A stretch of 64,000 bases of DNA, from contig MEDY01000089.1 in NCBI GenBank assembly GCA_001724265.1, positions 62,001 through 126,000 of the forward strand. Direction: 5' to 3'. The stretch is from Rhizaria sp. SCN 62-66 (taxonomy: Eukaryota). This document shows positions 1 to 64,000 of the stretch, one piece after another. The notes under the pieces are model-generated. The model made no database searches, had not been told where the DNA came from, and worked only from the letters and a program-made list of their open reading frames with translations. The stretch's first letter is position 1, and every line of letters starts with the position of its first letter. A program made the translations under genes and the position numbers.

Positions 1-80
1 CGGGCCGACCGAGGGCTGATGAGTAGCTTTCGCAGTTTAATAATTCCTGTTTATAGAACCGGTCATTCCGCCTGTAGATA

Positions 81-621
81 ATGTCTGACGACGAGTACGA
101 CAACAACAACTTTGACGATGGTGGCGACGACGTCGATGAGTACGTATCTTTTGTATCCCCCCACTTGGAATTTCTGCTCTTTCCCAGCCCAACACAACCC
201 CCAGCACCATCTCCCTTTTCCACTCTACCCTACCCTCCCGTTCTCACCTCTCTCTCTCCCCTCACCTTTTGCCCACGACTGCCCCCGCAGGATGGTTGAT
301 GACGAGGCCGTCGACGGCGCTGCGGCCGGCACCGGCGCGCAGGACGGCATCGACATGATCGCCCCCGAGGACGCGATCCGCTCCGACACCAAGGTGACGA
401 CGCGCTACCTCACCAAGTACGAGCGCGCGCGCATCCTGGGCACGCGCGCACTGCAGATCTCGCACGGCGCGGCGATCATGGTGGACCCGCAGGGCGAGTC
501 TGACCCGCTGGAGATCGCGCGCAAGGAGCTGATCCAGGGCAAGATCCCCATCGTCATCCGCCGCTACCTGCCCGACAACTCGTTCGAGGACTGGCGCATC
601 TCAGAGCTCATCGTCGATTAA
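81..621 (+). CDS. RPB6: DNA-directed RNA polymerases I/II/III shared subunit RPABC2 (RPB6), 129 aa, 2 exons
   Basis: Exons 81-139 and 291-621; intron 140-290 (GTACGT...CCGCAG) joins GA|G in frame. Acidic N-terminus plus the RPB6 core [22 protein letters not shown]...[10 protein letters not shown]...[18 protein letters not shown]. Stop TAA. Confidence 0.97.
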
Positions 622-1665
622 TTCCAACAACGCATCACGATACCAAACGCAGCAATGTAGCGCCACGCAGCGCATGCTGTCGCGGCCGACGTCAAACTGC
701 GGCGCCGTGGCCAGACGCGTCGAGCGTTGACCGATGACACCACAACATGCGACGCCACTACCTGCATGACAACACTGTCCCTTTCACGGCACGGGCCTGG
801 CTTGCAGGCGCGTGGCTGCGAGCGCGGAAGATGCGCGAGTGAGCGTGACGGGACGTACACAACGGTATCCTGTCGTGCCACAGCTCGAGCGAGCGCATCA
901 CAGCGCTGCTTGGCGCTGTGATGCTGAGCTTGCTACTCGGCGCAAACTGTTGAGCAAAGCGCTGACGTTGGCAACGAACTCCCTTGTTACAAACGGCACG
1001 CACATATTTGCCCACAGGCCCAGGCATTGTCTCAGCTGCCGCAGGCGCTGTCGCTGTCGCATTGTCCCACTCAACGCAGTTTGCACCACCAATGAGCGAA
1101 GGTCAAGCGCCGCCGTCCCTTGGCTGGCGCCTGCGACTGCGCCTGCGTTTGCGCTTGCGACTCCGGCTGCGACTCCTGCCGTGGCTGCTGCTGTGGCTGC
1201 GACATTGCGTGTGACCGGTCGCAGCAATACATGCTCTGTGAGCGTGAGTGGTCCATTCGGACACGGCTCCATTCGGACACGCAATTGCCGTAGGCGTTTG
1301 TTGCCTGTAAGCGCGGGCCGCTCTGTTGCGTTGATGCAATGTAAGATATTTTCGATAAGAATAATCACAAAATAGTAATATATAGCCTCCCTTTCTTTCT
1401 ATTTCAAAATAAGACGAACAAAAATACACTTTTAATTCGAAACATGCCCACTTCTCCGTGTAATTGTGCATCTTGAAAAGCTGTCAATGTCACAGGTTCA
1501 TTGTGTATCTTTTTGAGTCAAATATAAAAGGAGTTGCAGACCAATTATTCACAATCTAATTATGTATTTAATCTTTCTCTCTAGGTATCATTTCAATCAT
1601 TCTAAGTAATCTTGTGATTGTTACTCTCTTGTGTGGTCCTCAGCAACAGCAAGCGGTCAAAGCAG

Positions 1666-4600
1666 TTAGAGCTCCAACGCGTCCCTCTTGTTGCGCACCC
1701 GCTCTTCCCTCTCCCTACCTTCCTCCCTCCTCTTCTCGCGCCTCTGCGCCTGCTCCACGGTCGCCCTCTCCATATTCCGCACGCCGCCCCGGCCGCGCCC
1801 GTCGTCCAGCTCCGCGTTGCCGTAGGCCGCCGTAGCCGTGGCCGCCAGCACCGGGTCACAGAACAGACAGCCCTGGTAGACCAGCCCGTCCACCCCGCCG
1901 CTACCGGCAGCGGCGCCGCTACTTACACCGGTGTAAGGGGCGGCGGCGCGGGCCAAGGGGTTTTCGCGGTGGCACTCGATGTGGAAGAGCGCAGAGGAGC
2001 AGAAGGGGCACACGGCGACGTCGCGGTAATCGGCCGCGGTCGGCAGCGGCGGCTTCGCTTGGCTGGCAATCGTCTCAGCAGAAGTTGCGATTCTGGAGAG
2101 AGTGTTCGAGGTGGGGGTAGTGAAAGATAGTGACTCGATGTCGCCAAGCATGGCGCCATTATGTTGCAGCTGTTGCTCAGGAGCCGTGGAAGCACTGTTA
2201 CTTGTTGCGGTTTGCTCGGTAGCGAGATCTTCGTCAGATGTAAGCGCTTTGAGCGCTACAGCGCGTACATTCCGCGTCACATCATCTTTACCATTGGACT
2301 TGCTCGCAGTGGGTTTGCTGCTCTTCGCTTTGCTGCTGTTGCTACCGTTGCTGCTGGTAATCGTGTTCACTGCTGCAAGGACACCTTTAGCGACCAGCAC
2401 GCTTACACTGCTCGTGCTTACAGCCTGACCAGTGGCAGCGGTGTCAGCACCATCCTTTGCTGAAGACTTGGCTTTCGACTTATTGGGCTTACCCGTCGCG
2501 GCACCCTTAGACCCCGAGGTACTTGCAGTGACTTCACCCCAGCCTTCGGGCTTCTCGTACTCAGCCTTGCTGCTCACGGTCACGCCGTACCCGCCCTCGC
2601 CCGCCAAGTAAGTCCCGGACCCACTTACAAGCGCATCGCCCTTGCGCAGCAGCCGGACGCGGTGCGCGCCCTTGGCGAACTTGACGGTATAGTTACAGTG
2701 GCTGCAGCCGAGGCGCCAGTTGGGCCGCGACAGCGTGTGCAGCACCAGCACGCCCCCGCCACAGCCCCCGCCAGAGTCTGCGGAGGCGGCGGCGTTGGGG
2801 CAGGGGCGGACGCCGCGGGCGAGAACGGACTGGGGGCAGGTCGGGTGGCGGCACTTGTCGCAACTCATCTCGCCGTGGCCGCCGCCGGAGGCGCTGAGAC
2901 CGCCGCTGGCGGCACTGAGACCGCTCGCACTCCCGCTGGCGTTGGCGCTGCCGCTATACGGTGGGTGGTTGTAGCAGCAGGGACACAGCGGGTACGACAC
3001 CGGCGGGTCGCCGTTGGTGGTGAAATAGACGACGCCGAACCCGTCGTAGGGGCACACCAGCGCGGGGAACTTGCGCACGATACCGTTCGACGGCAGCAGG
3101 TACAGCTTCGCGCACGTAACGCAGTACAGCCGCAGCGGCGCGCCGCGGGCGTCGGCCCCGCCCGTGGTCACCGCACCGGTCGCTGGGTCCACTTTAACGG
3201 CCTTGGACGCAGGCAGTAGCAGGCGCATGGCGTTGCCGCAGTCGCCACAGTCGGTAAACAGCACCGCGCTGGCTGCGGCGCGCGCGGCGGCCGAGGACGG
3301 CGTAAAGTGCAGCGCAAACACGCGGTCTAGCCGTGGCAGATGCGCGATGAAGTAGCGGAACTTGCTGCGGAAGGTGCGCAGCAGACGTTCCACGACAGGC
3401 TTGAAGTCAAGCCGCCCCTGGGCAATCAGGGCGAGTTGGCGCTCGACGCGGCGGCGCATCGTGGGCAGCGAGAGGTCCGGGTCGATGGCCTTGTAGCTGC
3501 GGGTGAGGGCAACTCCTAGCGGCAGCGGGCGCAGGGCGCGGCCTGAAGTGGGAAGGGAGTGAATCAAGAGAAAGGCAATATACAAGAGGATGAGCACATT
3601 GATATAATGAACAACAATTGCACTAAAATCCAGGCAATGCAAAAAGTGTCTCCCAATTAACAAAGGGATTCATCAGATTTCCTTCAAGTTGAAATTATAG
3701 GCACATATTTCGAGTAGAGTTAGACCGTACCTGGTGCGAGCGCTGCGAAGCCTCGCTTGCTCAGATTCGCGATGTGCACCGGGATCGTCGCGTCCGTGCC
3801 GATGCCGTGGTGCTCCATCAGCGCGATGAGCTCGCTCTCCGTCAGCAGAGCCGGCGGCGCCGTGAGCCGCGGCGCGGACGGGAGCGCGACACGGGGCAGC
3901 GTGAGGTAGGTGCCGACGCGACTGCGCAGGTCCGACGCCGCGAGCGCATAGGGCGTCGGCCGCGGCTGCAGCCAGGGCAGCAGCGCGGTGTGGCCCAGCG
4001 CGGTGACCGCGAGCGAGGTGATTGTGAACCGCTCGCCCTGGACTGCAGTGACGTCTTTCTCCCTCAGAGTCGACGTCGGGACAAGAGACGTCGTGTTGTT
4101 CGTGTTGGTGCCGCTGTCAGCGTAGGGCAGTGTGAGAGTAAGTTGAGTTGCCTCCGTGGTGCAGTCAGGCAGAAGCGTTGCGAGGAAATGACGCACAATG
4201 TACTCGTAAACACGCGCACGAGCACCGCGCAGCACGCTGCCACTGACAACAACATCCTGAGCGCCATTATCAGCGTCGCTGTCATTTGTGTTAGCTCCAG
4301 TGTTTGTGGACATGTAAGTGTAGGTGTACGGCGTCAGCGTTGTCGGCGTGATCGGGGGGTGGTCGCCAGAGTCGAACCCCATCCGTGCGCGCGTGCGCCG
4401 CCACGCGTGCCCACAGTCACTTACACTGGAGACACACTTAGACGTCGACATCGTGGTATTATTCAGATCTTGCGACTGATCATCCTCTCCAGTCTTCTCA
4501 GGGTCAGCTTCAATTTTATCAGAGTTTACAGCAACCGTATTGTCGTTGCAGACACTCTTCACTGCTGCGCTCCCATTGGCCCTGCCCCACTCCCTGCACC

Positions 4601-7600
4601 GCTCACACGCGTCGCTCTGCAGCAGCCCCGCGGCGACGGCGCCCCACTCCCCGTGCCCGCGCTGCGCCGCCAGCACGCTGTTGTACGCAAACGACCGCGG
4701 GTACGCCTGGGTCTCGGTGCGCGGGTAGCTGATAAAGCCCTCCATGTACAGGCTTTCTGCGACGGCCATCGCCTCAGCGGGCCCCAGCCCCAGTCCACGC
4801 GAGGCGACCTTGAGCAGCGAGACCGTGTTGAGCGGCAGTGGCCGCGCACGCGCGTGCGGGGTGACCATGATCGCGATAATAAGCGCGGGCACTGACGCCG
4901 CGCTCAGGATCGTCTCACGCTGCGGGGCGATACTTAGATCTTCCGAAGTGGGGTCTAAGGGTGGGGCGAGAGCGCGCGAAGTTGTGGCGTTGGGGGCGCA
5001 AGTGAGCAGCAACGCTTGTGCGATGGAGTGCGAGAACACACGGCCACGCTGCCACTGGAGCGGTAGCAACGTCGCAGCAGCAGCAACAGGGCTAGTTACT
5101 GCGTTGCTATGGCCACTGTTGCTGCTGAAGGTCAGTCGGCCTTCAGTGACCGTCTCGCTGCCACTCGCACACGTACAGTAACACGTGATACGATTGTTGT
5201 CAAAGCTCTTGCTACCACGACTGGGCTTCCGCGAAGGCTTAGAGCGCTTGTCCTTCTTCTTTGACAGACCATAGTCATCGTCGTCGTCATCCTCGTCATA
5301 TTCATAGTCGTCATCGTCACTATCGTTGTTGCTTGAGCTGAGCAGTTGGCCAATGCGATTATCCTCAACAAAGCCTTCGTCTTGGTTACCATCGTCACCG
5401 TAACCGCCAGCAAGAGCATCGCGGCAGCCATGATCCTTGGCACCCTCACAAGCGCCAGAGCAGCTGCACATACCACACGCACACTTCCTGCTCTTAATCT
5501 CACTCTCTGGGGCTAGCTCAACAGGAATGCAGATGTCGCCCGCGTTGGCAGCCGCTTGCAGGCACCAGTAGCGCTCCGGCCTAAACCGCGCGATCTCCTC
5601 GGCGCGCTCGACCACGAGCCCCAGCGTCGGCGTCACGCAAGGCCCGAAGCTCACCACGCTCGGCTCGCGCTCACTGAGGGCCCGCGGCTCACGGCCGCCG
5701 CGACCGCCGCGACCGCCGCCGCGAGACTGCTGTTGCTCACGGTCGCTGCTGTTGCTGTTGTTGTGGCTGCGGCTCGCGAGGCCGGCGTTGACGACGTCGC
5801 TGATCGTCACGGCAGTGCTGGAGCTGCTCGCAGTCTTATCAGTGATCGCACTGCTCTCATCGTTGCTCTGGTTATGGCTGCTGTTGTTGCCTGTGAGTTT
5901 GTAGTTGTGCTTCAGGTACATCGTCTGCAGCCGCGTGAAGGCCGCGCCCAGCTTCAGGTCCAGCTCCTGCCGCGCGTCCACCGACAGCGCCAGGTGCCGG
6001 TCAGGCCCGCGCATGCTACGAAGCGCCGCAGCGACGTCGCTGGGCGCCAGGGCCGAGAACACCGCGCGCCTGACCTGCGTTAAATGCGTGATCACATGGT
6101 GGTCTGGCGCGTTGAGCCAGGGCAGCGTGTTGTGGAGCACCTCGAAGGCGATGTTCTCGCCCTCGCGGTCGCAGTCGGTCCACAGCAACAGCGCGTCGGC
6201 GCCCGTCGCGCACAGCTGCAGGTGCGCCGGCACGGCCGCGCGCACGGGCACCTTGACCGTTTTGGCCCCAAACAGCGAGGTTGGGTCGACGCTCGCCCAG
6301 TCGTCAAAGCCGGAGACGAAATCAGTATTATACACGTGACCCGTCACAGAGGTGATGCGGAACAGGGCGTGGACACCGATAGCGCTCTGCTGAGACAGAA
6401 CAGCGGTGCTTGCGTCAGACTTGGTGTGACTTGTCTTCGGGACACCACGGCTGTTACGATCTTTGGCGCTGTTCTCATTGTTGCGACTCAAAAGCTTCGT
6501 GTAGTTGTTGTCGTTGTTGTAACTCGCATTGCTGCTGTTTTCCTTAATCTTCACGTCAGCGTCAGAGTCCGAGACGGGGTACACGTGGTAGATGCCCTTG
6601 AACTCGTGCACTGGCGGGGCACCGGGCTCTTCGCTGTTCGTCGTCTCGAACACCCCATCTGCACTCTCGCCGCTGTCACTATTATCATAGCTCTTGTTGT
6701 TGCTATTGTTGTTCGATTTGTAGCCGTTTGTCTGCGACATGCTACGGGCAAGCGCGAGCGCAACAGAAGGCTTCTCCGCAACGCACAACACGACGAGCCG
6801 TCGCATCCGCTGCTTCCCTTCTTGCTCCGGCTCATGCTGCTAGTGCAGCAGCTCCCGCTCTTTCCCGCCTTTGAGCACGAGGTGCAGCGGCAGCGTCGGC
6901 ACGGGGCGCGTGCGCGGGGGCCGCGACCACGCCGCCACGGACTCGACCTCGATCGGCGCCGCCTCCCAGTCAAACGCGGCGACACGAGTACCCCCACCAG
7001 TTCCGCTGCCGTGCACGTGCGTGTGAGCGAGGGAGAGCAGCGCGGTAGGCGTCGCCGCGAGCTCCAGCGTGGCGGGGCCTGCGGCCACGACGCGGCCGCG
7101 CGAGGTACTTACATCGCCGCAAAGGGTGCTTACACCGCGAGTGCTATTGCTGCTGCTGCTGGCGTCAACGCCGTCCAGTGACTGATCGCTGTTGTTGTTG
7201 TTGTTGTTGATGCCATCTTCGTACTCCTTGAATGCAAGTACACCCTTAGACTGCGAGTGCTGATACGGCGTCCGATCTAAGGGCTTGTTGAACTCCACTG
7301 GCATATCCCAGCCTCCCATGCCGCTACCACGGCCGCCGCCGTCGCCGTCGCCAAGCTCAGCCGCCGCGGCCTCGGCATCGGCAATCTCTAGCGCGGCCAC
7401 AGCAGCGCTGTCGCCGTTCACATTGCTGCCGTTGCCGTTGCGAAAATTGCCGTGCTTGCCAGGGCCGTTGGCGTGAGGGCGAGGGGCAGGCCGCGTGCCT
7501 TTGTGGCGCACGAGGCTGCCGATAGCAGGCGCACCGACATCCTTCACAGCGCTCGCGCTCGCGCTCGCGCTGGCGCTTGCGCTGGCATTGATGCTGCTCT

Positions 7601-8081
7601 CGGTTTTGCTCGCCGCATGCGCCACGTTGCCGTAGCTACCGCTGCGGTCGCTTCCGCCGCCACCGCGGCCGCCCCTGCCCTCGCCGCGGCCGCCGCCGCG
7701 ACCGCCGCGGCCGCGAGCATTGGACCCGTCGTACGCGCTGCTGCTGTTGGGATTGCCGCTGTAGGGCGACGCGGCGTGCGCCAGCGACTCCAGACCGGCG
7801 TCGCGGCGATACTGCGGCTGCCGGCTGCTGATGACAGCGCTCGCAGCAGCACTCGCGTGAGTGGTGTAGCTCGAGCTCGAGCTCGAGTTAGAGTTGGCGA
7901 CTGAGTAGCTGTGTGCGTTAGCGTTGTTGTGGGGGCGTGTTGTGTCGCACATTTCGCAGCACGGAAGAAGCGCGTTGTTGGAAAAGGTGCAGCTGGGGCA
8001 GTTCCACTCGTGCGCAGAATATGCGTCTGTTGTTGAAGCAGACGCAGCCGCGGGCGCTGAGCCGCGCGGTTGGTACGACAT
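1666..8081 (-). CDS. TOP3B: DNA topoisomerase III beta with many low-complexity insertions; probable N-terminal RanBP2-type zinc finger/RGG extension joined through an in-frame TAG at 6842-6840 (about 2075 aa if joined)
   Basis: Toprim VAEKPSVA, TSVTGH, WTDCDREGENIAFEV; ELDLKLGAAFTRLQT; catalytic GFISYPRTET; HPPITP; GIGTDATIPVHI; TOP3B-type C-terminal Cys clusters (CGDC, LYCVTC, CPYDGF, YPLCPCCYNHPP). Intron 3730-3543 (GTACGG...TTCAG). Core from ATG 6806 is secure; the extension to ATG 8081 depends on TAG readthrough. Stop TAA. Confidence 0.92.
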
Positions 8082-9060
8082 CAAGGTTTGAGCAGTACCA
8101 ACTCAAGGAACGCAAAAAAGGATTTGACCAACAAACGCAAATCTATACAACGTATAATTAAGAGGTTAAATATAAAAGTAGTGTTTAATATCCAAATGTT
8201 CAGCGGCGTTCTAGTTGACGGATAATACGGTGTATGGCAGGTGCGTTTTAGAGCCAAATACGCAGATCTTGTCTACGTGACCCGTGACATAAACACAGTA
8301 TTTCAGAGGACATGTCGTCGAAGCAAGTGAGTTACGGGATGTAGGAGTATTTTTTTGAACCTTTAGCGCTTTATTAGTAATATTAGAGGGATGCGCCTTT
8401 AAGTTCATTCCATATAAAACTTATATTTTGTGATTTTTGTTAGTGTTACTGACATGACATCATACTACTTGTACACATAATGAAAGTAAAATGAATGGTT
8501 GCTAGACTCAGTTCTCGCAGCAACAGCAGCAGCACTGCTCCCAATGCTAGCAACGACAGGGATAGTATCGTTACCGTTGTGGAGCGCTGCGACTGGAGCG
8601 AGCAAGAGCTGAGAGTGGAGACACGAGAGTTGCCGACGCACAGTCACGGAGTCACGGAGTGCAAGCAGCACCAGAGCGAATGCTCAGGATTGCGGCTGTA
8701 ACGGTGACTGTGGGACTGATATGATATGTAACGGAGGAGAGTGCTGTTGCTGCTGAGACTGCCGCTGCAGCGGCCTTAGGCTAAGTTAGGCCGCCGCGAT
8801 CTACTTACACATCAGACAGAGCGCTTCATCAAATGATGAAGACAAGGAGTGTAAACAGACTCTCGACGAAGGGACGACAGGGGCAGAGGCAGCGGCAACA
8901 GCACGACGCGACAACGCTGAGTGTCGAGAAGGGGAGTGACGTATCACTGCAACGACGGCAACACTACAACGACTGAGGATCACTTACGACTCACTAATGT
9001 GAGCGTAAGGCAATTGCAGTTGCGTGTGCTGACGCGGTTGCGGCGACAGAGAGGTGGGAA

Positions 9061-9305
9061 ATGATTTTGTTGGGATTTTGTTTTTGATTTTGACTCGAAA
9101 TTTTGTGAGAGTTTTGATTTGAGAGACATATCTTTTTTTGTTGTTTTGTTTTTGAACTGAAAAAAAGGTATAAAGGGTTTGATTTTTGTTTTGTTTTTGA
9201 TCGTTTTTTGATTTTTGTTTCTTTTTGTTTTCGTTTTTGTGTGTTTGTTTTCTTTTTGGTTGTGTTCTTAGAGTGTTTGTGTGTTCTTTTGTTAATTAAT
9301 CTTTT
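9061..9305. repeat. T-rich low-complexity tract (degenerate TTTTG/TTTTTG)
   Basis: About 245 nt dominated by T runs separated by G, C-poor, unlike the flanks. Confidence 0.75.
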
Positions 9306-11697
9306 TGACAGTAGCAAGACTGTGCGCCACACGTACATTTACACTTAGACGTCGACAAACACAATGCACTAATGTGCACGTGTGTATTCAGTGTCAGTGC
9401 AAGTGCGAATGCGACGCAGAGAGTAATAATAACGACAGTTACAACGCCAGACTGCAGGGCGCTGCAATGAAGAATGCGAAGGGAAACGAACGAACGAACA
9501 ATATGTAAGAAAAGAAAGCAGACGCAGATAGAGGACGGAGGAGGGTGATGTGAAAAGCGAAAGCGAAGCCAAGAACAAAGCGAACAGCTGTCAACCGATG
9601 CTAAGACATATTCACACAAGTAACTCGCACTCGCGCTGGAGCAAGCTTGAGAACCAAACACTCGAGCCGAAGATATAACACTAATGTGTTTGCCGTTGGC
9701 AGGGCGACACCGACAGTGACCACAGCTGACCAAGTGCTCTAGTGAGAACTAGAAGCTGTGAGAGTCGTCGAGTCATAGTGTAAGTGCGAGAATGTAAGTG
9801 GAGGACAGAGTCGAATTGAGCGGAGACACGCACGACATCTAAGGACCAGCTGCAGGGGTACTTACAACGCAACGCACAGAGTCACACACAACAGCATAAC
9901 AGCCGACGCACAGAGACCATAAGTAACTGTGCGCCGCAGTGTTAGCGTTGACGTTAGCGTGAGCGTGAGTGGTTGGGATTGTAGGTGTGGGCAGTAGTAA
10001 GTAGAGTTGCGTGTAACCGAAGCATGTCGGCACGACACTGGGACGCTGGGCTCATTTGCAGAACAGTAAAACACAAGAAAACACAACACAACAGTGCGTA
10101 AAACGTGTTGCAGTTGTCGTCATTATGTTAGGCAGTCTAGAGCGCAGTGCCTCAGAGCGAGGCAGCCATGAAAAGTTGTTGTCACATCTAGTGTTGCAGT
10201 CAGGAGAGTCGAGTCGGCCGGTTGTGCGACCAGCAGAGTATACCGAAACAGCTGCGAAGCACAGTTGTTGGTTGACACGCGACACGGAGAGCAACACAAG
10301 AACGTAGACATGAAGGATGACTCAAACACAAATCGGGCGTGTAAGTGTAAATGTAAGCGCAAATGTAAGTGCGACTGTGATCGGGACGACAGCGAGACTG
10401 TAAGCGCTACTGCACTTGATCAGCCCACACAGTCACCGGAGCTACACAGGCGGCACATGACTTGCCTTTGCAGGCTCACAGTCACTGCGAGCCGATGGAG
10501 ACGGAGATCAGGAGAACTTGCAGTTCGCAAGCTTACGACGGACTAGCTTGCGCGCTGCACTTACACTGGGAGATGTGAGTTGAATCAAAATGACTTAATA
10601 GAAACTAGATTTACCGTTTAGGTGGCAAGAATTGCACTTGGAATCAGCACCCTAAGTGCGTTCGCGGGCAAATACAAGCACCGCATCGTCAATGCATGGA
10701 CTTGTTCGCCTGTCTTTCAGAGGGGCGGGTCAGGCAAGTAATTCGCTGTGAAGTAAGGTTGCGCGGTACCAACAGCAAGACTTGCAGTGCAAATGCTCTT
10801 ATCTTTCAGTGGCTTGGCGCGAAGTGTACGTATGCAGGCATGCTGCGCGGAGATGATGTAAGTATTCGACAGTGCTTAGAGGCAGTGGTCACAGTCGGTA
10901 ATGACTGTGAGCACGCAAAAGCAACTGAGGGACTTACGTAGACACGAGCAGATGCATCCTTGACACTTACAGCGGATGACACACAACAAACAACTAAAGC
11001 ATTACGTGTCCACTAAGAGAGTGATCGCGCAGACAGAGGGACGACAACGGTGAAAAGTAACGGTATAAAGACGTAGTTTCGCAAAGCCGAAGGGGGCAGC
11101 GCCCCACACACCCCACACACGCGCAGCCGGTCGCTCACAGTCACCAACGAGAGTGTGCGCACAGTCACTCAACCAGAGAGCGGCTCCGTCACAGTCAGAG
11201 ACGGAGACGGAGAGTCGTGGAGAGAGAAACTGTGACACACATGAACAGAGAAAAAGGATGAGGGTGAAGAATGACAAGACTGAGACTGACGGAAAGAGTG
11301 TGACTCAACGTGACTAGACTGACTGTGAGCGGCGACAGCATGGGGGAAAAAGTTGAAAAGGGGTGTTTTGCGCCGAGGTTCGCATACAAGTACACAGCAA
11401 GAGTGGCAACAAGAGAGGCGTGATGTTGATACTGGCGTTGCTTGGGCGAGACTGGAGCAGAAACAGAGAATATACTATCAAACGAGAGAGTCATAACAAA
11501 CAAACAAACAACTGAGTTGGAGTTGTTCGAATAGAAATGACATTTCAAGATTGACAGCGGAGAATAACGTGATTGCATTTAGCAGAAGTAGCAATGGCAC
11601 TTGCAAGGTCAGCAACAGCAACAACAGGGAGTAGCAGCATCAGCAGCCGGCGAGTAGACACGAGAGAGCGCCAAGTAGAAGGTGAGAAGACTCGACC

Positions 11698-13614
11698 TTA
11701 CGCACTCACATACCCACACTCGCCCTCAACCTCCGGCCCCGCCGCAGCCCCGCTCCAGTCAACCGCGGACTGGGCCTGCATCTGCACGGACTGTGCGTAG
11801 AGGGCGCGGCGCGCGTCGGCGTCGGAGAGCACGTCCCTGCCGCCGCTGGCGACGAAGCGCGCGACCTGCACGCGTAGCAGCGCGGGGACCTCGGCGGCGG
11901 GCGTGGTGGGGGTCGCCGCGGCCGTGGGGTGCGTGTAGTGGCAGCACACAAGCGCGAGCTTGCCGCGGCACGGGATCTGCTGCGCCCAGTGCGGGCCGAG
12001 CGAGTGGTAGAGCTGCGCCTGCGCGTGCGCCATCTGGACCCAGGAGTTGACCATGCCGGTGATCATGGGCAGCGAGTCGTCGACGAACCACACCGTGCGG
12101 TCGGGGCACCCGCGGCCGCCGTCGTCCGCGGCCGGGTGCTGGCCGTGGGCAGAGTGGCCGTGGGCAGAGTCAGTGTTGTTGTTGCTGTAGTTGTTGTCCC
12201 AAGAGATCCAGCCGTGCTCGAGCAGACGCTGGAACACCACGCCCTTGTCCAGCGCGGCGCCAGTCACGCCCGCGCTAGAGCCAGAGCTCGAGCTGCTGTT
12301 GGCGCCAGCGCTGGAGCTGGTACTGGTGTTGCTCATGGTGTATCCGCAGTAGACGATGCCGTCGACGACGGCGGCGCCCGTGGCGGGCTCCACGGCGCGG
12401 CGCGGCAGCGAAGCCGGCGCGGCGCGCGCCAGGTCGATGCCCAGCTCGGCCAGAGACGCCGTCGTCGCGGCCGCCATCGAGGGCGAGCGTGCAGTCAGGC
12501 CGAAGACCTTGACGCCGCGGTCCTGAAGCGAGAAAAACAAAACAGAATAAACCAAGGGGTATATGCATAAGGATGAGTGATTAGTGGGATAAATCTAATA
12601 CATTAAAATTTAAACAGCAGTATACATTTCAGTTATACAATTCATAATCGTAAAATGACATCGCGTTCTTTGTGAGCAACACAGCGCTTGTGTCAGTCAG
12701 TTCAGAGTTCAAAGAGAGAAAGAGAAAGACGGGGTCGAGCGTACCTGCAGAGCGCGAACAACGTGCGCGGTGTCATCTTCGGCGAGCGTGAAGGCCTTGA
12801 CGTGCGCGTACAGCGCCGACACCAGCCGCTGCTTGTCCGCCAGCGACAGCTGAGACTGCGACTGGGGCTGCGAGGCGTCAGCGCTGCCGTCACCGCTCGC
12901 GGCGGCGGCGGGGGAGCGTTGAAGGTGCGCCTGGAGCGCGCGGAGCCCGTCGGGGGAGAGCAGCGAGCAGGCGTAGTGGCGCTTCTTGACCAGCGTGTCG
13001 TCGATGTCGAGCGCCACCAGCGCGCCGGGGGCCACGTACTGCAGCAGCGAGGCCAGGCGCGAGAGCGCGAACATGGCGTGCGACGGAACAGACTGGCGCG
13101 CGCAGAACGCGGGGGCGGCAGCGGGCTCGGCGGCGGCGGCGGCGGGGGCGGGGGCGGCGGCGATGGACTGGGTGTTGTTGCTGTTGGCGGTGTCGAGGAC
13201 GGACGGGACGGAGGCTGAGGAGGGCGCAGGCGCGAGCGACGGGCATGTGCTGGCGCCGTCGTCGTCATCACCATCGTCGTCGTGGGCGCCGAGGGCGGCG
13301 ACGTTGCTGGTGCTGTCGCCGCTGCCGTTGCTGCCGTCCGAGTTAGTGCTGCTGACGGAGCGGGCGTCCGAGTCGTCGTCGTCCTCGTCCTCGTAGCGGA
13401 TCACGTACTTCTGCGAGCTGGAGCGCGCGCCAAAGCCGCTGCCGGAGACAAGGCCAGCGGCGGAGGACGCGGCGGCGGACGCGGAGGCGAGGGAGGCCTT
13501 GTTGTAGGGGGAGAGAGCGGCGCGAGAGACGGTAATGTGGCGAGGGGAAGTGGCCAGAATGTGGCGCCGGTCGCGGCTCACCCAGACCTTGTTGTGGCCG
13601 GATTGGTACTTCAT
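11698..13614 (-). CDS. HAD-superfamily protein, DUF2608-like, 564 aa, 2 exons
   Basis: Exons 13614-12745 and 12522-11698; intron GTACGC...TTCAG, phase 0. HAD motif I ALDIDDTL, motif II GVKVFGLTAR, motif III DKG, motif IV VWFVDD. Stop TAA. Confidence 0.8.
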
Positions 13615-14651
13615 TGGGCGTGTAAAGAAGGCTTAAAGCTTAGACAAAGCTTCAAAGGTGGTCGGAGGGGAAGGATAGCGCTTGCTTGGTGCCTGGAAGG
13701 AAGGCTGGTTGGGGGGCTTCTGGGGAAGCGACCAGACCAAGAAAAGCGGGAAGAAGAACGACAGTCGGTGCAAACAAGCAAAACCAAACGTAACTCACTA
13801 AACCAGATAATTCCGGTCTTTTGTTAGTGAGCTAGGTTGGTTTCACACTGTAGCGGACGGCGAAAGAAAAGGTCTAGGAAAAACCGCTCGTCTTTCGTGG
13901 TTGTTTGCTCGGTCCACGGTGCGGTCAAAAGACGTCGATTTTTCGCGAACCGGTCCAGGTCGCGGTCATTTCTGTCTTTCGATACTATGGAGCACGTTAA
14001 ACAAAAGTAATCTTCCTAAAAGTATAAAGTGATTATTTAATTACATTTGGCATACACATAACACACTGTATCATTGCATGCTCCGCAATACTGCGCCTTA
14101 TAAACCAGATTATTTACTTTCACCACAAACGTTTTTCGTTTATTCTTCGACTGACTGGTGACAATTCTCTACAAATTCAAGTCGTGACGTGTCATAAAAG
14201 GCTTCGCTAGAGTTAACCAACGGGTATACGTCGTGGCATCTGCGTATAAACGACTCATATCTCGCATTGGTGTGATTGGCCATGCTTAGTCGGTGTATTG
14301 CGAGTGTTGCTGTGCACCTTTCGTTGTGACTCTGAAAAGAATCCATCAAGATCAAAGACACATAGCTCGAATCTATAAACACACACAAGCACAGCAATCT
14401 TGCATTAGTTAGGCTATTCGTACATTCCACTGGTTAGTCGACCTCACACTGTCGATGCAACACTTGCACCGGAAGTCACAGCCGAAGACGTTCTTCGACT
14501 ATATAACATGTTTAGAGCGCGTACGATTTCGCTCTCTCCAAAACCGCGTTCACACAATACAGACACATAATCGTTCAGACCTCCATGTTTTGGATTCGAC
14601 CAACAAGATCTCTAAGATGTGTCCACGACATCCGCATGAACACATTAAACA

Positions 14652-15608
14652 TCAGCACAAGCAGCAGCCCCCACTCTACCGGCGGCCGCTCACCCCGTCG
14701 GCGAGCGTGGGCGACACGCTGGCGAGCCGCTCAACCAGCGCGGCGTAGAGCTGGTCGTGCTCGGGGTCGGCGAGGGCGCCCAGCTCCTTCAGCTTGCGCA
14801 GTTGCGTCAGGCGCTCCGCCGTGAACACGCGCTCGACGGTGTCGGCAGCGGGCAGGGCGGCGGCGGCGGCCAACAGGTGCAGCATGTCCGCGCGCGCGGC
14901 GTCAACCGAGGTGCAGAGGCCCAGCGCGAACTCGAGCGCGGGGCTCAGCGCCACGGCTTCGATGTCGGCGGCGTAGCGCGCCTGGTTCTTGCGGAGGATC
15001 TGCGACAACACACGGAGCGCCGTTTGGCTGAGCTTGAAGGCCTCGTGCGCGAGGTTCGCGCTGGGCACGGCGGCGGCCAGCGCGGCGCGCAGCGCGGCCA
15101 CGATGTCGTCGCGCGCGTCGTCGGACAAGGCCGGCGCGTCGGGGGAAAGGACGAGCGCGCTCAGGACGTCAGTGATCGCTCGCGACTCCTCAATCCGCGC
15201 CGATTCATCGATATTGCGGCGGAGGCGCGCGGTGAGCTTGGCGAGTGTCGCGGGGGTCGCCAGGCGCGCACCAGTGGCCGCATTGGTGCGCGTAATCTTG
15301 GCGAGAGAGCCGAGGAGCAGCGCCTTGGCGCTCTCCTGGTGCGGGCTCGCGAGCAGCTCACACACGGTCTCGACGAGGCCGCTGTCGAGAAGTGCGGCAC
15401 AGCCAGCGGCGGTGCGGGTGAAGCAGACCAGGACCCCAGCCACAATCTCGGACCCGCGCGAAAGCGCGTTGTCGTCCATTGCGGAGACGAGCAGCTTGAA
15501 CAGCGAGGGGAACGTGTTGTTCTCGATGCACAACTGCAAGAGCTTCGCAAAATCCTCCTCCGTCTCGGCCTCATCAACATCGAAACGGAGTTTGCTGGCC
15601 ATAAACAT
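14652..15608 (-). CDS. ARM/HEAT-like helical protein; 310 aa to TAG (14678-14676), or 318 aa ending ...GRR(X)SGGCCLC-TGA if TAG is read through
   Basis: Strong GC3 bias and Leu/Ala-rich amphipathic helices (GCAALLDSGLVETVCELLASP). After the TAG the frame reads AGT GGG GGC TGC TGC TTG TGC TGA. The start is uncertain; an upstream exon is possible. Confidence 0.75.
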
Positions 15609-16056
15609 GGCTTCTGAGCCAGACAGCGTAGCGATCCCCTTTAATGTTGGCTAGACAGCCCAGACATGAATAGGCATTCTAGTTCGTTGCCGAATGAAGA
15701 GTGTGTCGCGAATAAAACGAGAGGAGGTGAGCCCGCTGTAGGAAGGCGACGATTTCAGGATTTCGGGTACTAGCTCAGTATGATAAACAGCAACAAGCCA
15801 GGTGAAATTTCGAGATTATATACAAAGCATAGATTATTCTTCGAATACACAACCAAATAGCGACATGACGTGCAATTTGCAGATTTATATGGGCAGTTGA
15901 ATCTGGAGAAGAGGCACCTGTCGCAGTCTGCTATGTCAGACCTCGTGACGACTTGAAGAAGTGCTTTTAAGTCCTCAGTGTCGATGATCAGCTCCAGTAG
16001 CAACAGACAGTAGTATTTTTGTACCTTATTGGCATTGACCCTGCCATATGTTTGAC

Positions 16057-16954
16057 TTAATTTCCGATAGGATATTTTATAAGTACGACTGTTGTAGCTA
16101 TCATTAATGACAGTATTGCAGACGACAACAATGGAGCTTGACTAGCGATTACAATGTCATGCGCGCTTTTCCACGACTCGATGTCAACGCGAGCTATGGG
16201 CGTGGGGGGCTGGAATAACGGCATTAAGCTTTGAACAAAACCACCGTCTAGGATGCGACACGCTAACGTGTGCAAAACGGCGGAAAGGCGTGCAAGAAGG
16301 GCGGTGACCAACTTTGTATGCCTCTTGAAGAGGTTGAGGTCAGAATAGATCTGCCTCAACATTGTAAGGCGCGACACTAAACATATCTGTCCCACTGCTG
16401 CGGTCGATTGTAGAGTTGCCGCGCTGTTTAGCAACTGCCGAAGAGCAACGTATGTGCTACTTGAGATGTGGCTGCTGAACAGTATGAACTCTATCGCGTG
16501 ACTCAGTGCAACAATCTCAAGGCTGGCCGCGTAATGCACATGGCCGCTGTAAAAATGCAGGCAATGACCTACAGAGCGTTGTAGCATGCATGTAATTTGT
16601 CACGGGACTGATTATTCGCGGTCATGGTTGAAAGGGCAGAGATGAGAGATCTACCAATTGTGATACCAGGAAGGAAGCAATGTCGCATGACTAAGCGATC
16701 AAACTAGAGTAGCTAACGATTGTGCTAAGGAGTTTGCAGACGCTAAAAGCCACGTCATCACGGTACACAATGCTGGCGAGAGTGCCGGGTAGGTCAAAAT
16801 TAATGCACATAGGCATGCAGAGCAAAATACGGAGAGAGCGAAGAGCGGGCCATTGCGCTCGTGAATCAGCAAAATGCATTGACAAGATACAACCACATAC
16901 TGCACCAAAGTACATATCGCGCGTGTGTTGCATTGCCAACACGCCGCCAATCAT
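16057..16954 (-). pseudogene. Decayed tandem paralogue of the adjacent ARM-like gene
   Basis: HYAASLEIVALSHAIEF aligns with RYAADIEAVALSPALEF. LLNSAATL...RLTMLRQ...HTKLVTALLARLSAVLHTLA aligns with LLAAAAAL...RLTQLRK...HDQLYAALVERLASVSPTLA. Homologous pieces lie in three frames (at least two frameshifts) and the GC3 bias is lost. Confidence 0.7.
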
Positions 16955-17158
16955 GATTCTCGTAACTCGTGTACCTGCATGTACCTGATGCCCAGTTCAC
17001 AGATAAACCCATAGATACGGCGACTTATCAAAATAGTACACTACATTTCAAAGCAAAAATTTACCGCACACGCGCTGAAATACAAACGATCGATTTCATA
17101 GACGTGTAGTTGCGATCAGCAAAACCTCACCTCGCACTCATCTGCCCAAGGATGAATC

Positions 17159-17190
<32 letters not shown>

Positions 17191-17918
17191 TGCACAAGCT
17201 CAGCGGCTGGCGACTGCATTATTTCGAAGACATCGAGTGCGCGGCGCCCATCATCGAAACGCGACTTGGCGAAAGTATACGATAGGTCTTCTTCACTTCA
17301 CGAGCTTGGATATTTTGTATGCCGTCTTGTGACTGTGTGACTGTGTTTTAATCCACAATTGGCACGGCTGTGTGAGCCGGCGTATGCCGTCACAAGCTTT
17401 GCTTGTTTCTGACTTCCACCCGACCATTTTCGCTCGATGCAAGCTATAACGTCTCTTGCAAGGTATAACCCTAGTTTTAATGTTATTCCCGATGCGTATA
17501 TTGCCTAAGTCCTTCTTTAAACCCCCACCCACCCTTATCTTTCCTTCTCTTTCCTGCCCCAGTCAAGCTCGCCGACTTGAGCCTGACGCGGCCACTGCGA
17601 GAGCCTTACAGTTACGCAAAGCGAGAGCTAAGCACGGCTAGACCCGCAATACTATATCACACACGTTCGCACTTCTTTGTGCGACGAGTTCATTTCGAGC
17701 AGCAACACCTAAGCTCTGTTTTCGAGCCTCTCTTCCCACTAGGAGTTGGAGTCCTGAGTTCGCTTTTCCTCATCGCAAACGATCCCAAGCGGACCCACGC
17801 GCGCACACAGGAGCTAAGCTCGTCGACTAACCCTCTACCGCTCACTTTTGCCCGCTTTTGCGCGCCAGCCTTCCGCTCCTGCCACCCGCTGCACCTACTG
17901 TGAGCACGCGCCTGTCAG

Positions 17919-20845
17919 ATGAGCTCTAAAACTAAGCTTCAGCAACAACCGCAGTTACAGCCCCAGCAGCAGCCCTCGCAGCCCGCCCATGAGCACGATG
18001 CGGCCGGCGCGGACGGCGACGCGCCGGTGTTGGTGACGCCCGAGACGACGGCGGCGATGCGGGCCGCGATGGCACAAATCGCCGTCGCCACACAGGGGCT
18101 CGACGCGTTTGACTCTGACGCCGACGGGGGGTCGGACTCGGGGGTGCACACGGACGACGACGACGACGACCACGAGTATGAACACGAGCTGGACGACCAC
18201 GAGCACGGCCACGACGCTGGCCGCCGGAGCACGCACGGCAAACCGTCTCACCACGGTCACAACGATGGAGTGAAGGCTGCGGCGACTGCGGCTGAGACTG
18301 AGCAAAAGCAGCAGAAGCTCGGACAGGAGGACGAGGAGGAGGACCACGCGATTATCAACGACGACGATGAGCACAACCAGCTCCACAACGCGCACGCGAA
18401 TGTCAGCACCGGAGACAACGCTGCCGTCGCGGTCCCAGTTGTGGTCATCACCAAACCTGCCAAGACGACTGTTACGGCGACGACGGCTGAGACGGCTGAG
18501 ACGGCGGAGACCGGCGGCATGACTGCGAGCACTAGCATGACCACCGTGGGCAACAACAACAACAGCAGTTTTGCCGGCGCCAAGTCCATCTTCCGCCGGC
18601 GCAAGGTCAAGATTCCACGCCACCTCAAGACCAAGCACCGCAAGATCGACCGCGCGCATCCCGAGTTCGAGCTCACCTACGACATGATGCTCGGCATCCG
18701 GACCACGGTCAGCATGGTTGAAGCGAAGCCGCACCACGCGCTCTACCCCAAGGACTACACAGCCGAGATGAAGCTGCGCTTCCCAGGTACGGACTAGAAC
18801 AAACAGAGCACATGAAGACATTGATATCCCATGTTTGCGTTTAAACGTTGATTGAATGTCCAGAATATCACGGCTTACATTTTCTACACTCAACATTCTC
18901 ATCATCCACACACAATCTTTCTTTCCTATCCTTCATTGCGCTATTTCTCTTCTTAGGCAACGGCTCGCCGATGACCCCCGCGCACGCAGCCCGCGACTTC
19001 AAGTTTAAGGACTACTGTCCCGAGGTCTTCCGGCACATCCGCGCCCGGTTCGACATCGATCCGGCGGAGTACCTGCTGTGCGTGTGCGGCAACTTCGAGT
19101 TCCTCGAGTTCATCAGCAACTCTAAGTCGGGCCAGTTCTTCTTCTACTCGCACGACCGGCGCTACATGATCAAGACCGTTTCACAGGGTGAGTCTAAGTT
19201 CCTGCGCAAGATCTTGCCGGAGTACTACGCGCACATCATGGCGCACCCCAACACGCTGCTCACGCGCTTCTTCGGCATGCACCGCGTCAAGCCGCACAAG
19301 AAGCGTGAGCAGCACTTCCTCATCATGGGCTCGGTCTTCTACACTCAACGCACCATGGACCTCGTCTTCGACCTGAAGGGCTCCTCGCAGGTAGGTCGAA
19401 ACTTCTCATTAGAGTCAGAAACGAACAACTTTGCAAAATTCTTCACCGTTCGCTTTTATTATATGACGGTTATATGAAATGTATGATGATTTATTCAATT
19501 GGCGAACACATATCTTGCCATTTCTAACTTTTTTCCCCCTGCTTTTTGTCCCTTTCCCCAGGGCCGCAACGCGACTGAGGCGGAGAAGAAGCAGCAGGGC
19601 GGCTGCGTGCTCAAGGACAACGACTTCGTGGCGATGAACACGCGCCTGTCACTGGGCCCGACGCTGGGCGCGGCGCTGACGCAGCAGATCGCGGCCGACG
19701 TGGCGCTGCTCGAGCGACTCAACATCATGGACTACTCGATGCTGCTCGGCATTCACGACACGGCCGCGCGCGTCGGCGTCGCCCTCCCGGCTCACGTGCT
19801 CTCCCCTAACGGCAGCCATCACGCCGGCGCCGGCGCTGGCGTTGCGGGCGCCGGTGCCGCTGCTGCTGCCGCGGGCGCGGGCACAGGCGCATCTGGGAGC
19901 CCTCATGTAAGTGGCGGCAATCTAAGGGGGTCTGTGTCCGCGCCCGCGTTTATCACGACACACCCCAACAACCCCGTTTTCAACGCCAACAGCAACAACG
20001 GTCACAACAACAACAGCATCGGCAATAGCAACCTAGCTGACCACAGTGCTAGCCCTGCCACAGGTTCGCCGTATGGCCCCGAGACGCCCGGTGTGAACGC
20101 CAACGCTAGCAGCAGCGCCAACGGCCACGGCAACACCAACCAGTTTGCGACCGCGACTGCGAGCGCGAGCGGCGCTAACTCCTCGTTCAGTCTCAACTTT
20201 AACGGCGGCGACGGCGTGAATGCTGGCGGCGATGGCAGCAACGGCGAGTTTGTCTTCAACGGTGACGAGTCCAACCTGGAGGCCCAGGGCCCCCCGGCGG
20301 CCGTTATCGCCGCCGCCGCCGCCGCCTGCGGCATCAGCGCCGCCCACATCAACACGTATACCAACTCCAGCGCTGCCGCTGCCGCTGCCGCCTCGAGCTC
20401 CCCCACGGCCAGCGCCGCGCTGAGCGAGGCCGAGGCTGAGGCGGCCGCGGCAATCGCCGCGCTGTCGCGGTCACTTCTCGAGGTAGTGATTGAGGGCGGC
20501 CACTACTGGTACCTGGGCGGGGTGTACTACGACCACACGGGCACCATCGCGGCCTACGACGACGACGATGACGACGACGGCGACAACGGTGACGACGGCG
20601 ACGCCCAACAGAAGTCCGAGACCGACACCAACGCGAGCGCTGCTGTTGCGACAGAGAGCAGCAGTAGCCTGGCTCTCGGTCAGCTGCCAGCGGTGGCTGA
20701 GGCCGAGGCCGAGGCCGAGGCCGAGACCGCCACCTCATCTGCCTCCACCGACTCGCCTCTCAAGAGTGAGGCGAGGCCTGAGACCAAGTCCAACGCCGAC
20801 GCCGACGCCGACGCTGACGCTGAGACTGAGGCTAAGAAAGCTGGC

Positions 20846-20921
<76 letters not shown>

Positions 20922-23900
20922 GCAGCAGCAGCAGCAGCCTGAGCAAGAGTCTGCCGCCACCAAGAGCATTGTAGAGACTCGCGACGCCGACGCCGACGCC
21001 CACGCCCAGACCAAGTCCAAGGCCGGCGCCGCTGACGACGACGAAGGCGACGTCGAGGGCGGCGACGTCAGCGGGCCCTTAGTCAAGAGCGTGAGCACCC
21101 CCTTAGCCATGGGTGTCGGGGTAAGTAGCCCCCAGGGCGGCGCGCGCGGCTCGGTGCAGTTCCACAACGCGGCCGCGCTGGACCCAGCGTTCTCGCTCGC
21201 GCTCAAGCAGCGGAAGCAGCAGCAACAGCAGCAGTTACAGCAGCAGCAGCAGCTTGCGTCCAATGCGCCTGAGACCGCCGACACCAACTATGTTGACGCC
21301 GACGCCGACGCCGACGCTGGCGGTGACGGTCAGACTGATGGCCCCGTCACGCCGACCCGCCGCCGCAGCCTCAATGCCACCATCAACGCCACCAAGTCGC
21401 CCGCGAACGGCACTGGCACCGCGTTCAACTCGCCCGCCGCCGTCAACGCGGGCACTCTGGAAAACGCGAGCACGATGCGGCCCCCCGCACACCTGGGCGC
21501 GCTCACGGTCAGCTCTCCCTCGATCTCGCGCACCGGCCTCCCCACCAACGCCAACAACAACGCCAATGGGAACGCAGCTGCGGCAGACTCTCAGTCGCAG
21601 CCATCATCGCAGGTCCCGTCGCAAATGCCTGCGTTCTCGCGCGCGGTCTCGAACCTCTCGCACAGTAGCAGCAGCAGCAGCGTCGGCAGCAGCGGCGCGC
21701 AGACCACGACCCACGCGGACCGGCTGCGCTCGCAGCTGGCGCGCTCGGGCACGCTCGGCAACCTGCGTCTCCTGCCGCCTAACACCACCACTAACGCTGC
21801 CGCCACCGCCGCTGCCGCCAACGGCTCCACTGCTCTGACCGCCAACAGCAGCAGCAGCAGCAGCTCGCTCGCCGCCAACGCCGGTGCCGGCGCCACTGGT
21901 GCAAGCGCAGGCGTCGTGGGTAGAGGCAGCAGTTTGAGCGTGAGCGGCGCCGAGGGGCCGGTCGTCAGGCGCAGTGTTATCGTCCACGTCGCCGCACACG
22001 GCCACCTGCAGCCGCCTGCGACCGCCACCGCTGCGGGCGCGAGCGCCGGCGGCGCCAGTGCCAGCGCCGCGGACGCCACTGCCGCCGCTGCCGCCGCCGC
22101 GGTGGCTGCCGGTGACGTTAGCGGGCAGCAGTCGCAGCAGCAGCACCACAGCGGGCTCGTGCCCCGCCACCCGCACACAGCCAGCGCCAGCGCCAACGCC
22201 ACCGCGAGCGCGGGCGACGACAAGAACAATACCGCTGCTGGCTCTGGCGTTGGCTCTAGCTCCGACGCGCTCGCGGCCTCCGCCTCTGCATCCAGCTCGA
22301 CTGGCGCTGGCGCTGGCGCTGGTTCTGGCGCGGGCGCGGGCGCTGCGACGGTGCCAGTGGGGGCGTTCCGGTCGTCCCTGGTGCTGTTGCAGCCTCTGTC
22401 GGCTCACACCGCCAGTTCTACCACGAACGCCGCCGCCGCCGAGGCCAAGACTCACGCGGCGCAGACGTACACGGGAGGGACAAGGCACGGAAGCATAAGC
22501 GGCGGCATCGGCGTCACCGCGCTCAAGGGCAAGTCATTCGCGCACTACTCCACGCTCCCCGCGGCCTCCGCGGCGCACAGCAACGCTGCCACGGGCAATG
22601 CCAACGCTACGACCAACCCCAACTCGACGACAAACGCTAGCAGCGCAAATGCGAGCGCTAATGCGAGTGAGAGTGCGCACTATGCGATCCCGCTCAAGTA
22701 CGACGTCAAGGCGCGGCCCACGACGGCGGGCGGCGCGGGCGGCAAGTTCGTCGCCTCTGCCGCGCCGACCGAGGAGGAGCTCCAGCGCCTGCTCACTGTC
22801 ACCGACACCAACAACACCGCCACCGCTGCGACGGCGACTACGAGCGCGAGTGCGAGTGACGAGGCGGGCGTGGCTGAGGGCGCGCCCGTCGTTGGCACGC
22901 TGGGCGACGGCGACAGCACTGGCGCCGGCAACGCTGGCATGACTGCGACTGAGATCGTGCGCGCCAGAGCGTTGTCCAAGACCCAGCAGCATCAGCAGCA
23001 ACAGCAACAGCAACAACAGCAGGAGCAGGCGGCTGACAGCACTGCCGGCAACGGCAACGGCAGCGCTACTCAGTCTGACGCTAATGAGGGCACCAGCGCT
23101 CCTGCTGGCCGTGGTGCTGAGACTGTGAGTCCCGCTGACGTCACTGTCGCTGTGGTGACGGCTGGCGACGAGGCGGACAAGACTGCTCAGAGCACCACCG
23201 CAATCAAGCCTGACGCGGCTGCGGCTGCTGCTGCTGCGACCACACTCGCTGCGCCTCTCCCGGTTGCCGCCACTGTCGCTACAGGCGCTGCCGACGACAA
23301 CAAGAGCGCAGGGGCTGGCAAGTCTGCCACTCCTGCGACCGCGGCAGACGGCAACAAGAGTGCTGCAAATGATGACGTGTCTGCGAAGCCTGCGACTGCG
23401 GCTGCGGCGACTCAAAGTCAGGCCGCGTCGTCATCATTGGCTAGCAGTACTGATGCGAATGTTAAGGCGACGGCTAGCGCCAGCGCTGGCAAGGATGGCG
23501 ATGAGATGACGAAGCCTGATGCCGCTACTGCTAATACCAAGCCCGCCACCGCCACTGCCACTGCCACTGCGGCCACGTCTGCAACTGCGGCCGCGACCGC
23601 GGCTAAGCCCGCCGCCCCCAAGCCCACCACGGCTACTGCTGCTGGATCTAGCGCGCGCCCCGCAGCTGCCTCAACTGCAGCCGCAACCGCTGCGCCGCGT
23701 GTGGCGACTGGGCTGCCGTTCGAGCCGGCGTACTCGATCTTCATGCGGGATGACGGCGGCGTGCGCGGCCGCGACGCCGCGGGGCGCCACACGAACCTGG
23801 TCTACTACTTTGGGCTCATTGACATCCTCACGTTATACAACTGGAAGAAGCGCGGAGAGAGCTGGTTTAAGGGGCTGACGCACAATAAGGACGAGATCAG

Positions 23901-24069
23901 CGCAGTGCACCCGAAGAAGTACGCACGCCGCTTCATCGAATACATGCGCAAGGGCACCGACATGCCCGACGGTGCGGCGTCCCCCGGCAGCACCGCTGCC
24001 GCTGCGTCAACTGCCGCGGCTGCAGCGCCCGCTTCGGCCGCTGCTCCGGCTGCTGCGAAGAGGAAGTAA
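17919..24069 (+). CDS. Phosphatidylinositol phosphate kinase (PIP5K/Mss4 type) with a very large kinase insert; apparent 1-nt frameshift at about 20921 in a CAG tract (about 1936 aa corrected)
   Basis: Exons 17919-18786, 18957-19390, 19562-24069. Motifs YDMMLGIR, FKFKDYCPEVFRHIR, SKSGQFFFYSHDRRYMIKT, TLLTRFFGMH, FDLKGS, LKDNDF, IMDYSMLLGIH, and C-terminal YYFGLIDILTLY...ISAVHPKKYARRF. Stop TAA. Confidence 0.93.
20849..20937 (+). repeat. (CAG)24-AG-(CAG)5 trinucleotide microsatellite (polyQ) inside PIP5K
   Basis: Read directly; the single missing C shifts the reading frame. Confidence 0.95.
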
Positions 24070-24537
24070 AAACAACGCAGGCAGTGACGGCGTGAGCGAG
24101 CACAACATTTTTGTGCTTTTATGATATATGTACAGTTTTATATGATCGTATTTTAATGTTTTCAGAATGCAAATCGGCGCCAGGAAACTAAAATTGGCCG
24201 TCTTGAATGTGAATTACGAAATACACTCGAGTTTTATTCACCGTGATGAGTCACGTCGAGCAGTTGCAGGTCCTCTTTGATCGGTCGAATGCTTGAGAAA
24301 ACGATCATTATCTCGACCAAAGTATCGTTGCAAGTTACTTACAGCAAAGTATACGTTTTTATTTGAATGTGTATATTTACTCCTTTTATAATATCATCAA
24401 ATATTTGACTTATCCCGCAAAATCCTTCTTCAAAATAGCCACACTTTCTAGCCACAGCGTGCTCGTCACCAGCTCAGCTTTCGACCACACCTCGCGACAC
24501 CCAGCGCACAGGCTTGTGCATATCCTAAGCTAGCGCT

Positions 24538-25494
24538 ATGACGACATACACATTTACCCCGAATCAGGTGGTGCAGTTCGGTTTTGCGCTCTCCTCGGCG
24601 CTCTACCTCGTCGCCAACATCTACTTCTGGCTCCGCTCGCGCGCCGCCGCCGCGGACAAAGTAACTGCCGAGTACTTGGGGGACTGCGACGCCGCGGGCG
24701 CCTACCACTCCCCCGCGGCCGCGGCCTCGCTGAGCCTGTCCTCGGGCGACTCGTACGTGGGCTGCTTCTCGCACGGCCAGTTCCACGGTGAGGGCGAGTA
24801 CAAGTTCGCTTCGGGTGTCACGGTCGCTGGCGTGTTCGACCAGGGCGCCATCGCGGGCCGCGGCACGGAGCTCTTTCCCACGGGCGCCTGGTACCGCGGG
24901 CCCTTTGTGAACGCGCGCCGCGACACATCGCTGTCGCAGCAACAGTCCAACAGCGCGAGCAACAAGACCAACAGCAGCAAGCAAGTCACTGTCCCCGGAG
25001 GCTCTAGCTCTGGCGCGACGGCTGCCGGCGCGGTGTTGGCGACGGGCCCCGAGGGCCGCTGGGCCGCGACGACGGGCGCCTTCCACAAGGGCCTTCGCGA
25101 CGGGCCCTGCGTGACGTGGCTGCGCGACGGCAGCCGTCGCGAGTGCGTGTACGCCGCGGGGGTGCTGCACGGCCCCGCGGTGCTGCGACTGGCCGCGCCG
25201 GCCACGGCTGCCGTCCCCGCCAACGCGGTGCTGCCACAGGCGCAGGCGCAACACGCGGCGTCCGACTCTATCGACGAGAGTGCTACCGTGACCGCGAGTG
25301 CGAGCGCGAGCGCGACTGCTGCTGCGGTACAAGAGGCGTACGCGGGTGCAGTCGTGATAGTGGAGCGGTGGGTAAAGGGCCGCAAGGTGTGGGAGATGCC
25401 CGTGCCGTCGGGCGACAGCGCGGACGTGGCGGCGGCGCTGGCGCAGATGCCAACGAACGCGCAGCTCGCCGCAATGAGTAAGGTCAGCACATGA
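24538..25494 (+). CDS. MORN-repeat protein with N-terminal hydrophobic anchor, 318 aa
   Basis: Hydrophobic VVQFGFALSSALYLVANIYFWL; MORN repeats GDSYVGCFSHGQFHGEGEYKFASG, TVAGVFDQGAIAGRGTELFPTG, WYRGPF, GAFHKGLRDGP. Stop TGA. Confidence 0.85.
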   Translation: MTTYTFTPNQVVQFGFALSSALYLVANIYFWLRSRAAAADKVTAEYLGDCDAAGAYHSPAAAASLSLSSGDSYVGCFSHGQFHGEGEYKFASGVTVAGVFDQGAIAGRGTELFPTGAWYRGPFVNARRDTSLSQQQSNSASNKTNSSKQVTVPGGSSSGATAAGAVLATGPEGRWAATTGAFHKGLRDGPCVTWLRDGSRRECVYAAGVLHGPAVLRLAAPATAAVPANAVLPQAQAQHAASDSIDESATVTASASASATAAAVQEAYAGAVVIVERWVKGRKVWEMPVPSGDSADVAAALAQMPTNAQLAAMSKVST

Positions 25495-25786
25495 GCGGGC
25501 GCAGCGTTACTGCAAGAGTTCAAGTGGTAATTTCCGTGCAGGTTCAAGACGTAATGAGAAGTCAAAACAGGCCAGAGACTGGGCCAATGTATTAATGATG
25601 GCGTGTTCTGTAACATACACACATTTTACTTCGATACGTACTATCACAATTCGGGTTTCTTGCTTAGCTTCAACATTCAGCAATCATCAATCGGCCGAAT
25701 TAACACAAGATTGAATAATCAGGACAATTTATTTGCCAGCAATTACACATATTAATTTTAAATACCAGGCACACAAGGTGTTCTAT

Positions 25787-25830
25787 AGTCAGTAATAGAA
25801 AAGGCGGGCCCGCCTTTTCTATTACTGACT
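25787..25830. repeat. Perfect 44-bp palindrome (22-bp arms, no spacer)
   Basis: AGTCAGTAATAGAAAAGGCGGG followed directly by its exact reverse complement CCCGCCTTTTCTATTACTGACT. Confidence 0.97.
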
Positions 25831-25843
25831 CTACATTTTGCGC

Positions 25844-28800
25844 TTAGCCACCCGACGGCCGGCCCTTGCCCTTCCCCTTACCGCCACCGCCGCCGCCGCC
25901 GCCCGCGGCTGCCTTGTCTGCCGAGGTGCCGTTGGCGCCGTCCCTGCTCACGATGGCCCCGAACATGGCCCTGTCAATGTCAACCTGCGCGCGCATGAGG
26001 CCCAGCTCGGCGAGCAGCGCCTCCTTGACCGGATCCACGGCGACCTTCTCGAGCACGAGCACACCCGGCAGGTTGTTGGTGGTCTGCACGATGCGCACGT
26101 GCGCGATGCGCCATAGCCCGCTCTGCCGCGCGACTTCGAGCGCCAGCAGCGAGCGCAGCACAAGCATGACGCAGCGCGCGCCTGGCTTGAGCACGCGCCA
26201 CGCCGAAGCGAGGAACTGGCCCAGCAGCTGCGTCTGGTCCGTCGCCGTGGCCGTGTGCTGCCCCCAGGGCGCATTGGTCACGATCGCGTCGACCGAGTCC
26301 GCGGGCAGCGCCGTGTGCAGCGCGCGCGCGTCGTGGTGTGCGAACCGCAGCGCGTGACCGACGCCCTCCGCGGCCGCGTTGGCGCGGGCGCCGCGGACGG
26401 CGCGGTTGTTGGCGTCCAGCCCGATAAGGCGCACTACGGTGCCGGCGCCCGTGTGCACGCCCGCGAAGGCCGACAGGACCTCCGCGGTCGTCGCCGCAGC
26501 CGCCGCCGCCGCCGCAGCAGCAGCAACAGGAGCGGCAGCAGTGTTCGCGTCCTTGCTCGAGATACCGCTAGTGGTATCGCTGGTGTGGGCGTCAGGGATG
26601 GGGAGCGCAGTCGGCGTTTGTAAGGGGGTCTGAGAGATATCCAGGTGCCCTACAAGCTCCTTGACCGCTTTACCAATGCTCTTGCTGCCAGTACCAGCGC
26701 CGTCCACGGTTGCCATTTGTGTTTGCGCCACGGCCGAGAGGTAGAGGCCGTCAGCGGCGGGCTTCTGCTGGTGCAGAAGCTGCGTCGGAGGGACACGGCT
26801 GGGCGCAGGGAAGACCGCGCTCACTTCAGCGCGCACAGCAGCAGCCTCGTCTTGCTCTGGTTTCTGCGTCGCGTTGTCTGAGGAGGGGCTTAGACTGCTG
26901 CTGGAAGGGAAATAGGGCGCGACGCCGAGCATGTACGCGGCCTCGGTCAGCACAGTGCCGCCGCCGCAGAACGGGTCCAGAATCGTGAGCGTGCGCGCAA
27001 CGGGGCCAGTGTACGCGCCCGGGGCGGTGTTGGGGCCGGGGGCAAAGGCCGCTGTGGGCAGGTCGTCGGGCGGGTAGACCGATAAAATGGACGAAAATGC
27101 ATTCACGTCAGACTCGTTCACGAAGCTTGTGTTCGCTGATGTGTCTAAGATCTGACTTGTCCGACTACAGCTCGCACTTGACGCATTATCGTCGCCCTGG
27201 CTGCCCACGGTGACTGCGCCGCCCGCGGTGCGGAAAGGTAGCGCCGCGGGCAGCATGCCCCGCCACATGCCGCGCCAGCCGTATCCGCGGCACGGCGCGA
27301 GGCTGCCGCAGTGCAGACAGGGCTCGTACAGCGCGAACCGAGCGGGCTCACCAGGCACGCGAGGCTCCGCAGTATCGTCGTTTGACTCACAGTCACAGTC
27401 ACCGTCAGCATCAGCGTTAGCGTCAGGGCGGGGCGAGATGAGCGTGCTCGAGGCGTAGGCCGCACTGCGCGTCTTGTCAAACAGCGAGCACTCCGCACTC
27501 GCGTCGTGCGCATCGTTGCTAATGTTGCTATTGTGGGTGTGGCCGCGCTTGACGCCGTGAGAGGCCGCGCTGAGCAGCGGGAGGTGCGCGGGCGTCGGAA
27601 ACGCGAGCAAAGACATGGCGCACGCGAGGTTGGTCTTGAGCGTCACGATGTTAATGAAGCTCTTCTTGTGCCTGCGCGAGAGCGGTTCCTGGCGGCCCAG
27701 CTGGGTACTCACGAGCACGAGAGCGTCGATGAAGTCGAGCCGCACGTTGACGTCGGGCGCCTCCATGTCGCAACTGAGCGCGTAAGCGTCCTGGAGGTAG
27801 CCGCCAACCTCAATCGCGGCCAGCGTCGACGTCAGCGCGCGGGCGTGATGACCCTGCCGGTGCGCGGTCACGCGGAACGTGCCCACCGTCTTCACTGGCG
27901 CAGTCGTCGTGCTGGGGGCGTCTTTGCTGCCGTCGGTAGAGCAACCGTGGCAGTCGCCGATCGAGGTCGCTGATGCGGCGGTAATGTCCGCCGGAGTCAG
28001 GGTGTACTTGCTGTTCTTCACTGCCTTGCCATTGCTATCCGCCTCAGTCTCACTCTCAGAGTCGGCATCTCGGTCGGCGTCAGAGTCTTGATCCTCGCCC
28101 TCAGCGTCCTCCTCCTCCTCATGTTCCTCGTCGTCATCATCGCGGCCATCGCCCTTCTCGGCCTTCCCATTACCCGCGCCCGCGCCGCCGCTCTTGCTGC
28201 CACTGCCGCGCGTGCCCTGCTTCGCGCGCGCGCGCACAGCCTCGGCCAGCACATGGCGCCGCACGATCTCGTCCACGCCCGCGGCATCCGCCACCGAGGC
28301 CGGGGGCGCGATAAAGCTAAGCCGCCCCAGACACGGCAGCACGGCGCGCGCCAGCACGTTCGCACTTTGGGTCCGGCTATCGCCAACACCGCCACCACCG
28401 CAGCTCTGAGCCTTGCTACTCTTGTTATTCTCACTCTTGAGAGCAGTGCTGCTGTTGTAGTGGTAGTCGGCGAGCAGCCGGAGCGTGGGGACGCCGCCGT
28501 AGTAGCTCAGCAGCCGGCGCGAAAGCTCGCCCAGCACGCGCTTCGCCTCGGCCTTCTCGGCGCGCGCGCGATCGCGGTCGCCGGCCTTGGCCTGCTCGCG
28601 GTCGAACGGGACTCCGGCCTTGGCCGCGGCCTGTTGTTGCACTTCTTTACTGGTGTTGTCCTGAGCAGTCAGGTTATGGTTGATGGGCAGTTGCAGGTGC
28701 GCGTGGTAGAGACCGACGGTGTGGATCGTACGCAGCTGCAGCAGCACGTCTTGCGCGAACTGCAGCAGCACGCCGAATGGTAGCACTGTGCCCTCGACCA

Positions 28801-30112
28801 CGGAGCCCGCGGGGAACAGATAGCTCACCTCACTGGCATTGCCGCTGCCGCTGCCACTACCAATGCTGTTGTTGTTGCACGCCAGGATAGAGTGCGGGGC
28901 GGTGGCGGGCCGCGCCAGTGCGCGCGCGTGCGCGCAGCCCGGGCGCGCGGGCGCCATTGTGAGGGGGCGGGGGGTGTGCGCGACGGGGAACAGGTCCGGC
29001 AGCGGCGCTGCGGCGGGCAGCGCAAACAACGAGTCGGGGTCGGCGTCAAAGGCTTCAGTGGGAACAGCGGTAGCGTCAGTGCGAGTGGAATCGCTGCGAC
29101 CATTGGTGCGGGCGTCGTCGTCGGTGACAGTGACAGGGAGCGGGCAGCGGAGGAAGGACGAGTCAAACAGGACGGGGTCGACGCAGTGCTCGCCCGCACT
29201 GCCATTTGCCGACGCCTCGGCTTCAGGAACATCGGCAGCAGCAACGGCAGCAGCAGTGTCACTCTTGGGATTCGTGTTGACATCAGTGTTTGCGACGTTG
29301 ACGCGGACCGTCTCACCAGTGGTGGCCGAGGCCAGCAGCCCCCGCATGGCGGCGTCGCCGCGGTAGACAACGGCGGGCCACTCGGCGAGCGTGACGGCGA
29401 CGACGCCGCGCATGCCCTGTAAGGCGGGCACTACAGACAGCGACGACGACGTCTGCGTGTGCGGTGTACATAGGGAAAGAACACAAAAGAAGAAGAGGAA
29501 GATGAACAAAGGAATTTGTGAGGTATATCATCGTTAAAGAAGGCATAACTTGAATAAAACGTGTCGTGATGATAGATCTATACAAATATAACAAACACTG
29601 GTTGAGTTATGATTCCTCAGTTATGATTCCTCAAGTTCATGATCAGTCATCGTATACAAGAGGTAACTCCGTACCTTGCGCCAGCCGCGTGCGCGTGCGA
29701 GGGCAAACAGCTCAATGCAGACCAGGTCCTCAATGCCGGGGTTGGTGGTGAGGATGAAGTGGATCAGCGGCGCAGTGGCAGTGCTACCGGCGCCGTTTGA
29801 CGCAGCGATAACAGCGTTGGCAGTGTTGGCGGCACCGATGGCAGAGGTCGGGATTGCAGTGACAGGGGGGTGGTAGGGCACAGAGGCCTCAACAAGACGG
29901 CTGCCGGCCGTCGCGGTCACGCCGCGCGCGGGTGCAACAGTGCCATAGCATCCGGCGCCGGTCTTACCGGCTCTGCTGCCGCTGCTGCAGGCGGCGGCGG
30001 AGGGGACCGACGGGGGCAGGAGGCTCGGGGCGGTGATGCCGATGGAGCTGGCCAAGAGTGCGTCACCTGCAAGCATAGAGTGCTCGCACGCGGGGCCAGA
30101 GGCAGCGGACAT
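25844..30112 (-). CDS. THUMP-domain tRNA guanine-N2 methyltransferase (THUMPD3/Trm14-like), about 1348 aa, 2 exons
   Basis: Exons 30112-29675 and 29452-25844; intron GTACGG...CGCAG. FILTTNPGIE, THUMP segment TFRVTAHRQGHH...IEVGGYL...DMEAPDVNVRL, LSRRH...TLKTNLA, SAM motif ILDPFCGGGTVLTEAA, IGLD, IVTNAPWG. Stop TAA. Confidence 0.88.
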
Positions 30113-30676
30113 CGTATGCACAAGGTTGCAGAAGCAAAGCTGTTGTTGCAGACTTTGTGGACGACGGGGAGGGGAGATTGACCCGGCTCACAAAGAGGGT
30201 GCCAGGCTGTCGCGCAAAGAGGAGATATAAAGCCCAAGATAAAGACCTATGAGTGCATAATTTCAATATAATATAGAAGTAAGATACGATTATACGAGAC
30301 CCATAGAGTGAATCTATCTGACGACGGAGTTGTGGTGTACAGCTGGGATGATGAAGCTACCACAAACCTCGGCCTGGCCTCGGCAGTGGTGGGGCGACGG
30401 GCAAGGCTGACTCCGCTTTGGTTTCGCCGAGTAGTTCACCGCTTTATGACCACAACCGAGCTTCGGCGTTTACCTGTAAGATTATCCAACTAATGGACAA
30501 TTTTATTTTCTTAGATCACTTTGTAAACACGACTTTTGACGACGATATCCTTACTCGGAGGAAGCGAAAGCAACGAAACGCCTTCTCCTTCTTTCACCTG
30601 TGCATACTGTCACTCACATAACATCTCTAACAAATTCCTTTTTACCATGACTTATAAACATAGTTCTCATCCCCAG

Positions 30677-33600
30677 ATGAGCACAACCCCAAACAACAGG
30701 CCTCCGCCGCCGACCGCAAACGTACGTCTTTCACCTTCCCACCCTCACGCCACTCCACTTTCCCTCTCTGCCATACTCGCTATCTGACATCTATAACCAT
30801 TGTGCCTTATATCCGACTAAAATTCCCTTTTGATATCCTCATATATTGCGTAAATTTTGCGTTTCACGCTATAGCCCCGCGGTTCCGTCGCCTCCGCGCC
30901 CCCCGTCGCGCCCCCGCCCGCCCGCGGCAACCGCGGCAGCGTCACCCCTAACGCTCACAACGCTGGGCCGAGCAACATCGTGCACAACGGCGCCGCGGGC
31001 GCGCCCGTGGCCGGCGGCGAGCTGGAGGGCGACATGCAGGGCTTGACCGAGCTCAGTGACGGCGACGACGACTTGGACGAGACCCTTGATACCACTGCCG
31101 CAAGTCCCAGCAGCGCCAACGGCAACGGCAACGGCAGCGGCACTCCTGTGTCCCCCAACTCTGCCGCTAACGGCGCCGGCGCTGGCGCTGCCGCTGCTGG
31201 CGCATCAAGCGGTAAGCGGACGTTTGTGCTGAAGCCCAAAGGCAAGACTGGCCCCGTCGAGGGCGAAGTCAGCCCCCAGAACAACGCGGCGAAGCTCGAC
31301 AGCGTCGAGGATGTGAACACAGAGCCCCCGCTTCAACAGCAGCAGCAGCAGCAGCAGCAGCTGGCTGAGCCCAGCAAGGCGGCCCCCGTTGCCGCGGGTG
31401 CTGCCGCGGGCGCGGGCGCGGGTGCCGCGGTGGCTGTGGCTGCGGCGAAGCAGGAGAGCGCCAAGGACCGCGAGAAGCGCGAGAAGGCGGAGCGTGCGGC
31501 GCTGGAGAAGCAAGAGAAGGAGGCCAAGGCGTTGAAGGAGAAGCAGGATAAGGAGGCCCGGGAGCTCAAGGAGAAGCAGGACAAGGAGGCCAAAGCCGCG
31601 AAGGAGAAGGCTGATAAGGAGGCGCGCGAGGCCAAGGAGAAGCAAGAGAGAGACGAGAAGGCGGCTAAGGAGAAGGCGGATAAAGAGGATGCGAAGCAGC
31701 GCGAGGAGCAGGAGAAGCAGGACAAGGAGGCCAAGGAGAAGGCCGACAAGGAGGCCGCCAAGGACAAGGAGCGGCGCGAGAAGGAGGAGAAGGAGGCCAA
31801 GGAGAAACACGAGAAGGAGATCGCCAAGGCCAACGAGAAGGCGGCCAAGGAGGAAAAGGAGGCCAAGGAGAAGCAGGAGAAGGAGATTGCTAAGGCGAAC
31901 GAGAAGGCTGCAAAGGAGGAGAAGGAGGCTAAGCTCAAGGCCGAGAAAGACGCCGCCAAGGAGAAGGAGCGGCTGGAGAAGGAAGCCAAAGCCGCCGCGG
32001 ACAAGGCCGCCGCCGACGCCGCCGCGGCCGCCGCGGCCGCCGCGCTGGCCACGGGCACCGCGGCCGCGCTGGCTGCCACGACTGTCTACTTGGACCGCGA
32101 AAAGTCGTATGTGCAGGAAAAGGCCGTGGGCGTTGACTCGCTGCAACGGTGGCACATCGGCATGCTGGCCTACTTCACGGCGCAGCGCAAGCCCTTTCTG
32201 CAGCGGTTGGCGCTCGCGGCGGCGCGGCTCGACGCCGGCACGCTCGTGCTGCAGCGCGCGCGTGAGCAGCTCGGCGAGCTCGAGCAGATGCATCAGGTAC
32301 GATTTGCATCGATAGAACATTATCTCGCCAATTTGTGATATTCTAATTCATTTCATTCACATTGGGCACACTTCTCCCGTTTCTATATCCCGCAAACGTC
32401 TCATGTATATGTTGCTTCTCCTTCGCGCTTTGCTTTTCTTGTCACAGGGCGCTATGAAGCGCGCGCAGTCGAACTCACTGCTCTTCCACGGCCACACTGC
32501 GACGGCGGGCACGGCGCCGCGGCTGCCCGAGTCAATGCTGGGCGACTCGTCGGCCCGGGCTCTCGGCGCGCTGTCGGGCATGGCGGCCGCGTCCGTTACA
32601 CACCACACCGTGGCCGCGGCCAAGATCGCCGCCGCGCGCGAGGCCATCGCGGCGCTGCTCAAGGGCTACGATGGCAAGGGCCGCGGCGAGCTGGCTGCGG
32701 CGGAGAAGCTCAGCGCACTCTGTGACGCGGGCGTCAAGCAGGTTGACCAGGTATGGCGCACTACGCTAACTGTCGCAATTTCATAGACGAGATATGTCTT
32801 GATGTCAATCATCTCTAGGCTAGAGTTGTAAAGTAAATTTGTATCAATATCTACCGTTTCACATTGAATTCAGCGAAATCTCACTAATTATGGTGATAAA
32901 TCCTCACCTTTCTGTTTTGTTCTGCATCATACGCGCACACAGACGTTCGACAAGCACATGGCGATCCACACGACGCACCACGACATCCTGCACACTACGC
33001 CCGCGGCCAAGGGCGAGGTGGAGACGCTGGACAAGCTCTCGTCCTCGCGCAAGGACCTGTGGCGCAGCGAGTACAAGTACCGCGCCCGCGTGCTCGAGCT
33101 GACTGAGCAGCACGCCGCCTTCGCCAACGCGGCAAACCAGACGCTCGAGACGATCGCGAGCCTCGAGGCCGCGCGCGCGCAGCAACTGCACGGCGTTGTC
33201 ATGGGCGCGCTCGAGGCGCACGCCGTGGGTGCCGCCGCGGTCTCCACGGCCGCCGCGCTCGCCGTCGACGCCGCGCGCCGCGGGACGGACGAGGCGCGCG
33301 CTCACGTGGCACAGCGCGAGGGCCGCGGCGCTGGCGCGCTGGCGCAGGCGCAGGCGCCCGAGCTGGACCGGTCGCCCTCGGCCGTGAAGCTCATGCGTCG
33401 TGCGTCGCAGCTTAACGTTGAGTCGCCCAGCAACTGCAGCCGCCGCTCCGTGTCTGGCCTTACTCCGGAGGCCGCCGCGGCCAGTCAGGCGGCGCAATCA
33501 GCGACCGCCGCCAAGGCCGCGGCCGCCGCCGCCGCGGCGGCGCCGAGCAGCCCCAGCAGCGGCAGCAGCAGCCTGAGCGGCAATGGCAGCGGCGTGATCG

Positions 33601-34076
33601 CGGCGGACCCCAGCGTGCCGAAGCCGGGCCCGTTCCCGCCCAACGTGAACCTGATCATCGCGGGGCGCATCGAGCGTGAGACGAGCTTCTGGAAGAAGCT
33701 GCTGCCCGTGTACTGCGTGCTGACCAAGGACAAATTCTTCTACATCTATTCGATGGATGACGTCGACTTGACGAGCAAGACGAACGAGATCATGGGCGGC
33801 GGCACCTTCTCCACGGCCACCACCAAGGACCCCACCGCGGTGCGCTTCGCGCTCAAGCAGGGCAAGGCCATCGACGACGCTGAGAAGGTCGCCGACGCCT
33901 TCTACCTTACGGCCACGCAACAGGAGGGCAAGGACATGTTCGAGCTCGTGTATGCACCGCCCGGTGTGTTCACAAGCGGTTGGAAGTTCAACTTCAAGTG
34001 CGCGACCGTAAAGGACGCCGCCGACTGGGTCGAGGCCATCAACGCGCACAAGAAGGTTGTCATGCCCAAGAAGTAA
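30677..34076 (+). CDS. Protein with E/K-rich helical repeat, BAR-like helical region and C-terminal PH domain (Slm1-like architecture), about 967 aa, 4 exons
   Basis: Exons 30677-30721, 30875-32296, 32448-32750, 32943-34076; all three introns are phase-0 GT-AG. PH signature IAGRIERETSFWKKLLPVYCVLTKDKFFYIY...FKCATVKDAADWVEAIN. The BAR assignment is inferred from helical character. Stop TAA. Confidence 0.75.
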
Positions 34077-34818
34077 AGAGCGCGCGCGCACGCGTAGAAG
34101 TTAAGCCGCGCTGCGTTTTATGTGCGTCTGTGTGTGGGAGATAATGAGGCTTAAACCGTCGTGGTGTTGCCTTATCTCTTCGTTTCAGTTTGTCATTACG
34201 CTTATCCCAAAATGCTCGAGCACCCGTTGTTGATGATGGATCTCAGAGGTTTCGTCAAACGAGATGATATCCTTTTGTTCACAATGTGCATCAAGTGTTT
34301 TATAATGCCTAATTATCCTTTGTTACGTACGTTATATCTTTTTGTTTATTGTTGGTTTTGTTTTGTTACTTTTTCCTCCTTATTGTCTACTAACTAAGGC
34401 TACGATAATGCTGTCTTTTTGGTATTATCATGTCACCGGTTGTAATAAAAAACTAATACCGAGTTGTTTTTGTTACAATACAGTTATATCTGTTGTAATT
34501 GTAACTTTGAAACACTGTAGTGTCTACTATCAATAGTATATGTCTTCGTAATATACTCCTAAGTCATCGCGTTTAGTCCAAGCGTAACGACGGTGCGTAT
34601 AATCGATTCAATACGTAGTACGTACAGTAATTAGTAACATGATATCAAGATATATCTGGTAAGGGTAAGGTTTAAAATCAAGAATTATAATGATGAACAC
34701 ACACTGAAATGCAAAATAAAACATAATTCCTCAAGTAATATTCTTTCGGACATTATCGCCCACTTCTTTCACTGTCACCGCCATTGAACACAGTTTTCAC
34801 CGCCATTGATAACTCCAG

Positions 34819-37800
34819 TTATGGGTCGCTGCAGAACTTGCACTCGCAAGTCGCGTTAATATGGGGCACCACAATCGCACACTCATCTTGCCAGCCCAAC
34901 CACTCGTTACTGGCACGAATACTCGCGCACACACTGCCGTTTACGCCTGTGCTCTCGCTAGCAACACTGGAGATGTGAGAACGCAAGCTAAGAGAACCCG
35001 CCCTTGCAGACGTGTTTGCGCTCGCGACATAGGCCACGGCGGCGCTGTCGACAGCAGCAACAATTTTCGCCGCCGTAGTCTCCGCCATGCTGATCTCGCC
35101 GCCCACGGTCGCCCCCGTCGCCGTGTTGATGTCGTTGATGTGGCCGACGCCGGCGTAGACCGCGATCGTCAGCAGCGCGGGAAACGGCAACTGCGACAAA
35201 CCCCCCACAGGACGCTTCTTGACGGAGTCAACGTGACTCTGGGCAGCAGAAGACTGGCCGTCAAAGCGAGCGTTCTTAGGGCTGGGCTTGGCCGACATGT
35301 GATTGCCACTGCGGCTGAAGAACAGCGCAGGCAAGTGCGGTGCTGGGTCCGCCTGAAAGGCGGCGGCATTGGGTCTCGCGCCATCTGCCGCAGCCGCGGC
35401 AGCAAGCGCGAGCCCGGTTTGCGGCTGGGGCAGCTGCGCGTGCGCAAAGAGCGAGGGCGACGGCGTGAAGAAGTACGATAGTGCATTGGGCACTGACAAC
35501 GGCACGGCAACAGACTGCTCGCAGTCGGTTTGCTGCGCGCGCTCACAGTCATTCTGCTGCTCACAGTCGCTGTCGTCGGAGTCGTCATGCATCACGGTCG
35601 TTACGGCTACCTGCTGCTCACAGTCACTTGCATGCCGCTCCTCGCAGTGGTTGCTGGGGCTCTTAGAATGCGCGTTTGCACTCGCGATGGGTGGAGTGTT
35701 AGAGTGTCCACTTGCAATACCGCTCCTGTCAGTGATATATGTAACCTCAGGTGCAGCTAGAGACCCGACCGAGGTGGCCCTAGCAACAGTACTGTTACGA
35801 CTGCTATGGTGTGTCGCGCTGTGATATGAAGAGGACGGTGTGAGATACGTCTCAAATCCGCCACTTAGACAGCTACTTAGTCCGGAGCCATAGCCACTTA
35901 CACTGCTAGACGTTGGAGCTGAGAGCACGTCCACAAAGAGACCGCTTGCAAACGTGCTGACGCAGGTTGACAGCGTGCTCTGCTCATCACCGCTGCCGTA
36001 GTCCCCGCCAAACAGACTGCTCGCGCTGGCGGCGCTTGCACTCTGGCGCTGCTGCCACAGCTGCTGCTGCCGCTGCTGACGTTGTTGCTGCTGCATTTGC
36101 TGCTGCTGCAGCTGCACCTGTTCCTGCTGAATTTGCTCCTGCAGAGCCGCCGCCTGCTCCTCCTGCGCCAGCCTTACCAGTACGCAGAGCCACTGCCAAA
36201 CCCGGCCGCGGCCCCCCCAGCACACGCCACGGTGCAGCGCGCGGACCCCCGCCACGGACAGCGGCCCGTACTTGCGTGGCAGCACCAGCGGCGCGCCGTG
36301 CGCTGCGAGCACGGTAACGGATCGCCAGGGGGAGGCGAGCTCGCGTGGGAGGGCGCCGACGGCGTGGCACGAGGGGGCGGTGGAAGTTAGGCCGCGGCGA
36401 TGCGGGGAAGATAGGCCGCCCGGGGTTGTGTTGGTTACGGGGCTTGCGTCATTGTTCTTATTGGTTTTGTTGCTTGAAGCAGCAAGAAGAACGCAGCAGC
36501 AGCCCTGAAGATCACGCAACGCGCCAGAGCTACCCGTGCAACCACTCATACTATTGTTGCTGTTCTTTGTACAAGCACTAGGTTTGTGAGCAACAGTAGG
36601 TACCGCGCTTGTAGCAGCGGTAACTGCAGCCGACGAAGATGCGGCCGCAACGGTTGCGGCGAACTTTCGGCTGGCCGCAGCGTAGCTGTCGCTATCAAGC
36701 GTGCTGCTCTTGGAGCTGAAAGTGTTCAGGTCGGCACTCGCCACGCTGTTGGACTGCGCACTTAGACTAGGAGCACTATGTAGCCGCATTCCAAGACCTG
36801 CACTAAGAGGAGAGTGCGAGGTCTGATTCTGGGTACTTAGACTGCGGTACGCGCTTGGAGCTAATGAGGTAGTTAGACTGCCGTTTGCAGCACGGTACTC
36901 CGTCCATGTGAGGGGAATCCTTAGCTCCCGCGCCAGGTCAAACGGTTTGACTGACACAGTCTCGCTAAGTACCCGCTGTGACGCGTGTAAGTACCCGCGA
37001 TGCTGCTGTATGTACTCCTTGAAATACGCGCTCCGCAGATTTGCGGCGGCGACAATACGCGCGCCAGCGCTGAGAGCAACTACACTGGCAGCAGTCTGGC
37101 CCACGGTTGAGAGAGAGCCCGCATTCGATCCAGCGTTTGCTGCTGCCGCCAAGTAGTGCCAAAGCCCTGGAAACGGCAGCGGGATCTGTAGCGGCCGCGT
37201 GTGCTCGCAATCGCTCTGCTGCAGCCGCTGGCCGCGGTCCGAGGCGCGCCCGTCGTGCGCGTGGCTCCGGAGCTCGCAGTCGGCGGTGCCGGTGCAGCCC
37301 GAGTCCCACCGGTTCCACAGCAGCAGGCGCCGAACGCGCTCGCACCGGGCGCGCTCGGCCGCGGCGGCGGACGGCTGCTGCTCTGCGGTGGCGGGGTCTG
37401 GGTGAGGCTCCGCAGTGATGTCGGCGTTTAAGATGCTGCGAGGGAAAGAGCTTCTGTTGGTGATCGCGCCGCTGTTGATGTTATTCCTGCTCTTGTTGCC
37501 GCCATCAGCAGGTGCGGCGGCGTAGGTGGTTGTTGACCGACGCAAAATGTCACTTAATGCACGCTCAACTGTCTCGGACGCAGAGACATCCCTACGGAAC
37601 TCCTCGAGAACTACCCCACTAGCGCTGATGGGAAAAATGCGGCTGTAGTGAGGACGACAACGCTTGATCACTGGCTCCAAGTCGTCGATGCAGTCCAGCG
37701 CATGGTCTGTGCGGCTGCGGGTAGTGTTAATAGCATCATCAGCACGATGACAAGAGTTGCAAACACCGCTCATAGCGGGGGCCACTTCGCCACTAGTGCC

Positions 37801-39411
37801 GACGTCTGCGCCCGCAGCGTGCGAGCAGGTGGCAGCGTGAAAGCGCGCCATGTCTCTGTGCGTAACCGTAAGCACCACCGTTTTGGTGAAGGCAAGCGCT
37901 TTGAGGCACAGCTCAGCCTGTGTCACACTCACAGTTTCTGTAGCACTCGCAAATGTATGCGGCACGCTTGCGCCACCTTCAGGAGATCTAGCAACAGCCA
38001 CGCCGCCCGCGTACATTGGCGCCACGCAGTACTGCACTGTTGCCGCAACAGCTCTTAGCGCACGGCTTACAGAGCAGACCCAGCCAGTCGCAGGGGAGCT
38101 CTCTGCGTCGTCATTGCTGGGGCCGGGACCAGGGGCCGGACGAACATTTGCTGCGCAGGGTGTAAACTGAAGCAAAGCAATCTCCCAGTTGGTACTCAAG
38201 CCAAACTTAGGGCTGACAAGATACAGTGTGTACGCACCGTCAGCCCCAATAAAGGCGTCGTCTGAGTGAGAGTGGCACAGCTTGTTAGACAGGCGCACTA
38301 GCGGGTGCATCTGACTCGGCCACTGCTGCTGACGTAGTAGCTGCTGCAGAGCCGCTCCCCGCTGTACCTGGGACTGCGGCTGTGCGCGGTACCGCGAGGA
38401 TAACATCAACTCATCGCTGTCGTCATCAAGGTGCTGAGGCGAGAACACGCGGGTAACGACAGACTGCGAATGCACTTGCGAGGACGCTCTTATGACCGCA
38501 ACCGCACTTAGCACGTCCTGCCTCGTGTTCAAGTTGCGGACGGAGTCTTGCAAAGACACCCGCCGCAAACCCACGCCAAGTCCCTCTGCAAGCGCGTCGC
38601 TTGCACCAAGCCCTATCCCGTCGTAACCCGGCGCAGCCGCAGTCCGGGCGCCCCCGAAGCCCCACGCTGCAGAGCTCCATGCCGCGCCGTCTCGGCCCTG
38701 CGAGAGCAGCGAGCTCAGCGGCACGTCGTCTTCTTCGGTGGTGTTTTCGTGCCTGATTGCGGCCTTGACGGCACAGCCCAGCGGCGGCAGCCCGCAGCCG
38801 CCGAGCGTGGTGAGGTCCGGCAGCCCAGTCGCGAGCAGCACGTGCAGCGCGTCGGCGCTGCCCGAGCACGCGGACAGCGTCAGCGCGGTCCACTGGCGGT
38901 ACCGCGCAGCGTTAAAGAAAACGCGCTTGGCGGCGAGGAGCTCAGCGGCGGACGGGGCCATGGGCGGCGGGGGCGGAAGCGAGAGAGGAGATGATAGGTC
39001 GAGCGAGAGGGAGCAGCTGAGGCTCTCAGTCGAGGTCTGAATATGCATCAAACAAAAAGGATCAAGTTACAATAATACATATTTTTTTTAGTTAGAAATG
39101 ATTGATTTAACAAGTATTTCTTGAAGTGATGCAAATATAAGCTTGTAACGTACCATGGTGAGCCTTTTGAAGTTTGATGTGGCGCTAACTTGAAGCTGTT
39201 GCTGACCTCCTTGCTTCGGTGAGTGACTGCTGTGTGCTGAAAGAAAGTCGCTCGACTCAAAAAAAGCATTGCACTTATTTACAACTGTTTGGACAACAGC
39301 TGAATCGCCAAGAATAACCGCAAAGTCAAGTGCAGACAGTCCAATGCTGTCTTGAGCTGTTGGATCTGAGCACTCCTCCACGTCTGGTATAGACCACCGA
39401 GTTAGACTCAT
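34819..39411 (-). CDS. Large protein of unknown function with degenerate N-terminal ankyrin-like repeats, about 1491 aa, 2 exons
   Basis: Exons 39411-39154 and 39036-34819; intron GTACGT...TTCAG, phase 0. Ankyrin-like QDSIGLSALDFAVILGDSAVVQTVV and QWTALTLSACSGSADALHVLLATG...GLPPLGCAV. Stop TAA. Confidence 0.65.
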
Positions 39412-41162
39412 GGTGCTCTGCAAAGACGATTTGTGAGCAAATGCTAGAAAAGGAAACAAGTTAAAAGGCAAGTTAGTCTTTTCTTCAAGTGCTATATTTC
39501 ACATTAACGATGTGGGTATGTCAGGATACATGTTGAGAGAGGGACTTCGCACCTCGTGGTAGTCACCGTTTTTCTGAACTCAGCAAGCAAGAGTGCATTT
39601 GTGGTGGACTCACAAAATGTGAGCGAACTCACAATAAGCGTGACACTGCGACCGGTCGACAACTTTTATTTAATATGCCATGTGTCTAAATCACAACACA
39701 CACTTAATTATGCGATATTCTTTCTTCAAACCACTTCTGATCATGCCTGTGCACCTGCAAAAAGGAAGTGCAATCTAATGGTCACAAATCTGTTTGACGA
39801 AAATATATAGTAGATGTATTAGAAATGAACGTGCTCATGAGAGAACAAATGTGCACACGATTAATTAAATATACGGACCAGTCAAAATCAGGCTCAGTTC
39901 AAGCAGAAGAGATGCTTAAAAAGAATTGTCACGTGTCGCGAGCTTCGGCGGCAACACAATTGGACAATTGAAGAATGATGCTAACAGATAAAGCAAAGCA
40001 GTACGAGACTGACGAGGAAATGGTCGAATGAGAAAACCGATTAGAACCTAGAGGAGGTGAATCAAGTCTAAGCATGGATGAAAAAGGAAGAACAATCAAC
40101 AGACAAAAAATATGAAAGCAAACCAAGCCAACCAGAACATGAAAAACATTCACAGTCTTGAACACACATCAATATGAACAAACAGAAGGAGTTCCATTCC
40201 GTCTTGAACAACAATGCAGAAGCAGAGCAAAGTTGCGTGCATGCAGAGGCAAGAGGGCGGTATTGTTTGTTGAGAGTTGATGTTACCACGTATTGACTAG
40301 GTTAAATAGTACTCCGTGTTGCCATTGGGGCAAATATTGATGTGCGTTGTTCGGATTTGATTGTTGAGACGATAGAAAATACGAGGAGTTGAAGGAACAC
40401 ACTAACTCACAAAGACACAACAAGCAGTGACAACAAGCAGTGACAATATTGGAAAAGCTTCGTCAGGAACAACGAATCCATGACACTTACCTACAGCATC
40501 AGCAACACCATTACTCAAATACCATGTTTCGAAGCTTGAACTATGGCAAAACATTTCGGCATTGGGCTTCGCGCGGTCGACTGCAAGTGGAACAGTCCTT
40601 TGATGAGAAAGGAGTCCCACTAAAATACCTTTGCGAGCTCGATTATTGAGACAGAGTTTAGTTACACAACCATGTTGACGCAACTCACCTCTCCTTATGT
40701 TGTGCAATGTGCTGTACTCTGCCGTATGCTGTGCCATTGCGTTGTGTTGCGTTATTGTTGTCTTGGTATCGTGTTGTAGTTAAACTTTGTACTTGCATGG
40801 ACAGCATAAAGTACCCACAGTACTATTCCGCTCTGCGGATGTATCCACACTCTTTCCCCAGTCAAATTAAGATGGATAACAACGACGAAACATCGTTGTG
40901 GAGGTAAAACAGCGGTAATAAAACAAAATACAAACAACAATGATTAAACATGGTGACAACACCAACACTGGGCGTGTGTCAGGTAGGACTTCACAAAGTG
41001 AACGATTTGAGAGATGTGAAAACACAACAAGCAAAAAACGCAGTCGAAAAAAAAGAGAGTAAAAGATGTTACGTCGATGACGATCAATAAGCTAATGGAG
41101 CTGCGCGATGGCTCAAGAGAACAACGAGGGCGTATACGACTGACACGTCAGTCTCGACCGAC

Positions 41163-44100
41163 TTAAAGCGGCGTGTCTTGCGTCCGGCTGCGCTTACGCG
41201 TCAGCGGCTGCCTCGATAACAGCCCGGCACCGGAGCCAGCTCCAGTGCCCGTCCCTGTCATGGCCTGCCCAGGAGAAATAAGGCCATGAGAACCGAGACC
41301 GCCCTGGGAAGCCAAGCCGCCGGCGGACATCATGCCGTACCGAACGGCGCCCGTGGTCGCAACATTGGTCGCGGGCGCGCCGGCATGCGCTGCGCCGGTG
41401 CGGATACTGCTGAGGCCCATGAGGCTGCTGCTGAGGCCGCTGCCGCCAAGGCCGCCGGTCGCCAGGGGGCTGACGCCGAGCGCGTTGAGACCGAAGCCGT
41501 GGCCGTGGCCCAACGCGGGGACGCCGCCGACAGCGGGGGAAAAGGCCAGTCCATGGTGGCCGCCGTTGCCGTTGCTGTGAGAGACCATATGGAGCATGGA
41601 GCCGTTCGCAGCCGCGGCGGTGGCAGCGGCGACGCCCAGCGGCGGCGAAGGGGCCGGGGACGGCGCGCGCGTGTTGCTCGCGCTCACGCTGGCGCTGGCG
41701 CTCGCACTCGCGGTCGTGGTCGCGCTGGCAGTCATGGCCACGGCCGTAGTTGCAGCTGCAGCCGCTGAGTTGGGCGAGATGGGGATGGCGCCGAGGGCGT
41801 TGGCGCTGTTCACAAGCCCAGGTGAGGTGGGGTTGGAGAGGCGCGCCCGCACTCTCAGCTGCTGCTGCTGCTGCTGCTGTTGTTGTTGTTGCGCGCCGGC
41901 GTTGGCACCCGTGTTAAGGCTCATCACGGTCGCGGGCGGCGGCAGGCTGAGCGGGACCGACGGCGGCCGCAACAGCACCAACGGCACCTGCGTCAGCGAA
42001 GTCGGCGTCAGCGAGCTCGACTGCGAGCAGTGACTGTGCCCGCTGCCGCTGCCGCTGCTGTAGCTCTGGCTCTGGCTGTGGCTGTGGTGCTGGCTGTGAC
42101 TGTGAGCGTTCGCACTCAGGATAACAGTAGGGTTGGGCTTCGCCCTGATTGTAAACGGAGTGATGCTCGCGCTACTGCTGCTGGTGCTGCTGACGCTGCC
42201 ATTGAACGCGCTCGCGGCCTCGTCGTGCGACTGCTGCGTGTGCTTGCTCGACGCATTGCTGTCGTGCGAGAGCGTGCTGACGCCGCTGTCGGTGAGCGCG
42301 AGCGAGTGCAGGTGCAGTGCCAGGTCGGCGAGGTTCGGCGTCAAGAGCTGCTCCTGCGACGACACAAGCATGATCGGCATCGAGCCGATCACCGTCACCG
42401 CGGCAGGCACGGGCGCCGTGGGCGTCACCGTGGGCGTCACGGCCGCGCTCGCGGGCCCCGCGGAGCCAGATCCGGCGCCAGCCTGGGGCGGCAGCAGACG
42501 TGCGCCTGCCGCGGCAGAGCTGGCGGAGTATGCGCTGAGGCTGCCTTTGGAGGGTGCGAGCAGTGCTCTCGCCGCCGCAGGCGCAGCTCCAGCGCCAGCG
42601 CCGGCAGTCAAGCCAGCCTTGCTCGCGGCGGCAACGGCGAATGCAGATGGGAGCGGGGAGTGCGCGCGCGATTGCACACGCGATTGCGAGCGCGACTGAG
42701 CCTGGGAAAGACGGTGTCCACCAGCAGCGGGAGCGGGGGCGGCGGCGGGGAATGCGGGGGTGGTAAAGCCGGGCGTCAGCGGCAGCAGCGGGCTGGTGGG
42801 GTGTAGGAACATGGAGAATGGTCCCTGAAGATGTCCATGTCCTTGTGTCTGCGCCTGAGCTTGTTGCTGAGAACTAAGCGTCGGGGGGACAATGAGAGGA
42901 ACAAAGAAGACATCGTTGCCGCCAGTGACCGTGTTCGCTGCAGCCGCAGCCGCGGTCGCAGCCGTCGTCGCCGTCGGTGCAGCGCCGCCAGCAGCAGCGT
43001 TGCTGATTGCGCTGGCGTTGAAACTGTCGTTGTTGAGCGCGATCCGAAGCGGCGAGGCCGTCACGAAGAGCGACAGCGACGACAGCTTCACGTCCCTATC
43101 CGGCGAGGCGCGCGCGCTCTTTGCCGCGGCGCCGGCGTCGCCCTCCACCGACGGCTTGCGACTCGGCCCGGGGGTTGCGTTGCCGGCGGCGCCGGTATCG
43201 GCCACAGTCACGGTGACGGCGTCGCCCGGAGCGCTCTTTAGACTGCGGCCGCGGGTAAGGCGGCCGGGGGCCAGGCTGCTGCTCTGCGCGCTGTCGCTCG
43301 CACTCGCGCTCGCGTTAACGGCACTGGCAGCGGAGTCGGGCTCGAGCTCGACCTCCGTCTTCACGCGGGCCGCCTTGTCCAGCCCCGCAACTGCCGTCCT
43401 GTTCGCACCGCTGTTGTTGCCATGCGCGGTAACGAGCGCGGCGGCGGCGGCGGCGTTGACGTCGACGGCGACGAAGCCACTCTGGCAGTGCAGCAGCACC
43501 TGCTGCGAGGCGAAGGCCACCGCGTCGGCTGCCGAAGGGTGCGTGTGCACCTCGATGCGCGACTGGCCATGCAGCGGGTGCACGAGGCGCGACCGCGTCG
43601 TCGTCGTGTTGAGCTGGATCTCCCACTGCAAGTACCCCTGGGTCGACTCGGAGGAACCGGCGGCGGTCGGCACAGACACGGCAGACGCGGCAGTCGTGGT
43701 GGGGGACTGCGAGCGGCTGGCGGCGGCGCTGGAGGCGGAGCCACTGCTTGGCGGCGGCGACGGCGCGACGGCGATGGGCTTGAGCATGACGTGGTGCATG
43801 TACACCTCGCTGACGTTGTTAATGTTCATGAACTGCGCAACCGCGGCGGGAACAGAGCCGACGCCGCAGCCGCCGGCGCTGCCCCCGCAGGCAGTCGAGC
43901 CGGCAGCGCTCGCGCCGTCGGTCGGCTTGCCAGCGCCGCCGGCCGCGCCCGCGTCGCTAGAGGGCACGGGCGCGAACGTGGCCGCGGCGATCGACTGCGG
44001 CACGGTGAGCAGCGATAGCGGTCGGACAGTGAGCCCCACGGGGGCGTGGGCCGAGGGGGCAGAACCGGCGCCAGCGTTGCCGGCACTGGCGGCACTACTT

Positions 44101-47100
44101 TCCGTCTGCTGCAGTTGTTGCTGTTGCTGCTGGGCAGTATAGTACCTGCTCGTTGCCATGTTGAGCGCAAGCGACGGCGAGCGAAACAACGCCGCCCTAT
44201 CAAACGCCAGCAGCGACTGCGGCAACGAGCCCACCTCTGCATTAGCACCAGCGCCAGCGCCAGTGGCAGCGCCAGTGGCCGCTCCGGCGGTCGACGAGAC
44301 GATGCTGTTGTTGGCGCCCAGCGACGGGCGTTTGCCTCTGATGACGCGCGAGACGCTGTTCGCGCCGCTGTTGGCGCCGCCGTTGGCGCTGGCGGTGGTG
44401 GAGACCGAGGAGACCGATACCGCGGCCGAGCCCAAACTGTGCGGGCGCGAAGTCAGCGACCCCGAGGCGAGTCTCGAAGGCGGCCGGCTCAGCGCGGAGA
44501 GCAGGAGCGCGCCGCCGCTGTGGCCGCCGTTGTGGCCGCCGCTGTGGCCGCCGCCGGGGAAGCCGGTCCCCACCTGGGGCTGGGGCGTGAGACCGCTGCT
44601 TTGGCTGCTGAGCCCGAGGCTCGCCCCACCCACGCTGCCAACACTGCCGATGCTGTGTATACTGGACGTATGCTGCACAACGCCTGGGGCATGCGCGCCC
44701 GCGATGTGCAGCCCGGAGCCCAGGCCGAGGCCCAGGGCCGGGTTGCCAAGGGCCGAGTGACCCAGAGCGGCGCCCTGCAGGCCGAGGCCGCTCAAGGCGC
44801 CCGGGCCGCCGACGAAGCCGAGGCTGGGTCCGTGGCCCAGAGCGCCGGCCCCGGCGCCGGAGGCCGTGTGGCCCAGAGCGGCGAGCGAGGAGGAGGCCTT
44901 TTGGTGCGTCGCCAACGGGGACGACTTGAGGGTGCTGCCAATGCGACCAACAGGCAGCGGCTGCGGCTGCGAATGGTGCTGATCACGGTCGCGGTCGCTC
45001 ATCGCGTGCTGTTCAGATGCAGACACAGCGTTGGCAGCAGCAGCAGCGGCGGCAGTTGTCGTGACGGATTGTGTTGAGGCAGAGAAATAGAAAATGGGCG
45101 TGATGGGAGCACTCGCGTCGGTGTAAAGGGCGCCCACACGGCCCCCACTGGCGTCGAATCGTAACGTCCTCGCGCCGGCGTTCGCGCTGGAGACAGTCGT
45201 GGTCGAGTCGGCGCTCTCGGCGGCATCGGCCATTACACTGCCGCCGCTCTCAGTCTTGACATCCGGCTGTGTGGCGTTGCTTCCAGCGCCGACTGTGCTG
45301 CTGTTGCCATGGGACAGCGCGCGCGATAGCGAGAGCACGGTCGCGAGGCCCGGCGCGAGATTCCTGGCCAGGTAGTGGCCGTGTGCAGCGAGCACCAGCT
45401 GCTCCTGCTCCTGCTCGCGGTCGTGCTCCTGCTGCGTTTGATGCTGCTGCTGATGCGGTGGCGGCTGCGCTTTGACGCTGTCTTGCTTGACGAGGGCGCC
45501 CACGCTGCCGTGACCGTTCTGCTCCTTCTGCTCGGCGCTGGCGCCAGCGGGGAACATCACGGAGCTCGGCGTGTGCTGCACAAGAATAGTGCACGTGCTT
45601 CCCCCAGCCTGTTGCTGATGTTGCTGCTGCTGCTGTTGGGGCGGCTGAGGCGACTGTTGTTGCGGCGGAAGCGGATGCCTCATAGGCGACAGCGTCAGCG
45701 CATTCGGCTGCAGCGGCGGCTGCTGCAGCGGCTGCTGTTGTTGTTGCTGCAGTTGGCCCTGTTGCTGTTGCGCGGTGAACGGCGGCGGCGGCGGCGGCGG
45801 CAGCAGCTGGCCCGGCTCTAGTGGCGGCAGCGGCTGCGCGCTCATCGTGAGCCACGAGAAGACCGGCTGCACCGGCGCCAGCGGCGGCAGCGGCGACAGG
45901 GCCTGCGGCAGCGACCCGGGCGCTGTCTGCGTGCTACTGTTGCTTATAACGCTCACAACGCTCGCGCCGCTGGGGTTGATGTTGGTGGCGCTGAACACCG
46001 CCCTGTTGCTGCTGGCCACTCTCGCGGGCCCCACGCTCGCGGCGCCGGTGCTTTGCGCGGTGCTCTGGCCGCTCGAGCCGACATTGCCGCTGGCACTGGC
46101 GCTCGCGGCGGCGTTGCTGCTGTTGGTGTAAACGCCCTCTGCCTGGTCGAGCGCGGAGAGCACGGACTTGTCTTGTAGCGCGAGCAGGTCGGCTGAGCCC
46201 GCGCGCGTGAGCCACGGCACCACGGACAGAGACATCGTCGCACCGGCACCGACGCCGGCACCAGCACCGGCAGCGCCCGCGCCCGCGCCCGGGCCAGAAC
46301 CAGGGCCGGGGGCAAGGCCGGTGTTAGCGCCGGGCAGAGCCGGGCTCTGAGGCTGCGCGGCCGCGGGCGCCCCGAGGGGCGTGAGCGGGGTGAGCGGTGC
46401 CCGGTAGAGGCCCTGACCGGGAGCGGCCAGCGTGTGCGTCGCCCCGGCCGCGGCGCCGGCACCGTGGGGGCCCGAGGCGATGGGCTGGGACAGCAGCGGG
46501 GGCATCGAGAACACCGTCGGCTGCGTCGTCTGCACAAGACTGGCGTCACTGCTGCTGCCGTGGCCGTGGCCGTGGGCGTGACTGCCGGCGTGTGCGATCG
46601 CCGCGCTGCCCGCGGCGTGGCTCCCGGTGGCGCCGTGGAAAGGCGGGTCGAAGTCCGCAACGCCTTCGTAGATAGTCGCGAGCGAGGGCTGCGTGTAGTG
46701 ACCCGCGCTGTAAGGGCCGCCGGCCGCGTAGGAGGTCCCGCTAAGGGTGTTGGTGGAGGGGTTGTAGGTGACTGTGCTCGCCCGGCCCCAGGCCGCCTGC
46801 TGCTGCAACTGCTGCTGTTGCTGCAGCTGGAGTTGGAACTGTTGTTGCTGCTGTTGCGACTGGATCTTGCCAGAAGCGTTGACAGCGTGGTGGTTGTCTA
46901 CAAAGCTGTCCGACATCTGAACAGGCACGGCCGTCGCTGCGGCCGCGTACGGGCCGTGGCCCCCCGTTGTCCTGACCTGCTGTTGCTGTTGCAGCTGTTG
47001 CTGCGGGCGGCCATGTTGGGACACCTGCAGGTAAGCTGCATTCATCTGCTGCTGCTGGAGTAACTGCTGCTGTTGCTGCTGTTGTTGCTGTTGCTGGAGC

Positions 47101-48446
47101 TGCTGCTGGAGCTGTGGCTGTTGCTGGAGATGTTGCTGCGCCAGGGTGAGGGGCTGGTACTGCACCCCATGCGCCTGCGCATGTGCCTGGGCCTGAGCCT
47201 GAGCCTGCGCCTGGGCAAACAGCTGAGCCTGCAGATACGCTTGCGTCTGCGCCTGCATATGTGTATGCGCCTGCGCCTCTGCATACCCGTTGCCAATGTG
47301 ACCGTGAGTGTGACCGAGAGCGAATGTGTAGCCCTGGACGCCGTGGCCCGCAGCCTGCGGCGGCGGCAAGCTGATGACGGGCTCTGCGGCGGCGGCAGCC
47401 GCGGCGGCGACTTTGCCTTTGCGCGCGCGCTTCGGCTGCTGCTGCCCCAGCTCGGCGCCGGTAGAGGCGGCCAGGTAGCCCTGAGCAGCGCCGTAGCCGC
47501 CGCCGTCAGCGCCGTAGCCGGCGACGACGGCGGCATGATCAATGTCGGCGAGTTTAGCGGTCTTGCCAAGATTGGCAAAGCCCTTAGGCTTTCCGCCTGC
47601 AGCGACAGCGGCGGCTGTGGCGGCAGCAGCGGCAGCAGCAACAGCGGCGGCGTTGGCAGACGCCTTGCTTTGCTTGCCAGAGGCCGCAGTAGCCGCTGCG
47701 CCAACCCGGCCGCGGCCGGCAGCGCCAGCACCCGTGACGGCGTTCGCGTACGAGTTGGCCGCCGCCGCTGCAGCCGCCGCCGTCGCCGCGTCGAATTGCG
47801 GGGCCCAGCCAGGGGCGCCGTCGCCGCCAGCGTGGCCTCTTCCGTACGCGTCACCGTACGCGTCGTCGTTGTCGTCGTTGTCGTCGCCAGCGCGCGCCGT
47901 CGCCGCGCCAGCAGCCGCGCTCGTAGCCGCAGCGATGTTGGCGCCACTGACGCCGCTCGCGGCAGAGTCTTTGCTAGCGTTGCTGGTGCGGCCGCCCTTG
48001 CCCTTGTTCTCGAGGTTCTTGTCCTGGAGCTCCTTCATGGTGAGCGTGACAGCCTCCCACAGCGGGCCCGCCTGCTGCTGCGTGGTGGTAACGACGAAGC
48101 CCTTGAGGCGCTTCTCGCGCACGAGGCGCTTGGCGACCGAGAGCGCGTTGCGTGCGCTGGGATGCTCGAATGTCGACTCGCGGCCCGCCGAGCCCAGCGA
48201 GCCGAAGTACACCATCTTGTGCTAGTCCTCGACCTCAACCTACGGAGAGGCGCATAAAACGATTAACGGCAAAATACGGGCATGAAATAGTGAGGGTGCG
48301 TCAGAGCGAGGGTAGGCAGAGCGAATTAAGAGCGAACGATCGAGAGGGGGAGCATGGGAGGATGCAATGAGGATTGAACGTACACGCCAGAACTTTTGTT
48401 CCTCTGCATGTTCGAGATTTATGATAAAGCGGCGACGCTTGTCCAT
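41163..48446 (-). CDS. WGR-domain protein with long Q/A/S/G-rich disordered regions, about 2379 aa; in-frame TAG at 48224-48222 inside the WGR domain
   Basis: Exon 1 48446-48384 (MDKRRRFIINLEHAEEQKFWR); intron 48383-48240 (GTACGT...CCGTAG); exon 2 begins VEVED*HKMVYFGSLGSAGRESTFEHPSARNALSVAKRLVREKRLKGF, which fits the WGR pattern KFWxIxV...GRIG..GQ...A...A.KL..EK.KKGY. Stop TAA. Confidence 0.8.
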
Positions 48447-48894
48447 CGCGGCAGCTCTGTGTAGAAGAAGGGGGGGTGAGCTGGAGTGTGTCGGAGCTTC
48501 GGAAAGGGTAGACGAGGGATTGTGGTGAGCAAGCGAGTGATGGAAATCCGGATGATGAATTACATGCAACGTAGCGACCGTTATCTGGCATGTTGTAGCG
48601 TCGGACGGATCGGTGTGAATTGGAATGGCATACATAATATAATATCTTTCGTGGCAAGCGCCCTAATAAAGCACTACGGAGGCATTCAAGTTCGCTTGAC
48701 GTCTCCCCACCACAAAGCACATTTCTCGACCTTCTGTCGATTAAAAGGATTACTTCGCTCTTTCAAAGCGAAGGCGACTGACGCGAGCGGAGCGAGCCAA
48801 AGCAGGGTGATGTGAGTGCTGATTTGAGATTCAAATTCTGCACCGCAAGTTCCGTCAGACGCGTTGCGAGAGCTTGCACTGGTGTTTCTCCACA

Positions 48895-51298
48895 ATGAGT
48901 TATTCGGCAGGTTTTGAGCCGCAGCTGGATGAGCTTGCCCCACAGGGCAGCTCTGTGTTGTATCAATGCCCCGATTCGGGCCGCTTCCTCCCGATCACCT
49001 CCTTGCTCTGGTCCTCCGCCCAGCGCGCTCTACTCGCCCCCGAGGACACCGTCACCGAGATCGCGTCCATTTACTGCCCTATCACGCTCGCCACGCTCAC
49101 TGCGAAGCAGGCCGCGGACGCGTACAACGTGTCCCCGCAGGGCTTCCTGTGCCCCACCTGCGACACCTCGCTCACGGCCGCCGCGCACGAGCGCAGGCCG
49201 GGCGCCGTCGTACTCAAGTGCCTCTACTGCCAGGTACGGCTCATCCGCTCTCTAATATGCTTTATTTTATCACCGCGATGCTCTCTTTAGCTGTTGAGTC
49301 CGCTATTACCACTCCTGTCACACTCTTGCCTAGGCTCACTTTGCTTTACTGGTCAATCCTATGTTCCTGTCCCCCGTGCCTGTGCCCCAGTGGTCTTCGT
49401 CCGCGACCGTGCCCGAGATCGTGGCCGACTCCCCCGCGGGCCTCATCGCCGAGACCGAGCGCGTGTTTGCACAGACCGCGCCCCCCAGCCTTCCTATCAC
49501 GCCATTCTACCCCTGCCCGCGTCCCGCGACCGACACCGTCAAAGCCACAGCCGCTGCCACCAACACCGCGTCATCTAGCGCCAGTAACAGCAGAGGCAGC
49601 AGCAGCGGCGCGATTCCCGTCCCCGGGCTGACGGTGGCGGGCGCCGCAACGCTCCCCGCGGCCTTCGCGGCCCTCCAGCGGTCACTCGCGGCCTCGCTCA
49701 AACACGAGGCCGCCGCAAACGCCTCTGCACACGCCGGTGCCGGTGCCGGTGCCGGCGCGGACTCTGCGTTGGGGCTGACTGGCGACGTCACGGCGGACTC
49801 GCTGCGCTCGCTGTCCTCGGCGGTCGCGCTAGCGACCCGCAGCGCCGAAAACAGCAGCGACGCGCCGACCGCATCATCAACAGACTCGAAGGGGGCCCGT
49901 ATAGCAGACACCCGTGTGGTCAAGAGCGCGATCGTGACGGCCACGCTGCCCTCGGTGCCGCTCGCGCCCGCGCTTCCCGCCAAGACCGTCATCGTGCCCC
50001 AACCGAACGCGCCCACCGCCTTCCTCCACAGCTCCTCCAGCTCTCGCCTCACGGGTTCCGGCACAGGTTCCGGCAGTTCGGGCGGCGCGGTGCTGCCGAG
50101 TGCGACCACGGTCACGATCGCGCTCGCCTCAGCCACCGCGCCCCTCCCGGTGTCGGGCGTGGCCGGTGCCAGCAGTCCAGGCAGCCCCGCCGTCGTCTCC
50201 CCCAGCGGCAACAGCGCTGGCTCCAGCGCGAGCTCTAGCGCCAACGCGGGGCTGGTGCATGACCCCGCCGCGCCGCCCCGCCTGGCGCCGCTGGCGCCGC
50301 TGCTGCTGCACCGCTGCCCGCGCTCGCTGAAGCTGCTGCTGAAGCCGGCGCCGGACCTGCTAGCGCCGTCGTTCGAGGTTTCGCGGCTCGCGCGCGACGT
50401 CGTCCCGGCCCTTACACTCGCGGGCACTTACATCGCCGGCGCCCCCGTGCCGCAGGGCAACTACTACAGCGTCGCCGGCAGTCACGGCGGCAACGGCGGC
50501 GGCAACGGCAGTCTGCTGCCGGGCAGCGCAGGCACGGTGCTGCGGCCGGGACAGAAGGTGCACGTGATCCTGTCGCTGACGAACCCGCTCCCGGTGCCCA
50601 TCTCCGTCTCGCTCACGCCCATCACCGTCCAGGAGGCATTCAACTCGCGCCCCGCCGCCGCCGTCGCCGCCGCCTCTGCCAACACGGGCGCCAGCGCCGC
50701 GTCGGCCGCCGCCGCGGGCAGCAGCAGCGGCGCGGCTGCGCTTGCGTCGCTGGCCTCGCTGCCGGGGCTGGCCGGCGGTGGGCTTCTGGGCTCGGTGGGC
50801 GGCGAGATCGCCGTCACCACGCTGCCCGCGGGCGTCAAGACGACGCTGCAGACGCTGCTGGAGCCGGCGCCGATCGGCAGCCACGCCCGGCGCGCGCGCG
50901 CCACCGCCGCGACTGGCGTACTGCACGGCGTCACCGCTGCCGCGGCCGTGGTGGACCTGGACCTGCCGGACCTGCCGGTGCCGGTGGCGGGCAAGGACGA
51001 CGTGGCGTCGGAGCAGTACACGGCCGCGCTGGCGGCGGGCGCGCCGCTGGACGTGCCGACGCTGGGCTCGGTGGCGGCGCACGCAAGCAGCGCCGACGCG
51101 GCAGGCGTGCTGCTGCAGCGCCTTAACGCCACCGCCGTTATGATCGGCGTCACGCCTAAGACCGCGGGGCCCGTTCGGGTGCTGCTTTCGCTCGTGTGCG
51201 GCGTGTTTAGCGATGAGGCGCGCGAGCTCACCGAAGCCGCCTACGTCAACACAAACGTGACCGTGGCTCTCTGTCTCGGACACTGCTCAAACGAGTAA
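48895..51298 (+). CDS. DCTN4: Dynactin subunit p62 (DCTN4), divergent, 748 aa, 2 exons
   Basis: Exons 48895-49233 and 49391-51298; intron GTACGG...CCCAG. EIASIYCP, FLCPTCDTSL, LKCLYCQWSS, RC...LLLKP...F...LARDVVP, LRPGQKVHVILSLTNP. Stop TAA. Confidence 0.82.
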
Positions 51299-51587
51299 GG
51301 CTCTCGCCGCTCAAGCGCTAGAGTGGGCGGTGTGAGGCTACACGTGCTTCACTCGTAAGATATGTTTCATCCTGATACTTAGTTATTGTTCATTGACTGC
51401 ATTGTGATTTATCAGCTTATTGCGAATACAAAATACATTTCATTCGCACTCAATGCCTATTTCTATTATTCTTCAAGGCATTGGTTGGTTGTTTGGATGA
51501 ATTAAAAATGACAGACTATGTATTTGTGATTGACTAGATATGGAATAATAGAACTATTGTTTTATATAAACGTAATTATGAAGGAGA

Positions 51588-54500
51588 TTAAACTGCTGTC
51601 TCTGCCTCCGCCTCGGCGGCAGCAAGAACGGCTGCCTGCAGTTGCTTCGCTGCCATGGTATGCGTGGATGCAAGGTGAATCAATACGTCCTTTGCGACCA
51701 CTGCCGCTGGGGGCACACAGAACAACCCAAAGCGTGCACATTGTAGACGGCTGAAACTGCCATCTGCCAAGAGACAGGCTGGACTGGGAGCACTGCCCGA
51801 TAGTGAAGCGGCCGCGACGTTTGCGAGAGCGGGAATGAGAGTGCCCGGCCTGAGCAGAGACGTGGCGAGCGGCCGTGAGCAGTGGGACAACAGCCTGAAC
51901 AGGCAGAGAGTCGCCAGCGACGCAGTGACACCGCGGGCCTCAACGTTAACGAGACTGCTGGTCCCACCAGCCATCGTAGATTTGCCGTGAGCTGCTGGCG
52001 TGGACAAATAGAGCAGCGAGTCAATAGCCCATTTGTTGTCGGGAAGCAACCAGTCATTCACTGCAACAACACCGATTCCCGCACCAACAGCGCCAAGACC
52101 ACTGTCTGAGCCGGTTGTCACATTACTGCCAGCGCGGCGCGAGGGACAAAGCATCGCAGTCGCGATCGTTAGAACTTCGCCCGCAAGCGCCCACTTATTG
52201 CGTCGCGCGTGCGTCTCCGCTTCTGCCAGCAGCACGCCAAAACTCGTCCCGATGTCCGATTGGCTGGGCGCGGCAGCGGCCGCGGGGTGACTGTGGGCTG
52301 TGGCGGCGGAGTTGATGGCGGGGGCGAGCAGACGCGGGCCCGTGGGAGTCGCAGCAATGACTGTAAGCGACAGCAGTACGGCACGCACATTTGTGGAATA
52401 TTGACTCTTTGAAGCACTGGTCCTGGCTCCAACGGCACGTGACGAGGTGGTGTCTGGTGTGAAAACAGCAGAGGCGAGTGCAACAGGGAACGATGTTTTG
52501 CGGGACAGCATTGCTAACGCCTTCGCATTCGCCGTCATCGTTGCGGCCTTGGAGGCCGGTGAGGATGCTGACTTTGTCGCTGTGAATGCGGCCGTGCGCG
52601 AGTGCTCGAGAACAGTCTCCGTAAGAAGCGATTGTGGGCACACGCGCGACTGTGCGTCGGCAGATGACTGCGTTAAGCTGGCTTCGCAGGAGCTGATCCA
52701 ATGTGAAGAAGTGACGGTCAGATGCTTAGACCGCTTAAGTACCGCATGTGACTGCGATCGCACAGCGTCTTCCCCCGCGTTTGTGATCGGGACTGCAGTA
52801 GTCAAAACTGAGAGCACAACAGCAACGGGAGGCGTCAAGAGTGCAATACTGTCGCTGCCCAGGGCACTACTGCTCACCGTCGTTGTCGTTGTTGTAAGAG
52901 CACTCGTCACAGTCGCTACTGCAAACGCAGCAAGGTCACGTGGCATTGTTCCATGGGGCGCCGTATCAAGCGTCTGAAGTGCAGGATATGAGAATGCCCG
53001 AGAGTACGCTTGAGTCAGCACAAGCCCAGCATCCCTTAATGGCTGTGAGTCGTGTCCCTTCTGGTCACAAGTGAGCAGCGCAAGTAGTGTTGTTGGGAGG
53101 TTGACATTAACGGAACCCTCACTAAACAAGCCGACGCGGCCTGTGTCAGCGATGCCGTGAGTGGTTGGCAGCAAAGGCACGGACAGGGACAACAGGGGCG
53201 CCAACGACGGCGGCGGCGCACACAGCAACGCCTGCATGGCGGTTGTGACCAAAGGCAGGCTGCCATTATTAGACTGCGACTTCGAGTCGGCACTTGCATG
53301 AATCAGGGCCGACATTAGCCACTGTGTCAGCGTGATTGCCGAGCTTTGATGATTGCCAGCGGAGTACTTAGATCGGTCTAAGCGGGGCACCCACGGCGGG
53401 AGCGACAGTGCATAGACTAAGCTTTGCACTGGAGTCGGGAACAGAGTGACCGGAACACAGTACTCACGGTCAGTGGTATCCGTGTCGGGCAAAGGCAGCA
53501 TGGCGGCAGCCTTGGCAGATGCAAAGCGCGCCATAACGGCTGCCACCGCACGCAGCACACTGTACGACAGCAACTGGCCGGGATGGTTGCGTAGGTATGA
53601 AAACAAAGCCCATACAGCAACTGCGGGTCCTGCTACAGTGCCGTCTTTGCCCACAGTCAGGCCACGTGTGTGTGCTAAACACATGTCAGTCATCGCGACC
53701 GCTCCTGTGCCACTTTTTGCGTTGTCCGAACTCAAGCTGATGCTGCGTGCAGGGTTAAAAGCAGTCGCCACGGCGCCAGGGTTGTAGCCCGGCAATAAAG
53801 CGCCGTGTACGTAGCCCGCCTCATCGCTCGCAGTCATATAACCACTCTCAACTAGTGAGGTACTCGTGGAAGCACCTCCATCTGGCACACTGCCCGTACT
53901 CTGGTCGAACGATACGATCGCGGAGTGTTCGGGCTCAGCAAAGTCGCCACTATCAAAATATCCCTGGTTATCAAGATACTCAACAGAACTGCCGTCGTCT
54001 TTGTTGGTGCTAGCCGAATCTTGAGCTTCAGCCTCATCAAAGTCGAGAAAACGAGACTTCTTCAGAATGCCCTTCAACATAGATTGCTTGCTGCTGGCAG
54101 TGTCACGCGAAGACTCGGGGCCCGCGTCTGTGTTCGCCGCCTCAGTGGCGGTCTTCGACCTCCGACTGCGCTTCGAACGACCGTTTGAGTTGTCGCTTGT
54201 TAGATTGTCTGAGTACCCGTCGTGTGGCGCTAAGTACCCCTGAGCAGTCGCAGCCGCAATGACGGCGCCATCGGCGAGTGCAGTGGCGGCAGCAGAAGCG
54301 AGAAAAGGCAAGCATCCATCTTCGGTATCCCCGTCCTGGTTGTGATTGTTGATAGAATCAAACGCAACGCAAAAATCGACAATGCTGGAGGCAACAGTCG
54401 TCATGAGAGTAGCGCCTGCAGCAATCGCGGTCTCGACAATAGGTTGCGTGAGTGTCAGGTTAGAAAATCCTTCTTGGACATCAAAGAAAGCGGCAGCCAC

Positions 54501-57500
54501 GGCAAGATCCTTTGAGCGAACAAAACCGCTGGGTTTAGTGTCTGACGCGGCAGTGTTGCAGCTGTGAAGAGAATGCTTGAGCTGTAGGAGCAGCCAGTCA
54601 GCGACAGCGACGGCTTTGCCGAGCGCACCGACAACAACCTCCTGGGGACTCTGCACATTGACAGCAGCAGCAGCAGCAGCAGCGGTGAGTGAACGCGCGC
54701 CCAGAGCTGGGCACACACGCAGCATCGCCGCAGCGGCGCAGAGCACTGACCGCGCAGCGGCAGCGCGGGCCGTTGTGGTGAACGCCGGTAGCGACGCCAC
54801 AGTTACAGCAACAGGGTCGGCAGAACCGCCATCTGTAGCAGTCTCATGGTGTTCTTCCGTCGTGGGTGATTGTTGAGGCGTTGAGAGCAACAACAACAGC
54901 GTGCGTGCAATGGTCATCGCAATGGGGCTCGGACTCGTATCAACGCTGTTGCGAGTGTTATGAGACGACTCGGCATTGACACAATCGCTAGAGCTAAAAT
55001 TCATCGAGAGCGGCAGCAAGACACCGATATCAAGGCAACTCTTAGTGATCTGCGCACAACACGAGAGGACAGTCAGCGCATACTCGTGATCACAGCCACT
55101 GCTCTGCTGCTCCAGACAAGAGAGGGCGACTGGGGCGAATGAGAGAATGTTGGTGATCGTCGCAGCGGGCAGTGGCAGCGCAACAGGCACGGCAACAGGA
55201 GAGCCACCGGCACCAAACTCGCGTTGCTGTTGATCCTGCGATATACCCAATGTCGCAACTGCGAGAGACGCGGTCGCCGCCATCGACCTCACGAACCAGT
55301 TAGATCCGTCTGGCCGGGACTTTGACTCGGCGGCGAGCTGTGACGACACAATCGCGAGCAGCGCTGGCACAGAGTGCGCCAGTTTCGTGACGACACCAGA
55401 GACGTGGGCCGACTCAGCGTCGGACAGGGCCGCGATCAATTCGCCAACAATGCTATCGCTCATAGTAGTGCCAACTTGGTCTGCCGCATTGGCATTACCG
55501 GCAGCATTCCCGTTGAGCATTGCCAAGTCATCGCCGTCTGTGTTCGTGACAGTGTACTTAGAGTTAGCAGAGCCACTTGAGCATAGATCGGACTCGGTCT
55601 TCGTTGCGGCAGCAATCTCTTTGGTGAATGAGCTTACAGTTGTCAACAATGCGCACACCGACTCTAACAGCACGCAAAGCAGCTCACTAACATCTCCGCC
55701 CGCGGCTAGCGTGGCCATGCCCGAGGCTGCGGCAGCGGCGGACGCGACGACTGTCGCGAGCAGCTCGGGCTGCGTCGCAAGCGTGCGCAGCAGCAGACGC
55801 GGCGACCGCAGCGCGGCCGCGAGCGCGCGCCACGCGCGCAGCTGCGTGCGCGAGTGCGGGTGCGCGAGGTAGTGCAACAGCCAGCCCAGTCCGGCGTTGC
55901 CGCTCGCGTTGACTCGAGCTGGGTTAGCGCTGGTGTCGGGTTTGAACGGCAATGCGAGAGCGTCTAGCGACGACGCGTGTGACTGTGGGCGGTCAAGCGC
56001 TCGGGGGATCGCCGTGGACAAGAATGCGAGTGCTTCGTTGATGAAGTCGAGGTGCTCCATGTGAGGCTCCCGTGAGTGAACGGCCATGCTGTCAACGACT
56101 TGCATCATCATCGCGTCACTTTTCCTCTGGCCGGTGATGTCACCCTTAGACGGGGTAAGTGCCTGGTCGGTCCGGCTGAACTGCGGCGGCGCAAGATATG
56201 CGAGAACCCGCGGCAAGACAGAAAAAACTTGGCGGCTTACAAGGCCGTCGGCAAACATCGCATCATCATCAAAGTTGGCTCCAGTTGCGCAGGACAAACC
56301 AAGCAAACGGGCGGTCAGAGCAAGGCGCAGCATGAGTGAGCCGGGACCAGATGTTGCAGCGACAGCATTCGCAGTAGCAGAAGCAGGGGCTGTAAGTGTG
56401 GGTTGCGTCGCCGTTACAGTTGTTGCAGCACTGCTGCTGCTGTCGCGTGTCCGGACCAGCAGCCGTTGCTGGGGCGGTTGAGGCGTGCTATGCATCGTGA
56501 GCAGATTGTGCTGCTGGAGGATAAGATTTGGTGACACGAGACTAGCGTAGTTGCGAGCGTCGTTGTAGTCAATATCATGATACACACTCCGCTCACTGTA
56601 ATGTTGAGTCGCCAAGGCGCCTGCGCTCACGACAGAGCTGTTGTTGTGGCCACTGTTGTCGGTGATAGCATTGTTAGCCTGAGTGACGACACGAAACTTG
56701 GCCGGGGTACGGACACCGTGCTCGTGAGAGTGATAAACAATGCTTTGAGTGCTCGGTGACTGGGTTGGCTCAGGGTTCACAGGGGTCGTGTTGTGACTCG
56801 TCGTTGTGAGCGAGCCCAAGAGTGCCGCGTTATAGCCAATATCAAACAAGTTAACCGGCCTCTCATGATGGGGCTGTTGTTGATGCTGCTGCTGCTGCTG
56901 CTGCTGCTGCAAAGGGTGGTTTATGTTAGTGTTGTGGTGGTGGAGCGGCGAGCGTGAGCGCAGCGCAGCAAGCACACTCTTGAGCGCGGTGACGGTGAGC
57001 AGCGCAAGGTCCGTCGGCACAAGCTGCACTTCATTCATATGACTCGCATCAGAAGAGGCAATGCTAGAGGCAGAAAGTGGGTTGGCGGCCGCATGGTGTG
57101 AGTGCAATGGTGCAACTAGGGGCTTCACTAATACAAACCGGCTCACAGCGTCATGCACCGTGCTCCCGTCCGCTCCTGCAGTGCAAATCACACTCTCCTC
57201 GACGCCAACAGCCACACCCACGTCGACAACATCGGCAACATGAGATACGCCGGTGGAAGACGCAGTCTCCACACCCCCACGCCTGCTCTTAACAGCTGCT
57301 GCGAGAGATGTAGGATGCGCGCACCGAGTCAGCTGTCGCTGCCGTTGGCGCACTAGCTGCAGCCACACCGTTGCCAGCAGCACCACAAGCGGCGTCAGCG
57401 GTTTGAGCTCGTGATGCGTGTCAGCATTCACACTGGCGCCAACAAGGGCTCTGCGCACCGCCGCGGCGGCCGTCACCGCAACAGCAGCAGCAGCCGTTGC

Positions 57501-60500
57501 CCGCGTCAGAGCCTCCGCCCAAGCCCCTGTTGAGGCCCCCGTGTCGGTCGCGGTCGCGGCGCTCATGAGCCCACTAGCGAGCCACTGGGCGGTGCCGGCG
57601 AGAGGGTACCCCGCGCCGAGGAAAGTCAGGCCGCGCGGGAGAAAACTTAAGCCGTGGCTTTTCAGCGCATGGCGAGGGGCTGGGGTGTTCATCGTGTTTG
57701 TCGCATCGTCCAAGCAGCATGATGTTGTAAGTAAAAGTGCTGTTTCGTTGCCGGTTGTGTGAAGGATCGCGTCGGCAGCAGACACCGGAGGCAAAGTCAT
57801 CGTACGCAATAAACAAGGTGGCAATAGCACCGATGATGATGTTGCCGTCGTTGCAGACGCTGTGGGGGTAAGGAGTGGTGAGAAAAACAAGGCCGGCGAT
57901 AAAAACAGTGCAGAATCACCACATTCGCGACCGTGAGTACCTGCACCGCCACACCACCATGATAGCTGCGGCGGTAAAGGCAACAAACTGGCGACATCGA
58001 CGCCCGCGCTGCTGGATGTTCCCGTCGCTGTGGTTGCATTGACAGTTAAGGAGACAGCCTGACTCGAAAGCACCGCGTTATGCCTCAGCATTTGCGCGCG
58101 CAGCGAGCTCGACCACGGCCAAAGACGCTTGCGCAGGGCTGCCTCATGCAGCAAGTTAAGCTGCGAAGGGAACAAATTTAGTTTGTCAAGATAACCATCG
58201 TCTTGTTGTTTTTGCATTGCGCAAAGCGCAGTTTGCGCTGGCGTGACTAACGAGGTGAGCGGCAGAGCTAACGGAGGCAAGCACGCATGCGACAGCAAGT
58301 GCGAGTGTGAGCGTGCCTGTAACTGTGACTGTAAGTGGGGCACGGCCAACGCGGACGACAGCGAGCACGCGTACGGCGCAACCATCGGCCGCCACTGCTG
58401 AGCCGCCATGTCGAGCCACGTCGCGGCCCGCAGCCGCGCGAGCGCACCGTAGTAGCTCACGTGTGACGTTGCCGCGGACAGAGCAGACAAGGCCGGAGCA
58501 GTTCCGAAAAATGCCGCACCGGGAAACGCTCGACTCTGGCTCGTAGGTGAGAAAGATACGGAGGCCGCAGCGGCGGGGACAGCCGCGGCGCGTTCTGCCA
58601 AGAGACTGCAGGCTAGGGTAACAGCATCAGGAGATGCTGTGTACGTTGTAGTTGTAGCAGCGCGTGGGGAGTTGAGAGAGGTCATCACTGTCGACTTGGC
58701 TCCCGTTATTGTCGTTGTTGCGTGAGCAGTAAGTGGCAACGTAAGAGGGGTGACTGTGAGCCAGGGGATGACGTACACGGTCGGCGCTGGCAAGATATAA
58801 GTGCCTCTAAGACTCTCGGGCAAAACGATGTAAGGGGGCTGCCCCGCGAGAACCACGTAGTTCTTCGCGCCCGCCCTGCCGTGAGCGTTGACTGCAGAAA
58901 GATCAGCCGCTGTCTGTGTCTCGGACTCTGGAGCGCTATTTGTGTCGACAGCCACAGAAAGGGCGCGCAACGTAGCAACAGTGTGGTGACCGACCCCCGG
59001 CCAGGGCAAGATTAACTTGCTACTCGCAATGAAAGTAACAAAGCTCGTATCGTGAGGATCGCTGTCTACATCAGCAGTTGTAGGAAGGGTTGAGCTCAAG
59101 TGGCTGCTGATCTGACAGTCGCTGGAACGTGGCAGCAAAAGAGATAGCGGTGCAAAGCCAATAAGCGCTAGCAGCCGCAGCGCCGCCGCACGCACAGCGG
59201 GCCTGGGGTGGTAGAGATACGCAGCTGTCGCGCGCGTCAGGGCGAGATCTGACAGCAAAGCGCCAGATCGACTCGTCGACTGTTCGCTATCCCCGTTGTC
59301 TAGGCTGCTGTTACGGTACTGGTGGTAGTGGTAGCACAGCAAAGTGACCGTGAGCTGGCACCGCGCGCTTAGCGGCGGCAGCAGCAGCGCAGAGTGGCTG
59401 CGCGCATCGCTAGCGTGGCTCTGCGTTGCGGGCACAGCGGCCGCTACCAGCAGCGTCGGCGCGTGCAGGAGCGCGCGCGTAAGCACGGTGGCTTCGTGGC
59501 CGGCGGCTGCGGCGGGGTGCGCGGCCAGCCACGCGTGCTGCGCCAGCAGCGAGACGAGCCGGGCGAGCGCCGCGTCCGCAGCGGAGAACACGGTGGAGTC
59601 ACGGTCGTCGGCGGCGGTGGACGCGGTCGCGAGGGCCGAGATTGAGTGAAAATGACCGGTCAGTGTGGCGACCTCGGCGCAAAACTGCTCCACTACCGCG
59701 TCTTGATCAATCGTAGTGCTCCTGTCAGAGGAGAGATGCCGTTCGTGTTGCTTTAATTGCAAAGAGGCAGTTGCGATCGCGACGTCCATCGCAGCTCCAG
59801 CAGCGGCATAGGGAACCTGTACGTTAATATAAGGGCTGCCTTCACGGGTCGCATCAGCAGCGTGAGTGTCGTGCTCGAATACACCCCCCAGAGGATCGGC
59901 AACAGGGGGACTCTCACTCAGCTGCAGTGTTTGATCTTGCTCGTGGTGGGTAAAGCTGGAGCCCGGATCGTTAAGAGCATACGAGTGCGCTTTCTGGAGT
60001 GCGTTCGAGTGCGATAACCTGCGCCACAGCTCGGCCGCAGCCTCAATACGACTGTGAGCAGCCCGGCTGCAGCAGCGACGCAGCAGCAGCCGCAGCGACG
60101 ACATGTCACTGCGGGCGAGAGACACAGCCGCGCGGTCAAGGACGAGCGTGATTTCCCGATTTGCGCTATTGGCCGATGTCGCAATGACCGAGCTAGGGCT
60201 TTCGCAGTTAGTGTTGTTGGTGACTGTAGCGCCAGTGGCGATCCAGGGACAACCCAGCTCAGTGGCCAGCAACGCCGCGGCCGCAGCGCCCGCGCCGCCG
60301 ACGGCGACACCGCTCATTACGCTGCGAGTGGGATTGAACAAGCGGACTAGGGGCGCCGTCGGGGCCAATGATGCTGCCAGCGTGGCAACTGCGGGCACAC
60401 TGTGCGCGCCACTGCGAATCACAGCAGCGTCCGCAGCGGAGGCTATAGCGGCGCCAGTGTCGGTGGCGCTGCCGCCGTTCTTACCATCGTTGATCTGAGC

Positions 60501-63500
60501 ACTGCCGATGACGGCAAACACAGGCACCGCCAGTGCAGGCAGCACTGACATCAGCGTCCGAATCAGCCGGCACGCGGCTGCACTTTGACCGGTAGTAGCA
60601 TAATCCTCCTTATTGCTCTCAAATTGCAACAGCTTCAGTGCGAGCAGCGTTGCGGGTTCCACACTTGTCGCATTGACGGAGGCGTTCTTGGGAACAGTCC
60701 ACAGCAGGGTGAGCAGGAATGACAGCGGGCCACCAAGCTCCGCAGGCAGCAGGGCCACAAGACTCTCCAGATCGCACACGCGCGCTGGCCCTTGAGGGAG
60801 CGCTTCCGAGGAAGCGTTGAGATCTGTCAGCAAAGCATCAAGATACCAAGACTTAACCCGGCTCCTATTCTTTTTAGCATGTGCACCGTCTACGTGTCCC
60901 ATTGCCTGAGTAAGAACGTCCCTCATCGCAAGATTCACAAGCAGCGCAGCCGCAGCAGCAGGAGTGTTGCCAAGGGTCCGCAAGACTCCAACCACGAGCA
61001 GCAGCTCTTCGTCCACAGACACGCTATCCGCCGTCGCGGTGCCAAGAGAACAAGAACTAACAGAGACCCTTGCGCCTGCAACGTCAGACGCAACCCCCTT
61101 GGCGGTGACCGCGAGCAGACTGGCGCCCACGCCGCGGTCCGCGAGCGCGCCCCAGCAGCCCGCAACCTCGGCCGCGGCCGCGGCGACGCGGTCCAGCACC
61201 CGCGCCTGCAGCGGCGGCGGCGCGGGCGCGCTGAGACAGAGCGCCCACAGCGCGGCGGCGGCGGTGCGCGGGCCGGGCGCGAGCGCGGACGAAAGGGAGA
61301 GGCGCAGCGCGGGGGGCAGTGGCAGGCACGGGGGCGCGGTAACGTCAGAGTCGGCGCGTGCGGCGCTGTGGGAGTGCGAGAGAAGAGCTAATGTGGCTGC
61401 GGCAAGCTCTTTCTGCTGTTGCGAACGACTGAGCTGTCGCTGCCGTTTAGCATCAACAGCAGAAGCAGCTGGTGCTGCGCTGCCGCTGCTGATGTCACCA
61501 TCGGGAGCGTCAGTAGAGGCGGAGCTGACGAGCTCGGTCGCCCACGAGATGCGCGGCTTGCCGCGCACCGCGCTCGCGGGACTGTGGGCAGGAGAGGTCA
61601 GCCGGCTGTGGGCAGGAGAGGTCGGGCTGCGAGCCTCGGTGCCGACTGCGACCACATCATTCACAGGTGCTGCATGAGCAACGCCGTTGTTATCGTCTGT
61701 TGTGTCCATTCCATGAGTGGTTGTGAGGAGTTGATAGGCGACTGTCGCGGTTCCAGATGCCCACGCTTCCCATTCGTCAGCAAAGCTCATGCTGGCATTG
61801 GCTTCATCACTAGGAGCGTCATCACTGTCAACATCAGAATCTGAGTCAGAATCGACGCCGTCTGGCAGCTGAGTCTGCGAGTCTGAGCCCGGCTGCCGCT
61901 GTGACGAGGAGAGCCAGAGCTTTTTGCCGATCGCCGAGAGCACCCGCACTGCGTGCGACAGCAGCACATCGCCCAGTTTTGAGGATGCATTGGTGCCGTC
62001 ACTTTCGTCCGGGGCGCTGGCGCTGCCATCGGCAACGCGGCTGTAGTGCGAGTGAGAGTAGCCGACGAGGGCGGTCGCAACTGTGAGCGCAAGCTCCGGC
62101 AGCGCCAGCCGGGACGCCAGCGCGGATCGTTCAAGCCAGTGCCGGCGCTGCCCACAGTCGCTCTTGGAACCACCTGGAGTCTCGCCCTCGCTCTGAGTCT
62201 GGCTCAGAAAGCGGTCGAGTGCCTGCTGCTCCCGGCGACGCCTCGCTGCCGCGGCGGCCGCGTTGGCGGTGTAAGTGTCCAGCAGCTCGGGCGTTGCGTG
62301 GGCTATGTAGATCAGCAGCGCGATCATGTCCGCAGCGTACAGATCGGTCAGCGTTTGCTCCAAAGTCAGGGTCTTGCTAGGAGCAAGAGCAGCAGCAGTA
62401 GACACTCCTGCTAAAGCGGGTAGTCTAGCCGCTAATGTTACTGCGGCAGAAGTTCGCGCGGCCTTCGAGTAAAGCACGCGGGGACAAGGGTGTGAGCCTC
62501 CGATAAAGCTAAGCACGAATGATAGCATCAATCGCGAGTGCCCACGGTCGGGCGAACCGAAGAGGTACAGCTGAGAAGGGTCTTCTTTGCAGCCGTTATT
62601 GAGAAGCTGCGCAACGATTGACGTCAAGCACTCTTGGTGACAAGTAGTTTGGGATTGTGACTGTGCCAATTCTTGGGCCAGAGAAAGAACCCCGAGCGTA
62701 TCCCACTTGCAAATCGACAACGCAGCGCTACAGGCACTAAAATTTGCGTTCTTAGAGCCGTTCTTGGAAACACTCGTGTCAACGTTTGCAATCACAAGTG
62801 TTGGTAGCAATAACGCGTGATACAGCAAAAATCCCGCCTCGGTCACAGCACGACTAATGTGAGTGTTTGTGATTGTGTTGTCGGTAGGGCTGTTGCGGGT
62901 CGGAGTGAACACGCACAGCACGCTTGGCGGCAGCGGCCGCTCACTGAGCAGCGCTCCTGCCATTGTCTCCGCAGCACTCCTCATCGCGCTCAGGCGAGGC
63001 TGGCGACTTAGACGTGTCAGGGCGCTCACGCTGTAGAGAGCGCTGACCCGCGCGCGGGCGCTCTGATAGCCCTTAGTAACCGTGAGCAGCAGTGTCAGCA
63101 GCGGCAACACGATTGACGGCGGCGGTGACGGCGACGGTGACGACGTCGACGACGATGATGACGAGTGAGACGATGACAGCGCCAGCAACCGATCAGCAGC
63201 GGCGACAGGCGGCAATACAGGAATCTGTGCCAACGGCTGCTGCTGCTGAAAAGCATATGACTGCGCGCAGAGCGAGTCGGTGAGGAGTGAGCTGAACAGG
63301 GGTAGATATGCCGCGTAAAGAGGATCTAAGTACCTCGTAACCACGTCATGTAAGTACCCTTGATCTAGATAGGGCTGGATAAAGTCCCCGCCCTTCGCCA
63401 CAAGCGTCTCTGGGAGTGTGAAGATGAACGGGACAACGCGCAGCAGCAACGGTAGAAACACGGCAAACACGTTGACATTCATAGCAGAACGACTGTTCCC

Positions 63501-64000
63501 GCTTTGCGTCGACGTGATCGTAGTTGTTGTTGCTGTGAGCAGTGTTGTGAACACAATATGCGCCGCGTCAGCGGGCGCAAGGGGGGCGACTCCGCCCACA
63601 ACAGCACTTGATAGAGCGCGTGTCGTAGAGGCGCGGGCTGCGGCAGCGGCGGCCGCCGTCGTGACTGCGGCGAAGGAGTGGGTCGGGGCCGGCGGCATGA
63701 ACGGCTGAGGAGCGACGAACCCAGTGACGGCAACGGCGGCGGCGGCGGCAGCTGCCTCAGCCTCGGCGTCGATCTCCGACTCAAGGTTATCAGTCATGTT
63801 AAACTGAGAACCACCACGACTGCTGGCCAAGGGGGTAAGCAGGGCGCTGAAGGGAGCCGGCAACGCAGCAGCCGCTGCTCCCGCCACTGAATCGTTTGCG
63901 AAGCGACTGGCGTCGTCAGGCCCCGCGTTGCCACCGCTGCAGTGCAACGCCGTTGGCATAAACAGTGCCAAGTCTGTGAAGATACGCTCCAGCAGCCGCG
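51588..64000 (-). CDS. Giant ARM/HEAT-type protein, probably rotatin-like; 5' end lies outside the window (>4130 aa)
   Basis: A single open frame runs to the window edge. Leu-rich helical blocks separated by low-complexity inserts. IVLPESLRGTYILP, LSAATSHVSYYGAL and C-terminal ATLCLFRLLSH recall rotatin (from memory, unsearched). Stop TAA. Confidence 0.55.
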   Translation of the reverse strand, partial: RLLERIFTDLALFMPTALHCSGGNAGPDDASRFANDSVAGAAAAALPAPFSALLTPLASSRGGSQFNMTDNLESEIDAEAEAAAAAAAVAVTGFVAPQPFMPPAPTHSFAAVTTAAAAAAARASTTRALSSAVVGGVAPLAPADAAHIVFTTLLTATTTTITSTQSGNSRSAMNVNVFAVFLPLLLRVVPFIFTLPETLVAKGGDFIQPYLDQGYLHDVVTRYLDPLYAAYLPLFSSLLTDSLCAQSYAFQQQQPLAQIPVLPPVAAADRLLALSSSHSSSSSSTSSPSPSPPPSIVLPLLTLLLTVTKGYQSARARVSALYSVSALTRLSRQPRLSAMRSAAETMAGALLSERPLPPSVLCVFTPTRNSPTDNTITNTHISRAVTEAGFLLYHALLLPTLVIANVDTSVSKNGSKNANFSACSAALSICKWDTLGVLSLAQELAQSQSQTTCHQECLTSIVAQLLNNGCKEDPSQLYLFGSPDRGHSRLMLSFVLSFIGGSHPCPRVLYSKAARTSAAVTLAARLPALAGVSTAAALAPSKTLTLEQTLTDLYAADMIALLIYIAHATPELLDTYTANAAAAAARRRREQQALDRFLSQTQSEGETPGGSKSDCGQRRHWLERSALASRLALPELALTVATALVGYSHSHYSRVADGSASAPDESDGTNASSKLGDVLLSHAVRVLSAIGKKLWLSSSQRQPGSDSQTQLPDGVDSDSDSDVDSDDAPSDEANASMSFADEWEAWASGTATVAYQLLTTTHGMDTTDDNNGVAHAAPVNDVVAVGTEARSPTSPAHSRLTSPAHSPASAVRGKPRISWATELVSSASTDAPDGDISSGSAAPAASAVDAKRQRQLSRSQQQKELAAATLALLSHSHSAARADSDVTAPPCLPLPPALRLSLSSALAPGPRTAAAALWALCLSAPAPPPLQARVLDRVAAAAAEVAGCWGALADRGVGASLLAVTAKGVASDVAGARVSVSSCSLGTATADSVSVDEELLLVVGVLRTLGNTPAAAAALLVNLAMRDVLTQAMGHVDGAHAKKNRSRVKSWYLDALLTDLNASSEALPQGPARVCDLESLVALLPAELGGPLSFLLTLLWTVPKNASVNATSVEPATLLALKLLQFESNKEDYATTGQSAAACRLIRTLMSVLPALAVPVFAVIGSAQINDGKNGGSATDTGAAIASAADAAVIRSGAHSVPAVATLAASLAPTAPLVRLFNPTRSVMSGVAVGGAGAAAAALLATELGCPWIATGATVTNNTNCESPSSVIATSANSANREITLVLDRAAVSLARSDMSSLRLLLRRCCSRAAHSRIEAAAELWRRLSHSNALQKAHSYALNDPGSSFTHHEQDQTLQLSESPPVADPLGGVFEHDTHAADATREGSPYINVQVPYAAAGAAMDVAIATASLQLKQHERHLSSDRSTTIDQDAVVEQFCAEVATLTGHFHSISALATASTAADDRDSTVFSAADAALARLVSLLAQHAWLAAHPAAAAGHEATVLTRALLHAPTLLVAAAVPATQSHASDARSHSALLLPPLSARCQLTVTLLCYHYHQYRNSSLDNGDSEQSTSRSGALLSDLALTRATAAYLYHPRPAVRAAALRLLALIGFAPLSLLLPRSSDCQISSHLSSTLPTTADVDSDPHDTSFVTFIASSKLILPWPGVGHHTVATLRALSVAVDTNSAPESETQTAADLSAVNAHGRAGAKNYVVLAGQPPYIVLPESLRGTYILPAPTVYVIPWLTVTPLTLPLTAHATTTITGAKSTVMTSLNSPRAATTTTYTASPDAVTLACSLLAERAAAVPAAAASVSFSPTSQSRAFPGAAFFGTAPALSALSAATSHVSYYGALARLRAATWLDMAAQQWRPMVAPYACSLSSALAVPHLQSQLQARSHSHLLSHACLPPLALPLTSLVTPAQTALCAMQKQQDDGYLDKLNLFPSQLNLLHEAALRKRLWPWSSSLRAQMLRHNAVLSSQAVSLTVNATTATGTSSSAGVDVASLLPLPPQLSWWCGGAGTHGRECGDSALFLSPALFFSPLLTPTASATTATSSSVLLPPCLLRTMTLPPVSAADAILHTTGNETALLLTTSCCLDDATNTMNTPAPRHALKSHGLSFLPRGLTFLGAGYPLAGTAQWLASGLMSAATATDTGASTGAWAEALTRATAAAAVAVTAAAAVRRALVGASVNADTHHELKPLTPLVVLLATVWLQLVRQRQRQLTRCAHPTSLAAAVKSRRGGVETASSTGVSHVADVVDVGVAVGVEESVICTAGADGSTVHDAVSRFVLVKPLVAPLHSHHAAANPLSASSIASSDASHMNEVQLVPTDLALLTVTALKSVLAALRSRSPLHHHNTNINHPLQQQQQQQQHQQQPHHERPVNLFDIGYNAALLGSLTTTSHNTTPVNPEPTQSPSTQSIVYHSHEHGVRTPAKFRVVTQANNAITDNSGHNNSSVVSAGALATQHYSERSVYHDIDYNDARNYASLVSPNLILQQHNLLTMHSTPQPPQQRLLVRTRDSSSSAATTVTATQPTLTAPASATANAVAATSGPGSLMLRLALTARLLGLSCATGANFDDDAMFADGLVSRQVFSVLPRVLAYLAPPQFSRTDQALTPSKGDITGQRKSDAMMMQVVDSMAVHSREPHMEHLDFINEALAFLSTAIPRALDRPQSHASSLDALALPFKPDTSANPARVNASGNAGLGWLLHYLAHPHSRTQLRAWRALAAALRSPRLLLRTLATQPELLATVVASAAAAASGMATLAAGGDVSELLCVLLESVCALLTTVSSFTKEIAAATKTESDLCSSGSANSKYTVTNTDGDDLAMLNGNAAGNANAADQVGTTMSDSIVGELIAALSDAESAHVSGVVTKLAHSVPALLAIVSSQLAAESKSRPDGSNWFVRSMAATASLAVATLGISQDQQQREFGAGGSPVAVPVALPLPAATITNILSFAPVALSCLEQQSSGCDHEYALTVLSCCAQITKSCLDIGVLLPLSMNFSSSDCVNAESSHNTRNSVDTSPSPIAMTIARTLLLLLSTPQQSPTTEEHHETATDGGSADPVAVTVASLPAFTTTARAAAARSVLCAAAAMLRVCPALGARSLTAAAAAAAVNVQSPQEVVVGALGKAVAVADWLLLQLKHSLHSCNTAASDTKPSGFVRSKDLAVAAAFFDVQEGFSNLTLTQPIVETAIAAGATLMTTVASSIVDFCVAFDSINNHNQDGDTEDGCLPFLASAAATALADGAVIAAATAQGYLAPHDGYSDNLTSDNSNGRSKRSRRSKTATEAANTDAGPESSRDTASSKQSMLKGILKKSRFLDFDEAEAQDSASTNKDDGSSVEYLDNQGYFDSGDFAEPEHSAIVSFDQSTGSVPDGGASTSTSLVESGYMTASDEAGYVHGALLPGYNPGAVATAFNPARSISLSSDNAKSGTGAVAMTDMCLAHTRGLTVGKDGTVAGPAVAVWALFSYLRNHPGQLLSYSVLRAVAAVMARFASAKAAAMLPLPDTDTTDREYCVPVTLFPTPVQSLVYALSLPPWVPRLDRSKYSAGNHQSSAITLTQWLMSALIHASADSKSQSNNGSLPLVTTAMQALLCAPPPSLAPLLSLSVPLLPTTHGIADTGRVGLFSEGSVNVNLPTTLLALLTCDQKGHDSQPLRDAGLVLTQAYSRAFSYPALQTLDTAPHGTMPRDLAAFAVATVTSALTTTTTTVSSSALGSDSIALLTPPVAVVLSVLTTAVPITNAGEDAVRSQSHAVLKRSKHLTVTSSHWISSCEASLTQSSADAQSRVCPQSLLTETVLEHSRTAAFTATKSASSPASKAATMTANAKALAMLSRKTSFPVALASAVFTPDTTSSRAVGARTSASKSQYSTNVRAVLLSLTVIAATPTGPRLLAPAINSAATAHSHPAAAAAPSQSDIGTSFGVLLAEAETHARRNKWALAGEVLTIATAMLCPSRRAGSNVTTGSDSGLGAVGAGIGVVAVNDWLLPDNKWAIDSLLYLSTPAAHGKSTMAGGTSSLVNVEARGVTASLATLCLFRLLSHCSRPLATSLLRPGTLIPALANVAAASLSGSAPSPACLLADGSFSRLQCARFGLFCVPPAAVVAKDVLIHLASTHTMAAKQLQAAVLAAAEAEAETAV

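Follow-up and report, generated by a model that had tools for sequence, protein, structure and literature searches.

Genes at the three TAG sites

Three in-frame TAG codons, numbered here as sites 1 to 3, are present on the minus strand of the window, the whole 64,000-nucleotide stretch of DNA that was analysed (Table 1). All three had been noted in an earlier sequence-only reading, which described meaningful coding sequence after each of them. This is the case at sites 1 and 3, and not at site 2, where seven codons are followed by TGA. The window has a GC content of about 60%, with GC3 values of 0.63-0.88.

Sites 1 and 3 are TAG in other DNA as well. The site 1 codon is unchanged in L001. This metagenome contig, which belongs to a different collection, has one mismatch to window positions 8292-3597 in 4696 bases, at 8289. 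Site 3 is spanned by two further contigs, one (X3) covering 47369-48525 with no differences and the other (X4) covering 47917-49015 with two, neither of which is at the TAG. The TAGs are stable across assemblies from at least three studies, and in two genes, those of sites 1 and 3, TAG interrupts genuine coding sequence.

Table 1. Features at the three TAG sites, by position in the window
Feature	Position	Strand	Description
TOP3B exon 2	1666..3542	-	ends with TAA 1668-1666
TOP3B intron	3543..3730	-	188 nt; GTACGG...CACTTCAG
TOP3B exon 1	3731..6806	-	Toprim and type IA topoisomerase core, large low-complexity inserts
ATG 11 codons after site 1	6804..6806	-	usual TOP3B N-terminus (MRRLVVLCVAEKPS); start of P0001
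Site 1 TAG	6840..6842	-	between zinc-finger/RGG frame and TOP3B; followed by CAGCAT; intact in L001
Frame upstream of site 1	6843..8081	-	413 codons (ATG 8081), in the TOP3B frame; probable zinc finger, RGG box, coding-like GC3 and codon usage
Tail after site 2	14652..14675	-	seven codons (SGGCCLC) and TGA; DNA AT-rich past the TGA
Site 2 TAG	14676..14678	-	end of 310-codon helical-repeat-like frame (ATG 15608); followed by A
WGR exon 2	41163..48239	-	2357 codons and TAA; mostly low-complexity
ATG 2 codons after site 3	48213..48215	-	A at -3, G at +4
Site 3 TAG	48222..48224	-	codon 6 of WGR exon 2, VEVED-TAG-HKM; followed by CACAAG; intact in X3 and X4 contigs
WGR intron	48240..48383	-	144 nt; GTACGT...CTCTCCGTAG; signals shared with 8 other introns of the window
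WGR exon 1	48384..48446	-	ATG and 20 codons, ending KFWR

The frame upstream of site 1 contains a probable RanBP2-type zinc finger (about 7932-8009) and an RGG box (about 7656-7718), from which non-repetitive sequence continues to the TAG. Its GC3 is 0.76, and both GC3 and codon usage are coding-like on either side of the TAG, in the same frame. The finger scores 22.8 bits for PF00641, against a Pfam cut-off of 27. There are 49 library matches at E<=1e-3, the best at 1.8e-10, all of them on the finger and RGG part. PF00641 is found in eight of the ten longest matches scanned and a topoisomerase domain in none of the ten, the matches being generic RanBP2-finger proteins only. A BLASTP comparison of this frame with the N-terminal extension of P0003 gave no similarity beyond the start of Toprim. 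No homologues alignable across the TAG were found for sites 1 and 2, nor were intron signals found near site 1.

The gene downstream of site 1 is identified by sequence as that for DNA topoisomerase 3-beta (TOP3B), on the basis of its Toprim domain (E 5e-9) and type IA core (Topoisom_bac, E 6.8e-53), both in exon 1, with best matches that are all TOP3B and a tree that agrees. After splicing, the frame runs open through 1650 codons and aligns collinearly with homologues. ATG 6806 is also where gene call P0001, of a different assembly, begins, and 16 of 25 fetched TOP3B homologues begin no more than 12 residues from AEKPS. N-terminal extensions are present in eight of the 25, including the window's own clade, and RGG repeats in four of these eight. 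The AT-rich spacer that is typical of other intergenic regions is absent before this ATG.

At site 2, a stored gene call (P0122, 308 aa, found on 6 contigs) ends at the TAG, and a homologue search with the ARM-like protein matched only itself. With A as the next base and TGA 8 codons on, this TAG resembles the other terminators, of which 7 in 11 are followed by a purine, and looks like the ordinary terminator of its gene.

The WGR-like domain around site 3 is collinear only when the 144-nt intron is removed. This intron has a length divisible by three and contains a single AG, at its very 3' end; a pyrimidine tract precedes all 9 modelled 3' splice sites in the window. Two HMMs were built from bacterial WGR domains, one of 5 sequences and one of 20. 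With the first, the spliced form scores 25.4 bits, versus 14.2 from the downstream Met; with the second it scores 21.0 bits. It is the top match among 883 six-frame pieces. Pfam WGR (PF05406) scores 18.1 bits over residues 9-51, on exon 2 alone, against a gathering cut-off of 22, and a Pfam scan of the unspliced translation did not detect exon 1. The WGR N-terminus had no match among longer proteins at E<=0.01. The TAG aligns to a variable hairpin position that is T, A or L in the 5 bacterial domains, and T in 2ra8_A. A protein begun at Met 48215 would lack the opening strands of the one domain that is recognisable in it. A second WGR-like unit in the same protein was considered and rejected, since 8 of 300 shuffles matched its local alignment score of 42 and the HMMs missed it.

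Contigs from RNA runs are sparse over the window. The one from run X5 (48228-48626) has the WGR intron unspliced and ends 4 nt before the site 3 TAG, and so decides nothing there; DNA carry-over is possible in this run, since it also covers AT-rich DNA past the gene. The splice joint 48383/48240 is not among the 15 joints listed for RNA contigs.

In the TOP3B tree the organism groups with a cercozoan sequence, in a clade with Mataza, which suggests that it is possibly rhizarian. This uncultured protist, probably a cercozoan, lives in wastewater reactors, and its DNA is rich in GC and poor in introns. Rosculus was rejected as the organism, its genome having 37.7% GC (PMC10770858) against about 60% in the window. 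Its sequences turn up repeatedly in public metagenomes of reactors, from several studies, and also in one poly(A) RNA library. A metagenome scan with TOP3B returned L001, from the same organism, and three unrelated AT-rich loci (L002-L004).

Codon counts, terminators and stop codon context

Under the standard code the 12 gene models end in 10 TAA, 1 TGA and 1 TAG. The earlier count of 10 TAA and 2 TGA, and never TAG, holds only with site 2 read through, which makes the argument from it circular. Once introns are modelled, no internal TAA or TGA was found in the genes, in agreement with the sequence-only reading. The 15,771 modelled codons contain two or three in-frame TAGs and no others, whereas base composition by codon position predicts about 152 for an unconstrained TAG. 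When TAG is read as Gln, the AT-rich spacers yield no new coding frame. Of the one-step nonsense paths that this codon usage allows, 64% end in TAG, so that the presence of TAG only is weak evidence for recoding. Elsewhere in the window the PIP5K frame, absent from the earlier account, shifts within a CAG run; single-base defects, real or made in assembly, therefore occur in this sequence.

All three TAGs coincide with natural borders of open frames under the standard code. An in-frame ATG follows 11 codons after site 1 and 2 codons after site 3, for which the joint chance is 0.27%, ATG being 1.13% of codons. The two TAGs previously described as followed by CA are those of sites 1 and 3, and the chance of both is 0.52%, with codons starting CA making up 7.2%. 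TAG-CA is a partial weak-termination context. Of the six positions in the motifs CARYYA and CARNBA, CAGCAT (site 1) agrees at four and CACAAG (site 3) at two, the full motif being present at neither site. The 100 nt 3' of each TAG fold no better than 200 shuffles each (z -1.12 at site 1 and -0.29 at site 3).

Possible explanations for the internal TAGs

The best reading of these data is that the code is standard and that two premature TAGs are tolerated, although this is put forward tentatively, as somewhat short of an even chance. The organism would still read TAG as stop, with site 2 a normal gene end, and sites 1 and 3 would be genuine premature TAGs in sequence that is coding now or was so very recently. 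The first would be located within an N-terminal zinc-finger/RGG extension of TOP3B and the other within a WGR-like domain at the N-terminus, in its first beta-hairpin. Both may persist because their cost is low. The in-frame ATG that is 2-11 codons past the TAG could start the main body of the protein, which for TOP3B would be exactly at the usual N-terminus of the family, and the weak TAG-C(A) context may allow some full-length product through natural readthrough. The code itself would be unchanged across the genome.

Several observations count against tolerated TAGs. Two such genes in about 13 is far above what is expected for chance nonsense alleles, and both genes are under selection, as judged from their intact downstream frames of 1650 and 2352 codons. 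Internal initiation in TOP3B needs either a promoter within coding sequence that is GC-rich or reinitiation following a 420-codon frame, both of which are unusual, and the WGR protein from Met 48215 loses part of its domain. The N-terminal extensions and RGG repeats among TOP3B homologues favour one continuous protein. In addition, TAA is the terminator of 10 of the 12 models despite the GC3 of these genes, a bias shared by both UAG-only lineages described in PMC5304391.

It is unlikely that UAG is a sense codon genome-wide, whether through a complete but very young change or at an ambiguous stage, with TAA as the main stop and TGA as a minor one. Such a code would fit the interruption of proven coding sequence by TAG in two genes out of about 13 and by TAA or TGA in none, as well as the stability of the TAGs across the assemblies of at least three studies. 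If site 2 is read through, TAA ends 10 of the 12 genes and TAG ends none, which resembles exLh and Iotanema, and the partner in the TOP3B tree is cercozoan, the sole known rhizarian case being one in which, as described in PMC5304391, UAG alone is reassigned. However, the modelled genes have 683 Gln codons, of which 524 are CAG, and the 2-3 TAGs would be 0.3-0.4% of these, against about 8% in Iotanema (PMC5304391). None is within a Gln-rich tract, including the long poly-Gln tracts built from CAG, and none aligns to a conserved residue, that of site 3 being at a variable hairpin position. Reassignment would also make both the proximity of ATG and the CA context coincidental, and would turn site 2 into a sense codon 8 codons before the end of its gene. 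Scans of the window for tRNAs and Rfam families gave 0 matches, so no tRNA gene was found within it. The suggestion of a UAG-to-sense code is thus unsupported by the rarity of TAG, the lack of a conserved residue at any of the TAGs and their positions at frame borders.

Selection could instead have favoured programmed readthrough of UAG at two genes under the standard code, with short and long products that are both functional, in the manner of gag-pol. This is doubtful. Although an in-phase coding frame follows the TAG at both sites 1 and 3, and a fusion of the zinc finger and RGG box to TOP3B is functionally sensible given the RGG boxes of TOP3B homologues, the WGR gene would have as its upstream product a peptide of 26 residues, implausible as a functional one. 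The cases of cellular readthrough known to us add short C-terminal tails and never the bulk of a protein, which also counts against a programmed event. RNA folding 3' of both TAGs is no better than that of shuffles. A C at +4 and CAR-type hexamers are reported to favour readthrough, and CA follows both TAGs, but the match to the motifs given in PMC4132726 is only partial. Removal or change of the TAG in RNA, through editing or an alternative 3' splice site at site 3, or the choice of one allele or strain by the assemblers, is very unlikely. The TAG of site 3 could itself be used as a 3' splice site with the frame preserved, but splicing at this second AG reduces the WGR score from 25.4 to 14.0 bits and no pyrimidine tract precedes it, and the unspliced RNA contig does not bear on the matter. 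No intron signals are near site 1. Contigs drop rare variants and could thus hide a second allele, against which TAG is found in at least three independent assemblies, with no alternative letter among those listed at 48222-48224.

Comparison with known systems

N-terminal nonsense alleles can be rescued when translation starts from an ATG a short way downstream. The TAGs of sites 1 and 3 are similar in being near an in-frame ATG with the downstream frame intact. They differ in that the stop in TOP3B comes after a frame of about 420 codons, where reinitiation is normally inefficient, and in that 2 of 13 genes is unusually many. If the TAGs are tolerated nonsense alleles the finding is an ordinary one, and it warns that genes interrupted only by TAG are to be expected in GC-rich genomes.

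For the change of a stop codon to sense, two models are debated, one in which the codon disappears first and one with an ambiguous stage, and the cases known to us are all far advanced. It is conceivable, though quite unlikely, that this organism is at the very start of such a change for UAG. It would then be a living example of the ambiguous intermediate, and Rhizaria would have a second UAG change, independent of the first. In this reading UAG would be nearly gone as a terminator, with TAA as the working stop, and the first tolerated UAGs would be leaky with a back-up ATG. If true, a handful of UAGs in weak contexts would allow direct study of the first steps.

The context-dependent codes of Condylostoma and Blastocrithidia offer a parallel, in that one codon would serve as a terminator at site 2 and as a sense codon at sites 1 and 3. 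In those codes in-frame stops are abundant and involve all three codons, as described in PMC5304391, whereas in the window they are TAG only and very rare. Leaky readthrough of the TMV type (UAG-CARYYA, with CARNBA in yeast) resembles the window in having UAG followed by CA and in-phase coding sequence downstream (PMC4132726). The window differs from the systems described there in its incomplete hexamers (4 of 6 and 2 of 6 positions), in the lack of unusual 3' structure and in that most of the protein would lie in the readthrough part.

A literature search found no rhizarian or cercozoan reports of UAG reassignment beyond exLh. In Amoeboaphelidium, as described in PMC5304391, UAR is reassigned rather than UAG alone. 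The same source gives 384 in-frame UAGs in 71 genes for exLh, a rhizarian with UAG as Leu, with 56 UAA and 15 UGA stops, and 204 in 126 genes for Iotanema spirale, with UAG as Gln, and with 104 UAA and 15 UGA stops. As in these two, only UAG is found in frame in the window, UAA is the main terminator and UGA a minor one. They have 1.6-5.4 in-frame UAGs per gene, many of them at hyperconserved Leu or Gln residues (PMC5304391), whereas the window has 2-3 TAGs in about 15,800 codons, none of them at a conserved position and all of them beside an ATG or a stop.

Gene models and affinity of the organism

The window is eukaryotic DNA with a GC content of about 0.46-0.70 per 2 kb, laid out as long GC3-rich frames with AT-rich spacers in between. 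About 13 genes and 9 introns were modelled, all predicted from sequence. The introns are about 100-222 nt long and mostly near gene 5' ends; all nine begin with GTA[CT]G and end in a pyrimidine-rich stretch and YAG. Scanning of the 64-kb window found no tRNA genes and no Rfam matches. The DNA recurs in reactor and wastewater metagenomes from several studies, and partly in one poly(A) RNA library. In a TOP3B tree (29 rows, quick IQ-TREE, SH-aLRT support only), the window and four unnamed or little-known sequences form one clade with 100% support, whose members have long extensions at the N-terminus and sizeable low-complexity inserts. The four (P0002-P0005) are three metagenome proteins and one attributed by source name to the cercozoan Mataza, because of which the organism is probably a rhizarian, as placed from this one gene.

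The frame change in the PIP5K gene has parts of the domain in both halves around it, and an intron signal was not found nearby. It is either an assembly indel in the repeat or a real frameshift.

Features of the window and their coordinates
Feature	Coordinates	Description
Site 1 TAG (TOP3B)	6842-6840 (-)	
Frame upstream of site 1	ATG at 8081 (-)	Open for 420 codons in the TOP3B frame
TOP3B length difference	~5700-5720 (-)	In-frame 9 nt (Gly-Gly-Arg), window versus P0001
Site 2 TAG (helical-repeat-like gene)	14678-14676 (-)	Ends 310-codon frame; then SGGCCLC (7 codons) and TGA
PIP5K gene	17919-24069	
PIP5K frame change	20850-20930 (+)	Within long CAG run, one base fewer than clean repeat
1415-codon gene, start	39153-39156 (-)	Start codon apparently an exon by itself, ATG directly followed by GTACGT; intron of ~115 nt
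Contigs past WGR stop	40217-40626	From X5 (poly(A) RNA) and X7 (another run); 0.5-0.9 kb past the stop
WGR exon 1	ATG 48446	21 codons, ends KFWR
WGR intron		144 nt; GTACGT start, pyrimidine tract and TAG end; no AG before its end
WGR exon 2		Begins VEVED-TAG-HKM
Site 3 TAG (WGR)	48224-48222 (-)	
RNA-run contig at site 3	48228-48626	Intron unspliced; ends 4 nt short of the TAG
4136-codon frame	51588-63998 (-)	Runs past window end; last 1470 residues without Pfam match

Coding sequence around the three TAG codons

The TAG reported in TOP3B by the sequence-only reading is present in the window and also in L001, a separately collected metagenome contig (4695 of 4696 bases identical). The ATG that follows it, at 6806, opens a textbook TOP3B N-terminus, and the gene has Toprim (E 5e-9) and type IA core (E 6.8e-53) domains. 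Once a 188 nt intron is spliced, the frame is open for 1650 codons and collinear with homologues. P0001, a gene call on another assembly of the organism, begins at the same Met. Upstream of the TAG, GC3 is 0.68-0.83 and codon usage is coding-like right to the TAG. At E<=1e-3, a full-library search with this frame matched 49 proteins (best E 1.8e-10), in every case over a RanBP2-type zinc finger and the adjoining RGG stretch; among the ten longest matches, eight have the finger and none a topoisomerase domain. Composition, codon usage and these matches together identify the upstream frame as real coding sequence. No AT-rich spacer lies between it and TOP3B; other same-direction pairs in the window are about 0.5-3.6 kb apart.

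Of 25 TOP3B homologues fetched, 16 begin at most 12 residues from the AEKPS motif, eight have an N-terminal extension (four of these with RGG repeats) and one starts further downstream without the motif. Extensions are also present in P0003 and P0005, from the window's own clade. Such extensions, some with RGG, favour a zinc-finger/RGG/TOP3B protein that would ancestrally have been continuous. The Met at the canonical TOP3B start favours a putative separate initiation at Met 6806.

The site 3 TAG is likewise unchanged in contigs from two other runs in two other studies. Exon 2 alone matched the second half of the Pfam WGR domain at 18.1 bits, under the 22-bit cut-off, and the solved WGR protein 2ra8_A aligned to it from VED onward (E 0.17). 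Two HMMs, a 5-sequence short-hairpin model and a mixed 20-sequence model, were built after fetching 35 bacterial WGR domains; the former was picked after its collinearity was seen, and the latter gives the fairer figure.

Scores of WGR forms (bits)
Form	5-sequence HMM	20-sequence HMM
Spliced at first AG, X at TAG	25.4	21.0
Exon 2 only	18.1	17.7
Unspliced	17.1	16.2
From Met 48215	14.2	17.4
Spliced at second AG	14.0	17.2

When the N-terminal 28 residues were shuffled 1000 times, the top score of the 5-sequence model was reached once; 1000 pieces of 28 residues, drawn at random from other proteins of the window, never reached it. For the 20-sequence model these counts were 6 and 5. Of the 883 pieces obtained by six-frame translation of the window, the WGR N-terminus was the top match for both models. 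The alignment crosses the TAG without a gap and places it at a hairpin position that varies. Given the scores, alignment and rank, the first WGR strands are predicted to be encoded, now or until recently, by exon 1 together with the five codons ahead of the TAG. The sole RNA-run contig here decides nothing on splicing or the TAG, and the run also covers AT-rich DNA past the gene. The contigs past the WGR stop, on AT-rich, non-coding-looking DNA, may represent an extended 3' UTR, a separate transcript or carry-over of DNA into the library.

At site 2 the protein has no detectable relatives, so homology cannot fix its true C-terminus, and the DNA past the TGA is AT-rich. The TAG is most simply read as an ordinary terminator; the following base is A, and a purine likewise follows 7 of 11 other terminators. 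Readthrough into a Cys-rich tail draws its sole support from the GC content of the 21 bases past the TAG, which falls within the range of other 3' flanks. The claim of coding sequence past all three TAGs thus stands for sites 1 and 3 but not for site 2.

Reassigned codon or tolerated stop

None of the hypotheses fits comfortably, and the confidence given to the four readings is a matter of judgement. That UAG is sense or ambiguous genome-wide is unlikely. It gains from the finding that TAG lies within real coding sequence in two of about 13 genes and TAA or TGA in none, so that the proposal of TAG alone interrupting genes survives except for its third case, site 2. It gains too from the TAA terminators of 10 of 12 genes, a strong preference against compositional bias (GC3 0.63-0.88). 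However, positional composition would predict about 152 TAGs in the 15,771 codons, and only 2-3 occur in frame. Within the window, none lies in a long CAG tract or at a conserved residue, and reading TAG as Gln revealed no hidden genes. A model under the standard code would place a border at each of the three in any case: 11 and 2 codons ahead of an ATG at sites 1 and 3 (joint chance 0.27%), and 8 codons ahead of the TGA at site 2. CA follows both internal TAGs (chance 0.52%), A follows the terminal one, and one-step nonsense paths lead to TAG in 64% under the window codon usage. Neither the nearby ATGs nor the CA context would be expected of a fully reassigned codon; both would be expected of a stop that is tolerated only at sites where its cost is low.

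The reading tentatively preferred, at somewhat less than even chances, is that the code is standard and that two premature TAGs are tolerated. These would persist only at places where harm is small, with downstream ATGs used for initiation and possibly some natural leak through the TAG. Yet two such genes among 13 are many, and the downstream frames are intact at both sites. TOP3B would have to be initiated internally past a 420-codon frame, or be driven by a promoter of its own within the coding sequence, and the one domain that can be recognised in the WGR protein would be lost. Also awkward for the standard code, the CA contexts fit the published readthrough motifs CARYYA/CARNBA (PMC4132726) at only 4/6 and 2/6 positions, and no unusual RNA structure was found downstream of sites 1 and 3 (z -1.1 and -0.3). 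Selected readthrough of UAG is as unlikely as a sense or ambiguous UAG genome-wide. Removal of the TAG at the RNA level, or allele choice, is highly improbable.

Comparison with UAG-only codes

In favour of reassignment, the terminator bias of the window is described for both classical UAG-only lineages in PMC5304391. There, the fornicate Iotanema spirale (UAG=Gln) has 204 in-frame UAGs in 126 genes, about 8% of its Gln codons, and the rhizarian exLh (UAG=Leu) has 384 in 71 genes. TAG would be 0.3-0.4% of Gln codons in the window, and on these published counts its in-frame UAGs are far rarer than in either.

Follow-up and report, generated by a model that had tools for sequence, protein, structure and literature searches.

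An in-frame TAG codon in the WGR domain of a very long gene from Rhizaria sp. SCN 62-66

A gene with a recognisable WGR domain at its head and an open frame of some 7 kb behind it would not be expected to carry a stop codon within that domain, and yet this is what is found on the minus strand of a contig from Rhizaria sp. SCN 62-66. The stretch of DNA analysed here, referred to below as the window, comprises 64,000 nucleotides (GenBank assembly GCA_001724265.1, contig MEDY01000089.1, positions 62,001 to 126,000). It is eukaryotic DNA of about 60% G+C with spliceosomal introns. What, then, is the TAG codon in the WGR gene? It might be translated, it might be removed by splicing or altered by editing, it might mark a dead allele, or it might be a true stop codon that the gene tolerates.

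Structure of the WGR gene

The features of the gene are collected in Table 1. An earlier reading of the locus, made from the letters alone (the original prediction), was correct in its coordinates, letters and arithmetic: exon 1, the 18 nt behind the intron and the open frame after the TAG add up to 21 + 6 + 2352 = 2379 codons, and the stop is codon 27.

Table 1. Features of the WGR gene (positions are those of the window)
Feature	Position	Strand	Remarks
Exon 1	48384..48446	-	ATG (48446-48444) and 20 further codons, 21 codons in all
Spliceosomal intron, 144 nt, phase 0	48240..48383	-	Donor GTACGT from 48383; C+T 72%
Five codons GTT GAG GTC GAG GAC (VEVED)	48225..48239	-	Putative second half of WGR strand beta2
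In-frame TAG, codon 27	48222..48224	-	Context GAC TAG CAC
In-frame ATG, Met30	48213..48215	-	6 nt past the TAG; context AAG ATG G
Rest of WGR domain (HKMVYFGSLGSAGR ... KRLKGFVV)	48090..48221	-	50% identity to P0004 over 66 residues, BLASTP E 1e-15
Open frame after the TAG, 2352 codons	41163..48221	-	Stop-free 48221-41166; TAA 41165-41163
Weak second WGR-like block (QWEIQL...SGFVAV)	43464..43628	-	Also in the C-terminal part of P0004; BLASTP E 0.047

The protein sequence of exon 1 is M D K R R R F I I N L E H A E E Q K F W R, and its last codons are CAA AAG TTC TGG CGT, the final base being 48384. It encodes WGR strand beta1 and the start of strand beta2 (KFW). Behind the intron follow the 18 nt GTT GAG GTC GAG GAC TAG (48239-48222). 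Their first five codons match VEVKD of the orthologue P0004, described below, as well as the ikvdg columns of a local WGR profile, while the AG of the TAG (48223-48222) is at the same time a second candidate acceptor for the intron. Met30, with A at -3 and G at +4, is a candidate restart or start codon of the long open reading frame. Because the orthologue also has Met at this point (FKMV), Met30 is older than the TAG.

The open frame behind the TAG is mostly of low complexity and rich in A, S, Q and G. Tandem repeats are abundant, with at least 25 short rows in 46000-49500 alone, and the frame is nowhere broken. A repeat-rich reading frame of 7 kb without any frame break is consistent with a product that continues to be made. 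The gene represents a new architecture, a WGR domain at the head of a very long disordered protein. With the WGR proteins (PF05406), which include PARP1-3 and the bacterial stand-alone protein 2ra8, it shares the pattern RRF...KFW.V.V....V.(Y/F)G..G..G...........A...A..L...K..KGF, and their fold is like that predicted for its orthologue. It differs from PARP1-3 in having no PARP catalytic domain, and from known WGR proteins in general in that its WGR domain heads a largely low-complexity protein of about 2350 residues. The similarity of the second block to WGR domains, judged from sequence comparison, is only suggestive of a relationship.

The orthologue and the WGR fold

An exhaustive HMMER search with the part of the WGR domain encoded by exon 2 against 1.84 billion representatives gave four matches at E <= 0.001. 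One of them, P0004 (1099 aa, E 7e-8), is the orthologue of the window gene and the sole relative found in this search. Like the window protein, it begins with a WGR domain, continues as a long disordered body and has a weak second block that resembles WGR. Two further matches, P0005 and P0006, each contain several WGR repeats, which follow the bacterial consensus; P0003, judged by eye to begin with cadherin-like repeats, was set aside. Word-indexed orthologue searches returned nothing besides the queries' own records. A scan of metagenomes yielded one locus, which is the P0004 gene itself, on the metagenome contig L001.

At the site in question the orthologue reads KFWEVEVKDEFKMV (in a longer stretch, KFWEVEVKDEFKMVNYG). 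Facing the TAG is GAA, the codon of Glu42 (L001 3016-3018), and the alignment of VEVED-TAG-HKMV from the window with VEVKD-E-FKMV from the orthologue has no gaps. Such a gapless alignment in the same frame rules out a frameshift. The solved WGR protein in PDB chain 2ra8_A spans the site without a gap as well.

The possible products of the gene were compared with a local WGR profile based on 7 repeats taken from P0005 and P0006. Splicing at the first AG, with X in place of the TAG, gave 44.7 bits; the product spliced at the TAG's own AG gave 28.0, the unspliced reading 26.7 and a protein starting at Met30 23.5. The N-terminal 29 residues are therefore worth about 21 bits (44.7 versus 23.5). RRF...KFWR of exon 1 aligned to positions 4-18 of this profile, and its RRF and KFW agree with the distant bacterial WGR consensus. 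On the Pfam profile PF05406 exon 2 alone reached 18.1 bits with VEVEDX and 17.7 without it, and the unspliced reading 17.6, against a cut-off of 22; these are scores of unjoined pieces of the window that match only profile positions 33-75. The N-terminus of the orthologue scored 40.5 bits over positions 13-76.

An AlphaFold2 model was made of the orthologue domain, not of the window protein (mean pLDDT 80.1, pTM 0.72). In this model four strands are followed by a helix and a fifth strand, which gives it the antiparallel sheet and the one long helix of the WGR fold. The top three Foldseek matches of the model in the PDB were all WGR domains, namely 2ra8 (E 0.031, probability 1.00), the PARP-1 WGR domain 2cr9 (E 0.068) and 4dqy_C; there was no PDB match at E <= 0.001. 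In the model Glu42 falls in a turn of three to four residues that leads from strand beta2 (KFWEVEVK) to strand beta3 (MVNYGA), which would place the TAG in the beta2-beta3 turn of the WGR domain. Both the gapless WGR alignment through the TAG and its location at a turn had been part of the original prediction. The former is borne out by the Glu codon of the orthologue and by 2ra8_A, and the model of the orthologue agrees with the latter.

The intron and its acceptor

The intron between 48383 and 48240 is real. It has a donor of the form GTA(C/G)G(T/G), a pyrimidine-rich 3' end and a YAG acceptor, and homology resumes at the junction. Its 3' end is CTCTCCGTAG, also written CGCCTCTCCGTAG, with G as the next base. 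The length of 144 nt is a multiple of 3, and the sole in-frame stop of the intron is its terminal TAG (48242-48240). The donor type and the pyrimidine tract are the same as in the introns of the Top3 gene (one) and the PIP5K gene (two), which are supported by the continuity of Pfam domains. In the orthologue on L001 there is no intron at the matching point, the 144 nt being absent.

Altogether nine introns were read in the window. Homology fixes the junctions of four (Top3, two in PIP5K and the WGR gene), and the other five were deduced from donor motifs and the resumption of an open reading frame. All nine have GTACGT, GTACGG or GTAGGT as donor and a pyrimidine-rich stretch followed by YAG. 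Six have G as the first base behind the acceptor AG, two have A and one has C, and the lengths are 144-187 nt. These nine remained from 15 donor-like sites printed in the survey. The six that were dropped comprise 13408, which lies within GC-rich coding sequence, and 25641, 10826, 40494, 16789 and 16572, downstream of which no open reading frame resumes.

Where the intron ends is of some importance, since two acceptors 18 nt apart would retain or remove the TAG. The first AG (48240) is the consensus acceptor and the better of the two. It sits directly behind the pyrimidine tract and has G at +1, as in six of the nine introns, whereas the 15 nt ahead of the distal AG are purine-rich. If the AG of the TAG were used nevertheless, exon 1 would be joined in frame to CAC at 48221 and VEVED would be lost together with the stop; the nonsense mutation would itself have supplied the means of skipping it in frame. 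An in-frame AG of this kind comes with every TAG that lies in frame behind a phase-0 intron, and one of the nine introns (30722 to 30874) does use TAG followed by C. Moreover, mRNAs spliced at the first AG contain a premature stop and might decay, which would enrich the distal form. On the other hand, the distal junction would remove half of strand beta2 and the turn, at a cost of 16.7 bits in the local profile, and the 18 nt have kept preferred codons (GAG, GTC, GAC). We regard use of the distal acceptor as improbable.

The orthologue, the profile scores, the 2ra8_A alignment and the splice signals all show the 18 nt behind the first AG to be exon, and these 18 nt are ancestral coding sequence. 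The original prediction had chosen the first AG and had called the 18 nt codon-like rather than acceptor-like. This choice stands, given the pyrimidine tract, the G at +1 and the difference in bits, and the 18 nt restore strand beta2 and the turn where the orthologue has VEVKDE. It had also argued that splicing at the TAG would cost a core strand; in the model of the orthologue the loss amounts to half of beta2 and the turn. Two other ways of removing the TAG, a mini-intron of 22 nt (GTAGGT...CTAG, 48243-48222) and recursive splicing at GTTGAG, were rejected as too short in comparison with introns of 144-187 nt.

Contigs from an RNA library, a polyA metatranscriptome (run X5), cover 47701-47981 and 48228-48626 of the locus at a depth of about 4. 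The second of these holds exon 1 and the whole intron in unspliced form and ends short of the TAG. It carries a SNP at 48541 that recurs in a DNA data set (X4, see below), and a polyA library may include DNA. Among the joints listed for the contigs of four runs, the depth of which was about 5 or less, there was none at 48384.

The TAG codon in independent data sets

The stretch is present in sequencing runs from bioreactors, wastewater and activated sludge. Contigs of the runs X2 and X3 span 47500-48525 without a single difference and have the TAG unchanged; the two contig sets are identical, and X2 and X3 may be duplicate entries of a single data set. A contig from a different study of 2025 (X4) spans 47917-49000 and shows two SNPs in 1084 nt (48541 and 48714), with the TAG and the intron unchanged. 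X4 also contains a related organism, whose contigs, about 86% identical, cover 47986-48182 and end before the TAG. The TAG is thus present in the genomic DNA of independent data sets and is common to strains sampled years apart in separate studies. With its gapless alignment to the Glu codon of the orthologue and its occurrence in at least two further public data sets, the codon can be put down neither to faulty assembly nor to a wrongly called splice site.

These data also bear on the idea that the TAG marks a null allele or a young pseudogene, an intact second allele having been missed or the product being dispensable; we give this idea a slim chance. In its favour, the DNA contigs have a depth of only about 4.5-5, minor variants are lost from contigs, and the PIP5K gene of the same assembly has an apparent frame break of 1 nt within a (CAG)n tract. 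However, contigs of two independent data sets cross the site with no break or alternative letter, the TAG is shared by the strains of different studies, and the 7-kb repeat-rich frame is unbroken.

Is TAG a sense codon?

If TAA is taken as the sole stop, two in-frame TAGs are found in real gene frames of the 64-kb window, that of the WGR gene (48224-48222) and one at 6842-6840. This corresponds to two in roughly 15,000 codons. Neither TAG nor TGA occurs in the five longest open reading frames (4136, 2352, 1415, 1227 and 1077 codons, together 10,212). In this organism TAG does not commonly serve as a sense codon. Three further candidates were discarded, the TAGs at 30872-30874 and 49331-49333 being intron acceptors and that at 18795-18797 lying inside an intron. 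A codon-usage scan returned 55 TAGs with stop-free flanks of 50 codons; the top scorers were antisense to GC3-rich genes, and none was convincing except 6842-6840.

The gene ends tell a somewhat different story. Among 13 ends called from open reading frames, TAA was used ten times, TGA twice and TAG once, and this dominance of TAA exists despite a GC3 of 70%. The apparent TAG terminator belongs to the gene at 15650-14676 on the minus strand (TAG 14678-14676, context CGG TAG AGT), an ORF-based call without a Pfam match. According to the available part of PMC5304391, ends dominated by TAA are the pattern in organisms in which UAG alone has been reassigned. The rhizarian exLh, where UAG stands for Leu, has 384 in-frame UAGs in 71 genes and the stops UAA 56, UGA 15 and UAG 0; in Iotanema spirale, where it stands for Gln, there are 204 in 126 genes and the stops are UAA 104, UGA 15 and UAG 0 (PMC5304391, in part). 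A UAG-only change of the nuclear code in phyllopharyngean ciliates invites the same comparison (PMC11687900, in part). The window shares with exLh and I. spirale the predominance of TAA at gene ends, and a conserved domain in it is likewise interrupted by a TAG in frame; the presence of two in-frame TAGs could be added.

It is nevertheless very unlikely that UAG has been reassigned to an amino acid here, with UAA and perhaps UGA left as stops. The density of in-frame TAGs is far lower than in the excerpted figures for the two organisms, the longest open reading frames are free of TAG, and one gene seems to end on it. In-frame UAGs at conserved positions are not numerous in the genes of the 64-kb window. 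A meaning of Gln is disfavoured in particular because CAG, at 3.9% of the codons, forms long poly-Q runs in which TAG never appears. The window contains no tRNA genes, hence no suppressor tRNA, and no match to an Rfam family, and the eRF1 gene lies outside it. The original prediction had implied that the TAG is translated, and it is this part that finds no support: it has to contend with zero TAGs in 10,212 codons, with an apparently TAG-ended gene and with the want of a suppressor tRNA in the window.

The codon might alternatively be altered in the mRNA. A-to-I editing would convert UAG to UGG (Trp), as in the restorative editing of filamentous ascomycetes. The editing of fungi favours an A that follows U and often affects UAG in otherwise intact genes, as far as the accessible portions of the reports go (PMC4817773, PMC10776026, PMC11156358), and a TAG in a conserved domain of an intact gene resembles the ascomycete cases (PMC4817773, PMC10776026, both in part). 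The intron signals of the window are likewise fungus-like (GTACGT donors, CTAAC-like branch sites). However, the predicted fold places the A in an internal loop, not a hairpin loop, and is itself not significant. Introns are few in the window, which also contains MORN-repeat genes and giant genes of low complexity, a combination that we take to be unlike a filamentous ascomycete and to count against editing. We consider this explanation extremely unlikely.

Readthrough and the second in-frame TAG

The second in-frame TAG, at 6842-6840, lies between an open reading frame of 420 codons, encoding a RanBP2-type zinc finger and RGG repeats, and the ATG of the topoisomerase III (Top3) gene (MRRLVVLCVAEKPS...), which follows 36 nt downstream in the same frame. 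The last 60 codons ahead of the TAG have a GC3 of 0.83 and the 11 codons past it look codon-like. The heptamer ACTAGCA is identical at this site and at the WGR TAG. This likeness is a post hoc observation, and the window has three copies of ACTAGCA where 6.6 are expected, the third being out of frame.

Two related proposals draw on this pair of sites. In the first, the UAG of the WGR gene is translated by a near-cognate or suppressor tRNA in the context AC-UAG-CA, giving the full protein of 2379 residues with an intact WGR domain. Such readthrough could be specific to the gene or could reflect a generally weak termination at UAG in this organism. The TAG takes the place of a single codon at a turn where the sequence varies, so that one codon corresponds to one residue of the alignment, as in programmed readthrough, and exon 1 and the 18 nt remain good WGR sequence. 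The context of the apparent terminator differs from that common to the WGR and Top3 TAGs, and TAA prevails at the gene ends. In addition, the C at +4 and the A at +5 agree with the first two bases after UAG in the programmed-readthrough motifs UAG-CAR-YYA and UAG-CAR-NBA (PMC3159437, in part). The remainder of the six bases does not conform to the motifs as they appear in the accessible text of that paper, the sequence being CAC-AAG at the WGR site and CAG-CAU at Top3. Nor is there a stable structure downstream of the TAG (z = 0.62; 148 of 200 shuffled sequences fold as well), and, unlike the programmed cases of the same excerpt, the codon is N-terminal within a domain and not at a gene end. 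Readthrough at codon 27 has no obvious regulatory logic, and the match of the heptamers was noted after the fact, ACTAGCA being rarer in the window than expected. Translation by readthrough is in our opinion unlikely, although it deserves some weight.

The second proposal is broader. UAG may have become a weak or partly captured stop, AC-UAG-CA being decoded often enough for TAGs to occur in at least two genes, with gene ends shifted to TAA. The two genes would be the WGR gene and a fusion of the zinc-finger/RGG protein with topoisomerase III, and such a state would amount to a code change confined to UAG that is still at an early or context-dependent stage. We think this fairly improbable.

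A proposed explanation: a tolerated nonsense substitution

The explanation that we prefer, and to which we would give an even chance, keeps the standard code: a nonsense substitution, GAR to TAG, became fixed in a real exon and is tolerated by virtue of its position close to the start and of the in-frame ATG downstream. A single G-to-T change would have replaced a Glu codon by TAG in the beta2-beta3 turn. Ribosomes starting at the ATG at 48446 would halt after 26 residues; on an mRNA that keeps the intron they would add up to 69 residues before meeting the TAG that ends the intron. A product of 2350 residues, if made at all, would start from Met30 with its strong context and would be devoid of strands beta1-beta2 of the WGR domain.

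Nonsense changes close to the start with a nearby in-frame ATG are the kind most easily tolerated, and they are commonly rescued in this way. The window resembles such cases in the change at codon 27, the strong ATG two codons on and the intact open reading frame. It departs from them in that the spacer is just 6 nt and the putative restart would split a folded domain; reinitiation 6 nt past a stop is expected to be inefficient. Three further observations count against a tolerated nonsense substitution. Exon 1 still encodes a good WGR strand, which is unexpected if this exon ceased long ago to be translated into the protein. The TAG at 6842-6840 has the identical heptamer and codon-like sequence on both sides. 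Finally, TAA stands at 10 of 13 gene ends in spite of the high GC3.

A single in-frame stop, however well aligned, is no proof of recoding, and as it stands the WGR gene provides a well-documented natural nonsense codon. Should the Top3 case and the TAA bias hold genome-wide, UAG in this organism would be a rare, leaky and context-bound stop, that is, an early stage of stop-codon capture. To our knowledge such early stages have hardly been seen in nature. The organism recurs in bioreactor and wastewater samples, so that an early stage of capture, if true, would be open to test.

Stop codons and the region upstream of topoisomerase III

Across the window, the 13 ORF-based gene ends comprise 10 TAA, 2 TGA and 1 TAG, despite a third-codon-position GC content of 70%. 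A TAG lies ahead of the topoisomerase III gene (see the table below). The 420-codon ORF found there contains RGG repeats as well as a RanBP2-type zinc finger, which scored 22.8 bits and thus fell under the Pfam cut-off of 27. Topoisomerase III follows in the same frame; a single TAG plus 11 codon-like codons are all that stand between the zinc-finger ORF and the topoisomerase III ATG (6806-6804). The context of this TAG, ACTAGCA, is the same as at the WGR site, the in-frame TAG of a long WGR-domain gene. These are either two separate genes, spaced by 36 nt, or a single gene with an in-frame TAG.

Features of the window by position (slash, exon-intron boundary)
Feature	Position	Strand	Remark
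Zinc-finger/RGG ORF to topoisomerase III ATG	6804-8102	minus	in-frame TAG at 6842-6840
Split PIP5K kinase domain	18845-24069	plus	Pfam profile matches in two blocks
Apparent start-codon-only exon 1 of gene 39066-34819	39153-39156	minus	CTCACC ATG/GTACGT
Intron of gene 49334-51298	49234-49390	plus	two candidate acceptors
Open frame, at least 4136 codons	51588-63998	minus	runs past window end

Gene structures

In the PIP5K gene the frame switches within a long (CAG)n run (20836-20975, plus strand), where ORF 19490-20974 gives way to ORF 20836-24069. The stretch ...CAGCAGCAGAGCAGCAG... looks like a 1-nt deletion; either the repeat was misassembled or the frameshift is real. More than 1200 low-complexity codons set apart the two kinase blocks, which match profile positions 2-172 (near 18845-19770) and 201-287 (near 23620-23950).

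Exon 1 of gene 39066-34819 seems to consist of the start codon alone; the AT-rich intron that follows ends in ...ATATTCAG. In gene 49334-51298 the first candidate acceptor is CTTGCCTAG before G at 49333 and the second, approximately 57 nt downstream, is GTGCCCCAG before T. Neither the 1415-codon ORF 34819-39066 nor the giant frame at the window edge had a Pfam match.

A relative of the WGR gene

Short contigs from X4, a public DNA run of another study, covered 47986-48182 with approximately 86% identity to the window, the differences falling mostly at third codon positions. The same habitat thus holds a closer relative of the WGR gene, with constraint acting on the C-terminal portion of its WGR domain.
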